Positions 1 to 64,000 of a stretch of 64,000 nt of DNA are shown here, piece by piece. Below the pieces are notes generated by a model that saw only the letters and a program-made list of their open reading frames with translations, did not search any database and was not told the origin of the DNA. This DNA is from Planctomycetota bacterium (GTDB lineage: Bacteria > Planctomycetota > UBA1135 > UBA2386), in contig OZ245006.1 of the NCBI GenBank assembly GCA_965223545.1, positions 1,184,001-1,248,000 of the forward strand. Direction: 5' to 3'. Within the stretch, counting starts at the first letter, position 1. Each line of letters starts with the position of its first letter. Made by a program: the position numbers and the translations under genes.

Positions 1-298
1 CCATCGTGTCGCCGTACCGCGCGAGGATCGAGCCGTCGGCCTGCTTGGCCATTCTCCCGGTCTCCAGCACCAGCGGCCGGCCGCCGATCTCGCGCTCGAC
101 GCGCACCGGTTCGTACAGCGTCGCGCCCGCGATCTTCGCGCCCTTGGACGCGGAGCGTCGCTTGGCCACGGTCTTCTTGGTCTTGGCTTTCTTCGCCTTG
201 GTCGCCGGAGCCTTCTTGGTGCCGGCCTTCTTGGCCTTGGACGTCGTGGTCGACGACCCGGCCTTGCGCGCGGTTGTCCGCGCCTTCTTCGTTGCCAT
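1..298 (-). CDS. pnp: Polyribonucleotide nucleotidyltransferase (PNPase), 5' part only, with a Lys/Ala/Thr-rich N-terminal extension
   Basis: Not in the ORF track because it runs off the window edge. Manual translation from ATG at 298: [99 protein letters not shown]. The [17 protein letters not shown] stretch is the PNPase N-terminal signature, and rpsO-pnp synteny is classic. Confidence 0.93.
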
Positions 299-699
299 GT
301 CTACTGTCTTGTTTGTGTTCCGAGCCGCTTCGCGGCCCGTGGCGCAACCGGACCCACATGGTCCCGGGCCACGCCCCTCATCGAAATGGGGTGCCGCCGA
401 AAGCAGCCACCCCGTGTCACCCGACCGGCCAACGCCGGCACCGGGTCTTGCTTAGGGTTCCCGCGGCCAACAGGTTGCTTCAGAAAGTGCTTCGTCTCGC
501 AACGGACTGCTGGGCCGCGAAGTGGGGTTGGGGAGCGAGGAGCACGTCAAGTGGCGGTCGCTTCGAGCGAGCGCGGCGTCGCGCTGCCCGCATCCCCGAG
601 TCTCTGTGTTTTCTTCGTTGTCTTGTCTGTCTTGTCTTCGGTCTTCGGCACCGCGCAGCTCGAGCTCGCAAGCTCCCCGCGCCGTGGCGGAAGCCGCGG
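299..699 (-). other. Long structured rpsO-pnp intergenic region / pnp 5' leader
   Basis: About 400 nt with no credible CDS. Hairpins at 462-519 (long imperfect stem), 388-413 and 322-338, plus purine-rich unstructured tracts on the minus strand. Confidence 0.5.
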
Positions 700-969
700 T
701 CAGCGCCGCAGGCCGAGTCGTTTGACGACCTCGACGTAGCGGTCGTGTGCCGAACGGTTCAGGTATCCGAGCAGCTTGTTGCGCCGGTTGACCTTCTGCA
801 GCAACCCTTGGCGCGAATGGAAGTCCTTGCGGTGCCGCTTCATGTGCTCGGTCAGCCGCTGGATGTCCTTGGTCAGCAACGCGATCTGCACCTCGGGCGA
901 ACCGGAGTCCGCATCGTGCAGGCGGTAGTCGGAGATGAGCTGGGCTCGGGAGTGTTCGGCGAGAGTCAT
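700..969 (-). CDS. rpsO: 30S ribosomal protein S15
   Basis: 89 aa with DSGSPEVQIALLT, HRKDFHSRQGLL and C-terminal LGLRR motifs. Confidence 0.98.
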   Translation of the reverse strand: MTLAEHSRAQLISDYRLHDADSGSPEVQIALLTKDIQRLTEHMKRHRKDFHSRQGLLQKVNRRNKLLGYLNRSAHDRYVEVVKRLGLRR

Positions 970-1090
970 GCTGCGGGTTCCACAGGGTCAGAACCGACGG
1001 CCCAGGGCGACCGCGCGCCGACAAGCGAACGGCTCCCGGATCCGTGGTCGGGGCACTCCGAACGGCCGGAGCGCCACGGGAATGCGGCGG

Positions 1091-1118
1091 AGGATAGCGG
1101 CCACGGCGGCAATGTCGA
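1091..1118 (-). promoter_or_regulatory. Candidate sigma70-type promoter for rpsO
   Basis: Minus strand TCGACA-N16-TATCCT, about 120 nt upstream of the rpsO ATG; motif match only. Confidence 0.35.
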
Positions 1119-1185
1119 GGACTAGTGGGGCGTCGCAGAAGTTCGCATGGAAAGTCCGCGCCCCTGGACGCCGCGCGCGGGCCCC

Positions 1186-1782
1186 CTACCGGTGGCGGCG
1201 GGGCAGCCGGCGGATCAGCTCGCCGGCGACCTCGGTGGCCGCCGCGCGCAGCCGGCCGGTGCGGTCGCGCGGGGCCGGACCGGAGCCCCCCGCCTTGACC
1301 TCGCCGTGCACTCCCCCGGACCACAGCGCCTCTGGCTGGGCCGGCGCCTTCATGGTCAGCTCGGCGGCAAAGCGGACGACGCCCGTCGCCATCAGCGAGC
1401 TGGCGTCCCACCGGGTGATGCGCACCGCCAGAACGGCATCCTCACCGAACCGGCCACCGACCGACTCGAGCCAGCTGGCATCGAGCACCGAAACCGCCGC
1501 CGGCGCGGCCAGCTCCCCGGCGAGGACGTCGTCGACCATCGCCGGCGCCAGCGGCGCGTAGTAACGCTGCACCAGGGCCCGGGCGATCTCCTCGCGCAGC
1601 GCATCGGTCACCACGCGGGCAGAACCATCGGCGGTCGCGTCCTCGACGGGCAGCACCGCGATGTCGGCGGGGTTCGTCGACAGCAGCTCGGAGGACGTTT
1701 CCAGCGAGGAGAAGACGCCGCCCGCCGGCGTCTGACACGCCGCCGCGACCAGCAGCAAGAGCACGGATGGGGCTTTGGCCAT
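1186..1782 (-). CDS. Putative lipoprotein (DUF799/GNA1162-like alpha/beta fold)
   Basis: Start re-assigned to MAKAPSVLLLLVAAAC (lipobox); IAVLPV..., DAVLAVRITRW and LWSG patterns typical of this lipoprotein class. Confidence 0.65.
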   Translation of the reverse strand: MAKAPSVLLLLVAAACQTPAGGVFSSLETSSELLSTNPADIAVLPVEDATADGSARVVTDALREEIARALVQRYYAPLAPAMVDDVLAGELAAPAAVSVLDASWLESVGGRFGEDAVLAVRITRWDASSLMATGVVRFAAELTMKAPAQPEALWSGGVHGEVKAGGSGPAPRDRTGRLRAAATEVAGELIRRLPRRHR

Positions 1783-1853
1783 GAGGACTGTCGCCACAGT
1801 AGCCACCTGCCCAACTCGACTCCAGCCCGCTTCGCCCCTTCCGGCGCCCGGGC

Positions 1854-2516
1854 TCACGCCCAGGCCCGGGCCGAGCGCGCACAGGACTCACAGTGGCCGC
1901 ACGGCTCGGGGCCGCGGTCGTAGCAGCTGAACAGATCGGCCGGCACCAGGCCCTGCCGGCGCGCCACCGCGACCATCTGCCGCTTGTCGAGGTCGGCGGT
2001 CGGGGCGCGCACCTCGACTGCGGCGCGGGTGCCCAGCGCCAGCGCCGCGGTCATCGCTTGGGTGAACTCGACCGTATTGTCCGCGAACGTGGCGGCCTCC
2101 TCTCGATTGAAGCCGGCCAAGACCACCCCGACCCCGAGGGCCTCGGCCCAGGCCGCGCCGACCGACAGCAGCACCACGTTGCGGGCCGGCACCCAAACCG
2201 CAGCGGCGCTCATTCCGTCACCCAGCGCCTCGCGACCTGGGCGCGGCAGCGGCGCCGCGCCCTCGATCAGGGCACTGCCCGCGCTCCGCGCCGCCGCACC
2301 GAGCCAGGGCAGCGATACCGGCTGCCAGCGTAGCCCCCACCGCGATGCCAATCGCTCGGCGGCGCGCGCCTCGGCGGCGGCGGCGCGCTGGCCGTAGTCT
2401 GCGGTGACCACCATCTCGACTTCGCCGCCGCCCTCTCGCCACAGGAGCAGGGCAACGGCCGAGTCCAACCCGCCCGACAGCAACGCCACCGCCCGGCGAT
2501 CGCGCGCCGGGTTCAC
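1854..2516 (-). CDS. queC: 7-cyano-7-deazaguanine synthase (QueC family PP-loop ATPase)
   Basis: LLSGGLDS PP-loop, DYGQR, WVPARN, GFNREEAATFADN, and Zn-binding SCY...CGHCESC. Confidence 0.85.
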   Translation of the reverse strand: MNPARDRRAVALLSGGLDSAVALLLWREGGGEVEMVVTADYGQRAAAAEARAAERLASRWGLRWQPVSLPWLGAAARSAGSALIEGAAPLPRPGREALGDGMSAAAVWVPARNVVLLSVGAAWAEALGVGVVLAGFNREEAATFADNTVEFTQAMTAALALGTRAAVEVRAPTADLDKRQMVAVARRQGLVPADLFSCYDRGPEPCGHCESCARSARAWA

Positions 2517-5401
2517 GGCAGCGACACGGACACCGAGATGGCGGACCCGCGCGCGTAGGCGACCTGCCCGCGGCGCACTTCCTCGAACACCAGGGCCTGC
2601 GCCGACATTCGCGTCGAGAAGAAGACGTGCGCCTCACCGACCACGCTCCAGGCGCCCGCGACCAGCCCGGTGAGCGGGGCCGGCAGCTGCGGCAGCTGCA
2701 CCGTCCGCGCCCCGAGCGCGCCGTCCTCATCCAGCCGCCAGAGGCTCCAGCGCCGGCCGCCGGCATCGGTCACCGTGAGCTCCTGCCACCCCAGCAGCTG
2801 GCCCAGGGCGGTCGGGTCGAGCCGGTCCTGGTAGGTGATCGCGGGCTCGCCGCTGCTGCTCGACGGCGCGGTCACCGATGGAATCCCGATCGGCGGCAGC
2901 GTCGGCACGGTCTGTCCGGTCTGCACGTCGACCAGCCGCCGGTGGCGCGACAGATTGCCGCTCTGGTCGACCGCCTCGGTCGACACCATCAGCAGCGGCG
3001 TGAACGGCGTGAGATTGAGGGCCGTCGTCAACGAGTAGGTCGCGTTGACGTCGTAGACGCCACCTCCGGCACCGGTCGCAAAACCGACGCCGAACAAGCT
3101 GGTGCCGCCGAACCCGGCGAGACTGCCCATCAACCGCACCACCGGCGGCTCGAGCAGATTGGCGAGATCGAGTCCCGTCGCGGTGCCGAAGTCGACGGTA
3201 TACGGAGCCGCCAGATTGAGCGTCGTCAGCGTCGCCGGCAGCAGTGCCAGCGCGGCGGACGCAGTCGCTCCGCTGTCGACCGGCCCCAACGGCATCGTGG
3301 GCGTCAGTCCGTCCGGCCCGCACAGCTGGCATGCGTGGTGGGCGAACGTGGGCAAGGACATCGGCTCGAAGCGGCCGGCAAACGCGTTGACCACCGCCAG
3401 CCGATTGGCGCGGATGGCCGTGCTCGGAATCGCCGTCGGTTGGCCCGCGCTCGTGGCCAGCGCCTGCTGGGTCGGATCGTCGATCAGATTGCAGCCGATC
3501 AACGCGGTGTCGCCGACGCTGGCGGCGAACGCGACCGCACCATCCAACGTCGCCGTACCGCCACCGATCGGGCGCAACGGCAGAGAGACGAACGCCGAAC
3601 CCGAGTCCAGCAGGGTGCGCACGTCGTAGCCCGGGGCCACGACGGTCATCGTGTGGCTGGCCGCGGACAGTCCGGTGAACGACGCGCGCCCGTTGGCCGC
3701 CGTCGTCGCCGTGCGCTGCCCCACCGCCGGCGCCATCGGCAGCCCGGGCTCGACGATGACGACCGCGCCCGGCACCGCCGCCATCGTCACCGCGTCGTAC
3801 GCCTCGACGGTGAGACTGCCACCCGCGACCGAGCCCCGCATCACGCCCCGGGGCACGATGCGGCCGGTGACTGCGCTGGCGGCGAGGTTGCCGGCGGCGT
3901 CGGTGATCGACAGGGTGTAGTCCAGCGCCAACACGTTGCGGCCCAGGTCGATCGGCGTCATCACGAACTGGCCGGCGTCGTTGGCGGCGAACATCGGCAC
4001 CATCGCCCCGTTTGCGGTCAGCGTGGCCTCGCCGAGTCGCTCGGACGCCAAGCCGTAGAAGACCGCGGACTCCTGATCCGAGAACAGGTCGAGCTGCGCG
4101 ACGCCACCCGCCGGCGCACCGGCGCCGACCACCGTCGGCAGCACTGTGTCCTGCAGCGTCGGGTTGCCACCCGCCGACGTCACGAAGCCGGAGCTTCGCC
4201 TGCCTCGCACCAGCTCGACCGCCAGGGTGAGCGGACCGTCATCGAACCGCGGCTGCGCCAGCGTGCCGAGCGCGCCGGCGAAGTCGAGAGTGACCGTCTG
4301 CGCGCCATCGGCAGTCAGCGTCGCGTCGCGCTCGACGAACGCGACGTCGTCGGGATCCTCGGTATCGGAGTCCAGTCCGTAGATCCGGCCGACGAGCCGA
4401 TCGTCGGCGCGCGCCGACGGATCGAGGACGACGTCGACCGCGAGGTTGTCCAGATTCGCGCGGTTGACCCGGTGCTCGAAGCCGGCGGTGAAGTTGCCGA
4501 CCGAGACGCTCTGCGGCGCGAGGTGGGCCAGAGTGGAAAACCGCGAGAACGGCCGGCGGCCACCGAACTGCAGCACACCACCGGCGCCGAACAGGATGCT
4601 GCTGTCGACGAACAGCTCGTAGTCGCGGGCGCCTTCCAGCGCGCTGTCCGGATCGAACCGGAGTACGCGGGTGTCGGGATCGACACCGTTGGTGAACGGA
4701 AAGGTCGCATCGCCGGAGACGACGGTGCCGAACGCGTCGCGCAGCTCGGTGCCGGCCAGCGCGGAATCGCCGTCCGGCGCCTTGTCGAACACGACGAAGA
4801 CCGGGGTCTCCCGGCTCTGGTCGACGGCGGCGTCGCGGGGCAGCACCTCGACGATGCGGCCGTCCTCGTCGGCGGGATCCTGGTCGACGAAGAAGCTGGC
4901 GACCGGGTCCGGCTCGGTGCCGCCATAGGTGACCCCGTCGACGTCGCGCACCGACGGATCGACCAGCACCTCGTAGGCGGTGTCGACCGGCAGCGCCGTC
5001 ACCGGTCGCAGCAACACGACGGTGTCGCCGAGCAAGAACTCGTAGGTCACCGGCACCGGCTGCCCGCTGTCGGCATCCACCAGCTGCACGCCACCAGTGG
5101 TCGGTCCGGACCCGGGACCCGGCACGCCGGGCAGCTGCGCGGCGACCTCGACGGTGTCGCGGTTGACGGATTCGCTGAAGGACACGACCACCGGGGTCGA
5201 TGCGGCAATCGCCGATCCGGACGGCACGGCCGCGACCACGCGCGGCCGGGCATCCGCCACGATGCCCCCCGCCGGCATCACCTGCACGTTGGTGCTGCCG
5301 GCCCCCGTGCCACCACCGCCGTAGACGCCGACGACGTTGTCGCAACCGGTGGCGGTCAGGAGAAGGGCGGCAAAGATGACCGGGAGAGAGCTGCGCATCA
5401 T
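2513..5401 (-). CDS. Large Ig-like-domain (Big_5-type) lipoprotein with carboxypeptidase-regulatory-like segment
   Basis: Start re-assigned to MMRSSLPVIFAALLLTATGC (lipobox); two 'P.VV.FSE/FDK ... L.P..AL....YE' Ig-like repeats; stop overlaps the queC start (GTGA). Confidence 0.7.
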   Translation of the reverse strand: MMRSSLPVIFAALLLTATGCDNVVGVYGGGGTGAGSTNVQVMPAGGIVADARPRVVAAVPSGSAIAASTPVVVSFSESVNRDTVEVAAQLPGVPGPGSGPTTGGVQLVDADSGQPVPVTYEFLLGDTVVLLRPVTALPVDTAYEVLVDPSVRDVDGVTYGGTEPDPVASFFVDQDPADEDGRIVEVLPRDAAVDQSRETPVFVVFDKAPDGDSALAGTELRDAFGTVVSGDATFPFTNGVDPDTRVLRFDPDSALEGARDYELFVDSSILFGAGGVLQFGGRRPFSRFSTLAHLAPQSVSVGNFTAGFEHRVNRANLDNLAVDVVLDPSARADDRLVGRIYGLDSDTEDPDDVAFVERDATLTADGAQTVTLDFAGALGTLAQPRFDDGPLTLAVELVRGRRSSGFVTSAGGNPTLQDTVLPTVVGAGAPAGGVAQLDLFSDQESAVFYGLASERLGEATLTANGAMVPMFAANDAGQFVMTPIDLGRNVLALDYTLSITDAAGNLAASAVTGRIVPRGVMRGSVAGGSLTVEAYDAVTMAAVPGAVVIVEPGLPMAPAVGQRTATTAANGRASFTGLSAASHTMTVVAPGYDVRTLLDSGSAFVSLPLRPIGGGTATLDGAVAFAASVGDTALIGCNLIDDPTQQALATSAGQPTAIPSTAIRANRLAVVNAFAGRFEPMSLPTFAHHACQLCGPDGLTPTMPLGPVDSGATASAALALLPATLTTLNLAAPYTVDFGTATGLDLANLLEPPVVRLMGSLAGFGGTSLFGVGFATGAGGGVYDVNATYSLTTALNLTPFTPLLMVSTEAVDQSGNLSRHRRLVDVQTGQTVPTLPPIGIPSVTAPSSSSGEPAITYQDRLDPTALGQLLGWQELTVTDAGGRRWSLWRLDEDGALGARTVQLPQLPAPLTGLVAGAWSVVGEAHVFFSTRMSAQALVFEEVRRGQVAYARGSAISVSVSLP

Positions 5402-5516
5402 GGTGGTCGGCCCGCCGGCAGGCCGGGGCGCGTGGGAAGAGAGATCGAGCCGGGGCGCCCTGCGCGTGCGCCAGACGTTCCCGGCCACTCCGCCGCAGAC
5501 GAAGCCGGCGCCGATC

Positions 5517-6131
5517 TTATTCCCGCGGACCCGAATCTCCCACCGCGGCGGCGCCGATCAGCTGGTCGAGGGCCATTCCGACGCCGCGCGACAGGCCCCG
5601 CACGACGTCCTCGGGCAGATCGCCGTCGACGGGCACGTCGCCGCCGAACTCGCCATCGACGACCACTCGGCCCGAGCGCACCTCGGTCAGGGTCAACCGC
5701 AGCACGGCACGCGCCACCCAGCGGCCGTCCAGGGCGGTCTGCTGCAGCTCCAGCACCCGGGCGCGCAACGACCAGTCCGCCGCACGCGCATCGACCGCGG
5801 CGACCACCGCGCCAAAGACCCCGGCTCGCTCGAACCCGGTGAGCAAGGCGTCGTGCACCACCTCCTCGACCGGCGCCACCCAGCGGTGGAACCGATAGGG
5901 CTGCAGCCCCACCGGCCCGTTGGCGACCTGCAGTCCGTCGCCGCGAAGATGCGGCGCGACGCCGACGCGATCCAGGACCAGGGTGCCCCCCAGGGGCTGT
6001 AGCCCATCGACCGCTGGCCGGGGCGGCAACGCCAGCCGGTAGTAGCGCTCGTCGGGGACGGACACGCCACCGCACGCCGCGCACGCCAGCAGCGCGGCCA
6101 TGGCCCGAACCACCGCCGTCGTCGCCCGCAT
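5517..6131 (-). CDS. ABC-type transport auxiliary lipoprotein (PqiC-like)
   Basis: C-terminal part of the 565-aa ORF; MRATT...LLACAACGG lipobox, RYYRL, YRFHRWVAP motifs; follows MlaD. Confidence 0.8.
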   Translation of the reverse strand: MRATTAVVRAMAALLACAACGGVSVPDERYYRLALPPRPAVDGLQPLGGTLVLDRVGVAPHLRGDGLQVANGPVGLQPYRFHRWVAPVEEVVHDALLTGFERAGVFGAVVAAVDARAADWSLRARVLELQQTALDGRWVARAVLRLTLTEVRSGRVVVDGEFGGDVPVDGDLPEDVVRGLSRGVGMALDQLIGAAAVGDSGPRE

Positions 6132-7141
6132 CACCGCCCACCTCCGCGCGGCGCACCCGGCGCCAGCTCGACGGCGGCCTCGCCGAACAGCAGCGCCGAC
6201 GGCGCCGCGCGCAGCTTGCGGGCCAAGGCCGACACCTCGGCGAGCGTGCTCTGCGCGCCGAGGATCACGCGGTGAAGGGGGCCGCGGACGTCCCCCATCG
6301 CTTCCTGCAACCCGACCAGCACCGCCGCCAAGCGCGGCTCGAGCGTCGCCAACCGCTCGGCAGCCAACCGCCACGCCGCCAGCGTGCGCGGCACGGCGTC
6401 GCCGCGCACCAGCGCGCCGGCATCGGCAGCCGCGCGGCGCAACTCGGCGGCGGCCGCGGTCACCTCGGCGACGGCGGCCCGCGCCTCGACGAACGTGCCG
6501 CGCAGCTCGGGGAGGACGGCGGCGACACCGCGATCGAGCTCGTCGAGGCTGCGACCGAGACGGTCGGGCAAGGCGCGGGCGGCCACGTCGACACCTTCGA
6601 TCAGCCCGGCCAGCTGGGCGCGCTGCTGCGGTCCGGCCAGCGCGCGCGCGGCCGCCACGAGCTCGCGCGCCTCGCCGATGAACGCCGACACCTCGGTGAG
6701 GACGTCGGGCATGTTGCGCGCCAGCTCGGTCAGCGGCGACGGCTGCACCGGAATCACCGCCCCTGGCTCCAGGGCGGCGACCTGCGGCCGATAGCCCTCC
6801 AGCTCGACCGTGACCTGGCCGGTGACCAAGGCGCGATCGAGGCGCCCCCGCGTCACCTCTTGGATCGACGCCAGCGAGCGGTCGACCTCGACCTCGACGA
6901 CCGTCTTCCCCTCCGCGAAGCGAATGTCGGTCACCGCGCCGACCGGCACGCCCTGAAAGTTGACCTTGGAGCCGACGACGAGCCCCTTGACGCTCTCGGC
7001 GAACCGCAGCCGGTACGACGCCCGCTCGCCCCCGACCCGAAGACCGACGACCACGACCAGCAACGCCGCCAACAGCACGCCGCTGCCGCAGAGCAGCAGG
7101 CCGACCCGATACCGCTGCGCGTGATTCCAGCTCCGATGCAA
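6131..7141 (-). CDS. MlaD/MCE-domain substrate-binding protein
   Basis: N-terminal TM helix, F.ESVKGL.VGS.V.FQGVPVG.V MCE signature, coiled-coil tail ending PSALLFG; start uncertain (TTG 7141 or 7192). Confidence 0.9.
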   Translation of the reverse strand: MHRSWNHAQRYRVGLLLCGSGVLLAALLVVVVGLRVGGERASYRLRFAESVKGLVVGSKVNFQGVPVGAVTDIRFAEGKTVVEVEVDRSLASIQEVTRGRLDRALVTGQVTVELEGYRPQVAALEPGAVIPVQPSPLTELARNMPDVLTEVSAFIGEARELVAAARALAGPQQRAQLAGLIEGVDVAARALPDRLGRSLDELDRGVAAVLPELRGTFVEARAAVAEVTAAAAELRRAAADAGALVRGDAVPRTLAAWRLAAERLATLEPRLAAVLVGLQEAMGDVRGPLHRVILGAQSTLAEVSALARKLRAAPSALLFGEAAVELAPGAPRGGGR

Positions 7142-7217
7142 GGTGCCCCCGCATCCTGCATCGTCCGCCGTCGCCGCCGGGCTGCAGCGCAACCGACGCC
7201 GACCGCGGCGGCACCCT

Positions 7218-8021
7218 TCAAACGTCCGACGTCGCCAGCGGCACGTCGAGCGAGAAGCCGCCCTCGTCGGTCATCCGCCGCTCCAGGAAGCCGCGGATGG
7301 CGGGCTCGGGCGCGTTCCAAACCGTCTCTTTGTCGCCGACTGCAGTGATCCTGCCGTCGAGCATCATCGCCACCCGATCGGCGATCGCATAGGCGGAGGC
7401 CAGATCGTGCGTGACGACCACGGTGGTCACGCCGAACACGCGGTTGAGCTTGGCGATGAGGTTGTCCACCTCGGCAGCGGTGACCGGATCGAGACCCGCG
7501 GACGGCTCGTCCAGGTAGAGGATCTCCGGATCGAGCGCCAGCGCCCGCGCGATCGCGACCCGCTTGGTCATGCCCCCCGACAGGTTTGCCGGCAGCAGCG
7601 CCGCCGCGTGCAGCATGCCGACCATGTCCAGCTTGAGCCGCGCGGTCTCGGCGACCAGCGCCGCGGGCAACGCCGTGTTCTCGCGCAACGGCAACGCGAC
7701 GTTGTCGAGCACGCTCAAGCCACCCAACAACGCCCCGCCCTGGAACGCCAGCCCGGTGCGCAACCGCTGCAGCCGCAGCTCGTCGTTCGGCATCGCGTAG
7801 AGATCCCGTCCGCCGACGAACACGCTGCCGGCGTCGGGCGGCTCGAGCCCGCACAGATGCCGCAACAGCGTGGTCTTGCCGCAGCCGGACGGCCCCATCA
7901 GCACCGTGATCTTGCCGCGCCGCACCGCGAGGTCGACGCCGGTGAGCACCTGCCGCTCGCCGCGGTACGAGGACACCGCGATCGCGCGCACGTGGTCGGC
8001 CGAGGCGGCGGATGCCTTCAT
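7218..8021 (-). CDS. MlaF/Mkl-type ABC transporter ATP-binding protein
   Basis: GPSGCGKT Walker A, LSGGM signature, LYLDEPSAGLDP, VVTHD; start overlaps the MlaE stop. Confidence 0.93.
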   Translation of the reverse strand: MKASAASADHVRAIAVSSYRGERQVLTGVDLAVRRGKITVLMGPSGCGKTTLLRHLCGLEPPDAGSVFVGGRDLYAMPNDELRLQRLRTGLAFQGGALLGGLSVLDNVALPLRENTALPAALVAETARLKLDMVGMLHAAALLPANLSGGMTKRVAIARALALDPEILYLDEPSAGLDPVTAAEVDNLIAKLNRVFGVTTVVVTHDLASAYAIADRVAMMLDGRITAVGDKETVWNAPEPAIRGFLERRMTDEGGFSLDVPLATSDV

Positions 8022-9109
8022 CCCAGCAACCACCGCTGGCCAGTGACACACAGCGAGTCCAACACGATCACCAAGAAGATCGCGGTGACCACCGCGTGCG
8101 TGGTGGCCCGGGCGACCCCGGTGCTGCCCCCGACCACGCGCAGGCCGAGGGCGCAGCCGACGACGCCGATGGTGATGCCGAACACCACGGCCTTGAACAA
8201 GCCGATGAGGAAGTCGTCGAGACCGACCGCGGTGCGGGTCTGCTCGAGGTAGGCGCCGACCTCCGCCGCGCCGACCGCGACGGCGAACAGCGCGCCCCCT
8301 GCGATCGCGGCCGCGTCGAAGGCCAGCGCCAGCACGCCGGCGGCGATCGCCAGCGCGACGATCTTCGGCACCACCGCGAAGCGGAGCGGGTCGACCGCCA
8401 TCTGCCGCAGCGCGGTGATCTCCTCGCTGATCACCATGGCACCGAGCTGGGCCGCGTTGCTGCCGCCGGAGCGCGCGGCCAGCACGACGGCAGTCATCAG
8501 CGGCCCGATCTCGCTCACCACCGACACGCCGACCATGTCGGCGACGTAGATCTCGGCCCCCCAGACCCGCAGCTGCACGAACGCCTGCATCGCCAGGACC
8601 AGCCCCAGCAACAGAGCGATCAACAGGACGATCGGCAGCGCGCCGACCGCCGCGGCATCGAGCTCGAGCACGGTGCGATCCCAGCGCACGCCCTGCCCGC
8701 GCCGCGGCCACAAGCACGCGGCGAAACACCGGCCCGCCAGCGAGACCACGTCGCGGGCGGCGTGGCACAAGGGCTCGACCGCCGCGCCCACCGCCACCAC
8801 CAGGTGACGGCGGCCACGCCGCAGCGGCGGCTCCAGCAGGCGGCCGACCGACACCAGCGAGAAGAACTCGGTGGCCTCCGGCGGCAGCCGCCCCAGCTGC
8901 AGGTCGACGCCGCGCCGGCGCGCGTCGCGAATGCCGGCGACCAGAGCGGCCATGCCGGCGGTGTCGAAGTGCTGCACGGTGCCGAGGTCGACCACCAGCC
9001 GGGGCGGCGCCCCGTCCGCCGCCGTTGCCGCTGCCAACACCTCGGTAAAGCCCGCCGCTGCATCGCGGTCGAGCCGCTCGGGTGCGGTGATCACCGCTGA
9101 TTCCGACAA
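8018..9109 (-). CDS. MlaE-family ABC permease with N-terminal STAS domain
   Basis: VDL..V.HFDTAG STAS motif; EIGPLMTAVVLAARSG, AQLGAM.ISEEI.AL and STGVARATT.AVV. Confidence 0.92.
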   Translation of the reverse strand: MSESAVITAPERLDRDAAAGFTEVLAAATAADGAPPRLVVDLGTVQHFDTAGMAALVAGIRDARRRGVDLQLGRLPPEATEFFSLVSVGRLLEPPLRRGRRHLVVAVGAAVEPLCHAARDVVSLAGRCFAACLWPRRGQGVRWDRTVLELDAAAVGALPIVLLIALLLGLVLAMQAFVQLRVWGAEIYVADMVGVSVVSEIGPLMTAVVLAARSGGSNAAQLGAMVISEEITALRQMAVDPLRFAVVPKIVALAIAAGVLALAFDAAAIAGGALFAVAVGAAEVGAYLEQTRTAVGLDDFLIGLFKAVVFGITIGVVGCALGLRVVGGSTGVARATTHAVVTAIFLVIVLDSLCVTGQRWLLG

Positions 9110-9169
9110 CCGACCCTCCGTCTCCGTCTTTCGGCCGAACGCCCGCCGCAGCGCGAGGCGAAACCCGGA

Positions 9170-12100
9170 TCAGAGGTGCGCGCGCAGGTGCCGCGCCAGC
9201 ACTTCGACCTGCGGCGCCTCGAGGATTCCCAGGTGGTCGCCGGGCACGTCGTGGCAGGCGAGCTCGCCGCGCACCCAGGCGCGCCAACCACCGTCCGGCG
9301 GCACGTCGGCGCCGTAGTTCACCAGCTCGTCGGTGGCGCGAAACACCACCACGTCACCGTCGTAGGGCTGCATGTCGTAGCGCTCCCAGGCCGCGTCGTA
9401 GACCTCGGCCCGCAGCTGGCGCAGGTTCTCCATTCTGGCCCGGAGGTCGACCGCGGTGGCCGACCGGCGCCGCCAGCGCTGCGCGACCCCGTTCCAGGCC
9501 GCGCGCAGGCCGCGGAGCAACCGGCGGGCCGCCGAGCGGCGGCCGGTCTCCAGCAGCACGTCGAGAATGGCGACGATGTGCACGCGTTCGCCCCGGGCCC
9601 GCAGCTGACGCGCGACCTCGTAGGCGAGCACGCCGCCAAACGAGACGCCCACCAGCCGATACGGGCCGTTGGGCTGCTTCTGGCGCACCGCGTCGGCATA
9701 CCCGCGCGCCATCTCCACGACACTCGGCACGACCCCCGGCTGTGCCAACAACTCGGTCTCGATCGGCAACAGCACGCCGTAGACCGCGTGACGGTCGGCC
9801 AGCTCGCCGGCGAGCCCGCGGTACAGGTTGATGCCACACACGCAGAACACCGGCGCTTGTCCCTCGTCGCCGGCGAGCGGCACCACGAGGGTGCTGCCGA
9901 CGTCCTCGCCGAGGTCGATGCGGGCCGCCTGCGCCGCCAGAGTCGGCGCATCGAAGACCAACCCGAGGTCGAAGCGCGTGCCGCAGGTGTCGTTGATGCG
10001 CGCCACCAGCTCGGCGGCCAGCAGCGAATGGCCGCCCAACGCGAAGAAGTCGTCACCGCGCCGCACGCTGGCCAGGCCCAGGACCTCGCACCAGAGCTGT
10101 GCCACCATCGCCTCCACCCCGGTGTGCTGCTCGGCGTCGTTTGTTTCGGCGGTGCCGAGCTCGAGGGTCAACGCGTGGCGATCGATCTTGCCGTTGGGCA
10201 GCAGCGGCATCTCCGGCAACCAGAGCCAGTGCTGCGGCACCATGTACTCGGGCAGCCGCTCCGCCAGCTGCGCCCGCGCTCCCGCAGTGTCACCATCGCC
10301 AACCAACCAGGCGACCAAGCGACTGTCGCCGGCGCGCAACGAGCGCACGTCGACCGCGCAGACCGAGACCGCCGACAGCGCCGCCAACGCCGCCTCGATC
10401 TCGCCCAGCTCGACGCGGAAGCCACGCAGCTTGACCTGGTTGTCGACGCGGCCGTGAAACTCGAGCCCGTGCGCCGTGTGCCGTGCGAGATCGCCGGTGC
10501 GATACATCACGGCGTCACCGCCGGCGAACGGGTCGGCGACGAATCGCTCCGCCGTCAGCTCCGGGCGGTCGTGATAGCCGGGACACACGCCGGCCCCGCC
10601 GATGTAGAGCTCGCCGGCCACCCCGACCGGCACCGGCCGCCGCCGCGGATCGAGGACGTGCATCTGCAGGTTGGCGATCGGCCGGCCCAGCTGAATCGGA
10701 GCTGCGGCGTCGACGATGCGCGCGCAGGAGCACCAGACCGTGGCCTCCGTCGGCCCGTACATGTTCCACACTTCCGCGGCGCGTTCGAGCAGCGCCCGCG
10801 CGAGCTCGGCGGGCATCGCCTCGCCACCGCACAGCACGCGACAGTCGGGCGCGCGCCAATCGGCGCCGACCAACATGTGGAACGTCGCCGGCGTGGCCTG
10901 CAGCACGGTGGCGCCGACGTCGTCGATCAGCGCCGCCAGCCGCACGCCGTCGGTGGCGACCGCCCGCGGCACGACCACCAGGCGCGCGCCGGCCACCAGC
11001 GTCGCCCACAGCTCCAGCACGTGGATGTCGAAGCTCAGCGTGGTGATGCCGAGCACGGTGTCGTCGGCCGACAGCCCCGGTTCGCGCAGCATCGCCGCCA
11101 AGAAGTTGACGACGCCGCCGTGCGGCACCGTCACCCCCTTGGGCACGCCGGTCGACCCCGACGTGTAGATGACGTAGGCCAGTGCCTCGGCGCCGACGGC
11201 GGGCAACGCGCGGGCCGGCCCGGCGATCGCGGCCTCGATCGCGTCCGCCTCGGCGTCGAGCAGCAGCCGCTCGCATTGCACCCCGGCCAGGCGATCCACG
11301 ACCGCGCCCGCGGTCAGCAACAGGCCGATGCCGGCGTCCGCCGCGGTGAACTCCAGCCGCTCGCGCGGGTAGGTCGGATCCAAGGGCACGTAGGCCGCAC
11401 CCGCCGCCAACACACCGAGCACGCACACGACCGTGTCGGCGGTGCGCGGCAGACAGACGCCGACCAGCTGCCCCTCGCCGACTCCGCGCTCGATCAGGAA
11501 GCTCGCGAAGCCGCGTGCCCGGCGCGCCAGCTCGGCGTAGGTGTAGCGCTGCTCGCCACACTGCAGCGCGACCGCGTCGCCGCGCCGCTCGCAGACGTCG
11601 AGCACCCAAGCGCTGACGCTCGGCCAAGACGGGGTCGGTGCTGTGGTCGCGTTGTAGGTTGCCAGGAAGGCGCGGTCCTCCGCGGCCAACAACGGCAGCT
11701 CGGCGACCGCCTGCGAGGCGGCACCCACGCCCGCTGCCAACGCGGCGGACCAGCTCTGCAGCAGGCGGTCGGCGAAGGCCGGCGCGAACAGCTCGGCTGC
11801 GTAGACGAGCTCGGCCTCGCCACCGTCGTGCCAGCGCCGCACCCGCAGCGCGACGTCGACCGTCGCGCCGCCCGGGGGCACCGGTAGCCACCGCCCCTGC
11901 CACTCCCCGATGCGGTCGGGCGGGGCGCGATCGCTCCACTCGAAGGCGGCCTGGAACAACGGTGCGCGGCTCGCATCGCGGCCACGCGTCAACGCGGAGA
12001 CCAGCGCCTGCACCGCCACGTCCGCGTGCCGGCGGGCCGCCGCGGCGGCCGCCGCGACCGCGGCGCAGTGTTCGGCGAAGCTGGCGTCGGGATCCACGGC

Positions 12101-13006
12101 CACCCGAACCGGGAGCAGCGTGTCGTGCGCCGCGAGCGGGTCGGCACTCGGCTGCACGCGGCGGACACCGACGCCGACGACCACGTCACTCTGACTGCCG
12201 TAGCGCGCCAGCACGGCCGCGTGCGCGGCCAGGCACACGTCCTCGGCGGAACTCTCCGCGTCGCGGGCAAACGCGTCGACTGCCGCGAGCAACTCGCCGG
12301 ACAACGCCAGGCGCGCGCAGCCGCCGCGGTGGGGAAACACCGCGGGCCGCGGCCCCTCGGTGGGCAGCTGCAGTGGAACCGAACCATCCAGGGCGGCGCG
12401 GAAGTGCTCGACGGCCGCGCGCTCGTCGGCCGACTCCGGCGGCTCGCCCGCCACGGGAGCCCCGGTGCCCGCGTTCCCCGCCGCGGTCGCGAGCCACTCC
12501 CGCATGCAGAGCTCGAGCCCGGCGCGGTCGAGCACGACCTGGTGCGCCTGCAGGACCGCGATCGCGCCGCCATCGCCGGCGCGCGTCCACACCGCGGCGC
12601 GCCACGGCCAGGCGCCGTCGGGGGCCACGGGCGTCGCGACGAAGTCGGCAACCACCGCCGCGGGCTCGCCGCCGCTCGACAGGTTCGCCACCGCGAGCGG
12701 CAGGTCCTGCGCCCCGTTCTCGCCTGCGACGATGCGCCGCCAGCCATCCGGCCGGCGCAGCAATCGCGTGCGCAGTGCCTCGTGCCGGCCTGTGAGCCCC
12801 GGCAGCGCGCGGGCGAGGGCCTGCCCCGCGCCGTGGCCCTCGACTTCCACCGCCACCGCGTCCACCAGCGCTCCCGCGGTGTCGCGCAGCGTGTGCAGCA
12901 GCACCAGCCCTTCCTGCCGCGCGGTCAACGCACCGCCGTCGTCGGCAACGGTGGCGAGCGCCACCCCGCGTCCGGCGGCGGCATCGGGCTGGCGGGAGTC
13001 GGTCAT
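9170..13006 (-). CDS. Single-module non-ribosomal peptide synthetase (C-A-T-TE)
   Basis: Degenerate C domain (HQVVLDR); A domain YTSGSTGVPKG, YGPTE, YRTGD, QVKLRGFRVELGEIE, NGKIDR; PCP FFALGGHSL; TE GVSFGG ... GDHLGIL. Start probably MTDSRQ (13006). Confidence 0.93.
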   Translation of the reverse strand: MTDSRQPDAAAGRGVALATVADDGGALTARQEGLVLLHTLRDTAGALVDAVAVEVEGHGAGQALARALPGLTGRHEALRTRLLRRPDGWRRIVAGENGAQDLPLAVANLSSGGEPAAVVADFVATPVAPDGAWPWRAAVWTRAGDGGAIAVLQAHQVVLDRAGLELCMREWLATAAGNAGTGAPVAGEPPESADERAAVEHFRAALDGSVPLQLPTEGPRPAVFPHRGGCARLALSGELLAAVDAFARDAESSAEDVCLAAHAAVLARYGSQSDVVVGVGVRRVQPSADPLAAHDTLLPVRVAVDPDASFAEHCAAVAAAAAAARRHADVAVQALVSALTRGRDASRAPLFQAAFEWSDRAPPDRIGEWQGRWLPVPPGGATVDVALRVRRWHDGGEAELVYAAELFAPAFADRLLQSWSAALAAGVGAASQAVAELPLLAAEDRAFLATYNATTAPTPSWPSVSAWVLDVCERRGDAVALQCGEQRYTYAELARRARGFASFLIERGVGEGQLVGVCLPRTADTVVCVLGVLAAGAAYVPLDPTYPRERLEFTAADAGIGLLLTAGAVVDRLAGVQCERLLLDAEADAIEAAIAGPARALPAVGAEALAYVIYTSGSTGVPKGVTVPHGGVVNFLAAMLREPGLSADDTVLGITTLSFDIHVLELWATLVAGARLVVVPRAVATDGVRLAALIDDVGATVLQATPATFHMLVGADWRAPDCRVLCGGEAMPAELARALLERAAEVWNMYGPTEATVWCSCARIVDAAAPIQLGRPIANLQMHVLDPRRRPVPVGVAGELYIGGAGVCPGYHDRPELTAERFVADPFAGGDAVMYRTGDLARHTAHGLEFHGRVDNQVKLRGFRVELGEIEAALAALSAVSVCAVDVRSLRAGDSRLVAWLVGDGDTAGARAQLAERLPEYMVPQHWLWLPEMPLLPNGKIDRHALTLELGTAETNDAEQHTGVEAMVAQLWCEVLGLASVRRGDDFFALGGHSLLAAELVARINDTCGTRFDLGLVFDAPTLAAQAARIDLGEDVGSTLVVPLAGDEGQAPVFCVCGINLYRGLAGELADRHAVYGVLLPIETELLAQPGVVPSVVEMARGYADAVRQKQPNGPYRLVGVSFGGVLAYEVARQLRARGERVHIVAILDVLLETGRRSAARRLLRGLRAAWNGVAQRWRRRSATAVDLRARMENLRQLRAEVYDAAWERYDMQPYDGDVVVFRATDELVNYGADVPPDGGWRAWVRGELACHDVPGDHLGILEAPQVEVLARHLRAHL

Positions 13007-13241
13007 GAAGCGGAGCTGGGCACGGACACGGGATGAGCGCGCCGGGCGCACGGGCGAATCGACGATGCCAGCGGCAGGGTGGTCCGGGCTCCCTCGGCCG
13101 CAGGCCGTCGCTTTCTACTTCGACGCCCACCCCCGCATCAACTGGAGTCCAAAGCCGCGGGGGGTTCTCGAAAGTGATTCGCCCGCGTAACAACTAGGGC
13201 GGACGGGCGGCACGGCCGCTGCCATGGCGGCCGCGGCACGC

Positions 13242-13271
13242 TTGGTGCACCGCGCCGGGGTGGCTTAGAAT
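13242..13271 (+). promoter_or_regulatory. Candidate sigma70-type promoter for the TPR gene pair
   Basis: TTGGTG-N18-TAGAAT about 70 nt upstream of ATG 13344; motif match only. Confidence 0.3.
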
Positions 13272-13343
13272 CCCCGCGCCGAACCCCTCTCGGCGGCCAA
13301 GAGGCGCGGCGTGTCGAGCACGCCCGCGAGTCACAGCGACATC

Positions 13344-16300
13344 ATGCAGTATCACTCCGTCTTCGTCGTCTTCCTCGCACTGGCGTCGTGTGGCGCGCCC
13401 CCCGTCGCCGATGCGCCGACCGACCGTGGCGCGCGCCTCGCCCAAGCCGAAGAGCTGCTCACCGGTCAGCAGCCGCACGAGGCCCTGCGCATCACCGATG
13501 CGCTGCTCGCCGAAGACGGCGACGACCGCGCCGCGCTGCTGCTGGCGATGCGTGGCAACACCGCGTTGTTCGATGCCGGGGCCTCGGGCCAGGAGTTCTT
13601 CTTGGCGGACGCGATCTCGCTCGGCGAGCGCGCGCTGCACCTCGACAAGAACGACGGCGAGCTGTGGCTCGAGGTCGCGCGGCTCCACCTCGCGAACTCG
13701 GACTTCGACGCCGGGCGCATGGCGGCGCTGCAGGCGGCGGAGGTCTTCAAGGCGGACCGACGCCCGACGGACGTCGCCCGCGCGGTGCTGGCGGCGGCGG
13801 ACAACGAGATGCAGGTGTTCGTCGACGCCCGCCGCGCGGAGAACGGCGCCGCGCCGGACAGCTCGACGGTCGCGCTGGGGAACGCGGTGCTGCAGCGCGT
13901 CGAGTTCGCCAAGGCGCACGCCCCGGCCGAAGCGCACGCCAAGGCCTCGATGGTCTACCAGTGGCTCGGCGAGATGCCCGCCGCGCTGCACCAGCTCGAG
14001 CTCGGCGTCGAGGCGGCGCCCGATGAGGCGCAGGCGCACGAGGCGCTGCAGAACCTCTACTTCGGCATGGGCCGACAGCTGGAGTGCGCGGCCCACTACA
14101 AGCGCATGGCGGCCGAGCGCCCCGACCACACGCTGACGTTGTGGTACCTCGGCCGCGCGCAGGTCGCGCTCGCCGACCAACACCGGCGCGACGGCGACCT
14201 CGACACCGCCAATCAGGGCTACGAACGCGCCGCCAACACGTACGGACGCTACCGCGCGATGATGCCGCAGCACGCCGAGGTCGCCGATTGGTGGATCGCT
14301 GCGTGCAAGCTGGCCCGCGGCCGCGTCGCCATCGACCTCGGCGATCTCGACACCGCCCAGCAGGAGTTCGCGGCGGCCTACGAGGCCAACCCCAAGGTCG
14401 CCGACTACGACGACAACGGCATGCCCGCGATCTACGACAGCTTTGGCGGCAACTACGTCGGCGGGCTGTTCATGGTCGGCCAGACGATGGCCCAGGCGAG
14501 CACGACCGAATCGCTGGAGCGCACCCTGGCGTTCTACGACGCGCTCAACGCAAAGCACGAGGGTCGCTTCGGCACGTTCTACAACAACGCCGCCCTGGCG
14601 GCCCGCGACCTCGGCGTCGCCGTCGCGCGCAGCGCGAATGCCGACGGTGTCTCCCCATCGGAACGCGAGGCACTGCAGAACCGCGCCATGGAGCTGTGGG
14701 AGCGCAGCTACCTGATGTACGAGAAGGCGGTCGAGCTCGAGCCGGACGATCCGCGCATCGTCAACGACTGCGGCTTGATGCTCATCTACCACCTGCACCG
14801 CGACTACGACCGCGCGCGTGCGCTGTTCGACCGCGCCGCGGAGATCGGCGAAGCCGAGCTGGACGCGCTGCCCGACGACGCCGACGAGCAGACCCGCCGC
14901 TTCCTCGAAGAGGCCACCGGCGACGCCTACCAGAACATCGCCGTGCTGCTGCGGCAGCAGGAGCGGCCGTTCGAGGAGTACCGCGACATGCTCGAGCGCG
15001 CGGTCGAGCTGTACCCGTACCAGATGCGCGAGGCGGCGCAGATCCTGCGCGCCGAGCGCGGCGGCGACGGCGGCCCCGGCGGCGACGGCAGCATCGTGCG
15101 ACAGGATCCCGCCCCGGGCCCCGGCCAGGACCCGGTCGATCCACGCGCCGCGGAGCTGGCACCGGTCGAGCGCGAGGCCCGCAAGAAGGCCGACGCCGGC
15201 GACTTCGACGGCGCGCTGCTGGTGCTGGACAAGCACGCCGGCAAGTTCAAGGACTCGTGGCGCTACCACTACCTGGCCGGGCTCTGGGCCAGGAGCTACG
15301 CCCAACAGTCGGCCGCCGCCAACCGCGGCGCGGGCCTGATCGACGGCCTGTTCGCCGACGCGCAGAGCAACCTGCAGAAGGCGGTCGATCTCGACTCCGA
15401 TGCGGTGTCGGCGCGACTCGAGCTCGCCGGGGTGATGCTCGACCGCGGCGAGTTCGCCAATGCGGCCGAGGTCGCCGACCGCACGCTGAGCCACATCCGC
15501 TCCGCCGGCATCACCGACGCCGCGACGCTGACCGCGGCCCACGCGGTCGCCGCCGACGCCTCGACGCGCGTCTTCGTCGCCGCCAAGTCGGCCGGCAACG
15601 GCGACAGCGACGCCCTGCTGCGCGCGCGGGGTTCGTTCCGCGAGTTGGAACGGCAGGAGGCCCTCGACGCGCAGCAGCTCAAGACCTGGGCCAGTCTGGA
15701 GCAGTGGGCCCAGGCCGGCAGCCAGGCGGTCGCCGTCTGGGCACGGGCGCTGCAAACCGAGCCCGACTCCGACGAGCTGCTCGCCGGCCTGGTCGACACC
15801 GCCGCCAACGCCAGCGCCAACGGCGCTGCGGTCGAGGCGCTGGCCGAGCGCGACGACGCCCTCGGGCAGTGGTACCTCGGCAAGGCGCGCTTCCAGCTCG
15901 CCCGCGAGCAATGGGCGAAGAGCGAGATCGACGCGGCGGCCGAGACCTTCGACGCCGCCGTGCAGGCCTTCTCCGCCTCGAAAGAGAAGAACCCGGGCTA
16001 CGCCGCTTCGTCCGATCAGTGGATCGCCTACTGCGCCGGCACCAAGGGGCTCGCGCTGCTCGGCGCCAAGCGCTTCGAGGACGCCGAGAAGGTCCTGTTG
16101 GAGGCGGCCGCCAACGCCCCCGCGCAGGCCAACGACGACCTCGGCAACGGTGTCAGCATCAAGCAGGGACTGCAGCTGGTCGCCGACCACTACTTCCGCG
16201 ACAACGACCTCGAACGCACCGAGTCGGTGTTCCGCGCCGCCAGCGAGGCCCTGCCGCAGGACGGCGACCTGGCCAACAACCACGGCTTGATGGCGCGCGA

Positions 16301-16841
16301 CTTCGGCGTGAGCCTGGAACGCGCGGGCGAAGCCGAGCGCGCCCAAGAGATGTACGAGGCCAGCTACCGCAGCTACACGCGCGCCTCGCAGCTCGAGCCG
16401 ACCAGCGTGCGCCTGATGAACGACCGCGCACTGTTGTTGATCTACCACCTCAAGAACGACTGGCCGCTCGCCCTCGAGCTGATCGAGCGCGGCATCGAGA
16501 TGGGCGAAGAGCAGCTCGCGGCGACGGCGCCGGGGGAAGAGCGCCAACCGCTCGAAGAGGCAGTCGGCGACCTGTACCAGAACCGCGGCACCTACCTCGA
16601 GCTGCACAAGGAAGACTTCGAAGCCGCGATCGCGGAGTACGAGAAGAGCCTGACCTACTACCCGTTCGAGCGCCGTGCCGGCCGCGGCTTCGCGGCGCGG
16701 GCCAAGCGCAAGCTCGACGAACGCCGCGCGGCCGAGGCGGCCGAGGGGGGTGACGCTGGCAGTGGAGGTGACGCGGGCGGCGGCGGCGAAGCCGGCGGCG
16801 GGACGACCGGCGGCGGCGGCAACACCGGCGGCGAGCGGTGA
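13344..16841 (+). CDS. Large TPR-repeat lipoprotein with internal duplication
   Basis: MQYHSVFVVFLALASC lipobox; all-helical TPR-like repeats; duplicated C-terminal module; Gly-rich tail. Confidence 0.85.
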   Translation: MQYHSVFVVFLALASCGAPPVADAPTDRGARLAQAEELLTGQQPHEALRITDALLAEDGDDRAALLLAMRGNTALFDAGASGQEFFLADAISLGERALHLDKNDGELWLEVARLHLANSDFDAGRMAALQAAEVFKADRRPTDVARAVLAAADNEMQVFVDARRAENGAAPDSSTVALGNAVLQRVEFAKAHAPAEAHAKASMVYQWLGEMPAALHQLELGVEAAPDEAQAHEALQNLYFGMGRQLECAAHYKRMAAERPDHTLTLWYLGRAQVALADQHRRDGDLDTANQGYERAANTYGRYRAMMPQHAEVADWWIAACKLARGRVAIDLGDLDTAQQEFAAAYEANPKVADYDDNGMPAIYDSFGGNYVGGLFMVGQTMAQASTTESLERTLAFYDALNAKHEGRFGTFYNNAALAARDLGVAVARSANADGVSPSEREALQNRAMELWERSYLMYEKAVELEPDDPRIVNDCGLMLIYHLHRDYDRARALFDRAAEIGEAELDALPDDADEQTRRFLEEATGDAYQNIAVLLRQQERPFEEYRDMLERAVELYPYQMREAAQILRAERGGDGGPGGDGSIVRQDPAPGPGQDPVDPRAAELAPVEREARKKADAGDFDGALLVLDKHAGKFKDSWRYHYLAGLWARSYAQQSAAANRGAGLIDGLFADAQSNLQKAVDLDSDAVSARLELAGVMLDRGEFANAAEVADRTLSHIRSAGITDAATLTAAHAVAADASTRVFVAAKSAGNGDSDALLRARGSFRELERQEALDAQQLKTWASLEQWAQAGSQAVAVWARALQTEPDSDELLAGLVDTAANASANGAAVEALAERDDALGQWYLGKARFQLAREQWAKSEIDAAAETFDAAVQAFSASKEKNPGYAASSDQWIAYCAGTKGLALLGAKRFEDAEKVLLEAAANAPAQANDDLGNGVSIKQGLQLVADHYFRDNDLERTESVFRAASEALPQDGDLANNHGLMARDFGVSLERAGEAERAQEMYEASYRSYTRASQLEPTSVRLMNDRALLLIYHLKNDWPLALELIERGIEMGEEQLAATAPGEERQPLEEAVGDLYQNRGTYLELHKEDFEAAIAEYEKSLTYYPFERRAGRGFAARAKRKLDERRAAEAAEGGDAGSGGDAGGGGEAGGGTTGGGGNTGGER

Positions 16842-18409
16842 TCCGGGTCGCCGCGCTGACCGCGGTGCTGCTGGCTCCGCTCGCCGCGCAGTCCGATCCC
16901 GCCGAGGCGGCGCGGCTCTTGACGCGCGCCGAGGCCCTCGAGGCGCAGGGCGCCACCGAGGACGCGTGCGCCGTCTACGCCTCGCTGGCCGAGCAACAGC
17001 CGGACGAGGTCCGCTGGGTGCTGGCGCAGGCGCGGCTGCACCGCGCTGCCGGCCGCCTGGGCCGCGCCATCCACTGTCTGCAGAGCGCGACGGCGCGCTT
17101 TGCCGAGGACGCCGAGCTCAACGCCCAGCTGGCGACCACGCTGCACCTGCGGGCCGAGGCGATGCTGGCGACCGGCGTGCGCGACGACAACGTGCGGTTT
17201 CACTACGAGCGCGCGGCCGCGGTCGCCGAGCGCACGCTCACCGCGCATCCGGAGCGCCGCGATTTGCTCTTGCTGGTGGCGCACAGCCGCTTTCAGCTGG
17301 GCGATGTCGCGGCCGCGGGCACCGCGGCGGAGCAGGCGATCGAGCGCTTTCCCGACCACCCCGGCGGCTTCATCATCCGCGGCCAGCTGGCCCTGCACGA
17401 CTACACGACGCTGCGGGGAGAGCTCGCCGAGAGCGCCGATGGCGACCCCGGCGATCTCGAGGAGCGCGCCGCCGCGGCGCACGCGCGCGCGGTTGCCGCG
17501 TTCGCTGAGGCGGCCCGCCTCGATCCGGCGCGCGCGCTCCCGCACAGCCAGCTCGGCAACCTCGCCGCCTGGCAGCAGCAGACCGAGCGCGCGCTGCAGC
17601 ACTACCTCGACGCCCTGACGCGCGACCCCGGCGTCGCGCTCGACCACCGCTGGTTGGCGCGGACGGTGAGTGCCGCGCGGCGGCAAGAGTGGTACGCCGA
17701 GGCCGCGCGCCTCTACCGCGCACGCGACGATGCCGACCCGCGCGCCGCCGCGCACTTGGACTGGTGGCGGGGCTTGGCCGCGCTCGAAGCCGGCGAGCAC
17801 ACCGCCGCCTACGCCGCGCTGACCGGCGCCGCCGACGCCAACCCGGCACTGCAGTCGGGCCGCGCCTACGCCATGCTCGCCGCCTTCCACAACCAAGACC
17901 ACGACAGCGCCGAGCTACAAGCCGCCAGCTACGCGGCGCGCGATCCGCAGCGCTTCGCCGATCTCGTGCGCGACGACGGGCTGCACGACGACCTGTTGGC
18001 GGTGATCGAGTTCTTGGCACACCGCGCCTACCGCGACCAGCGCATCGACCGCAGCCGCGACCTCAACCACGTCGTCGCCATGGTGCGGGCGACTGCCGAG
18101 CACTGGAACAACTACGCGTTCTTGTGCCGCGAGACCGAGCGCTTCGAGGACAGCATCAACGCCTACCGCAACGCGCTCACCGTCGACCCCGACTCGCCGC
18201 AGCTGCTCAACGACGCCGGCGTCGTGCTGCACTACCACCTGCCGAACCCCGACAACCTCAAACGCGCGCGGCGCTACTACTACGAGGCGATCGAAGCCGC
18301 CGAGAAGGTCCTCGCCGACGGCACCTCCACGCCCGAGGCGATCGCGCTGGCAGAGAAGGCGATGACCGACGCCAAGCACAACCTCGCGGAGCTGGAAAAG
18401 GCGCGGTGA
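16838..18409 (+). CDS. Secreted TPR-repeat protein
   Basis: GTGA overlap with the upstream gene; signal peptide ...PLAAQ; TPR-like repeats. Confidence 0.85.
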   Translation: MIRVAALTAVLLAPLAAQSDPAEAARLLTRAEALEAQGATEDACAVYASLAEQQPDEVRWVLAQARLHRAAGRLGRAIHCLQSATARFAEDAELNAQLATTLHLRAEAMLATGVRDDNVRFHYERAAAVAERTLTAHPERRDLLLLVAHSRFQLGDVAAAGTAAEQAIERFPDHPGGFIIRGQLALHDYTTLRGELAESADGDPGDLEERAAAAHARAVAAFAEAARLDPARALPHSQLGNLAAWQQQTERALQHYLDALTRDPGVALDHRWLARTVSAARRQEWYAEAARLYRARDDADPRAAAHLDWWRGLAALEAGEHTAAYAALTGAADANPALQSGRAYAMLAAFHNQDHDSAELQAASYAARDPQRFADLVRDDGLHDDLLAVIEFLAHRAYRDQRIDRSRDLNHVVAMVRATAEHWNNYAFLCRETERFEDSINAYRNALTVDPDSPQLLNDAGVVLHYHLPNPDNLKRARRYYYEAIEAAEKVLADGTSTPEAIALAEKAMTDAKHNLAELEKAR

Positions 18410-18524
18410 CCCGCGGGGCGCGCGGGCTGGAGATCGGTTCGTCGCGCATTTGGCGCTGACGCACAGACTCGATCGCGGCTGGCCCGACCGACAGCCAGCA
18501 CCGCCCGAGCCCGCCAGGTCCCAT

Positions 18525-20492
18525 TCACAGATTGGGAAACTCGATCAGGCCATCCTCCGGAGCGATCGAGGCGCGCGCCAACTCTCTTGTCGAGTCCGCC
18601 AACGCAATCCAGGTCACTTCATTCGGGACCCAAACGCGCTCCTCAGCCCCCACCGCCATCGCTCGCAATCTCACACTGCGACCACCCGAACCCAACAGCA
18701 AGTCCACGATTCCAGTCTTGCCTGCTGACCGAACCGTCACCCAGCGGCCGCCCAACGAAGAAGTCACGTGATCGCGGGACGACGAAGGCGAGACGACGAC
18801 GTGTCCGCGGAACCACTTCTGGCCCGCGCAGGACTCCCAGATCTCGATCTCGGACGCTCGCCCCTTGACCGCGAGTACCCGCAATCTCCCATCAGCATCA
18901 GCTTCAATCGCTGCAGAGAAGCCGATGCGTCGCCAGTGCGTGCTTCTCGCCCTGACTTCCCCACCGAGCTGTGCAGCAACCCGAATGGTCACGAGTGACA
19001 CACTGGGCCCCACGTCGCCTCGTGGCGGCGTGGTTGATTCCCAACGTGAGATCGGAACAGACGAAACAACCAGAGATTTGCCCCATACCTCGACCTCGCT
19101 GGGTAGCGAACCAGCTTCGTGCGGGGTGAGCCGCACGTCGGCCTCGCCGTTTCTGACGAGCTTTCCGGCTACGAAGATCTGAGACTCACCCAAGAACTCC
19201 TGCCCCAGCCGAAGGCCCGCCACGATCGCGGTGACTGGTGCCTGACCGGAGACCTCTAGTCGACAGTGATTCTCTCCAGGCTGCACGCGAACTCGATCGA
19301 GCAGGACCGGCTTCGCGGTCGGCAATGCCTTCCACCAAGCCGAATAGACCCCCGGGACGAGGTGCCGGAAGCGGATTCGCTGCGCTACAGGTCGCCGTTT
19401 CACCAACAGCCTCGCACCAATGGCTCGGATCAAGGTCTCTGACAGCGGTTGAGAGGCCTGCTCGGGCCCCGTCAGCACGATCTCGCCGGCGCCGTTCAAC
19501 GAAGCACCGCTCACCCGAGCATCGAGGGTGAGCCATGGGCGGCTCGGGCGCACCCGCGCGACGGCGGCCCCAGAAAGCTCCTTCTGCGTCACCGTGACCC
19601 ACCCGGAGACGTTGGCGAGGACCAGCCCTCCCCGACCGAGATCACTCGACCGAACGAACACAAAGGAGCGGTTGGCCAGGAATGGCCCCGCCTGCTCGCT
19701 GTATCCAGCGAGCGGACCATTGGGTTCAGAGACGCCGACCATGCTGACGCCGGGTTCGAGCTGCGTGACGAACCGTTGCGATCGAAGAACCTCGAAAGCT
19801 CGAGCGCCCGAATCGGCATCCACGACGGCAAACGACTCACCGTATCGGTTACCAACCGTGATCGACAGGATGGTGCCCACGTCTGCGCGAAAGCGCAGTA
19901 GTCCGTCGCGATCTGCCCTGGCAACGCGTGCGGGTGTTTGATCGGGAGAGCCTCGTCGCAGGCTCGTCACCTGGTACAGCAAGGCACCAGCGTCACTCCG
20001 CGCCAACCCCGATACGACCGGCAAGACAAACTCAACGAGTGGGACCTGCGCGCAGTCGATCCGTACGAGATTCGTTCCGGCCTCGACAATCAGTTTCCGG
20101 TGCAGCGCCAACGTATACGGTTCGTCAATGCCGATCACGACCTGCGCGCCCACCCTCGCCGGCCCCCTAAATACTCCACTTGGAGATCCCGTGCGCTGCC
20201 AGAGGCGTCCGCGGCCCACCTCGTGGCAAGTCACGCTCAGCTCGGAATCCGCGGTCGCTCCCGAAACAGTGACCTGGACTTCGGCTTCGTCCCCCGGTGG
20301 CAACGCCTCGACGTTGCCCCGTCCCGGCGTAACCAGAATCTCACCCTGGCCGCCGTGGTGGAGACCACCGTTTCCACCGACGGTAGGGATGGCCACAGTC
20401 CCCCGGAAGACAACGAATGCGCACGCCACCAAGGCCATGGCAATCGCGCCACACCCTGCCGTTGCCGTCCACGATCGCCGGATGGACATCAC
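18525..20492 (-). CDS. Hypothetical membrane-anchored beta-rich protein (carboxypeptidase-regulatory-like segments)
   Basis: 655-aa ORF with N-terminal hydrophobic helix, ADRDGLLRF / ADADGRLRV / FRHLVPGVY motifs; DNA visibly more A/T-rich than the flanks. Confidence 0.6.
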   Translation of the reverse strand: MMSIRRSWTATAGCGAIAMALVACAFVVFRGTVAIPTVGGNGGLHHGGQGEILVTPGRGNVEALPPGDEAEVQVTVSGATADSELSVTCHEVGRGRLWQRTGSPSGVFRGPARVGAQVVIGIDEPYTLALHRKLIVEAGTNLVRIDCAQVPLVEFVLPVVSGLARSDAGALLYQVTSLRRGSPDQTPARVARADRDGLLRFRADVGTILSITVGNRYGESFAVVDADSGARAFEVLRSQRFVTQLEPGVSMVGVSEPNGPLAGYSEQAGPFLANRSFVFVRSSDLGRGGLVLANVSGWVTVTQKELSGAAVARVRPSRPWLTLDARVSGASLNGAGEIVLTGPEQASQPLSETLIRAIGARLLVKRRPVAQRIRFRHLVPGVYSAWWKALPTAKPVLLDRVRVQPGENHCRLEVSGQAPVTAIVAGLRLGQEFLGESQIFVAGKLVRNGEADVRLTPHEAGSLPSEVEVWGKSLVVSSVPISRWESTTPPRGDVGPSVSLVTIRVAAQLGGEVRARSTHWRRIGFSAAIEADADGRLRVLAVKGRASEIEIWESCAGQKWFRGHVVVSPSSSRDHVTSSLGGRWVTVRSAGKTGIVDLLLGSGGRSVRLRAMAVGAEERVWVPNEVTWIALADSTRELARASIAPEDGLIEFPNL

Positions 20493-20696
20493 TTTCTTGC
20501 CGCCAGAGCCATCGATCGCCGACGGCCCTCATGCTCTCGCGGCCACGACACGGTTCCAGGATACCGACATCGCTCCTACAGAAAACGACGCGACCCAGAT
20601 GCGGGCGCGGACAGGAGCGCGCGGCCGCCGACCCCATGGGTGCTTGCCAAGCGCCGGAAAGAACGAGACGATGAACGACGAAGAGCGTCAGAGATC

Positions 20697-21182
20697 GTGG
20701 TCACTTTGCAGCGAGAGCGCCGGGCAGGAAGCGGCGGTACCCCCTGCGCCCTCGGGGCCGTCATCCTCATTCAGGCGGCGCTCGGCACGGAAGCCCTGTT
20801 GGAAGTGGTGGAGCGGACGGCAGAGGGAGGAGCCCTCATCGGCCTGAGCCTGGCCCGGTTGCCCATCGCGGTGGGGCTACTGCTGCGCATCCGGGCTTGT
20901 TGGCACGTGGCTCGGATCTTCTTGCCGATCGAAGCGGCCTTTCTCGGCGCGTTCGGCATCGTGCTTCTCTTCTCCAGCCGGCCGCCCACCCTGGACCTGG
21001 CGTTCGTCGAGCCCCACGCCATCGACCCGGCTTGGGCTGCTCTGCTCGCGTTCGCACTGGCCGCCCTCTCGGGTTGGCAGGCGCTCGCCCTTCGACGCTC
21101 GGAAGTGCAAGCGCTGTTCGTCGCTGATCGACCAGTGAGCCGGGCGGGGGGCGTGACGGCACACCCCGCCAATCGCCGCTAA
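20697..21182 (+). CDS. Hypothetical membrane protein (about 4 TM)
   Basis: Hydrophobic C-terminal part of ORF 19938..21182, ending LRRSEVQALF; GTG start is a guess. Confidence 0.5.
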   Translation: MVTLQRERRAGSGGTPCALGAVILIQAALGTEALLEVVERTAEGGALIGLSLARLPIAVGLLLRIRACWHVARIFLPIEAAFLGAFGIVLLFSSRPPTLDLAFVEPHAIDPAWAALLAFALAALSGWQALALRRSEVQALFVADRPVSRAGGVTAHPANRR

Positions 21183-21234
21183 CACGCGAGCTCGACGAAA
21201 GGTCGGAGCAAGAGCCCACGCGGCACTCCCGACC

Positions 21235-23409
21235 ATGCTGACCTCGATGCTCCTGATCGCGGCCGCGCAGCCGCAAGTCCCCGACCCCCACTTGCGCGTG
21301 GACCAGTTCGGCTACCGCCCGCTCGCCGTCAAGGTCGCCGTCCTGCGCGAGCCTCGCATTGGCTACGACGCGCCGGCGCCGTTCGTGCCGGGCCCGGCGG
21401 TCGAGGTGCTGCGCGTCGCCGACGGCTCGGTGGCTTGGGCCGGCACATCGGTGGCTTGGAGCGGCGGCGCGACGCACGCGCAGTCCGGTGATGGAGCTTG
21501 GTGGGTCGACTTCTCGGCGCTGCAGGAAAGCGGTGCGTTCGTCGTCCACGACCCGGCGAGCGGCCGGCGGTCGGCCCCGTTCGAGATTGGCACGGCGGTC
21601 TACGACACCGCGCTGCGCGCCGCGCTCCGCATGTTCTTCTACCAGCGGTGCGGAGTCGCGAAGGCGGCGCCCTACGCCGAGGCCGGGTGGACCGACGGCG
21701 CCTGCCACGTCGGCGCCGAGCAGGACACCGACTGCCGCGCCGTCGGCAACCCATCGCCGGCCACCAGCCGGGATCTGAGTGGCGGTTGGCACGACGCCGG
21801 GGACTACAACAAGTACGTCAACTTCGCCGATCAGCCGCTGCACTTGCTGCTCGACGCCTACCGGGCGACCCCGGCCTTCTCGCGCGACGATCGGGGCATT
21901 CCGGAGTCGGGGAATGGCGTGCCGGACATCCTCGACGCGGCGCGCGTGGAGCTCGACTGGTTGCGCAAGATGCAGAACGCGGACGGGTCGCTGTTGCACA
22001 AGGTGTCGGTGACCGACTGGTCGACGGCGAGTCCGCCCAGCGCCGACCGCGCGCCGCGGCGCTACGCGCCGCCGACCGCGTCGGCGACGGTGTCGGGGTG
22101 CGCGGTGTTCGCACACGCGGCGTACGCGTTCGGGGCGCGGCCGGACACCGCGAGCCAGGCCTATGCGCGCCAGCTCGAGGCCGACGCGGTGCGCGCTTGG
22201 CAGTGGCTCGCCGCCAATCCCAACGCGATCCCGTCGAGCTACACCAACGCCGGCTTTCAGAGTGCTGCCGCCGAGGACAGTGCGTACTGGCAGGACATGA
22301 ACCGGTTGTCGGCGGCGGTATGGCTCTACGCGTGCACCGGTGACCCCACCTACCTCGCGTGGTTCGACGCGCGCTGGCAGCAGTCCAACCTGGCGCGCTG
22401 GAGCTGGGCCTCGCCGTACGAAGTGGAGTTCCACCTGCCGATGCTCGCGTACGGCGACTTGCCCGGCGCGACGCGGTCGGTCGCCGATGCAATCCGGCGG
22501 ACGTTTGCCGCATCCGTCAGCGGTGCCGCGCACTTGGGGGAGGTCGCGGCGGGCATCGACGCCTACCGCGCCCCGCTCGGCGATCAGGACTACGTCTGGG
22601 GCAGCAACGCCACCAAAGCCGGGCGGGGGTTGCTGTTCGTCCTGCTCAACCGATACGGGCTCGCGCCGGGAGTGGCGCGCGCCGCGATCGCCGCCGCCGA
22701 GGACTATCTGCACTACTTGCACGGGGTGAACCCGCAGGGCTTCGCCTTCCTCACCGGAATGCCGGCGGCGGAGGGCGCGGTGACCGAGATCTACCACGGT
22801 TGGTTCGCGGACGGCACGCCCTGGGACAGCAGCCGGACGTCGCCGATCGGCCCGGCTCCCGGGTTCGTGCCAGGCGGCGCCAACCCGACCTACAAGCCCG
22901 ACCCCGGCTATCGCGGCCCGCCGATCGCACCACCGCAGGGACAGCCGGCGCAGAAGAGCTATCGCGACTGGAACACCGGGTGGCCCGAGAACTCGTGGGA
23001 GGTCACCGAGCCATCGCTTTCCTACCAGGCGCCCTACGTCGCGCTGCTCGGTGCGTTCGCGGTCGCGCCTCCGCCGCGGCTGGCACTGTCGGTGTCCCCA
23101 CTCGTCGCAGGCGCTGCGGCGGACTGGACCGTAGGCGGGGCAGCGGCCGGCCAGCTCGTCGCGATCGCGTGGGCGTTGGCGCCGGGGCGCACGCGCATCG
23201 CGCTCCCGACCTGGCCACTCGACTTGGGCTTGGCGCTGTCGTTTGCCCCGCCGGGCCCAGTGCTCGGCGCCGGCGTCGCCGGCGCGGCCGGGCAGTGGAC
23301 CCTGACGGTGGGCTCGCTGCCGGCGGCGGTCGCCGGAGCGCGGCTCTGGTTCCAGGCCAGCGCCGCGGGCACTGTCGTCCCGCTGCACTCGGCCGTCGTC
23401 GCGCGCTGA
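21235..23409 (+). CDS. Glycoside hydrolase family 9 with N-terminal Ig-like domain and a C-terminal beta domain
   Basis: LRVDQFGY, FFYQRCG, DLSGGWHDAGDYNKY, YVWGSN, YLHGVNP, SWEVTEPSLSYQA. Confidence 0.92.
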   Translation: MLTSMLLIAAAQPQVPDPHLRVDQFGYRPLAVKVAVLREPRIGYDAPAPFVPGPAVEVLRVADGSVAWAGTSVAWSGGATHAQSGDGAWWVDFSALQESGAFVVHDPASGRRSAPFEIGTAVYDTALRAALRMFFYQRCGVAKAAPYAEAGWTDGACHVGAEQDTDCRAVGNPSPATSRDLSGGWHDAGDYNKYVNFADQPLHLLLDAYRATPAFSRDDRGIPESGNGVPDILDAARVELDWLRKMQNADGSLLHKVSVTDWSTASPPSADRAPRRYAPPTASATVSGCAVFAHAAYAFGARPDTASQAYARQLEADAVRAWQWLAANPNAIPSSYTNAGFQSAAAEDSAYWQDMNRLSAAVWLYACTGDPTYLAWFDARWQQSNLARWSWASPYEVEFHLPMLAYGDLPGATRSVADAIRRTFAASVSGAAHLGEVAAGIDAYRAPLGDQDYVWGSNATKAGRGLLFVLLNRYGLAPGVARAAIAAAEDYLHYLHGVNPQGFAFLTGMPAAEGAVTEIYHGWFADGTPWDSSRTSPIGPAPGFVPGGANPTYKPDPGYRGPPIAPPQGQPAQKSYRDWNTGWPENSWEVTEPSLSYQAPYVALLGAFAVAPPPRLALSVSPLVAGAAADWTVGGAAAGQLVAIAWALAPGRTRIALPTWPLDLGLALSFAPPGPVLGAGVAGAAGQWTLTVGSLPAAVAGARLWFQASAAGTVVPLHSAVVAR

Positions 23410-23426
23410 ACGAGACGCGGTGCTAG

Positions 23427-23447
23427 CCCAACTTCCGCAGTTCGACG
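23427..23447. repeat. IS terminal inverted repeat (left)
   Basis: CCCAACTTCCGCAGTTCGACG, preceded by CTAG (23423-23426). Confidence 0.9.
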
Positions 23448-23491
23448 GGTCGTCACGTTGAAAAGCAACGACTTACGTCGATTGGTTGGCA

Positions 23492-25252
23492 CTACATCGC
23501 GGTCGAACGGAGTGGCGCGGGGACGGATAGCCTCCTGGGTAGCTGGATGCCGAGCCGGTCGAGCAGGTGCGCCTGCGCCTCGTTGGGGGTGACCACGCAG
23601 CGGACCCGGAGTTCGCGGCCGTCAGTAGTTGGCAGGAGCACGTCTGCGCTTTGGACCTGACGGAGCTCCTCGAGGATGGCGGCCGGGCTGTTGCCGAGTC
23701 CGGCCTTCTCCTGCCAGAGCTCGAGCGTTTTCCACAAGGCGTAGGCGAGGAAGCAGACGAGGATGTGCGCCCTGACCCGGTCCTCGCGTTGATGCCACAC
23801 CGGGCGGATCGACAGCTCGGACTTCTGGATCCGAAACGCGGACTCAGCATCAGTGAGCTGGATGTACGTCCGCCAAAGCTCCTCATCTGTCCAACCCGTC
23901 ACGTTGGACCTGAGCAGGTAGCACCCGGCGCTCTGGTCCACCCAGTTCGTGTTCTCACAAGCCTCCACGGCAAGCCCCGATGGTCGATCCGGGGCTTCGA
24001 TCAACGAAACCGAGAAGCACGTGGAGGCCCGCGAGTTCTGGGCCAAGATGCGTCCGATCTGTTGATTGACGCGGTCCCGTTCGATCGACTTCTTCGACGC
24101 CGCCAGTCGGCGTTCGAGCGACGCAAGCCTCGCGCGAATGCGTTCGGCTGCTCGCGCGACAATTGCGGCGTCCTTCTCGATGCGCGCCTGGGAGCGACAC
24201 AGGATGAACGTCTCCTCCCCGTCCTCGCTCGGGCAGAGCTTGACCTCGACATCCTCACGAATGCTGCGCCAGTCTCGACGGTCGACGATCTCCTGTTCGA
24301 AGCGGCGCAGGTCCGAACGCGATGCGCCGATGACGTACCGTCGCCTTCCCTCCTTCAACCATTTCAGGTTGCGCTTGCTCACCATTCCGCGGTCCATGAC
24401 CCAGATGCGATCAGCAGCACCGAATCGCCGCTCCATCGTCTCGACGATCTCGCGGACCGTCGTGACGTCAGTCCGATTGCCGTCGAACACTTCGTGCGCA
24501 AGAGGGATTCCCTGTCTGGTCACGACCAGAGCGATGCAAACCTGTTTGCAGTCAGGCCGGTGATCTCGGCTGTAGCCACGCTGCGCCTGGGGGTTGCCCA
24601 GCATGAGGCCTTCGAAGTAGGTCGAGGTCACGTCGTAGAGCAGCAAGTCGTACTGAACGTCGAACAACTCGCCGAGCCGTGCGCGGAGATGCTGCTCCAG
24701 CGCCTCTTTGTGCGGCAGGATCTGGTCGAGAGCCCGGTAGAGCCGGTCGTCGTTGACCTTGCCTTCCGGCAGGCCAAGCAGGTCGTCAAGCGCGGTCTGG
24801 CGGTACAGGACTTCAGCCAGGTGCAGCTCGCTGGAGGGCATGCACAACCGACAGATGACCATCGCTGCCGCCATCGTCGACCACGGGACATCTTCACGGC
24901 CCCGCGGCATGAGCTCCCAGAGTGCGTCGTCGAACTTCAGTGCGTGCCACAGCGCCAGGCCGACGAAAACGTCGCCGAAGCGGCGTGTCCGGTCGAGGCT
25001 GACCTCCTTCAAGCGAATCGACTCGACCGGGTCGTCGTCTGTCACCGGTGGCTCAAACAGGCTCGGGTGCATTCGGCGACCGGTCATCCGATCTGCCAGC
25101 GCACGAGCCCGGCGTCGCCCCTTCGCATCCAGTTTGCCCAGCTGCGCGATCACCTCCTGCCGCACTCGACGACCGTGCCGCACCGACCGAACGAGGAGCC
25201 AGTACTCGTGGGTCTTGCCGTTCTTTCTGACCGTCTTGCGTCGCAGGTACAC
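23492..25252 (-). CDS. IS1634-family DDE transposase
   Basis: (M)YLRRKTVRKNGK..YW.LV.SVR N-terminus, LYRALD, LYDVTSTYFEG, RGYSRDHRPDCKQ, VMDRGM, ESAFR..KSEL.IRPVWH, RAHILVCFLAY; GTG start at 25252. Confidence 0.93.
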   Translation of the reverse strand: MYLRRKTVRKNGKTHEYWLLVRSVRHGRRVRQEVIAQLGKLDAKGRRRARALADRMTGRRMHPSLFEPPVTDDDPVESIRLKEVSLDRTRRFGDVFVGLALWHALKFDDALWELMPRGREDVPWSTMAAAMVICRLCMPSSELHLAEVLYRQTALDDLLGLPEGKVNDDRLYRALDQILPHKEALEQHLRARLGELFDVQYDLLLYDVTSTYFEGLMLGNPQAQRGYSRDHRPDCKQVCIALVVTRQGIPLAHEVFDGNRTDVTTVREIVETMERRFGAADRIWVMDRGMVSKRNLKWLKEGRRRYVIGASRSDLRRFEQEIVDRRDWRSIREDVEVKLCPSEDGEETFILCRSQARIEKDAAIVARAAERIRARLASLERRLAASKKSIERDRVNQQIGRILAQNSRASTCFSVSLIEAPDRPSGLAVEACENTNWVDQSAGCYLLRSNVTGWTDEELWRTYIQLTDAESAFRIQKSELSIRPVWHQREDRVRAHILVCFLAYALWKTLELWQEKAGLGNSPAAILEELRQVQSADVLLPTTDGRELRVRCVVTPNEAQAHLLDRLGIQLPRRLSVPAPLRSTAM

Positions 25253-25394
25253 GTCCGCCGCCTCGCACACAGTTGTCGTGCTCCCTGCCACACCGATCAA
25301 CGGGGCGGGTTGGCACTACACGGCCGATCTGCGCCGCCGCGACGGTGGATAGCGGGCTGGCGCCGCGCCGAGGCTCCGAATTGGCCTCAAAAAT

Positions 25395-25415
25395 CGTCGA
25401 GCTGCGGAAGTTGGG
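25395..25415. repeat. IS terminal inverted repeat (right)
   Basis: CGTCGAGCTGCGGAAGTTGGG (reverse complement CCCAACTTCCGCAGCTCGACG), followed by CTAG (25416-25419). Confidence 0.9.
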
Positions 25416-25460
25416 CTAGGAGCCCTGGTCAAGGCAGCGCTGGCACCCGCCCCACCGAGA

Positions 25461-27909
25461 TCACTGAATGGTCATCGCGAGCCCATTCGACGCCGAGACA
25501 CCCGACGCCGGACACTGCGGCCCGATGGTCGATGCCAGCCAAACGAACTGCGCGACGAAGCTCGTTCCGACAAGGCCCGCGCGACTGGGCACACGCACCG
25601 AGAAGTCCGCGGCACCCCGCGCATCGCTCTGTATCGGAACCGCCAGCGTCCAAGCGCCCGCGGGATCGACCCAGAAATCCACGCCAGCCACCCGGATCGG
25701 CGCGGTCGCCGCTTGCGCGCCGAAGTAGGCAGCGCCAAATCCCGAGGCCGGGGCGTTGCCACACGTCACAGCGAACGTCGTGCCCACCAAGGGCATTGCG
25801 TCGATCCCGATGGGCAGCGGCCCGGTACACCCGGGGCTCGACGCACCAAAAGTACTCGCGCCGGTGGGCAGAAGGTCCAGGCTGGTCATCACCGCGTCGC
25901 TACCGCCAGCGTAGACGGGCTGGAATGCGCCCGGTGTCACCGGGTACTTCATCTCGGCAACACCCACGACGATCGCCGCGTCCACATCGTCGATCGAGAC
26001 CCCGACAAACGCCTCGCTGCCACGACTGCTCCGAACGAAAGTCGAGTAGATCAGCCGGTCTCCTTTCGCGGATAGCTTCGTGACGAACGCTTCGTTTGTT
26101 CGCGCGGAAGTGGCGAACAGCGGTTGATAGCTGCCGATCGTGGTGGGGTAGTTCGGCGATGCGGTCATTCCGACGACAACGGCCTCACCGCGGGAAGTGA
26201 GCGCTAGTCCCAATGGGTGGTCGGGACCGAAGCCGCCGAGATACGTTGCGAAGTTGACGCCACTTCGTCGCCAGCCCACGCCAAGACGTCGTAAACCCCG
26301 TGACCGTCATAGCCCCGGCTGCATCCATCGCGATCTGCCGGATGCCTTCGCCGTCGCTGCCGCCGATGTAGGTGGAGAAGACGAGGGACGACCCGCTGGG
26401 GTCGAGGCGAGCAATGAAGCCGTCGTTGCCACCCTGCAACGTCGTACCATGCGCCCCCGGAGTCGTCGGAAAGTCCGTCGACCCCGTCGCTCCCGCGACC
26501 GTCGCGGCCCCCGTTGCGTCGGTCACCACGGCGAAGCATGCGTCCCCGAGGAAACCACCGAGCAGAGTGCTGTAGACCAGCGCGCTCCCGCCCACCGCAA
26601 CGCGCGTCACGACCCCATCGGGCTGCACCCCCTGACGCACGGTCTGCAACGCGCCCGCAGTCGTGGGGTAGTTCCCCGACGACGTGCTCCCGACCACAAT
26701 GGCGCTGTCGTCTGGAGCGAGGGCAACGGCCGCGCCGTAATCCTGACCGGGGCCACCGATGTACGTGGACTCGATCAGGCCACCGCCAGAAACCGACAAC
26801 CGCGACAAGAAGGCGTCGGAGTTGCCGTTGGCCGTGCGATCGTAGGCAGTCGTTGTGGTGGGATAGTCGGGGCTGTCCGTCGAACCGGGGATGACCACAT
26901 GACCCAACCGATCGATCGCGATTTTCCCAGGGCTGTCCTCGCCCACACCTCCGAGCAGAGTCGCGTATCGCAGCTGTCCGGCAGCAGAGAGTCGCGCGAC
27001 GAAGATGTCCTTGCCGCCGTTGAACGTCGGATCGTACGCCCCGGGCGTCACCGGCAAGTCTCCGGAGCGGGTCGTTCCGACGACGATCAGCTCACCCGAA
27101 CGCATGCGCGCAACGTCGAGCGCCGCGTCCTCCCCGCTGCCACCGAAGTACGTGGACCACGTGAGGCCGGGGTCGATGATCAGCGTTCCCGGTCCACGGG
27201 CGCCGTGCAGCTCGAACCCGAAGGCCCGATCGCCGACCCGCCGGAAACTGCAGCGAACCGGGCGCGCCGTCCCATCGCGCTCCTCCCATCCAATCGGCGC
27301 GGATTGTCGTAGCACTCCCGTAGAGCCCGCCAGTAGCAGATCTCCGTTCTCGGCGACGAAGGGCGCGTCGAAACCGACACACTCCACGACCACCTGCCTC
27401 GGATCCGCCCCCGGTTGCAACGCCAGGTCGTAGTGGACCCGACCATCCGGTGATCGTCGAAGGAGGAGATCGACACCGTCGTACAACCCGCGGCAGATCA
27501 GCGACTCGTAACAACGCACGCCGTGTCGCCAGCGCGCCGGATCCGAGCCCTTGATGAACGAGAACCTCTCCGGCCGGAGCTCCTCGCCGACAAGCCGACA
27601 CTCCGGCGAAGACCCTCGAAACGAGAGTCGCAATTCACGACCGTCGTTCTGAACCGGCCGCAGGACAATCGAGGTCGAACCGATGCCGATCGTCATCTGC
27701 GACGTGGCCGCCCCGAAGACGACGCCTTCATGCCACTGGCCTGCGTTCTCCACGACCCCCCCGGAGAGGAGCGGCGCGACCCCCCTGACGACGCCAGGGA
27801 TACCCGGAGCCTGTGGGGCACACGACGTCCTGGCCGCTGCAACGCCACCCGCGCACAGCGCCAGAACGATACGGAGGTCAAACCACTGGACGGAAGGAAC
27901 GGCCATCAC
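25461..27909 (-). pseudogene. SBBP beta-propeller repeat protein, split by a frameshift/deletion near 26280
   Basis: ORF 26185..27909 (VENAGQW, LIIDP.LTWSTYFGG, G.T.S.DFPTTPGA repeats) continues in another frame as ORF 25461..26279 (FATYLGG...EAFVTKLS...YSTF plus C-terminal domain); one repeat lacks its central part. Confidence 0.75.
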
Positions 27910-27955
27910 CCGATTCGACCCATCGTAGAGGGATCGATCACATCGAGGATGGCGC

Positions 27956-27984
27956 TGGCGAGAAAATCGAGCCTGACTCCGTAC
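27956..27984 (+). repeat. 29-bp dispersed intergenic repeat, copy 1
   Basis: TGGCGAGAAAATCGAGCCTGACTCCGTAC; 27/29 identical to 48025-48053. Confidence 0.85.
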
Positions 27985-28000
27985 TAGTGGCCCATGCGTG

Positions 28001-31000
28001 TCAGCGGCCGATGAGGAGTTCCAGGCCGTTGGTGGCGCTTGCGGTCGCGAAGAGCGGGCCCGTGGGGTCGAGGACGAAGGCCTGGGCGAAGACGCGCAGG
28101 CCGGCGAGGGCCGCGACCGGTGGCACGGGCAAGGCGATCTGCGCTTTGCCCGGCACGCGCGTGATCACTGGCATCGCGACGGCGAGGCGTGGGTCGACGT
28201 GGAGGGTGCAGCCGCCAGTGGAGAGCGCGGACGGCGACCGAGCGACGTAGAGGGCCCCCAGGGAGTTCGGCATGACGCCCTCGGCGTGCAGTGCGAAGCT
28301 CTGCGCGCCCACCAACGGCAAGCGGTCGGCACGCAGGGTCGAGGAGCCGAAGCCGCCCGGGCACGGAGTGCCGTAGGGCACCGCCGCGCCGCCACCGAAC
28401 AGGGCGAGGTCGAGCGACCAGAGCTCCAGACCGAGCTGGCCGTCATCGGCGGCGCACCAGACGTCGGAGCCGACCACGGTGAACCGCCGGGGAGCCGAGC
28501 CGCCGCTGCCGTGCAAGTCGGCGACGCGCTGCGTCCCGGCAGTGGTGCCGTCGCTGACCCACGGCTCGGCGCCCGCCGCATCCGTGCCCGAGAAGACGGC
28601 GATCTCGTTGTCGCCGAGGCGGGTGATGTCGTAGGCATCGACGTCGCTGAGCATCGCGGTCCCCGCCGGCGTGCCGTCCGACGACCACAGCGTCCGGGTC
28701 GGCCAGGCAACCGAGAACAACACGGTCGAGCCGACGTCGACGAACTCCAAGGGCGCGCTGCCGACGGGTCCCGGATTGATGTCAGCGAGCTGCAGGGTGC
28801 CGGCGGCGGTTCCGTCGGTCACCCAAGGCTCCGGATTTCCCGGGACCTCCGAGCCGCTGAACAAGAGCCTGCCGCCGAACGCGGCCCCTTGCAGGAAGAC
28901 GACCCCCGACCCGGTCGGGTCGAGATCGACCACTTGCACGGTCCCCGCATTGGTGCCGTCGCTCTTCCACAGCTCGATGCCGGAAACCCCGTCGGCGGCG
29001 GCGAAGAACAGGACACCGTCGACGTCGACGGTTCCACCGAGGAACGTGTACGGGCTCACACCAGCGGCCGGCCCCGGGTTGATGTCGGCGACCATGCCCG
29101 TGCCGGCAGCGGTTCCATCGGTCTTCCACAGCTCGAAGCCCTCGGCCGCGGAATGCCCGACGAAGTAGCCGATGCCACCGGCCAGCACCATGTCGCGCGG
29201 GGCGACCCGACTGCTCGGCAGGGCAGTGACCACGGCGGTCCCCGCCGCCGTGCCGTCGGTGCGCAGCAGCGCATCGGAGCCGGCCACGGTGGCCAGGAAG
29301 AACAGCGCACCGTTGATCACGACGCCTCTTCCCGGCTCCGACGCGAGCGCGCCCGGCTCGAGGTCGGCCAAGAGCCGCGTGCCGGCGGGCGTGCCGTCGC
29401 TGCCCCATGGCTCGCGGCCAGTCGCCCCCTCGTGGGCCGCATAGACGGCGAGATCACCGATCACGCCGACCGTTGTCGGATCGCTCCCGCCCGGCCCCGG
29501 GTTGACGTCCCGGAGCAACACCGCCCCGGACGGCGAGCCGGCCGACGCCCAGAGCTCCGTGCCGCGCACACCGTCCGTCGCCGAGAAGACCGTGACGCCA
29601 CTCAACTGCGCGAACTCGCGGGGGTGCGCGTCGGCAGTGATGCCAGGCCCGGTCGGGTTGAGATCCGCGAGCAGCACCGTGCTGGCGGCGTCGCCGCTCG
29701 TCACGTACGGCTCCATCGAGATCGCACCGGGTTCGACACCGTTGAACACGTAGAGGCCTCTCAGCGTGCCGATGAAGCCCGCCGCTCCGGAGCCCATCGG
29801 GTGCAGATCCTTGATCATCCGCGTGCCGGCAACGGTGCCGTCGGAGAAGTAGAGCTCGGTCCCGGCCGCCAGCGTGCGCGCCCGGAACACGACACCGCGC
29901 GGGAGCAGGCCGAAGTCGGCGGGAAACGAGGAGCCCAGGCCGGGCTCGATGTCGGCGAGCTGCACCGTCCCGGCGGGGGTGCCGTCGCTGACATACGGCT
30001 CGAGATCGCCGAACCGACCGCGGCCGACGAAGTAGCACTTGCCCAGCGTCGGGGTGAATTCCCGCGGAGCCGAGTTGCCAACGGGCAGACGCGCCATCAG
30101 TTGCGTGCCGGCCGCGGTCCCGTCCGACACCCAGGGCTGGACGCCGTTGCCCCAGTCGGTCGCCGCGAACACCACGCGATTCAGCCAAGCCGTCATGCCG
30201 CTGATCGCCGCGCTGCCGCGCGTGTTGATGTCCTTGACCAACACCGTACCCGCGGCGGTTCCGTCGGTCTTCCACAGCTCCCCGCCGAGCAGCGGCACCA
30301 TGGCGGTGAAGTAGACCTCGCCACCAGCCAGGGTCATCTGCCGGGGGTCCGAGCTGCCGAAGGCATTGAGGTCGATCAAGCGCGTGGTTCCGGCCGCGGT
30401 CCCATCGCTCACCCACAGCTCGCGGTCCCCGCTCGCATCCGTCGCCGCGAACACCGCGCGGCCGCCCACGACCACGATGTCGGCCGGCGCCGAGCCGCCC
30501 GGCCCGGGCAACAGGTCGGCGACCATCCGGGTGCCGGCCGGCGTGGCATCGGTCACCCAGAGCTCGACACCGGAGACGCCGTCATCGGCGGCGAAGAACA
30601 GGAGACCACCGCCGTGCGCCATGTGCTGCGCATCGGAGGACGCGCTGCCGGGGGCGATGTCGGCAAGGCGAAAGGTACCGGCCGCGGTCCCATCGCTCAC
30701 CCACGGCTCGGCGCCACTCTGTCCGTCGTCGGCACTGAACACCAACAGCGTTCCGAACGCAGCCATCTCGGTGATCGAAGACCACTCCGCGCCGGGGTTG
30801 ATGTCCTTGACCAGCCGGGTTCCCGACGGGGTCCCATCGGTGACGTACAGCTCCTGGCCGGTGTCCTCGTGCGTGGCCGGAAAGAACAAGAAGCTGTCCA
30901 CGTTCAACCCGACGCCCGGGTTCGAGAACCGCGGCTCGGGCTGGGTGTTGATGTCGTGCACCAGGCGCTGGCCGGGCAGAAACGAGACGGTGAGCAGTGC

Positions 31001-31042
31001 CGCGGTCGCGGAGACCGCGCCGAATCCGAGAGACTTGCGCAT
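28001..31042 (-). CDS. ELWxxDGT-repeat secreted protein with C-terminal beta domain
   Basis: Many E(L/P)W.(S/T)DGT.AGT..(L/V).D(I/L).PG repeats; signal peptide ...LPGQ. Confidence 0.92.
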   Translation of the reverse strand: MRKSLGFGAVSATAALLTVSFLPGQRLVHDINTQPEPRFSNPGVGLNVDSFLFFPATHEDTGQELYVTDGTPSGTRLVKDINPGAEWSSITEMAAFGTLLVFSADDGQSGAEPWVSDGTAAGTFRLADIAPGSASSDAQHMAHGGGLLFFAADDGVSGVELWVTDATPAGTRMVADLLPGPGGSAPADIVVVGGRAVFAATDASGDRELWVSDGTAAGTTRLIDLNAFGSSDPRQMTLAGGEVYFTAMVPLLGGELWKTDGTAAGTVLVKDINTRGSAAISGMTAWLNRVVFAATDWGNGVQPWVSDGTAAGTQLMARLPVGNSAPREFTPTLGKCYFVGRGRFGDLEPYVSDGTPAGTVQLADIEPGLGSSFPADFGLLPRGVVFRARTLAAGTELYFSDGTVAGTRMIKDLHPMGSGAAGFIGTLRGLYVFNGVEPGAISMEPYVTSGDAASTVLLADLNPTGPGITADAHPREFAQLSGVTVFSATDGVRGTELWASAGSPSGAVLLRDVNPGPGGSDPTTVGVIGDLAVYAAHEGATGREPWGSDGTPAGTRLLADLEPGALASEPGRGVVINGALFFLATVAGSDALLRTDGTAAGTAVVTALPSSRVAPRDMVLAGGIGYFVGHSAAEGFELWKTDGTAAGTGMVADINPGPAAGVSPYTFLGGTVDVDGVLFFAAADGVSGIELWKSDGTNAGTVQVVDLDPTGSGVVFLQGAAFGGRLLFSGSEVPGNPEPWVTDGTAAGTLQLADINPGPVGSAPLEFVDVGSTVLFSVAWPTRTLWSSDGTPAGTAMLSDVDAYDITRLGDNEIAVFSGTDAAGAEPWVSDGTTAGTQRVADLHGSGGSAPRRFTVVGSDVWCAADDGQLGLELWSLDLALFGGGAAVPYGTPCPGGFGSSTLRADRLPLVGAQSFALHAEGVMPNSLGALYVARSPSALSTGGCTLHVDPRLAVAMPVITRVPGKAQIALPVPPVAALAGLRVFAQAFVLDPTGPLFATASATNGLELLIGR

Positions 31043-31054
31043 CGAAGAGTCCTT

Positions 31055-33991
31055 CTACTTCAGGATCAGGTGTGTGGGGGAATTCGAGTCGGCGGACAAC
31101 CCGACCTCGCCGCGCAGGCCATGCGCACTGGCGACGGTCAAGCGGTGCTCGCCGGGGGGAACTTCGATCGGCACGACGACGACCTCGCCCGGCCGATGGG
31201 GGCGTGCCAGCCGCGAGCGCCAGACGCTGCGACCGCTGGCGTCGTCCAGCGACAGCCAGAGCCACAGGCGGGCGGCGCGATAGGGATGCTCGATCCGCAC
31301 CTCCCGCACTGGGTGCACGGCGAGAGCGACGTCGAGCGTGGTGCCGGCTTCGTTGACCTGGAGCTCACCGGCCGCGAACCCCCGCCGCGCGCCCCAGGCG
31401 ACGTAGCGGTAGCGGCCGGGCGCGAGGCCGGTCTGGCAGCCGCCATCGCGGATCCACAGCTGGCGCAGCCAGCCGTGGTCCGGCGAGTACAGGTCGACCG
31501 TACCCAGAGCCTCCGGCCGCCCCTCGGCATCCGCGACCCGCACCTCGACCGCCGCGGGCGCCACGGTGTCCACCACGCCGAGCGCGATGTCCGCGCGCGG
31601 CGTGAACGGCCCCGTGGTCGCCCAGATACCGGTCGCATCGGCGACCACGAGGTTCACCTCCCGCGCCGGCAGCGCCGGCACCGCGAAGCGCCCGTCGAAG
31701 CGGTCCACCTCGGCAGCGGTCCGGTGCCACGCGCCGACCACCTCGACTCTCAGCTGCGGCTCCTGCAGCGCTGGTCCGCGCACTACGCCGCTGAGAGCCC
31801 CGCGCGGCAACGCGTCCTCGGGAACGGTGATGGACACCGGATCGCGATCGGCGAGCACTTGGCCGACGCAAACCGCCGGCCGCCGTGAAAGGCCCGGCGC
31901 GGTGACGCACAGATCGACGGGCGTGGTTCCGCACGCGCTCAGCTCGAACCGGCCATGGCGATCGGTTTCGACCTCGACGCCCTCGGCGGCGATGGACACT
32001 GTCCACTTTGCGAGCGGATTGCCGTGCACATCGCGCACGGTGCCGGTGATCCGACCGCCGGTCATCGATGGGTACCAGGCCTGCGCCGCCCCTCCTTCGA
32101 GGTCGAACTTCGCGCCGGCGACGGCTCGGCCATCGACGCGCAGGCGAGCCTCGATGCGCCCCGGCGGTAGGCCGCCGAGGCGGAAGCCGCCGTCGTCACC
32201 GAGCCGCACGCTCGACCCCCACCACACGGGCGCGAGGGTGTCCCCGTCGAGCATTGGGTCGCGCGGCGACGCCCCCGACGCGATCGCTACGACGCGGGCG
32301 TCGGTGACCCCGCCGCCAAGCGCGGCGCGGCCGTGGAGACTACTGCCGGCGTGGAGGCGGATCGCGATGGTCGCGGTCGCACCTGGCGCCGGCGTGTCGA
32401 CGTGACCCGTCCACGGGGCGAAGCCGGGCGCGCGCGCCCAGAGCACGACGCGGCTCGATGCCGGCGCGCTGTCGCACGCGAAGCGGCCATCGGCGGCCGC
32501 GCGCAGCACGCGCGGCACCCGCAGTGCCAAGCGCTCCACGCTCTCCGCGGCGACGCGAAACCCGGCGTCGATCTGCAGCACGGCGCCCGCGATGGCGCGG
32601 CCGGCGACATCGGTGACGCGGCCGCGGATCGTGGTCGCCGGCCGACCGATGCGCAGGTCCAACCGTTGTTCGCGCAGGTCGGACACCAGGCGCGGTGGAC
32701 CCGGCCGGCGGCCACCGGCGACCGCGCACAGGGCTCGCCCCGGCTCGACATCGCGCAGCGCGAAGCGCCCGTCCGCATCGGTGCGCGCGACCTCGAGGCC
32801 GCGGTCGAAGCGACCGCGCTCGGAGAGCCAGATCGAAACCGGACCGTCGGCTCCGGCGACCCGGCCGGAGACCGTGTTGCCCACCGGCAGCTGCAGCCGG
32901 AGTGCGCGCCACTGGCCCGCGACCAGAGCCACCTCGTGATCCCCCGCCCGGTCGACGCGCAGCGACCAGCGCCCCGGCAGCAGCTCGTCGAGCTCCAGAC
33001 GTCCGTCCGCAGTGGTTCGCTCCCAGCGGTGGTGCAGGTGTGGATTAGCGACCTCGAGCGGCAGCAGGCGCAGCCAAACTCCCGCCGCCCCGACGCCGTC
33101 CGCCCACCGCACTTCGACCGCCAAGCCGGCACGATCGCGTGGCAGTGCCCGCCGCTCCTCGCCCACCGCCCCGACCCCGCGCCGAGGCTGGGCCGGGGCG
33201 CGCTGCGCGGACGCAGAAGCCGTCGATGCGCGCGCGGCGAGCAGCGGCTCGGCGGCGTTCTCGCCATCGTCCCCTCCGAGTCCCGCTGCAATCGCGAGGA
33301 ACGCGATCGCGGAAGCCGCCAACCCGAGACCGACATCGTTCCGCCAACGACCGCCGAGCAACCGCGGTCGCGCGGACCGCGCGGTGTCGACCACGGCCGC
33401 GCGCACCTCGGCCAAGCTGCGCTCGGCGACCACCAAGCCGGCGAGGGACGCGGCGAGTCCCGCTGGCAGGGCCCGCCGCAGCTGCGCCAAGCCCCGCCGC
33501 AACCACGTCTTCACCGTCCCCGGCGGCCGGCCGAGCGCGTGCGCGATCTCGCGAATCGCGAGACCGTGCACCAAGCGCAGCAGCACGACCTGCCGGTGCT
33601 GTTCGCTCAGCGTCTGCACCGCGTCGCGAAACAGCGCGCTGAACTCGGTCATCTCGGCGGCGCTCGGCGGTGCCACCGGATTCCGCACCGGCAGCCGGGT
33701 GGCGTCGACGTCCCGCCGGGCGCGCCGGTGTTCGCGACGGGCCTCGTTGGCCAGGATCGCGAACAGCCACGGCCGCACCGGCCGCGACGGGTCGTAGCTC
33801 TGCGCCGCGCCGATGGCGGCGACGAAGGTGGCCTGCACCAGATCCTCGGCGGTGGCCGCGTCGCTACCGAAGTGGTGCGCGAGCAGCAACAGCTCGGGCG
33901 CGACGAGGTCGAACACCGTCGCCAAGGCGCTGCCATCGCCAGTTCGGCGATAGGCGGCGAAGGCGGCGTCGGCGCGATCTGTGAGCTGCAT
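31055..33991 (-). CDS. ECF sigma factor fused via a TM helix to carboxypeptidase-regulatory-like repeats
   Basis: AEDLVQATF...RPWLFAILAN (region 2), EIAHALGRPPGTVKTWLRRG (region 4), TM GLGLAASAIAFLAIAAGLG, then repeated GRV.D..G.P / TDADGRF modules. Confidence 0.88.
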   Translation of the reverse strand: MQLTDRADAAFAAYRRTGDGSALATVFDLVAPELLLLAHHFGSDAATAEDLVQATFVAAIGAAQSYDPSRPVRPWLFAILANEARREHRRARRDVDATRLPVRNPVAPPSAAEMTEFSALFRDAVQTLSEQHRQVVLLRLVHGLAIREIAHALGRPPGTVKTWLRRGLAQLRRALPAGLAASLAGLVVAERSLAEVRAAVVDTARSARPRLLGGRWRNDVGLGLAASAIAFLAIAAGLGGDDGENAAEPLLAARASTASASAQRAPAQPRRGVGAVGEERRALPRDRAGLAVEVRWADGVGAAGVWLRLLPLEVANPHLHHRWERTTADGRLELDELLPGRWSLRVDRAGDHEVALVAGQWRALRLQLPVGNTVSGRVAGADGPVSIWLSERGRFDRGLEVARTDADGRFALRDVEPGRALCAVAGGRRPGPPRLVSDLREQRLDLRIGRPATTIRGRVTDVAGRAIAGAVLQIDAGFRVAAESVERLALRVPRVLRAAADGRFACDSAPASSRVVLWARAPGFAPWTGHVDTPAPGATATIAIRLHAGSSLHGRAALGGGVTDARVVAIASGASPRDPMLDGDTLAPVWWGSSVRLGDDGGFRLGGLPPGRIEARLRVDGRAVAGAKFDLEGGAAQAWYPSMTGGRITGTVRDVHGNPLAKWTVSIAAEGVEVETDRHGRFELSACGTTPVDLCVTAPGLSRRPAVCVGQVLADRDPVSITVPEDALPRGALSGVVRGPALQEPQLRVEVVGAWHRTAAEVDRFDGRFAVPALPAREVNLVVADATGIWATTGPFTPRADIALGVVDTVAPAAVEVRVADAEGRPEALGTVDLYSPDHGWLRQLWIRDGGCQTGLAPGRYRYVAWGARRGFAAGELQVNEAGTTLDVALAVHPVREVRIEHPYRAARLWLWLSLDDASGRSVWRSRLARPHRPGEVVVVPIEVPPGEHRLTVASAHGLRGEVGLSADSNSPTHLILK

Positions 33992-34197
33992 ATTCTTCCC
34001 GAAGGCGGCGATGGCGAAGGTCGGTCACCCGATCTATGGACGAGCGCGCCCGCGGGAGTCGGGAGTTTGCTTTTTTTGTGACGACAGCCGGCGAAGAGGC
34101 ACCAGGGGAAGTGGCCCGCCACCCGGTGCCCGCGCTGTGCAACAATTGGCATGCCGTCCAAACCAATGGCCGAACCGATTCCCTCAGGGCGCCACAG

Positions 34198-36828
34198 ATG
34201 ATCCGTCGCATTCACCCTCGGAGCCCGCAGGGGTCGCTGCGCCCGCATCTGGTTGCCGTTGCCGCCGCCCTCGGTGTCGGCGGTCCACTCTCGTCGCAGG
34301 AGTTGATGTCCGCGCTGCCGACGGCCCGCTTGCCGGCGAGCGGCTTCGACAGCCGCGGAATCGCGATGCGCGACGTCGACGGTGACGGGGATGTGGACGT
34401 CCTGTTCAGCACCTCGCGCCGCGGGATGCGGCTACTGCGCAACGTCGGCGCCAGCGGGCACTTTCGCGACGACTCGGCGCTCGCGTTCGCGACGGTGAGC
34501 ACGGCCGCGGGGAGCCGGCTGGCGGTGGACGATCTCGACGGCGACGGAGATGCCGATCTGCTCCGCCCGTGCTACGGCACCCAGGACGAGCTCTACCTCA
34601 ACGACGGCACCGGCACCTTTAGCGCGGCGACCGCTACCGGCCTACCCCCCGACGCCGCCTACTCGCTGGGCATCGCGCTGGGTGACGTCGACGCCGACGG
34701 CGACCTCGACGTCGCCCTCGCCAGCGACTCGGTGATCGGCTCGACGGCGGCGGTCCGGCTGTACTTGAACAGCGGCAACGCCTCGTTCACCGACGTCTCG
34801 CAGGCCCGCCTGCCGGCGCAGCGCGGCGTGGGCCGCGACGTCCGGTTCCTCGACGCCGAGGGGGACGGCGATCTCGACCTGGTCACCGCCGACCCACTCC
34901 AGCTGTGGATCAACGACGGTAGCGGCAGCTTCATGGAGAAGGCGGCTGCGCTGCCCTCGGCAGGTCCGTTCGTACGACTCGCGGTGGGTGACCTGGACGG
35001 CGACGGAGACGAGGACTTGATCGCCGACGACTCGTCCATCGGCGTGGCCCTCGACAACGACGGTGCGGCGACATTCTCCGCGCGCTCGCTGCCGCCGGTG
35101 TTCGGCTACGGCGATTTTGGCGAGACCCGACTCGTGGACGCAGACGGGGACGGCGACCTCGACGTGCTGTACGCGCGCGGCAGTCAGTACACGCCGGGGT
35201 CGCGCGACCGGTTCCTGCGCAACGATGGCAATTGGCAGTTCGTCGACGTCAGCGCGACCGCGCTCCCCCCGCGTGACGGGGTCACCTACGCCGTCGCCGT
35301 CGGTGACGCCGATGGCGACGGCGATGCCGACGTCGTCGTCGGCGGCGTCGCGCGCGACGAGCTGTGGCTCAACGACGGCGCCGGGGTGTTTGCCATGGCG
35401 ACAGGCGGTCGGCTGCCGCCCCCCATGCAAGCGACTGCGCAGACCGCGACGGCCGCTGACCTCGACGGCGACGGTGACCGGGATCTGCTCGTCGCGGGGC
35501 TGTACTTGGAGCCGCAGCTCTGGCTCGGCGATGGCACCGGCCAGTGGAGCGGCGATCCCGCGGCGCGCCTGCCGAGCCTGCGGCAGGTTTTGACGCGGCA
35601 GGCGCGCTCCTTCGACGCCAACGGCGATGGCGCACCGGAGCTGGTTCTGGCCGCCTCTGGCCAGAACCAGCTCTTGCTGAACGACGGCACCGGGCGCTTC
35701 AGCCGCGTCACCAGCATCGCCATGCCGCTCGACAACGATGATTCGTACGACATCGTGCCCGTCGACGTCGACGCGGATGGCGACCTCGATCTGGTGGTCG
35801 CCAACCGCGACCAGAACCGCCTCTACCTGAACTCCGGCGCGGGCTCGTTCACCGACGCCACGGCCGGCCGCCTGCCGGTCAGCTCCGCCACGACCGCCGC
35901 CGTTGCCACCGGGGATGTCGACGCCGACGGCGACGTCGACTTGCTGCTGGCGCACCGCGGCACGGCCAACCAGCTGCTGCTCAACGACGGCCAGGGCTCG
36001 TTCTCCCCAGCGCCGACCTTCCCTGGGTCGAGGCCGAGCGCGGGGGCGTGGTTGGCGGACGTGGATGGCGACGGCGATCTCGACGCGCTGGTGCGCGACA
36101 CGAACGCGATGCGTGTGCTGATCAATGATGGTCTCGGTGGCTTCACCGACGCCACCACGGGCCGGTTTCCCCCACCACCGGCACAGACCACCGTCAGCGC
36201 GGCGGCACCGGCCGACATCGATTCGGACGGCGACATCGACGTCTTGGTCGGCCACCGGCTGACCTCGCCGGGAGCGGTCGACCTCGTGCGGCTCTATCTC
36301 AACGACGGCGGCGGGACCTTCGTCGACGTGACCGGCACGCGATCTCCATCGAATGTCCTCGGCCATGTCAGCGGGGTCCCGATCTTCCCACTCGACATCG
36401 TGCTCGAGGACTTCGACTCCGACCGGGATCCCGACGCGTTGTTGCTGACGTCGACCGCGCCCGTGGTGCTGTTCAACTTGACGCGGCACCTGGACGCGGT
36501 GTGCTGCGCGACGACGGCGGGCGCACTGCGCCTCGACCTGTACGCCCGCTGTTGCCCAGGCACCTCGAGCCTGGGCGCAGTGGCGATCTCCGCCGGCATC
36601 GCCAGGACCACAGTGCCCGGCATCGGCGAACTTCTGCTGCAGCCAGCGTCGATCATCGGCCTGCCCGTGATCCCTATTCCCGGTGCGACTGGACTTGCGC
36701 AAGGGACATTGGCGATCCCGAACGTGCCAAGCCTGGTGGGTGGTGCGTTCGCTAGCCAGGCAATCGTCGTCGGACCGGGCGCGGCGCTGGGATTCACCAA
36801 CGCGCGCTTCGACGTCGTTGTCCGATGA
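34198..36828 (+). CDS. FG-GAP/VCBS-repeat secreted protein with C-terminal beta domain
   Basis: Many (G/A)D.DGDGD.D and L.LNDG.G.F repeats; start re-assigned to MIRRIHP..., signal ends ...PLSSQ. Confidence 0.9.
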   Translation: MIRRIHPRSPQGSLRPHLVAVAAALGVGGPLSSQELMSALPTARLPASGFDSRGIAMRDVDGDGDVDVLFSTSRRGMRLLRNVGASGHFRDDSALAFATVSTAAGSRLAVDDLDGDGDADLLRPCYGTQDELYLNDGTGTFSAATATGLPPDAAYSLGIALGDVDADGDLDVALASDSVIGSTAAVRLYLNSGNASFTDVSQARLPAQRGVGRDVRFLDAEGDGDLDLVTADPLQLWINDGSGSFMEKAAALPSAGPFVRLAVGDLDGDGDEDLIADDSSIGVALDNDGAATFSARSLPPVFGYGDFGETRLVDADGDGDLDVLYARGSQYTPGSRDRFLRNDGNWQFVDVSATALPPRDGVTYAVAVGDADGDGDADVVVGGVARDELWLNDGAGVFAMATGGRLPPPMQATAQTATAADLDGDGDRDLLVAGLYLEPQLWLGDGTGQWSGDPAARLPSLRQVLTRQARSFDANGDGAPELVLAASGQNQLLLNDGTGRFSRVTSIAMPLDNDDSYDIVPVDVDADGDLDLVVANRDQNRLYLNSGAGSFTDATAGRLPVSSATTAAVATGDVDADGDVDLLLAHRGTANQLLLNDGQGSFSPAPTFPGSRPSAGAWLADVDGDGDLDALVRDTNAMRVLINDGLGGFTDATTGRFPPPPAQTTVSAAAPADIDSDGDIDVLVGHRLTSPGAVDLVRLYLNDGGGTFVDVTGTRSPSNVLGHVSGVPIFPLDIVLEDFDSDRDPDALLLTSTAPVVLFNLTRHLDAVCCATTAGALRLDLYARCCPGTSSLGAVAISAGIARTTVPGIGELLLQPASIIGLPVIPIPGATGLAQGTLAIPNVPSLVGGAFASQAIVVGPGAALGFTNARFDVVVR

Positions 36829-36879
36829 TCCGCGTGGGCATGCCCACAGAAAAGCCAGTGCAGCAACGGTGGGCCGTGG

Positions 36880-38100
36880 CTACAGCAGCGAGCGCGTCTC
36901 CACGACCGTGGTCCAGACCTCGTCGCCGCGCGCGACCTCGACTTCAATGCTCTGTCCGACTCTACAGAACAGCGCTCTCGCCTCTGCCAGACTGTGTCGG
37001 CTCGCATCGACACCGGCAATGCGTCGCAGCACGTCGCCGGCGCGCAGGCCGGCATCGGCCGCAGGCGTCCCAGGGCTGACGAAGAACACTCGGCGCTCGC
37101 CGGCATCGTCGACCCCGGCGACGAGGAACAGCCCACTGGCGTCGACAACCTGCTCTCGATCGAACAGCTCGTTGGGCTTCAACAGCAGACGATCCCGCGC
37201 GTAGTCGAAGACGACGTCGAAGCGGTGTAGGACCTCGCCGCCGAACAGGTTCAGGCGCGCGCCGGTCAATCCGGTACCGAAGGTCACTGTCGGTCGCGGG
37301 ATGGAGAAGGGCCCGATCCGCAGACGGTGCAGGCGAGTGACGAACCGCCGGTGGGCGGTTTCCTCCGGCGAATCCGCCAGCCCGGTGCTGCCCATCACCG
37401 CAACGCGCGGCGCGTCGGCCCCGACCAGTGCCTCGATGGCATCCGCGTCGTGCAATCCGCAGCTGTTGCCGACCCCTCCACCACTGTCGACCAGCATCCG
37501 GACCGACCGGGTCTCGCTCTCCGAAGCGAGCGAGACCTCGGCGAAGGGTAGGTTGCCCCTCCCGGGATTGAACGACACAGCGACTGCGGCACCTCGATCG
37601 CTCCCGTCGAAGCGATCGGGATCGTGGAGCACCATCCGCTCGGCGACGTAGTCGATCTCGCACGTGTAGCGACTGAGGAATGCATGCCCGAGGATGCCGT
37701 GCACGGTCCGTCCGGTCATCCGCCGCGCCAAACCCTCGCACGACGCGACCAGGACCCGTTCGTATTCGGCGGTGACCCCTCCCACGTCGATGGCGACGTC
37801 GCTGGCGAAGCGCATGGTGAACTGACCGCCCTGCGAGGTGCGACCGCCTTTGCGCACCGGCCCCATCTCCAGCCCAAGGCGATCCGCGACGCGACTCTCG
37901 AGCACGACGCCAGACGCCCCTGAATCCAGCAACAGCGTCACTGGCTCTCCTTGGATCTTGGCTTCGACCAAGATCAAGTTCATGTGGCGCTCGACGACCA
38001 CATTGGCGATCTCCGAGCCACCTTGGCTGGCCAGTCGATCGACGAGAGGGACGGCGGCGAGAACTACGGCCAACGGCCGGGCAAAGGGGTGAGTGTTCAT
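36880..38100 (-). CDS. Secreted double-domain retropepsin-like aspartyl protease with PDZ domain
   Basis: LLLDSGAS and MLVDSGG motifs, GILGHAFL..., IDY; C-terminal VSPGTPAADAGLRAGD PDZ. Confidence 0.88.
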   Translation of the reverse strand: MNTHPFARPLAVVLAAVPLVDRLASQGGSEIANVVVERHMNLILVEAKIQGEPVTLLLDSGASGVVLESRVADRLGLEMGPVRKGGRTSQGGQFTMRFASDVAIDVGGVTAEYERVLVASCEGLARRMTGRTVHGILGHAFLSRYTCEIDYVAERMVLHDPDRFDGSDRGAAVAVSFNPGRGNLPFAEVSLASESETRSVRMLVDSGGGVGNSCGLHDADAIEALVGADAPRVAVMGSTGLADSPEETAHRRFVTRLHRLRIGPFSIPRPTVTFGTGLTGARLNLFGGEVLHRFDVVFDYARDRLLLKPNELFDREQVVDASGLFLVAGVDDAGERRVFFVSPGTPAADAGLRAGDVLRRIAGVDASRHSLAEARALFCRVGQSIEVEVARGDEVWTTVVETRSLL

Positions 38101-38265
38101 GGTGATTTTCGGGCCGGCCAGAGGCCACGCCCAGCGGGATGTTGCCGCGACATCACGATCGGACTCGATCCTCTGCCGATCCCGGTCGGGTCAGCCCGTA
38201 CCGGCTGCGGATGAGACCCTTTCCGACCGCGCGGCAACGAAATCGGCAGACCACTGCCAAGAGCC

Positions 38266-40221
38266 ATGATCGGAATCGCCAAGATCCCCCCGCTGTCGTG
38301 CGCAGCCATTGCTTTCCTCGCCGCCCCCCCGTCGATACCGACCGAGATCGACTGGTACCACGGCAGCTTCGACAGTGCCGTGACCCGGGCGCAAGACGAA
38401 GACAAGGACCTCCTGCTCTACTTCTGGTCGGAGCGCAGCGACGCATGCGCCGGCTTCTACCAGGGTCCGCTGCAGGATGCGCGCGTGGCCGCCGCGACGC
38501 GGCCGTTCTTGTGCGTGGGCGTGCAGCTCGAGCCCGAGTCCGGAAAGGCGCTCTTCAACCGATACGCGATCACCACGACGCCGGCTCTTCTGCTGGTCGA
38601 CCCCGCCGACCAGCGCGCGCAAGGTGGAGTCTTCGGCTCCGCCAACGTGCCGACCGTTGTCCGCGAGCTACGGCGCATGGCGGACGACGAGGGAACGCTG
38701 CGCGCCCTCGAACGCGCCACGGCAGCAGACCCCGGCGACCTCGACGTGCGCAGCCGCCTCGCCGACTGCGTCGCCGCCTTGGGTCAAGCCGAGAAGGCAC
38801 GTCATCTGCGGGAGAGCATCACGGCCGACGACCCTGATGGGTCGAGCGACGCGGCCGCATCGATGCTTCTCGAGCAACACATGCGGCGGACGTTCGGTTC
38901 ACTGGCGGAGCTGAGCGCGGATCCGATCCGCGACTTGGTCGAGCACGTCCAGGCGATCAAGCCCCCGGCGACGCGGCAGCGGGGCTGGGACCACGTCGCT
39001 CGCCTGCGCAATGCGATCGGCGACCGGGTCGGAGAGATGGCCGCGTGGCGGCAGGCTTTCCCCTTGGTGCGTGATGGCCGCCTGTTCAACTGGGGTTGGA
39101 ACCAGTGCCTGTGGTGGTGGTCCAACCGCGACGTCCTCACCAAGAAGGACAAGGCGTTCGCCCTCGAAGTCGCGCGCAAGACGGCCGAAGTCTCCGAGCG
39201 ACTCAGCGCCGAAGATCCGGAGTACTACGACCCCCGCCTGTTTCTCACGCGACGCCTCAACGTCCTCGCCATGACCCAGCACATGAATGGGCATCCAGGC
39301 GAGGCGATGCGCGTCATGGAGCGCTGCGTTCGACTCGCACCGGACAACGACGAATATTCTGCCCGGCTCGCGGCGTATCGAGCAGGCGCCGCCGACGAGT
39401 GCTTTCAACCGTACTCCGACTACGATCCCGCGTGGTCACCCGATGGCCGCAAGATCCTGTTCACCTCGACGCGCGACTACAACGCGGAGCTCTACGTCGC
39501 CGACGTGAAGACCGGGGCACAGCGGCGGATCACCCGGTCGTTGGCCGCGGACGACCAGGGAGTCTTCAGACCAACCGGCCGATTCCTGGCATTTCGCTCC
39601 GATCGCTTCCTGACGACTGGCATCTACCGCGCCAAGCTCGACGGCTCTGGCTGCAGCTTGTTGGTATCACTGCGCACCGCCGATGGACAAGTCGTGCCAG
39701 CCGGCATGCCGTCCTACTCGCGAGACGGTCGGCAGCTGGCGATGATCGCGATGTTCGACGGCAGATCTCGAGCAGCGCTCGCCAACGCGGCCGGAGGCTT
39801 GGCAACGCCGATTCTCGGTGCCACGCAAGCCGTCGCCACGGTCACGTGGGCCGACTCACGCTTGCTCTATTCCGCGTCACAGAACCAGCAACAAGATCTC
39901 TTCATCGCCGATGCCTCCGGGGCCGCAGCCCACAACCTTACCCCCGCAGACGATGAGTCCTGGGACGCGGAGGCCTCCGCCGACCGCCGCGGAAAGCGCG
40001 TCGTGTTCGCCCGCTGGCGCGACGGCGACTACGACCTCTGGAGCGTGCTGGTGGACGGATCGCAACTGACCCAGATCACCAGCGGCCCGGCCCGTGACCG
40101 TCGCCCCGCGCTGTCGCCCGACGGCAAGCACGTCGCGTTTGATCGGACCGACGCCTCGGGCAACAGCAGGATCTGGGTGATGCGCGTGGATGGCACCGAG
40201 TCCCGCCCCCTGCTCGATTGA
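38266..40221 (+). CDS. Thioredoxin-like (SxxC) + TPR + TolB/PD40 beta-propeller protein
   Basis: LLLYFWSERSDAC..., YAITTTP.LLLVDP; PAWSPDGRKILFTS and PALSPDGKHVAF repeats. Confidence 0.82.
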   Translation: MIGIAKIPPLSCAAIAFLAAPPSIPTEIDWYHGSFDSAVTRAQDEDKDLLLYFWSERSDACAGFYQGPLQDARVAAATRPFLCVGVQLEPESGKALFNRYAITTTPALLLVDPADQRAQGGVFGSANVPTVVRELRRMADDEGTLRALERATAADPGDLDVRSRLADCVAALGQAEKARHLRESITADDPDGSSDAAASMLLEQHMRRTFGSLAELSADPIRDLVEHVQAIKPPATRQRGWDHVARLRNAIGDRVGEMAAWRQAFPLVRDGRLFNWGWNQCLWWWSNRDVLTKKDKAFALEVARKTAEVSERLSAEDPEYYDPRLFLTRRLNVLAMTQHMNGHPGEAMRVMERCVRLAPDNDEYSARLAAYRAGAADECFQPYSDYDPAWSPDGRKILFTSTRDYNAELYVADVKTGAQRRITRSLAADDQGVFRPTGRFLAFRSDRFLTTGIYRAKLDGSGCSLLVSLRTADGQVVPAGMPSYSRDGRQLAMIAMFDGRSRAALANAAGGLATPILGATQAVATVTWADSRLLYSASQNQQQDLFIADASGAAAHNLTPADDESWDAEASADRRGKRVVFARWRDGDYDLWSVLVDGSQLTQITSGPARDRRPALSPDGKHVAFDRTDASGNSRIWVMRVDGTESRPLLD

Positions 40222-40262
40222 AGCCGGCGGTCGCCTACTCGACCGACTCCGCCGTGGAGACT

Positions 40263-42494
40263 TCACCGCGACTGCTCGAGGCCACCGGCGAGGCGAACAC
40301 AATGCAGCGCGCCGAGTCCCAGGGCGATCTCCCGCTTCGCCACCAACGCCCCTTCGCGATACACGACCACTCGGCGCGCCCGCGCACTGACTCTCACGGT
40401 TTCCGAACGGCCGGCGTGCAAGCGGCCTCGCGTCGAAACTTCCCACTGCAAGCCTCGGAAATGGTGCAACGGCAACGGGCACCCATCCTCGGCGAGGATC
40501 GCGAAGCACTCCCCTCCGCGGGGCGCCACCAACTCGATCCGCAGGCGGACCGCGCGCTGCACGACGACGGTCAACGCTCGATCGGCAGAGAGGTCCCGGC
40601 GCAGCGGCAGCACGCCAACGCCGCGGACCTCGAGCACCGGCTGCACACGCGGAACGTCGCGCAACCTGAACGACCCGTCCCGACCGGTCGTGATGCTCGT
40701 GCGCCAACGCGTCGACGCCGCATCGCCGAAGGAAGCAGAGATGTCCGTCCCAACGCGCACTTCAGCCGCAGCGACCGCCCGACCCAGGTCGTCGACCACT
40801 CGCCCGTGCATTTCGCCCAGAACCTCGGTCGGGTCGAGGACCACGGTGAGCACATCTCCGCTGGTCCGCGGCAGCGGCACATTCACCCTCGTCAACGACT
40901 TCGGTTCGATCACCGCGAGCTCACCGGTCGCTGGCGCGAGCTCGCAGATCTCGAACCACCCCCCTGCGGCTGTGATCGCGTCGGCGGACTGCCGAGCGCC
41001 ATCGCGGCGACTCGCAGCACCGACACCCCACACCTCGACTCCCGCCAACCCGCGTCCATCGGGGTCGCAGACCCGACCACGAACTGTTCGTGCCGCGGGG
41101 GGTTTTGGCCCGGGCTCGCCGGCCGCACTCCCCACCAGTGTCACCGGCAGCCGAGGACCGATGGCCTCGACCGCGAACGCCCGCTCGATGAAGCCGGCCT
41201 TCCGAACGCGCACTACCGCACCGGGCACAACCGGAAGCGTCAGCCCGAAACAGCCATCTGCGTCGGCGTCGACGGCTGTGCCCACGGTGCTGGCGGCGTC
41301 CAGTGCGACGGCCAGCCGAGCGCGGAAGTCCGCAGGCAACACGACACGGCATCGGGCGCCGGCAACCGGTTGCCCGCTCGTGTCGAGCACGCGCCCGACG
41401 ACGGCGCGCGGGCGCGCAACCACGACGTTGACTTCACAGGGCCCTTGCGCGGCCGTCTCCCCCGCCAGCACGGTGACCCAAGACTCGGACACAACATCGA
41501 TGCGACCGCCCGGCCAGTATCGGTGAAAGGAGAACCGCCCGTGGGCATCGCTGATGCTCACCAGTTCGCCGTTGGCCCGCGCGGGGGCGTGGGGTCGAAG
41601 CCGTACCACAGCAGCTGCGACCGGCAGGCCGGTGTCTGCCAGCACTCGACCGCGCAGCACGACACCCGGCTCGAGAGTGGCCGCGGAGTTGATGGCGGTG
41701 GGCACGGCGACGGCGGAGGCCTGCGCCCGCGGCTCGAGGGGCGCGGTCGCCGCGCGCGGAGTGGCGCCAGCCCGGTCTTTGCCGGCGGACAGCGCCGCGA
41801 TCGAAACCGCACTCGTCGGCAGCGGGGGCAACGGTCCCGTCCCGCAGCTCCGCCACGCACCGGCCGGCAGCGCGAGGACGAGACCGGCGGCCAGCGCCCA
41901 GCGCGCAAACGCCATCCTACGCCCCATGGGTCGACCGACACACAGCGCGACGAGGGCGGGAAACCAACCGCGACCGTCGTCCCTGGTCCGGCGTCGCAGC
42001 TGTTCGCGAATCGCCGCCTGCGCGCGCGCCAACCTGGTCTTCACCGTCGATACCGGCACACCGAGACGGGCGGCGATCTCCGCAGGCTTGCAGTCGTCGT
42101 AGAACCGCAGCAGAACGACATCTCGGTAGTGGGGAGCGAGCCCATCCACCACGTCGGCCAGCAGCGCCTGGGTCTCCTTGTGCTCGATCGTGTCGAGCGC
42201 GGAAGGCAGACCCTCGGGTTGCGCGCAGGCGCGCTCCCGCCGCTGACGGCGGCAGCGCCGGCGCTGCTCCAGCGCCGCCAGGTTCTTCACCACCCGAGCG
42301 AAGAAGCGGCGCGGCGCACGCGGCGGTCCACCGCCTGCCAAGGCCGCGAGCATCGATTCCTGCACGAGATCGTCGGCTTCGTGGCCATCGCTCACCAACT
42401 TGCGAGCCAGCGAGCGGGCCCAGGTGGCGTCACGCACCCACTCGCTCGAGGGCGGTGTCGCATCGCGGTCACGATCCGATGGACAGTCCATCAC
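40263..42494 (-). CDS. ECF sigma factor fused via a TM helix to carboxypeptidase-regulatory-like repeats
   Basis: ADDLVQES, YRDVVLLRFY...AEIAARLGVPVSTVKTRLARA; TM WALAAGLVLALPAGAW; VGRVLDTSGQPVAGA-type repeats. Confidence 0.88.
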   Translation of the reverse strand: MMDCPSDRDRDATPPSSEWVRDATWARSLARKLVSDGHEADDLVQESMLAALAGGGPPRAPRRFFARVVKNLAALEQRRRCRRQRRERACAQPEGLPSALDTIEHKETQALLADVVDGLAPHYRDVVLLRFYDDCKPAEIAARLGVPVSTVKTRLARAQAAIREQLRRRTRDDGRGWFPALVALCVGRPMGRRMAFARWALAAGLVLALPAGAWRSCGTGPLPPLPTSAVSIAALSAGKDRAGATPRAATAPLEPRAQASAVAVPTAINSAATLEPGVVLRGRVLADTGLPVAAAVVRLRPHAPARANGELVSISDAHGRFSFHRYWPGGRIDVVSESWVTVLAGETAAQGPCEVNVVVARPRAVVGRVLDTSGQPVAGARCRVVLPADFRARLAVALDAASTVGTAVDADADGCFGLTLPVVPGAVVRVRKAGFIERAFAVEAIGPRLPVTLVGSAAGEPGPKPPAARTVRGRVCDPDGRGLAGVEVWGVGAASRRDGARQSADAITAAGGWFEICELAPATGELAVIEPKSLTRVNVPLPRTSGDVLTVVLDPTEVLGEMHGRVVDDLGRAVAAAEVRVGTDISASFGDAASTRWRTSITTGRDGSFRLRDVPRVQPVLEVRGVGVLPLRRDLSADRALTVVVQRAVRLRIELVAPRGGECFAILAEDGCPLPLHHFRGLQWEVSTRGRLHAGRSETVRVSARARRVVVYREGALVAKREIALGLGALHCVRLAGGLEQSR

Positions 42495-42641
42495 ATCCCA
42501 CGAAGTTGCCGCAACCAGTGAAACGGACTCACCGAACTCGAGCTTGTGACTCCGGCTGCGTCCCCAGGGCCGAGGAATCCCCTGCGTTGCGGGCCCGGTC
42601 CACGGCGCACTCTCCGAGACGCTATCCTTCGCTGCGCTTTC

Positions 42642-43781
42642 ATGAGAACCCTCCGCATGCTAATCCATCGCACTCGCTTGCCGACCATTGCCGCGGTCTG
42701 CGCCGCCGCGACACCACTGGTGGCGCAGCGCGACTCCACCGCGATCGAGTGGGAATCGTCGCTCGCATCGGCCCTGCGCGCGGCCGCCAAAGACTCCCGC
42801 AAGATTGCGATCTACTTCTGGATCGGCGACAGCGACTACTGCCGGCGCATGTGGGAAGAGACCCTTGGTCGTGACCGGGCGGTGGCCGAGCTGTCACAGT
42901 TCGTCTGCCTCAGCACGCGCGCCGATCAGGAGCACGCCGCGGCTTTGATGCAGCGTTTCGCCGTGACCAAGCTGCCCACGATGCTCTTTGCTGCTTCGGA
43001 TGGGCAAGCGGAGGATGCGATTCGCGGCTTCATCGACCTCGATGCCTTCGTCGCCGAATGTCGTCGCATTCGAACCGGCGACAAGACCGTCAGCGACTGG
43101 CGCCGCCGGTGCCACGCTGCCCCCGATGACCTCGATGCGCGGCTGCAGCTCGCGCTACAGCTGCGGCACGTCGGCGAGCGCGACGAAAGCGCACACCTCA
43201 TCGCATCGATCAAGCGCGCCGACCCCAAGGGCGCTTCCGTGGCGGGCGCCCAACTGCGACTCTACGACGTGTTCGACGAAGTGCGCGCCAGCGCGGCGGA
43301 CGCCAGCGACCCCAGCACCTATGACTTGACCCCGCTGTACGCGCACCTACCGGTGGTGCGACCTCGCGCGGTCCTGCACGAAGCCTGGCGGTGGATTGCC
43401 GATGTCGAGCACCAGCGTGGCGATCGCCCACACGAGCGAACGGCACTGGCGGAGACCTGGCGGCATGCGACCGAGGGCAAGCCACGCGCCGACGCGAGCG
43501 CCACGCTTCTGCAGCGCTACACGGACATGGGCGACGAGCTCAACGAGGCCGAACGCGCACTCGCGTTGGAGGTCGCCCATTGGTTGCGCGATGCAGCCCG
43601 CGCCCACCCCGAGGCTCCCGCGAACTACGTGCACCACGCGCACGCGATGGCGCTGTTCCTCAACCACCGGCTCGACCAAGCCATCGACCAGCTGCAAAAC
43701 GCGATCGAGCTCGCGCCCGATGAGGCCGACCACCGGCAACTCCTCGAACGCGTGCGCCAAGCGCAACGCGCTCGTCGTTGA
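42642..43781 (+). CDS. Secreted thioredoxin-like (SxxC) + TPR protein
   Basis: IAIYFWIGDSDYC, FAVTKLPTMLF, GFID; paralogous to the N-terminal half of 38266..40221; start uncertain (42642 or 42657). Confidence 0.8.
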   Translation: MRTLRMLIHRTRLPTIAAVCAAATPLVAQRDSTAIEWESSLASALRAAAKDSRKIAIYFWIGDSDYCRRMWEETLGRDRAVAELSQFVCLSTRADQEHAAALMQRFAVTKLPTMLFAASDGQAEDAIRGFIDLDAFVAECRRIRTGDKTVSDWRRRCHAAPDDLDARLQLALQLRHVGERDESAHLIASIKRADPKGASVAGAQLRLYDVFDEVRASAADASDPSTYDLTPLYAHLPVVRPRAVLHEAWRWIADVEHQRGDRPHERTALAETWRHATEGKPRADASATLLQRYTDMGDELNEAERALALEVAHWLRDAARAHPEAPANYVHHAHAMALFLNHRLDQAIDQLQNAIELAPDEADHRQLLERVRQAQRARR

Positions 43782-43898
43782 GCCGGGGTCCGTTCCTGGA
43801 GTTGCTCCCGCCGACCGCGGCAGATCACCGCGGGGAACGTCGCCCGAGGGCCGGCCGGCGCGCCGCAACGCGTCGCGAGCGGCGCTAACTTTGACGCC

Positions 43899-44645
43899 AT
43901 GAAGTACTCCCTCCTGCCCGCGATCGCGCTGTGTGTGACCCCAGCGACCGCCCAACTCCAGTCGGTCGTCGGCCCGGTCATCGCGCCGCTCGGGTGCTCC
44001 GTCCGGATCTCGTTTTCCAACGACACCGCACAGAGCTGGAGCCACGGCGTCTGCCCGTACGTCGTGCGCGACGCCGCTGGCCAGCAGATCGCGCCGGGCG
44101 CCTGCACGTTGCAGCTGGCGATCACCGCACCCGGTGGCACGTTCTCGACGAGCTGGCCACAGATCGATGCGCAGGGCAACCAGGTGTTGCCCGGCTCGTA
44201 CGTGGTCGAAGTGATGCTGCCCGATGGCACCAGCCACCAGCATCCAATCACGATCTCGCCGTCGACGACCCCCGCGGTCGCCCCGATCGGCGTGGCGCGC
44301 ACCGGCACGACGCGCAACTACGGGTTGTGCGCACCGTCCCAACCCAACGGCGCCTACCTCATGCTGGCGTCGCTGACCGCGAACCAGGGTTTCGCCACCT
44401 GCAGCGGTCGGTTTCCGCTGGACGCGGACCCCCTTCTGTTCCACTCGGCCACCGGCCAGGCGCCGTTCGTCGGTTTCGCCGGTCCGCTCGACGCCCGCGG
44501 CGAGACCACGGCGCCCGCGCTCGCGCTGCCGCAACTGCCAGCGCTGGTCGGCCTGCCACTGCACTTCGCCTTTGCCGCGGTCGATCCGAGCCAACCGTGC
44601 CCGGTGGCGGCGATCTCCACCGCGCAGCGCATCGTCATCGGTTGA
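43899..44645 (+). CDS. Small secreted protein: FlgD/Ig-like N-domain plus C-terminal beta domain
   Basis: Signal MKYSLLPAIALCVTPATAQ; W.Q.D.QG.QV.PG.Y motif; C-terminal domain shared with other proteins in the window. Confidence 0.75.
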   Translation: MKYSLLPAIALCVTPATAQLQSVVGPVIAPLGCSVRISFSNDTAQSWSHGVCPYVVRDAAGQQIAPGACTLQLAITAPGGTFSTSWPQIDAQGNQVLPGSYVVEVMLPDGTSHQHPITISPSTTPAVAPIGVARTGTTRNYGLCAPSQPNGAYLMLASLTANQGFATCSGRFPLDADPLLFHSATGQAPFVGFAGPLDARGETTAPALALPQLPALVGLPLHFAFAAVDPSQPCPVAAISTAQRIVIG

Positions 44646-44666
44646 TGCGCCCGCGCGGCGGCGCCG

Positions 44667-46679
<2,013 letters not shown>

Positions 46680-46694
46680 GCGCGCCGCGCGCGC

Positions 46695-47426
46695 TCACTC
46701 CGCGAACAGGCGCCGGGACAAGTTCCCGTAGTTGCGGTAGGGCACGAGGTCTGGCATCCCGTTGGCATAGCGCCACACCAGATCGCGCACGCTCGTGCGC
46801 GGCACCGCAATCAACGAGCTCGACACGGTGCCGTAGTCGGCGCCGCGCTTGAGCACCGGGTGACGATCGCCGCCGCCCGGATCGACCAGCACTGGCGCGA
46901 GCGCATCCAGGCGCTGGATCGGCGTGAGGCCGGGCGCCCGCGCGGCATCGGTCGCGGCGAACGACAGGATGTCGGGTCCGTGCTCGTTGGTGACCACCAC
47001 CGTTTGGGCCGACAGCTCTGCGACCTGCAGGTCGCCGCCATCGCTGGCCACGCGCCAGCACGAGCCCGCGTCGGCCACCAGCAGCTGGAACGGATTGGAG
47101 GGAGCGCGACCCGCCTCCGCCGCGGCGGCGCGGGCGCCGCTCTCCGCGTCATCGGCGTCGAGTGCGGCGTGCGGCAGGCGGCCGCGCGATGGCGCATCGG
47201 GGCGCAGAGGGCCTAAGGCGTTGGTCAAACCGGCGACGACCCCGCGGTCGTTGACGCCCAACCAAGTGCCGCCGGCGCGGCGATCGCGCGGTGCCAGCGC
47301 ACGGCGCCGGGCGCCGACCCAAAGGCCGGGGGGCGCCGCGCGCCGCTCGCGCTGCTCGTCCCGGTTGTTGGCGATCAGCAGCGACAGCGATGGATCGACA
47401 TCCCGCAGCAGAATCAACAGGCACAT
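46695..47426 (-). CDS. NRDE/TANGO2-family protein
   Basis: Starts MCLL; ANNRDE, GGTWLGVN, SRG, YGTVSS. Confidence 0.92.
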   Translation of the reverse strand: MCLLILLRDVDPSLSLLIANNRDEQRERRAAPPGLWVGARRRALAPRDRRAGGTWLGVNDRGVVAGLTNALGPLRPDAPSRGRLPHAALDADDAESGARAAAAEAGRAPSNPFQLLVADAGSCWRVASDGGDLQVAELSAQTVVVTNEHGPDILSFAATDAARAPGLTPIQRLDALAPVLVDPGGGDRHPVLKRGADYGTVSSSLIAVPRTSVRDLVWRYANGMPDLVPYRNYGNLSRRLFAE

Positions 47427-47496
47427 CCGCGGGGCAGCGTGGCGCGCCGGCGCGCGGAGCACAAGAAGGAACACCGCGGCGCTTTGGCGGCGTAGC

Positions 47497-47982
47497 ATGG
47501 CGAGGACCGTGTCCACCGACCTGGAGCTCCGCACCGAGGCGCGCGACCCGGAAGATCGCGCGGTACAGCGCTGCATGCAGGCCTACCTCGACGAGCTGGC
47601 GGCGGCGCTGCCCGGCGGCTTCGATCCGAAGCGATCGGTGAGTGCCGACCCGGACGAGCTGCGGCCACCGGACGGCGGGGTGCTCGTCCTGATGTCCGGC
47701 GAGGCGACAATGGGGTGCGGCGCGTTCAAGCGGCTCGAACCCGGCGTCGCCGAGATCAAGCGCATGTGGTTGGCGCCCCGCGCCCGCGGCCAAGGCCTGG
47801 GGCGCGTGCTGTTGGCGGCACTCGAGAGCGCGTGCCGCGCCGCCGGGCACCGGATCGTCCGCCTCGACACCAACGCGCATCTCGAAGCTGCCATCGGGCT
47901 CTATCGGAGCAGTGGCTATCGCGAACGATCGGCCTACAACGACAACCCCTACGCCGCGCTGTGGTTCGAGAAGGTGCTGTGA
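47497..47982 (+). CDS. GNAT-family acetyltransferase
   Basis: AEIKRMW...ARGQGLGR, VRLDTN..L.AAI.LY, YNDNPYA..WFEK. Confidence 0.9.
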   Translation: MARTVSTDLELRTEARDPEDRAVQRCMQAYLDELAAALPGGFDPKRSVSADPDELRPPDGGVLVLMSGEATMGCGAFKRLEPGVAEIKRMWLAPRARGQGLGRVLLAALESACRAAGHRIVRLDTNAHLEAAIGLYRSSGYRERSAYNDNPYAALWFEKVL

Positions 47983-48024
47983 ACGTGGTCTGCACGCGCA
48001 TTGCGATCGAGAAGAGGAGAAGCG

Positions 48025-48053
48025 TGGCGAGAAAATCGAGTCTGACACCGTAC
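48025..48053 (+). repeat. 29-bp dispersed intergenic repeat, copy 2
   Basis: TGGCGAGAAAATCGAGTCTGACACCGTAC; 27/29 identical to 27956-27984. Confidence 0.85.
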
Positions 48054-48138
48054 GTATCGTGCGCAGGCCATCGCGACGACACCCGCCGCGACCCACGGCC
48101 TGCGGCTGGCGTTGGCCCCGTGACGCTGTGGCCCGACG

Positions 48139-50982
48139 CTATTCGACGACGAACACCTGTACGCTGCGCGGTGGCATGAAGCCCGGCGCCGCGGCGTCGT
48201 GGTGCTGCAGCTTGATGTCGGTGGTGCCCAGGCCCCAGCCGAAGGTGCTGTCCCCGTTGCCCTGACCGACGAGGTACTCCACCACGCCCGCGCCCGCGGG
48301 GCGCAGCCCCTTGACGACGAAGTCTTGGTCGATGCCGTCATAGTGGGCCGGGTCGAACGACCCGGTCCACGCCGAGGGGAAGTCGGACCAGTTGACGAAG
48401 ACGATGCCGACCCGATCTTCACCCGGAGTGCGCCAAACGCCGTGCATCACGGTCGCCACCGGGTACTGCTGGATGGTCAGGGAGTCCTCGTTGAAGTGCA
48501 GCACGCCCGGCGTCGCCGGCGAGGTCAGCGTCGCCACCGCGGTCGACGGGTTGGGCACCGAAGTCACCACCAGTGGCGGGTAGCCCAGCGGGCCACGCGG
48601 CGGCAGCCGCAGCGGCCGCTCGGCAATGCCACCGCACAGGTACTGGCCGGCCTCGTCGGTGCACGACGTGGCGGCATGCACCCGCTGCAGGAACGCGATC
48701 ACGTCATTCTGCTGCGGCACGCTCGGATCCCGCGCCTCGACCACGCCGTTGCGATTCACGAACAAGGTGAAGTCCTTGTAGTCGTAGAAGAACGGGTACA
48801 CCTGCGGCTTCATGCCCTGCACCAACCGCAGTGCCGTGACCATGCGTGTGTAGTCGGCCCACTGCTGCCAGGTGAGGCCCAAGCCCGGCGGCTGGCCGCC
48901 ACCGAGATCGGCGCGCACGCCGGTCGTGTGCAGCATCACACCGATCGCGTCGGCGCGCGAGTACTCGTGATACACCGGGTTCCACAGCGGCGGGTTGGGG
49001 TTGGCGGTCTCCACCGGGGTGGGGAACGGATTGCCCGCGATCAGATCCAGGACGGTCATCTGCTGCGTCTGCAGCGGCACCGGCTTGATGCCGTGCTGGC
49101 CGAAGTCGTAGTGGCCGGCGTAGAACTCCTGGGCGGCCTCGGTGAGCACGAACGGGATCTCGGGGTGCTGCGCCCCGGTCTTGTCCCGGCCCACTCGCGC
49201 ACGGATTACGTCGAACGCGCGGTTGCCGCCCTCGACGAAGGCGGTGCCGCCGTGGTGGCGGAAGTTGAACGGCAAGGGCCCGTTGGGCGACGGGTAGCGC
49301 AAGAAGCTGCCCTGGCCGCCGAGCGTATCGAGGAACACGCCGCCGAGCTGCGGGGTGGTGTTCATGATGTCGTCGTAGAGCTCGGTACCCATCCACCCCG
49401 GCACTGCGACGGTGTGGCCGAAGTCGACGATCATGCCGCCGGTCGGCAGCGGTGGCGGCTGGGTGCCGTCGCGCAGATAGACGAACCAGTCGGGATCGAA
49501 GCTGGGCCAATCGGCGTCGTTGACGTACAGCGGCAAGGTGTACATCGACATGTTGATGCCGGCGGCGTGGGCGCGCGCGATCTCGTTGCGCGCCTCGGTC
49601 GTCGGCTCCTGGAACGCACCCGCTGCCGCGGTGAACGGCCGTGGATTGTAGCCGGGCCCGATCGGGTCCTCGACGCCATCGCCCTTCAGCCATTTCTGCC
49701 ACTCCATGAACACCGGCGTCGCCGAGCCGTCCGGCTCGCGAAAGACCTGTTGGAAGTCCAGCGCCGTGTCCGTGAAGGTCTGGAACATGGCCGGCAGGTC
49801 GGCGTTGACCTTGTTGAAGACTGAGGTCGCCACCATGACCGAGCTGCGCGGGTAGTCGGGATTGAGCGCGTAGGCCGGATCGGCGACCCCGACCAATCCC
49901 ATCTCGCTGCGCACGAACTCGCGATAGTGGCTGGTGACGTCGTACCAGAACGTGTCGTCAGCCGCTTCGAGCGCGCACAGCACGGCGGGATATCCGCTCT
50001 GGAAGTAGTTGAGCCAGGGTGAGGGCCCGTACTCGGGGAAGTACACCGGCGCCCACCGGTAGTACTCCAGCCCCAGCGGATCGGGCACGCAGTCGTGTTG
50101 GAAGCGCTTGTAGTAGCCCTCGTGGTCCTCGGTCGAGAAGTAGAGGATCTTGCGGAATGCGGTGAACAGCTCGTTGCCGAGCGGAATCGATGTCGGGTCG
50201 CCACCGTACAACGCGCTGAACTGCATCTGCTGCCCGCGCGCCGGGTGCTCCACATCGGCGGACAAGCCGAACAGCCGCCAGAGCGACATCGGCAAGTTGG
50301 TCGCCGGCAGCACGAAGTTGGTCGACAGCGGGATCAGAATTCGTGCCTGCGCGGCGCTGCCAGGCTGGCGTGCGTAGACGATCGGTGCGTGCACCTCATC
50401 CACGGTGTGCTGCTCGGTGCCGCCCGGAATCTGCAGCCGGATCACGCGGCTGTTCCACTCGGCGCGGTTGGGCGACGTCGCGGGGATCTTGACCTCCAGC
50501 TCGACCAACAACACCGACGCCGGGCTCTGGCACGGAATCGCGCAACCCATCCAGCTGAAGATCGCGTGCGTCGGCGCCGATCGCGAGTCGACCCAGGTCT
50601 CGAAGTTGAGCGCGCTGTCGGGCAGCACTTCGGTCGGCGTCTGACTGGTGAGTGGCCGGGTGACGACTTTCCACAGACCGCGCGGCTGGCCCAGCGGCGG
50701 TGTTGCGGCGTAGGCGAAGCGCGTCACCGTGCCGTCCGCCCGCGTGCCGCGGTGGCCGATCTCGGTGAGCACGGCGCCGACTGAGGCATCCCGGGTGAAC
50801 GTCAACGCGATGCGCCGGTCGCCGCTATCGACCGAGCCGACCTGCAGCTGGTCGCCCGGGTTCCAGCGCAGGCGCGACATGCGCAGCTTGGAGAAGGGGG
50901 CACCTTGACCAAATGCCGCAGTGGGGAGCAGACTGACACTGACTGTCACCAGTGCCGCCAGGAGAGCTGTGGTGCGAAGCAT
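48139..50982 (-). CDS. Secreted DUF6259-like protein (putative glycoside hydrolase)
   Basis: Signal ...AFGQ; MQFSALY, LYFSTED..GY.K, WYD....YREFV, GVFLD, HGG, TE..QE.Y, PLW..VYHEY motifs recalled for this family. Confidence 0.7.
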   Translation of the reverse strand: MLRTTALLAALVTVSVSLLPTAAFGQGAPFSKLRMSRLRWNPGDQLQVGSVDSGDRRIALTFTRDASVGAVLTEIGHRGTRADGTVTRFAYAATPPLGQPRGLWKVVTRPLTSQTPTEVLPDSALNFETWVDSRSAPTHAIFSWMGCAIPCQSPASVLLVELEVKIPATSPNRAEWNSRVIRLQIPGGTEQHTVDEVHAPIVYARQPGSAAQARILIPLSTNFVLPATNLPMSLWRLFGLSADVEHPARGQQMQFSALYGGDPTSIPLGNELFTAFRKILYFSTEDHEGYYKRFQHDCVPDPLGLEYYRWAPVYFPEYGPSPWLNYFQSGYPAVLCALEAADDTFWYDVTSHYREFVRSEMGLVGVADPAYALNPDYPRSSVMVATSVFNKVNADLPAMFQTFTDTALDFQQVFREPDGSATPVFMEWQKWLKGDGVEDPIGPGYNPRPFTAAAGAFQEPTTEARNEIARAHAAGINMSMYTLPLYVNDADWPSFDPDWFVYLRDGTQPPPLPTGGMIVDFGHTVAVPGWMGTELYDDIMNTTPQLGGVFLDTLGGQGSFLRYPSPNGPLPFNFRHHGGTAFVEGGNRAFDVIRARVGRDKTGAQHPEIPFVLTEAAQEFYAGHYDFGQHGIKPVPLQTQQMTVLDLIAGNPFPTPVETANPNPPLWNPVYHEYSRADAIGVMLHTTGVRADLGGGQPPGLGLTWQQWADYTRMVTALRLVQGMKPQVYPFFYDYKDFTLFVNRNGVVEARDPSVPQQNDVIAFLQRVHAATSCTDEAGQYLCGGIAERPLRLPPRGPLGYPPLVVTSVPNPSTAVATLTSPATPGVLHFNEDSLTIQQYPVATVMHGVWRTPGEDRVGIVFVNWSDFPSAWTGSFDPAHYDGIDQDFVVKGLRPAGAGVVEYLVGQGNGDSTFGWGLGTTDIKLQHHDAAAPGFMPPRSVQVFVVE

Positions 50983-51130
50983 GGGATCCCGAAGCGAAAG
51001 AGCCTTCCCGAGTCTCTACCGGACTGCACCGGGCAACCGCGCCAAGGGGCGAAACCCGATTGACTCGAGGCCCGCCAAAACAGCGGACCGTTCGAGCTTC
51101 GCCCTCGGCCGCCGCGCCAGCAAGTCCGCG

Positions 51131-53014
51131 ATGGCAATCGCCAGACGCGCGTACGGCACACGAGAGGCGCGACAGTTTCTCGCGGGCCCGCCTGGCGCAC
51201 GGTGGTTGGCGACCGCGCTCCCGTTCGTCATCCTCGCCGCAGCGCTACACGGACAGCCAACGAGCCCGAACGTCGTGGTCGTCGTCGCCGACGACTGGTC
51301 GTGGCCACATGCGTCTGCGTTTGGCGACCCGGTAGTGCGTACACCGGCCGTCGATGCGCTCATCGCAGCCGGAGTCCTGTTCCGCCGCGCGTTCGCGCCG
51401 TCCCCCTCATGCACGCCGGCGCGCGGAGCGCTGCTCGCCGGGCAGGAGATCTGGCGTCTGGGCGAGGGCGCCAACCTCTGGAGCACGCTCGACGCGTCGA
51501 TTCCGGTATATCCAGACCTGCTCGAGAGTGCCGGCTATCACGTCGGCTTCGAGGGCAAGGGCTGGGGTCCGGGAGACGACACTGCTGGCGGCCGCACTCG
51601 CAACCCCGCCGGAACATGCTACGCCGACTTCGACGCGTTCCTCGCGGCGCGGCCCGAGGGCGCCCCGTTTTGCTATTGGTCCGGTCCAGAAGAACCGCAC
51701 CGTCCGTACGCGCCGGGGTCGGGGATCGCCGCCGGTCTGGACCCTGCTGCTGTGCGCGTGCCCGGCTTCCTTCCCGACACCCCGGCGGTGCGCTCCGACC
51801 TGCTCGACTACTACGCCGCTGTCGAGCGCTTCGACCGCGGCGTCGGGTGGCTGCTGGCACGTCTCAACGCCACCGGCGAACGGGATGACACCCTTCTCGT
51901 CGTGACGAGTGACAACGGGATGCCGTTCCCGCGGGCAAAGGCCAATCTCTACGACGCGGGCACGCGAGTGCCGCTGATCATCCAGTGGCCCGACGCGTTC
52001 CAGGGGAACCGCGTGATCGACGACTTCGTCACCCTCACTGACATCGCGCCCACGCTGTTGGCCGCCGCGGGGCAAGCGCTGCACCCCGAGATGACCGGCC
52101 GCAGCCTCCTGCCTGCACTGCGCTCCGGTCGGTCGGGGCAAGTGCAAGCCGGTTGGGACCACGTCGCACTCGGCCGGGAGCGGCACAACCCGAGCCGGCA
52201 CTGCGAGCAAGTGGGCTATCCGATGCGCGCGGTGCGCGAGGCCGGCTTCCTCTACGTCGAGAACCTCGCTCCGCAGCGCCCCCCCGCCGGCGTCGACCTG
52301 GCTCTGTGGAGCACGGTGCGGCGCCCCTTCCCGGATGTGGACCACGGGCCCACTAAACGGCTGATGATGCGGCCGGGCGCATGGCCGCTGCAGTTTGCGC
52401 TCGCATTCGAGCGCCGGCCCCCCGTCGAGCTCTACGACCTGAGAACCGATCCCGAACAACTGGTCAACGTCGCCGCCGACCCGCGTTTCGCGGCGGATCG
52501 AGACCGGCTCGCCAGCCAGCTGGCGCGCCATCGCGCCGGCACCGGCGATCCGCGCCGCCGCGGCCGCCCAGCGGCGTTCGACGGCTACCCTTACCGGCAC
52601 CCCGCGTTTTCGCCGCCGACGCTGACGGCATCACCGCTGCATCTGTCGGTGTCGGCCGGCGGAGAGCAGGTCTGGTCGCTCCGCACCGGCACCGCGCACG
52701 CGGGGCGGACGTACATCGTGCTCGGGTCGCTCACCGGCACCGCGCCCGGCATCGTCCTCGGCCGCGTGACGATCCCCTTGGTTGCAGATGCCTACACGGC
52801 CTGGACGGCACAGCCAACCATCCCCCTGCTCTTCCAGCACATCGGCCGCCTCGATGGCAACGGCAACGCCGACGCGGCATTCATCGCCGAGACCGGCGCC
52901 CTGGCACCGGCCATGGCGGGCATGACCCTGTTCCACGCCTTCGCCGTCATCGAGCCGTACCTCGGCCTGCCGGCGATGGCGAGCAACCCGTGCCGGCTGA
53001 TGCTTCGTCGTTGA
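51131..53014 (+). CDS. Formylglycine-type sulfatase with C-terminal beta domain
   Basis: PNVVVVVADD, SCTPARGALLAG (CxPxR), GKGW, PHRPY, SDNG.PFPRAKANLYDAG.RVP, ELYDL..DP.QL.N; start uncertain. Confidence 0.92.
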   Translation: MAIARRAYGTREARQFLAGPPGARWLATALPFVILAAALHGQPTSPNVVVVVADDWSWPHASAFGDPVVRTPAVDALIAAGVLFRRAFAPSPSCTPARGALLAGQEIWRLGEGANLWSTLDASIPVYPDLLESAGYHVGFEGKGWGPGDDTAGGRTRNPAGTCYADFDAFLAARPEGAPFCYWSGPEEPHRPYAPGSGIAAGLDPAAVRVPGFLPDTPAVRSDLLDYYAAVERFDRGVGWLLARLNATGERDDTLLVVTSDNGMPFPRAKANLYDAGTRVPLIIQWPDAFQGNRVIDDFVTLTDIAPTLLAAAGQALHPEMTGRSLLPALRSGRSGQVQAGWDHVALGRERHNPSRHCEQVGYPMRAVREAGFLYVENLAPQRPPAGVDLALWSTVRRPFPDVDHGPTKRLMMRPGAWPLQFALAFERRPPVELYDLRTDPEQLVNVAADPRFAADRDRLASQLARHRAGTGDPRRRGRPAAFDGYPYRHPAFSPPTLTASPLHLSVSAGGEQVWSLRTGTAHAGRTYIVLGSLTGTAPGIVLGRVTIPLVADAYTAWTAQPTIPLLFQHIGRLDGNGNADAAFIAETGALAPAMAGMTLFHAFAVIEPYLGLPAMASNPCRLMLRR

Positions 53015-54218
53015 AGCGACGCCGCCAAATCCAGAGCGCGGCGCACGCGACGGCACCGAGGTGTACGCCGGCGACGGCGAACACTCCGCGCAGCCCGACG
53101 ACCGGAATCAGGGCGTGGCCGACAACCGGACCGCTGGCGATGCCGAGCTGCATGCAACTCTGCACCAGACCGAACGCCAGGGACCGGTGCTCGGTCGAGA
53201 CCCGCCGCGCGACCGCGGCGTACGCCAGCGTCATGATGCCGGCCATCAGCAACGCACCGACACAGCGCAGTGCCAGGTAGCTGCCGGTGGCGCGCACGGT
53301 GCTGGTCGCGATGAGCACGACTGCCAGGCCCGAGGCGACCACCGCCAGACACCGCATCGGCCCGTAGCGATCCGCCCAGCGCCCCCACCGCGTGGTGATC
53401 GCGATCTGCGCCACGGCGAGCACGGTGAAGGCCAGCGCCGCGGTGCGATCCAACGCCAGTGTCGGATCGTCCGGCGCGAGTACCGCGAGGGGGCCGAGCT
53501 GGCGCACCCACAACGCCGTGAAGGGCTCGACCATCTGCAATCCCAAGCGCATGCCGAACGCGACCGCCAGGACCGCGAGCAACTGCGGATTGCGCAGCGC
53601 CAGGCCGACGCCGGAACCGCCTTCGTGCCGGCGGGGCCGCAGCGCGCGCCGGTCCTCGACCGCGAACACGAGTACACACAGAAAGCCGATGCCGGCCGCG
53701 ATGCTGCCGGTGTGAAACACGGCGGCGCGCCCCCAGGCGGCCGCGACCTCGGCGGCGGCCGCCGGCCCGATGGCGAGGCCCAGCGCGAGCGCCAGCTGTA
53801 GCCGTGCGATCACCCGGCCACTGTGCTCGGGCGGCGCCGACGCCGTGACCAGCGCCATGGCCGGGGCGATGAAGCCCGCGAACACACCCTGCAGAACGCG
53901 GAGTGCCACGAGCTGCTCGGGCTGCTCGGCAAATGGCATCAGGCCCAGCGCCACGGCGATCCCGAGCTGCGCCCGCAACAGCATCATCTTGCGGCCGACG
54001 CGATCGCCCAAGACACCCCAGAACGGGCCACACACCGCCGCGCTCAAGGGTGCAGCACCGAACGTCCACGCGGTCCAGAATTCGACGTCGCGGACATCGG
54101 TCAGGCCGAAGCGCTGCTCGATGTAGAACGGCAGCGTCGGCAGCATGCCCATCAAGCCGACGGTCACCGCCAACATCGACGGCCAGACGGCGAGAAAGTT
54201 GCGTTGCCAGAGCTGCAC
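52947..54218 (-). CDS. MFS transporter (DHA1-like)
   Basis: WQRNF, WGVLGDRVGRK motif A, LRVLQG, WGRWADRYG; GTG start is a guess; 3' end overlaps the sulfatase 3' end by 68 bp. Confidence 0.88.
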   Translation of the reverse strand: MQLWQRNFLAVWPSMLAVTVGLMGMLPTLPFYIEQRFGLTDVRDVEFWTAWTFGAAPLSAAVCGPFWGVLGDRVGRKMMLLRAQLGIAVALGLMPFAEQPEQLVALRVLQGVFAGFIAPAMALVTASAPPEHSGRVIARLQLALALGLAIGPAAAAEVAAAWGRAAVFHTGSIAAGIGFLCVLVFAVEDRRALRPRRHEGGSGVGLALRNPQLLAVLAVAFGMRLGLQMVEPFTALWVRQLGPLAVLAPDDPTLALDRTAALAFTVLAVAQIAITTRWGRWADRYGPMRCLAVVASGLAVVLIATSTVRATGSYLALRCVGALLMAGIMTLAYAAVARRVSTEHRSLAFGLVQSCMQLGIASGPVVGHALIPVVGLRGVFAVAGVHLGAVACAALWIWRRRFNDEASAGTGCSPSPAGRGTAR

Positions 54219-54434
54219 GCGGGCGGGGGTCGGCGGCGACGGCGGGCTCGGCCCCGTGCCGTGGAGAGAAGACCGCGCACTGTCGCCGCCCGCCCGCGGC
54301 ACCGCAAGCGCCACGCGGCCGCACGGCCGGCCGCGCGACGAGGAAATCGTGGGTACATTTTTGCGCACGGACGATCCATTGGAAGATGGCGGGTGCCGGA
54401 CACCGACTCCCGCGCGACCACCCGCTCCGACCGC

Positions 54435-57400
54435 ATGCACTGCAATCACCGCCGCCGTACCATCCCGCTGCTGGTCCTCGCCGCCGGCGCGCACCTCGCG
54501 GCCCAGTCACCGGCGCCGATCGAGGCGCCGCTCGCCGACCGCCTGCCGGCGCTCGCCGAGCAATCGAGCTGGGCCCAGGACACCCGCTACGAGGGGGAGC
54601 AGCCGGACAAACGCCAGCGCGGCACCTACCCGATCGGCAACGGCTACGTCTTCGCCTACCAAGGGCTCGGCGCCCGGGCCAACACGCTGCAGGCGATCAC
54701 CGGTCCCCGCTACCAGACCGACGCGGTGTTCGAGCCACGCGGCCACTTCGGGGCGTGCAGCCTGGAGCTGTCGCGCGACGGCGCGCCGCTGGCGCTGCCG
54801 CAGCAGCGCGTGCGCCGCGTGCTCGGCGCCGCTGCGGTGGTCAGTGAGGATCGCGGCGACGACGTGGCGCTGCGGGTCCTGACCTTCGCCGCCCCCGAGC
54901 GTCGCCATCTGGTGCGGGTCATCGACGTCGTCAACACCGGCCCGGACGAGCTCGCGGGCCTGCGACTGCGTGTCGCGGTCGAGGGCACCGCGGCCGCGCT
55001 CGGCGAGGACGGCCTCGCGCTGGTCTACGCGTCGGAACGGCGGCCGGCGAGCGCGGTGCTGCGACTCGCAGGCGCGGCGTTTGCCGACGGCGGTCTGACG
55101 ACCGCGCTGCCCACCCTGGCAGCGGGGGAACGCTGGCGCGGCGTGCTCTCGATCCACACCCGGGCCGGCGCCACTCCCGACGCCGACAGCGCGCCCGTGC
55201 TCGACGTCGAAGCCGCCGCGCGCGAAGCCGAGGGCGTGCTCGCCTGGTGGCGCTTCAAGCTGAGGGACACCCTGCAAGTCGATACCGACCACCACAAGCT
55301 GCGCGATCTGGTCACCGACTGGAAGGTCTTGATGCTGACCCAACGCTGCGCCACGTCGGGCGCGGTGTCACCGATGATCAACTACCGCGGGGCGTGGGTG
55401 CGCGACAGCGTCGGCCCGATGCTGTGGTTCCTGCGCACCAATCTGTGGGCCGAGGCGCGCGGCATCCTGTCCTACCTCTACCGCGCCACGCGCCTGCACA
55501 ATCGGGTCCCCAACCACGTGCCGCTCGACCTGGACTTCGCCCCGCTCGCCGAGCGCGAGACCGATTGGACCACCGTCGCCGTGCCGGAGAGCGAGGTGCC
55601 GTCGTGGATCATCCTGATGCACTACTGGTACTGGCGCGCGACCCGCGACGCCGCGCTGATCCGCGACCACTGGTCGTTGCTCGAGGTGTGCCTCAAGCGG
55701 CAGCAGCGCGGCGAGGGCGGCGTGATGCCGTTCCACGGCGACGAGACCTACCTGCACGGGGCTCTCTACAGCCTGTACCCCGACCGGGTCGGCGCCGGCA
55801 GCGGCTTCATCGCGGAGGATCGCTGGCGCGGCCGCAAGACCCACTCGCTGGCGAGCGGGGTGCAGTTCCTGCTCGCGGTGCTGGCGATGGGCGAGCTGCG
55901 CGACGCGGTGGACGCCCTGCTGCGTCCCGACGCATGGGCCCGCGGCCGGCCCGACGACGCGCCGGGTCAGCCCTACCTGGAGCAGCGCGTCCCGGTGCAG
56001 CGCGCGCTCGAGGACGCGTTTTGGCTCGAGGAGGAGGGCTTCTTCGCGCCGGCCTTGTCGCCGGTCAACCGCGAGCCGCACCGGCTGCCGTTCGCCAACG
56101 TCAACTTGATGCCACTGTGGCTCGGCTGGACGTTTCCCAGCGGCGAACGCAGCCGCGACAACCTGCGCAACACGCTGGCCGGGTTGTGGCGGGACGGTGT
56201 TCGGATCGGCACCACGCCGACGGTCGGCTACGCCACCGGACACGCGCAGGGAATGCTGCTGGCGGGCCTCAGCGAGCGCGACGCGGCATCGCGCCTCGAC
56301 TGCCTGGACGCCTTGCTCGAGATGGCGGAGCCGGCGGGGGAATGGGGCGAGATCCACGACCCCGACGGCCGGCCGGTGGCCGCTTACCACGCCGAGTGGC
56401 CCAACCGCTGCCGGCCGTGGGAGGGTGGCATCAACATGGACGCGATCCTGTTCTCGCTCTGCGGTTCGCGCTACGCGTCACTGCCCAACTGGGACCTCGA
56501 CGACATCCGCCTCGAGCCACGGCTGCCGCACGGCGGGACGTTCGTCACCTTCAAGCACATGCGCAAGGACGCGCGCGACCTGCACTTGTTCGTCTACGAA
56601 CACACCGCGCCGCTCAGCGAGGAAGAACGCGCCGAGAACCTGCGGCTCCCCGCCGACCAGCGGCGCGACCCGCGCGCCGCGCACCGGCGGCTGGCGTTTC
56701 GCCTCGAACAGCTGTCGGCAGACCCGCCCGCGGGGTTCCGGCATCTGGCGGCCAACAGCGTCGGCACGCTGTTCACCGAGTTCGTCCGCCGCGGCGTGCC
56801 GATCGAGAAGAGCGAGTTCTGGGGTGCGGACCACCTGCAGTTCATGCCGGCGCCCGACACTCCGCCACGGCCGCCAAAGGTCGCGCCACCGTCGGTCGCC
56901 GCCGGCACCGAGCGCATCGTGCTCACCAGCCGGCAGCGCGGCGCCGACATCGGCGGCAAGGGAGCCGTGCCGATCGACACCGGGTTGCCCTGCGATCCGG
57001 GACAGATCGGGTCCGCGTTGTTGCGCGACGGCGCGCCGGCGGCGCGCGAGCTGCTCTTGGACTGGGGCTGGAACGACCCCGGGCGCACCACGTTCAAGCC
57101 GGAAGCGTTCTGGCAAGATCCCGCGTGGCTGCGGGCACTCGACGCCTTCCGCGCCGGCGGCGGAGTCGTGCACACCCCCGGCTTCGTCTCGAGCTACGTC
57201 GTCGAGGGGCAAAGCCCGACCGTCACCCCGGCGCCCGGTGGGCGGCTCGAGCTCGCCGCCGACGTTCCGCGCCCGGTGCGCGTGCGGGCGCGCTGGCACG
57301 CGGACCGCGCCGGCGAGGCGCTGCTCTGGATCGGATCGGGATGCGGCCTGCAAGCCCGCTTCAACGGCGACGCCCTCTACGAGCACAGCGGCGGCCGCCA

Positions 57401-57551
57401 CCCGCTGCCCGACCTGGATCGGGTCCTGGTCCAGCTCCGCGAGGGCGACAACGAGCTCGAGATCACGCTGCGCGAGGGCGGCAACGCGGTGCTCTACGCG
57501 CGCTGTACGGACCTCGAGGGCCGGCCGCTCACCCCCACGGCCCAGCCCTGA
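54435..57551 (+). CDS. Secreted six-hairpin glycosidase-like protein
   Basis: Signal MHCNHRRRTIPLLVLAAGAHLAAQ; YRGAWVRD, E..SW, WGEIHD, RPWEGG resemble (alpha/alpha)6 GH15-like enzymes; C-terminal jelly-roll-like VQLREGDNEL. Confidence 0.6.
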   Translation: MHCNHRRRTIPLLVLAAGAHLAAQSPAPIEAPLADRLPALAEQSSWAQDTRYEGEQPDKRQRGTYPIGNGYVFAYQGLGARANTLQAITGPRYQTDAVFEPRGHFGACSLELSRDGAPLALPQQRVRRVLGAAAVVSEDRGDDVALRVLTFAAPERRHLVRVIDVVNTGPDELAGLRLRVAVEGTAAALGEDGLALVYASERRPASAVLRLAGAAFADGGLTTALPTLAAGERWRGVLSIHTRAGATPDADSAPVLDVEAAAREAEGVLAWWRFKLRDTLQVDTDHHKLRDLVTDWKVLMLTQRCATSGAVSPMINYRGAWVRDSVGPMLWFLRTNLWAEARGILSYLYRATRLHNRVPNHVPLDLDFAPLAERETDWTTVAVPESEVPSWIILMHYWYWRATRDAALIRDHWSLLEVCLKRQQRGEGGVMPFHGDETYLHGALYSLYPDRVGAGSGFIAEDRWRGRKTHSLASGVQFLLAVLAMGELRDAVDALLRPDAWARGRPDDAPGQPYLEQRVPVQRALEDAFWLEEEGFFAPALSPVNREPHRLPFANVNLMPLWLGWTFPSGERSRDNLRNTLAGLWRDGVRIGTTPTVGYATGHAQGMLLAGLSERDAASRLDCLDALLEMAEPAGEWGEIHDPDGRPVAAYHAEWPNRCRPWEGGINMDAILFSLCGSRYASLPNWDLDDIRLEPRLPHGGTFVTFKHMRKDARDLHLFVYEHTAPLSEEERAENLRLPADQRRDPRAAHRRLAFRLEQLSADPPAGFRHLAANSVGTLFTEFVRRGVPIEKSEFWGADHLQFMPAPDTPPRPPKVAPPSVAAGTERIVLTSRQRGADIGGKGAVPIDTGLPCDPGQIGSALLRDGAPAARELLLDWGWNDPGRTTFKPEAFWQDPAWLRALDAFRAGGGVVHTPGFVSSYVVEGQSPTVTPAPGGRLELAADVPRPVRVRARWHADRAGEALLWIGSGCGLQARFNGDALYEHSGGRHPLPDLDRVLVQLREGDNELEITLREGGNAVLYARCTDLEGRPLTPTAQP

Positions 57552-57557
57552 AGCCGG

Positions 57558-59057
57558 TCACCGCTTTTCGCGCTGCCCGCCCTCGTCGGCGGGGGGCGCC
57601 TGCGTGGGCCGCAGGATCAGCCAGGCGCGGGACGGCGTCGACACGGGCGGCGCCGGCGCCGCCGCCGCCCCAGGCCGTGGCGTTTCGGACCGTGGCGTTT
57701 CGGGCGGTGGCGTTTCGGGCGGTGGCGTCTTCGGCGGGGACGGCGCCGGGGCGGCGCGGGCATCGGCATCGTCGAACGCCCGCTGCTGCGCGCTGAAACT
57801 CAGCAGCTCCGCGTGCCCGAGTTGGCGGCGCACCGCGGTGAGATAGTTCTGCAGCGCATCGCGGCTGCCGGACACCTCGAAGGCCCAATCGCCAGGGCGC
57901 ACCGTGCTCCGCCACCGTTCGACGAAGGCACGCTCGACATCGAGGCCTACCGTCGCCGGTGGCGCCGGGAGCTGCGCATCGAGTTCGTTGTCGAAGCGCA
58001 GCACGCGCAACGCGTCGCGACCCGCGGGCACTTGCAGCGGGGACACCGAGACCCCCGCTCCGGCCAGCTGCTGCAGGCGAGGCAACCACCCGCCACCGCC
58101 ACCGACGCCGACGGTCTCGCCGAGCTTCAGCTTGAGTCCGATGCCTTGCTGTTCGTCTTGCGGTTCGCTCTGTTCCGATGGAGCCCTCAGAAACGCGCCC
58201 AAGACGTCGACGACGACGATCTCCGGCGCCTCGGGGACCGGGGGCGTTCCCGCTGGGCGCAGGTCCTTGCCCTGTTCGCCGGCATCACCGACGGGGGCGA
58301 CCCGCGCGCGGCGCCTCGCACCTCCCACGAAGAACTCGTCGCTGCTGGGTGCGGCGCCCTCCGGCTCGGACTCGGCCGCCGTCACGCCGACCGGCTGCGG
58401 CTCCTCCATCTCGGCCGGAACGGCCGGGGCCTCGGGCGCCGCGGGGCTCTCCAGTCGCAACTGGCGCTGCGCCAGCGTCTGCGTCTGCGCGCGCCCGCCC
58501 TCGGCCTGCTTGCGCTCCGCCTGCTCGCGAAAGCGCGCGACGCGTTCCTCGGCAGCCGCCAGCTCTTCGCGGACGGAGGCCCCGGCCGTCGGGCTCTCGC
58601 CGGCGCGCCCGAGCGACCTGGCCAGGTCCTCGCTCCGGTCGGCCAGCTCGCCGAAGCCGCGCTCGGCCTTGTCGAGATTCGCCACCCCCGCCTCGGGCGC
58701 GCGCGCCGTCTCGCGCGAGTCCGCCGGGACGAGCGGATCACGCCACACCCCCCAGAGCGCGATGGCCAGCAGCCCCGTCGCGGCCACCGCCCCCCACCCG
58801 GTCCATCGCGACCAGGCGTGCACGGTGCCGCCGGAACCGGTCCCGGCGTTTGCCATCACCACGTCGGCGAGATCGAGCGGGGCCCGCGCCGCCAGGCTCG
58901 GACGGATGAGGGCCACCGTGCGCCGGTAGTCTGCGAAGCGCTGCGCCAACTCCGGGTCCGCGGCCAGCGTCGCCTCCAACTCCGCACGCTCCTCGTCCGT
59001 CAAGCGGTCATCGAGGTAGTCGGCAAAGCGCTCGTCGAGCTGTTCTGGCGGCGGCAT
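57558..59057 (-). CDS. Anti-sigma-factor-like membrane protein
   Basis: N-terminal DYLDDRLTDEERAELE..LAADPEL anti-sigma-type helix bundle lacking Zn ligands, one TM helix, low-complexity periplasmic part. Confidence 0.65.
   Translation of the reverse strand: MPPPEQLDERFADYLDDRLTDEERAELEATLAADPELAQRFADYRRTVALIRPSLAARAPLDLADVVMANAGTGSGGTVHAWSRWTGWGAVAATGLLAIALWGVWRDPLVPADSRETARAPEAGVANLDKAERGFGELADRSEDLARSLGRAGESPTAGASVREELAAAEERVARFREQAERKQAEGGRAQTQTLAQRQLRLESPAAPEAPAVPAEMEEPQPVGVTAAESEPEGAAPSSDEFFVGGARRRARVAPVGDAGEQGKDLRPAGTPPVPEAPEIVVVDVLGAFLRAPSEQSEPQDEQQGIGLKLKLGETVGVGGGGGWLPRLQQLAGAGVSVSPLQVPAGRDALRVLRFDNELDAQLPAPPATVGLDVERAFVERWRSTVRPGDWAFEVSGSRDALQNYLTAVRRQLGHAELLSFSAQQRAFDDADARAAPAPSPPKTPPPETPPPETPRSETPRPGAAAAPAPPVSTPSRAWLILRPTQAPPADEGGQREKR
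57675..57734. repeat. 15-bp coding tandem repeat x4 (P[E/K]TP[P/R])
   Basis: ccgtggcgtttcgga / ccgtggcgtttcggg / cggtggcgtttcggg / cggtggcgtcttcgg. Confidence 0.85.
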
Positions 59058-59140
59058 GGTCGAATCGAGTCAGTCGACGCGTTCAAAGGGTGGCGCCTGC
59101 GCGCCGCCGGGACAACGGCGCGCCGGCGTTCCCCCCACAA

Positions 59141-59166
59141 AACCCGCAATTCCGGGGCGGGGTTCC
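59141..59166 (-). promoter_or_regulatory. Candidate ECF-sigma promoter
   Basis: Minus strand GGAAC-N18-GTT, about 85 nt upstream of the anti-sigma-like gene. Confidence 0.35.
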
Positions 59167-59241
59167 CACCAACAGCCATTTCGGCCGCGGCCGGGGCCGA
59201 CAAAAGGCTCTGTCTCTCCGAGCCTCCGGCCCGCAGGCCGA

Positions 59242-60077
59242 TCAGGGGAGCACCTCGTTGAGGGCCCCGCTGCGGTAACCCCGCAGATCGAGGGCGGCGT
59301 GGACGTAGCCGACCTCGCGCAGGGCCTCGCAGATCGCCAATCGCTCCCGCAGCGCCGTCTCCAGCTCTTCCGGCAACAGCTCCACGCGCGCCACTTCGCC
59401 GTGGTGGCGCACGCGGCACTGGGAGAAGCCCATCGCCCGCAAGGCCGACTCGGCGGCCTCGATCTTGGCCAGCATCGCGGCGTCGATGGAGGTGCCGTAC
59501 GGAACCCGCGACGCCAGGCACGCCATCGCCGGCTTGGACGCGGTCGGCAACCCGTGCGCGCGGCTGTAGCGCCGCACCTCTTCCTTGCCGATTCCGGCAG
59601 CTGCCAGCGGCGCCAGCACGCCGCGCTCGGCGGCCGCGCGCGCCCCGGGCCGGTGGTCGCCCAGGTCATCGGCGATGGCGCCGAAGAGCACCGGCCACGC
59701 CGCCTCGACGCGCCCGCCGAGGTGGGCGGCAATCCGCTCGAACAGCTCGCTCTTGCAGTGGTAGCAGCGATCGGGCCCGTTGCGCACGTAGTCGGCAGAC
59801 GCCAGCTCGCCGGTGGCCAACACCACATGCCGGGCGCCGATGCCGACCGCCAACCGCTGCGCATCCGCCAGCTCGGCGCGGGGTAGCGACGGCGAATCGG
59901 CGGTCACTGCCAGCACATCGTCGCCGAGCACTCGAACGCACGCGTGCAACAGCGCCGTCGAATCGACCCCGCCGGAGAAGGCGACCACCGCTCCCGGCAG
60001 CGCCGCCAGCTGCGCGTCGACCGGCGCCCAGGCCGCGCTGTGCGCCGCGCCAGAGGGCGCCGGATCTCCGCGCGCGA

Positions 60078-60081
<4 letters not shown>
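59242..60081 (-). CDS. larE: ATP-dependent sulfur transferase LarE
   Basis: VAFSGGVDS, RCYHCK, DDLGDHRPG, CLASRVPYG, RVRHHG..ARVE, LDLRGYRSG.LN; start overlaps the dipeptidase stop. Confidence 0.93.
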
Positions 60082-61358
<1,277 letters not shown>

Positions 61359-61454
61359 GGCGTGTTCCAAGGAGCCTGTCGGTGGACGAAGCAGCGTAGG
61401 GGATCCGGGCCGGTGGAAAAGCTCCGGCCAGGTCCCGGTCACCGCCGCTCCGGC

Positions 61455-61976
61455 TCAGAGATACGACCGCGCCCGCTCGACGTAGTGCGCTGCCCGCCAG
61501 TGCATGGCCTCGACCTCGGCATCGGCAACCGGCCGCACCACTCGACCCGGCAGGCCCAAGACCACCGAGCGCGGCGGGATCACGGCGTTCTCCGGCACCA
61601 GCGCTTTGGCGCCGATGATGCAGTGATCGCCGATCCGAGCCCCACTGAGCACACACGCTCCCATTCCGATCAGGCAGTAATCACCGATCTCGATGCCGTG
61701 CAGGATGCAGGCATGGCCGACGGTGACGCCGCGACCGATGCGCAACGGCGCCTCCAGGTCGACGTGCACGACCGTGTTGTCTTGCACGTTGGTGGATTCG
61801 CCGATCTCGATCGCGGCGTCATCGGCGCGGACCGTGACGCCAAACCAGATGCTGCTGTCGCGACCGAGCCGGACGTCGCCGACGACCGTGGCGTTGTCGG
61901 CGATCATCGCTTCGCCGCGACGCCGCAACCGACCGGCCATGTCGGGAAACACCTTGAACTCGCGTTCGTCGCTCAT
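61455..61976 (-). CDS. Gamma-carbonic-anhydrase family (hexapeptide repeat) protein
   Basis: VGDV.LG..SSIWFG..VRAD, TNVQDN.VVH, VTVGH..ILHG; start re-assigned to MSDEREF. Confidence 0.92.
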   Translation of the reverse strand: MSDEREFKVFPDMAGRLRRRGEAMIADNATVVGDVRLGRDSSIWFGVTVRADDAAIEIGESTNVQDNTVVHVDLEAPLRIGRGVTVGHACILHGIEIGDYCLIGMGACVLSGARIGDHCIIGAKALVPENAVIPPRSVVLGLPGRVVRPVADAEVEAMHWRAAHYVERARSYL

Positions 61977-62641
61977 CGATAGACCCAGTCGAGGGTGTGC
62001 GGATACCACGCGGTGACCGCCACCGTTGTGCTGTTGTGAATCGCGTGCGCCGCGACCGGCGCGGCCAGGCCGGCGGTGCGCTGGAACAACCAACCGAACC
62101 AGGCGCCGAGCAACGCCACGGGAAACGCGTAGTCGAGCCCATGGAACAGCCCGAAGACGACCGAGGCCACGCCGACCGCAGCCCACGGCTGCAACCAGCG
62201 CGCCAACCAACTCTGCAGGAAGCCGCGGAAGACGATCTCCTCGACCAAGGGAGCCAACAGACACACGGTCAACAGGACGACCAACGTCTGTGACAACCCC
62301 GGCGAGTCGGCGAAGAACTCCAACAGCGGCTGTGGCTCGAGCGAGCCGCCCAAGGCCCGCAAGGCCGCCGGATAGCCGATCAACGCGATCGGCACCCATC
62401 CGCAGAGAAACGCGAGGTAGCTGGCGAGCACAACCCTCAAGCGCAGAGCTCCCACGGTCGCCGGCGGAGGAAAGACCAAGAACGCAACCGCGGCGAACGC
62501 CAGCCCGACCGCCTGCGCGGCCCCGATCGCAGCGGGGCTCGGCTTCGCTCCCGGAGCAACGGTCGCGAGCCCGACCCCCGCCAGCATCGACGCCCCCAGG
62601 TAGATGCAGAACGCCGCGAGGACTCGGTGCCCGGTCGACAC
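61973..62641 (-). CDS. CPBP/Abi-family intramembrane metalloprotease
   Basis: APLVEEIVFRG, FGLFH, HAIHN; GTG start 2 nt after the thiG stop. Confidence 0.9.
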   Translation of the reverse strand: MSTGHRVLAAFCIYLGASMLAGVGLATVAPGAKPSPAAIGAAQAVGLAFAAVAFLVFPPPATVGALRLRVVLASYLAFLCGWVPIALIGYPAALRALGGSLEPQPLLEFFADSPGLSQTLVVLLTVCLLAPLVEEIVFRGFLQSWLARWLQPWAAVGVASVVFGLFHGLDYAFPVALLGAWFGWLFQRTAGLAAPVAAHAIHNSTTVAVTAWYPHTLDWVYR

Positions 62642-62643
62642 GT

Positions 62644-63447
62644 CTACTCGCCGGCGACGGCGATCATGCCCTCGGTCGGCGAGGACGCGGAGGCGTAGCG
62701 CCGCTTGGGCATGCGACCCGCCAGGTACGCATCGCGCCCGGCCTCGCACGCGGCGCGCATGGCGCGCGCCATGCGCACCGGATCGCGCGCCAATGCGACA
62801 CCGGTGTTGAGCAGCACTCCGTCGGCGCCGAGCTCCATCGCGATGGCGACGTCGGACGCGGTACCGACACCGGCGTCGATCAGGATCGGCACGGTGGCGC
62901 GTTCCAAGATGATGCTCAGGTTGTTCGCGTTGAGGATGCCCTGGCCCGAGCCGATCGGCGCGCCGGCCGGCATCACCGCGGCGACGCCGACGTCCTGCAA
63001 CCGCGTCGCCAACACCGGGTCGTCGCTGGTGTAGCACAGCACGGTAAAGCCCTCGCGGACCAAGACCTCCGCCGCTTGCAGCGTGCCGACCGGGTCGGGC
63101 AGCAGGGTCTGACGGTCACCGAGCACCTCGAGCTTGACCAGCTCCGACATGCCGGCCTCGCGCCCCAGCCGGGCGGTGCGCACGGCGTCGTCGGCGTCGA
63201 AGCATCCGGCGGTGTTGGGCAACAGCACGTAGCGCTCGCGGTCGAGGTAGTCGAGCAGCGTCTTGCCCTCCGGCACCCCGAGCTGCATGCGGCGCACGGC
63301 CACCGTCACGCACTGCGTGCCGGATTCGGCCAACGCCTCGCGCATGACCTCGAGGTCCTCGTACTTGCCCGTGCCCAAGAACAACCGCGAGCCGAACGTG
63401 TGCGGCCCGATCTTCAGCGGACGGTCGGTCGGCAGCGCGTCCGACAT
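62644..63447 (-). CDS. thiG: Thiazole synthase
   Basis: [39 protein letters not shown]...AMELG.DGVLLNT, ASSP. Confidence 0.97.
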
Positions 63448-63450
63448 GGC

Positions 63451-63672
63451 TCACCCACCTCCGACGAAGGTGACGATCTCGAGGCGGTCGCCGTCGGCGA
63501 GCTCGGTCGAAGCCAAGCGGGCGCGCGGCACCAGCTCGCGGTTGCGCTCGACCGCCACTTGGCGGCGATCCACGCCCAGGTGCTCGAGCAGGCCGTCGAC
63601 CGTCATCGGTCCGACGACGCGGACCGCGTCACCGTTGACGGTCAGGTCGAGGCTGGGTTCGGCGGAAGACAT
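63451..63672 (-). CDS. thiS: Sulfur carrier protein ThiS
   Basis: [26 protein letters not shown]. Confidence 0.96.
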
Positions 63673-64000
63673 CGAAGAGTGGCGCTAGGCCGGACATCGT
63701 GCCAGAGCAACTCTCTTCGCGCCACGGTCGCCACCGGAACCGAGCGCCTCTCGGGACCGACCGGCGCGTCCCCCATGCTGAACGATGGTCTTGGAGTCAC
63801 GAGCCCCGCGTAGCAACCGGTGCCCGGCAGTGGCGCGATGCCCAACTCGACATGGGCCTGCCCTCCAGCGTGGACATGCCGGTCAGACTGGGCTGCGCCA
63901 CGGCGCCCTGGGGCGACGAGCAGGACCAGAACTGGTGCGAAAAAGAGCGACCGCAACCGGAGGGGCCGGCGCCGAAAAAGCACCCGGCGGAAGATCGCAT

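Follow-up and report, generated by a model that had tools for sequence, protein, structure and literature searches.

Six otherwise unrelated secreted proteins encoded within a 64,000-nucleotide stretch of Planctomycetota DNA (hereafter the window) end in members of a single domain family, which, judged from sequence comparisons, is very large, unnamed, uncatalogued, and restricted to one lineage. Below we establish this family, its size, its position within proteins, its lineage restriction, and the pattern in which it is swapped for other tails. We consider the chances about even that the tail is an uncleaved docking module through which exported enzymes and adhesin-like proteins, hundreds in all, attach noncovalently to the cell surface.

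Six Proteins in the Window Carry Three Subtypes of One Domain

The shared C-terminal domain was proposed in a sequence-only reading of the window, in which the coordinates and terminal residues are correct for six of six ORFs. The carriers and their domains are as follows.

21235..23409, + strand: GH9 glycoside hydrolase (CelD_N plus GH9), carrier (Pfam PF02927, PF00759)
23071..23409, + strand: subtype C domain on the GH9 enzyme, ~112 aa, without the Cys pair (E 2e-33, profile of 46 ortholog tails; C versus A 95.4%)
25461..25868, - strand: subtype A domain ending the SBBP/DUF7948 gene (E 5e-22, profile without window proteins)
25461..27909, - strand: SBBP/DUF7948 beta-propeller gene in two frames, probably broken, with a deletion and a frame change near 26265 (5′ portion matches PF25778; paralog comparison)
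28001..31042, - strand: ELWxxDGT repeat protein, carrier (TIGR04534, 17 stretches)
28001..28393, - strand: subtype A domain on the ELWxxDGT protein, with Cys pair; modelled copy (AlphaFold2 pLDDT 92.6, predicted beta-sandwich; E 4e-28)
34198..36828, + strand: FG-GAP repeat protein, carrier; putative start, ORF opens at 34036 (PF13517, 11 stretches; signal-like start)
36466..36828, + strand: divergent subtype A domain on the FG-GAP protein (E 9e-7)
43899..44645, + strand: exported 248-aa protein outside any known family, carrier (0 Pfam matches; weak FlgD-like match only, E 0.07)
44268..44645, + strand: subtype B domain on the 248-aa protein (E 1e-15)
51131..53014, + strand: sulfatase, carrier; start uncertain, 51131 or 51206, ORF opens at 50921 (PF00884, PF16347; start region)
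52622..53014, + strand: subtype B domain on the sulfatase, with an extra helix and without the Cys pair; second modelled copy (AlphaFold2 pLDDT 95.4; E 5e-29)

The six tails had been reported to align by eye, and this is only partly reflected in pairwise statistics. When alignments were compared with 500 shuffles, significance was clear in only 4 of 15 pairs (SBBP–ELWxxDGT, z 11.9; 248-aa protein–sulfatase, z 7.3; ELWxxDGT–FG-GAP, z 4.8; SBBP–FG-GAP, z 4.0), and the GH9 tail was weak, with a best z of 3.3. Profiles made without the window proteins nevertheless join all six. The subtype A profile (150 tails) matches the ELWxxDGT, SBBP, and FG-GAP tails at the E values listed above and the 248-aa protein at 2e-5; the subtype B profile (29 tails) matches the sulfatase and, more strongly than A does, the 248-aa protein; and the subtype C profile (46 GH9 orthologs) matches the GH9 tail. 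In profile–profile comparisons, A is linked to B (95.9%, E 5.5e-9) and to C (95.4%, E 2e-8), and the direct link between B and C is weak (21.6%, E 1e-3). These comparisons bear out the single domain supposed in the sequence-only reading and divide its six copies among three subtypes (A, B, and C).

Signal peptides had been attributed to all six proteins. When they are called by our own heuristics and by eye rather than with SignalP, this fails for the SBBP tail ORF, which has none of its own and is the 3′ piece of a frameshifted gene. The gene is ~23–30 codons shorter than four paralogs, with a frame switch near 26265. One sample, from which the window may derive, gave identical letters here in the contigs of three runs. 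The comparison with paralogs points to a gene that is probably broken.

Size, Position, and Composition of the Family

An HMM built from the tails was expected to find many further carriers within a restricted lineage, and a search of the genome indeed returned hundreds: 382, with no matches among reversed decoys. A core profile adds 36 more, at least 3 of which look false, such that ~415 of the 5,726 called genes (~7%) carry the domain. At database scale, there are ~29,000 matching protein clusters at 50% identity (29,156). The domain is 110–140 residues long, and the median identity between tails is 26%. A single tail used as a query matched 0 of 20 relatives, which we reject as a true absence; it is a sensitivity artefact, since the profile finds the domain in 39 of 40 relatives.

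Most genome copies (367 of 382) are followed by no more than 25 aa before the stop codon, and 148 of the 150 best database matches are C-terminal. Contrary to what had been stated, the domain is not always terminal: 15 of the 382 copies lie elsewhere, 7 directly after the signal peptide and 8 internally. Proteins with N-terminal copies have no second copy at their C terminus, and an N-terminal copy was also seen in a different genome (P0208). The ~134 cargo families that bear the domain nearly always have a single copy at one end. GH9 and Kelch carriers have almost no linker before it, and the domain is present on only 6 of the 38 sulfatases.

Charged residues make up 8% of the domain versus 23% in other genes, and its GRAVY value is 0.5 versus -0.09. 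The two Cys residues of subtype A covary, with both present in 173 tails, neither in 144, and one alone in 9. A disulfide is predicted for subtype A.

Predicted Fold and Searches of Existing Catalogues

The suggestion that the domain is undescribed withstood comparison with Pfam and NCBIfam. Neither the six tails nor 34 subtype A tails matched an entry, and only scattered matches with E values of 0.017 or worse were seen. A PDB sequence search likewise gave 0 matches at E 10, and no Pfam family is common to the 30 nearest ESM Atlas clusters. Foldseek yielded no match at E 0.001. Both AlphaFold models are Ig-like, with best Z scores of 7.8–8.3 to unrelated Ig domains. Among the fold-search matches listed, there are only generic Ig-like domains and none titled T9SS CTD; weak matches to ML domains (NPC2, GM2 activator), with TM scores of 0.3–0.4, were given no weight. 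Based on these two models, the predicted fold is a generic Ig-like sandwich. No description of the domain was found in the openly accessible literature searched.

Genome Distribution and Exchange with Other Tails

In a 201-genome sample of the phylum, 39 genomes are domain-positive, and the distribution is all-or-none by family. The one relative among 40 that is without the domain (G015) belongs to the same order as the genome of the window. This relative has 39 matches to dockerin PF00404, versus 0 in the genome of the window. Replacement by dockerins within the order is thus seen in one genome only (2.9 Mb, 91% complete). None of the 18 dockerin-rich genomes in the sample is among the 39 that are domain-positive (n = 201; p 0.017, a value overstated by kinship).

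Exchange is also apparent on orthologous enzymes. The end of 119 GH9 homologs is formed by this domain in 56, by dockerin-like repeats in 19, by a T9SS/FlgD-type tail in 9, and by an Acidobacteria-type tail in 10; the remaining 25 have other tails or none. No homolog (0 of 119) combines the domain with a T9SS tail. Acidic Ca-binding repeats are characteristic of dockerins, and dockerin-like tails bind partners. Cohesin PF00963 was not found in any of five genomes, including that of the window and G015, with a positive control, and neither a long-repeat, scaffoldin-like protein nor another large shared tail family was found among non-carriers, examined for scaffolds at lengths of at least 350 aa.

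Export Signals and the Search for a Partner

Signal-like starts were called by a heuristic in 289 of 357 carriers versus 1,881 of 5,369 other genes. A crude heuristic for lipobox-like versus SPI-type starts gave 5 versus 294 among carriers and 267 versus 623 among other genes (Fisher p 1e-31). These counts suggest that carriers are almost never lipoproteins, such that the domain and lipid anchors would exclude each other. Neither feature is present in some low-charge SPI-type proteins.

The genome has a row of type II secretion genes at C1:690–698 kb that encodes the secretin GspD, GspE, GspF, GspG, and three further pseudopilins, and a GspK-like gene is located away from this row. Type II secretion is possible but is not singled out, because secretins occur in all five genomes tested, three of which are domain-negative; secretin rows were rejected as a partner for this lack of specificity. 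No export gene tested tracks the domain across genomes. The genome shows a Bacteroidetes-like Q-rule, and a glutaminyl cyclase of the PF05096 type was not found in any of five genomes.

The best co-occurring gene encodes a family Y lipoprotein (C1:764104–767058), found in 36 of 39 domain-positive genomes. Family Y was rejected as a proven partner after failing the loss test: it is kept in domain-less G015, and therefore marks the clade. Families X and Z have a narrower distribution, with 17 and 20 of the 201 genomes, respectively. We infer rather than observe a display "system," because the search turned up no translocon, sortase, or scaffold dedicated to it.

A MamK-like actin was rejected as proof that the clade is Saltatorellota; it was found in 66 of the 201 genomes and is missing from some domain-positive ones. 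The end of this actin is almost as implied by the saltatorellin primer (10.1101/817700).

Proposed Function and Alternatives

If the tail is an uncleaved docking module, carriers would be exported by Sec, processed by signal peptidase I, and folded in the periplasm, and they may then pass the outer membrane via the type II secretion system of the genome. A conserved hydrophobic face would bind an outer-membrane component; it comprises strands C, F, and G together with a hairpin insertion, and it includes a Ser/Thr-Asn pair as well as a Gln that is conserved. Given that nothing resembling a scaffoldin was found, this component would be a lipid or LPS and not a repeat scaffold. By analogy, the role would be comparable to that of dockerins and lipid anchors elsewhere. 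In favor of docking are the size of the family, the signal-like starts of its carriers, the exclusion with lipid anchors, the exchange with dockerin-like and T9SS tails, the N-terminal and internal copies, the covarying Cys pair, the low charge, and the type II gene row. Several observations weigh against it. The search for a partner yielded none, and some low-charge SPI-type proteins do without both the domain and a lipid anchor. The C-terminal bias is expected of a signal and is not needed for docking, and T9SS tails, which are themselves export signals, swap in at the same place.

A broader reading joins both roles. One large clade of Planctomycetota would have a display system of its own, in which a folded hydrophobic Ig-like tag, borne by several hundred exported proteins per genome, is an outer-membrane export signal as well as an uncleaved anchor, arose independently of the T9SS tag, is exchangeable with dockerins, and works with the clade-specific giant surface lipoproteins X, Y, and Z and a Bacteroidetes-like pyroglutamate Q-rule. 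We offer this combination tentatively and would sooner bet against it than for it.

The C-terminal bias and the T9SS swaps would also suit a domain that is an export signal only, whose folded form is read by the type II system or another outer-membrane translocon and whose carriers are released or held otherwise. The near absence from lipoproteins also fits the soluble periplasmic intermediates of such a route, and the type II gene row is present. We judge this unlikely, given that dockerin-like tails replace the domain in GH9 homologs and in G015, that no export gene among those tested tracks it, and that its hydrophobicity suits binding.

Alternatively, the domain might self-associate, such that hundreds of different carriers would together form an S-layer-like coat over the cell. 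Its very high copy number and uncharged hydrophobic surface are in agreement with this, as is the finding of neither cohesin nor a long-repeat scaffold. Tails that share 26% identity and fall into three subtypes are loose for a lattice, however, and the replacement tails of relatives are partner binders, making such a coat quite improbable.

A cleaved sorting tag, analogous to that of T9SS and followed by covalent anchoring by a sortase-like enzyme, is very doubtful. The predicted Ig-like fold and the terminal position resemble those of the T9SS tag, and the Q-rule is common to this genome and Bacteroidota. However, N-terminal and internal copies exist, and the domain is therefore not like a cleaved tag; the almost complete lack of a linker in GH9 and Kelch carriers also argues against cleavage. 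Moreover, SprA (PF14349) and PorU (C25 peptidase, PF01364) were not found in this genome (91% complete), G011, or G015, with two of two Bacteroidota controls positive, and PorV (PF19572) was found in none of five genomes, with a positive control. Exosortase (PF09721) was not found in this genome and is present in three of four others irrespective of the domain.

An ordinary accessory module (spacer or substrate-binding) that domain shuffling has spread and that serves no shared purpose in the envelope would account for the generic fold (best Z ~8) and the few sulfatases that carry the domain, but is highly improbable in light of ~134 cargo families with nearly always one copy at one end, the all-or-none distribution by family, and the exclusion with lipid anchors and dockerins.

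Among the roles originally suggested (a lineage-specific secretion or anchoring signal, or a docking domain), the lineage-restricted module stands and docking fits it best, whereas a cleaved C-terminal signal of the T9SS or PEP-CTERM type is not supported. In a Planctomycetota clade with few cultured members, the domain would serve as a marker of the surface or exported proteome, and its profile predicts extracellular hydrolases, sulfatases, peptidases, and adhesin-like propellers. If anchoring occurs without cleavage, this would be a new Gram-negative surface-display route and a possible display tag, for which cultured Saltatorellota strains could serve as test hosts if the domain is present there.

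Comparison with Known Systems

The domain had been said to match neither the T9SS CTD nor PEP-CTERM, and both comparisons agree. The PEP-CTERM/exosortase and GlyGly-CTERM/rhombosortase tags (PMC1569441, PMC3237569) comprise a membrane helix along with a short motif and a basic tail. Like these, the planctomycete tag is one lineage-restricted C-terminal tag on many unrelated exported proteins; unlike them, it appears to be a folded domain. A helix-like stretch (19-residue hydrophobic window >1.8 in the last 40 aa) occurs in only 1 of 320 tails. By these features, the domain is not PEP-CTERM-like. SLH gave 0 matches on the tails.

The T9SS tag is cleaved and A-LPS is put in its place (PMC8545088). 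The type A CTD (PF18962) resembles the planctomycete domain, for which the fold is predicted, in being a C-terminal beta-sandwich on many unrelated Sec-exported proteins and in occupying the same place on GH9 orthologs. The planctomycete domain differs in being longer (110–140 aa), uncharged, often equipped with a Cys pair, and also found at N-terminal or internal positions. PF18962 (Por_Secre_tail) has 0 matches on the six proteins or the 34 tails, and a profile of 29 T9SS-type tails has 0 matches among the genes of the genome and scores <3% against subtypes A, B, and C. Profile comparison thus indicates that the domain is not a T9SS tag.

The dockerin type I module (PF00404) of the "planctosome" proposed for Nemodlikiaceae (PMC6461901) is a terminal, sometimes N-terminal, module on exported enzymes. 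It is like the planctomycete domain in that the two alternate on GH9 orthologs and between genomes, and unlike it in sequence and fold, the planctomycete tail being modelled as a beta-sandwich.

Six Tails Form One Domain Family

The coordinates proposed in the sequence-only reading for six open reading frames and their C-terminal tails match the sequence. Its claim that the tails align by eye overstated their likeness, as only 4 of the 15 pairs score clearly above shuffled sequences, but their membership in one family is upheld by profiles. Iterated searches that start with a single tail end in the same set of 365 proteins, with 0 reversed decoys, and profiles from which the window proteins were left out still detect each of the six tails and sort them into three subtypes. 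Subtype A (the ELWxxDGT, SBBP and FG-GAP tails) has an N-terminal extension and a cysteine pair, subtype B (the tails of the sulfatase and the 43899 protein) has an extra helix and lacks the pair, and subtype C (the GH9 tail) is short. Profile comparison links subtype A to B and to C, each with ~95% probability.

AlphaFold2 models of subtypes A and B (pLDDT 92.6 and 95.4) agree in the order of their strands and in an inserted hairpin that follows the third core strand, and both resemble generic Ig-like sandwiches (Z about 8, a level rated as common by the search tool). The most conserved profile positions are Gly35, Gly91, Pro100, Leu105, Gly107, Gln113 and Ser/Thr129-Asn130. Among 326 tails, both cysteines of the pair are present in 173, neither in 144 and one alone in 9; given this co-occurrence, a disulfide is predicted, and therefore an oxidizing compartment. 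Both faces of strand C are hydrophobic, charged residues make up 8% of the domain, and a membrane helix is absent from the tails (1 of 320 only). Pfam, NCBIfam, PDB sequences and Atlas clusters hold no name for the domain, and no description of it turned up among the papers listed in literature searches.

Abundance, Spread and Position

The genome hosting the window, G000 (8.1 Mb, 70% GC, 91% complete; assigned to Planctomycetota from homolog names and Atlas taxa), carries the domain on 382 of 5,726 genes, as judged with all profiles on our own codon-based gene calls. A core profile, whose controls gave 0–1 reversed hits and 0–1 internal hits on non-carriers per round, adds 36 carriers, at least 3 of them apparently false. 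The total is ~415 carriers, or 7% of genes, and further, more divergent tails are discernible by eye. Of 40 relatives at family or order level, 39 are domain-positive, and in most of these few or none of the scored candidates (up to 102) fail to match. An even phylum sample, in which scoring covered no more than 20 candidates in each genome, yields 39 positives among 201 genomes (G000 counted; two on a single match), and presence there is nearly all-or-none by family. Among 1.84 billion library representatives there are 29,156 matches at E 0.001.

The domain is not always terminal, as had been proposed: 367 of the 382 copies finish no more than 25 aa before the stop, but 7 lie directly behind a signal peptide and another 8 inside the protein. 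An N-terminal copy also occurs on one protein of another genome. Two of the internal copies, each together with a Kelch propeller, stand ahead of a module that in three paralogs follows an N-terminus with Big_5, of lipoprotein type in the two with visible starts. A seemingly divergent N-terminal copy that the profiles do not catch lies at L147 (G000:C1:6995783-6997210, minus strand; C1 is the contig of the window).

The SBBP gene has a frameshift and has lost about 23–30 codons near 26265. Between it and the GH9 gene lies a DDE transposase (window 23492-25300, minus strand), at whose end depth rises in contigs of one sample, as expected of an element present in several copies. An ECF sigma factor fused to carboxypeptidase-regulatory-like repeats (window 31055-33991, minus strand) lies immediately upstream of the ELWxxDGT carrier; by eye, the start of the gene at 40263-42494 (minus strand) resembles a similar sigma fusion.

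Carriers and Their Signals

Carriers in G000 fall into ~134 families, 86 of them singletons, with family labels being motifs judged by eye. Propeller families are nearly always tailed (Kelch-like 44/47, ELWxxDGT 29/30, FG-GAP 27/30), enzyme families seldom (sulfatases 6/38, and 1/13 in one BNR-like family). Kelch-like proteins are 38 of the 70 longest among the 150 best database matches. By heuristic calls, signal-like starts are enriched among carriers, and lipoprotein versus signal peptidase I-type starts number 5 versus 294 in carriers and 267 versus 623 in other genes. Lys and Glu are scarce in carriers. Two proteins without the domain were also observed: a 947-aa protein with a signal-like start and no Pfam or NCBIfam match (window 48139-50982, minus strand), and a low-charge giant of 7,738 aa (G000:C1:2917634-2940847, plus strand).

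Gln is the first polar residue past the signal hydrophobic core in 157 of 198 carriers (79%) and in 336 of 637 other soluble signal-bearing proteins (53%), against a background share of 10.5%. This Q-rule is genome-wide in G000 and not confined to carriers. PMC5837995 describes it as typical of Bacteroidetes and also strong in a few further species; Planctomycetes go unmentioned in the main text of that report. Glutaminyl cyclase PF05096 was not found in G000.

Exchange with Other Tails

The tails of 119 GH9 homologs comprise the domain (56), dockerin-like repeats (19, by motif), Acidobacteria-type tails (10), T9SS/FlgD-type tails (9) and other or none (25). The count of 56 is partly circular, 46 of them having built the subtype C profile; many domain-tailed homologs are also matched by independent subtype A profiles. 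Named loci from Bacteroidota have T9SS-type tails and those from Ignavibacteria dockerin-like ones; the loci with the domain come from records whose titles give Planctomycetota or one of its sub-taxa, apart from one Gemmatimonadetes record and one from an unclassified bacterium. The same-order genome G015, alone among the 40 relatives, lacks subtypes A and B and has 39 dockerin hits versus 0 in G000. In the phylum sample, none of the 18 genomes with at least 12 dockerin hits is domain-positive (3.5 expected, p 0.017, with kin not independent).

Candidate Partners

Partner candidates were drawn from low-charge non-carriers and include the following:

G000:C1:764104-767058, minus strand: family Y (L148), highly conserved, plus three paralogs; marks the domain-positive clade almost perfectly
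G000:C1:354940-360241, 377900-389340 and others: rows of families X and Z, almost unannotated, largely restricted to part of the clade

Family Y, a lipoprotein of about 985 aa without a family name, has Big_5 and a propeller-like part and is present in 36 of 39 domain-positive versus 1 of 162 domain-negative genomes. It was set aside as a partner, since G015 retains it (E 2e-183) without the domain. Its distribution instead points to a single clade of domain-positive genomes, within which G015 would have switched tails.

Families X and Z (L144-L146 and L152-L154) consist of large, partly Gly-rich lipoproteins of the Big_5 type, encoded in tandem rows. A 962-aa Big_5 lipoprotein-like protein (window 2513-5401, minus strand) lies upstream of what appears by eye to be an Mla-type ABC transporter-like row.

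Possible Mechanisms

We consider the domain best explained as an uncleaved docking module, with roughly even chances of being right, because either protein end works, the domain excludes lipid anchors, dockerin-like tails alternate with it, it is hydrophobic, and no processing enzyme was found. Carriers would be exported via type II secretion, and the domain would dock on a putative ligand.

That the domain is an export signal only is a lesser possibility. It is compatible with the type II secretion row in G000, but secretins occur in all five genomes tested, domain-negative ones included, and the alternation with dockerin-like tails speaks for docking instead. A self-assembling coat, which would share the hydrophobic character, is unlikely on the same grounds. 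Slightly more doubtful is a cleaved T9SS-like tag: searches of G000 found neither SprA nor PorU (Bacteroidota controls were positive), nor PorV or exosortase. Cohesin was not found either. An ordinary accessory domain would suit so common a fold and is very improbable for a tail that is exchanged with those of other systems.

Two further secretin loci were observed. At L124 (G000:C1:7072001-7092000), two TPR proteins, ExbB and two ExbD lie between two secretins, next to a MamK/MreB-like actin, a row also present in G011. At L121 (G000:C1:1170059-1174692), some 10 kb upstream of the window, a GspK-like gene has two short secretins beside it; their starts are lipoprotein-like, and no N domains were detected in them.

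Regardless of which mechanism applies, the domain is real and uncatalogued, and it is of the same kind as terminal sorting and docking modules.
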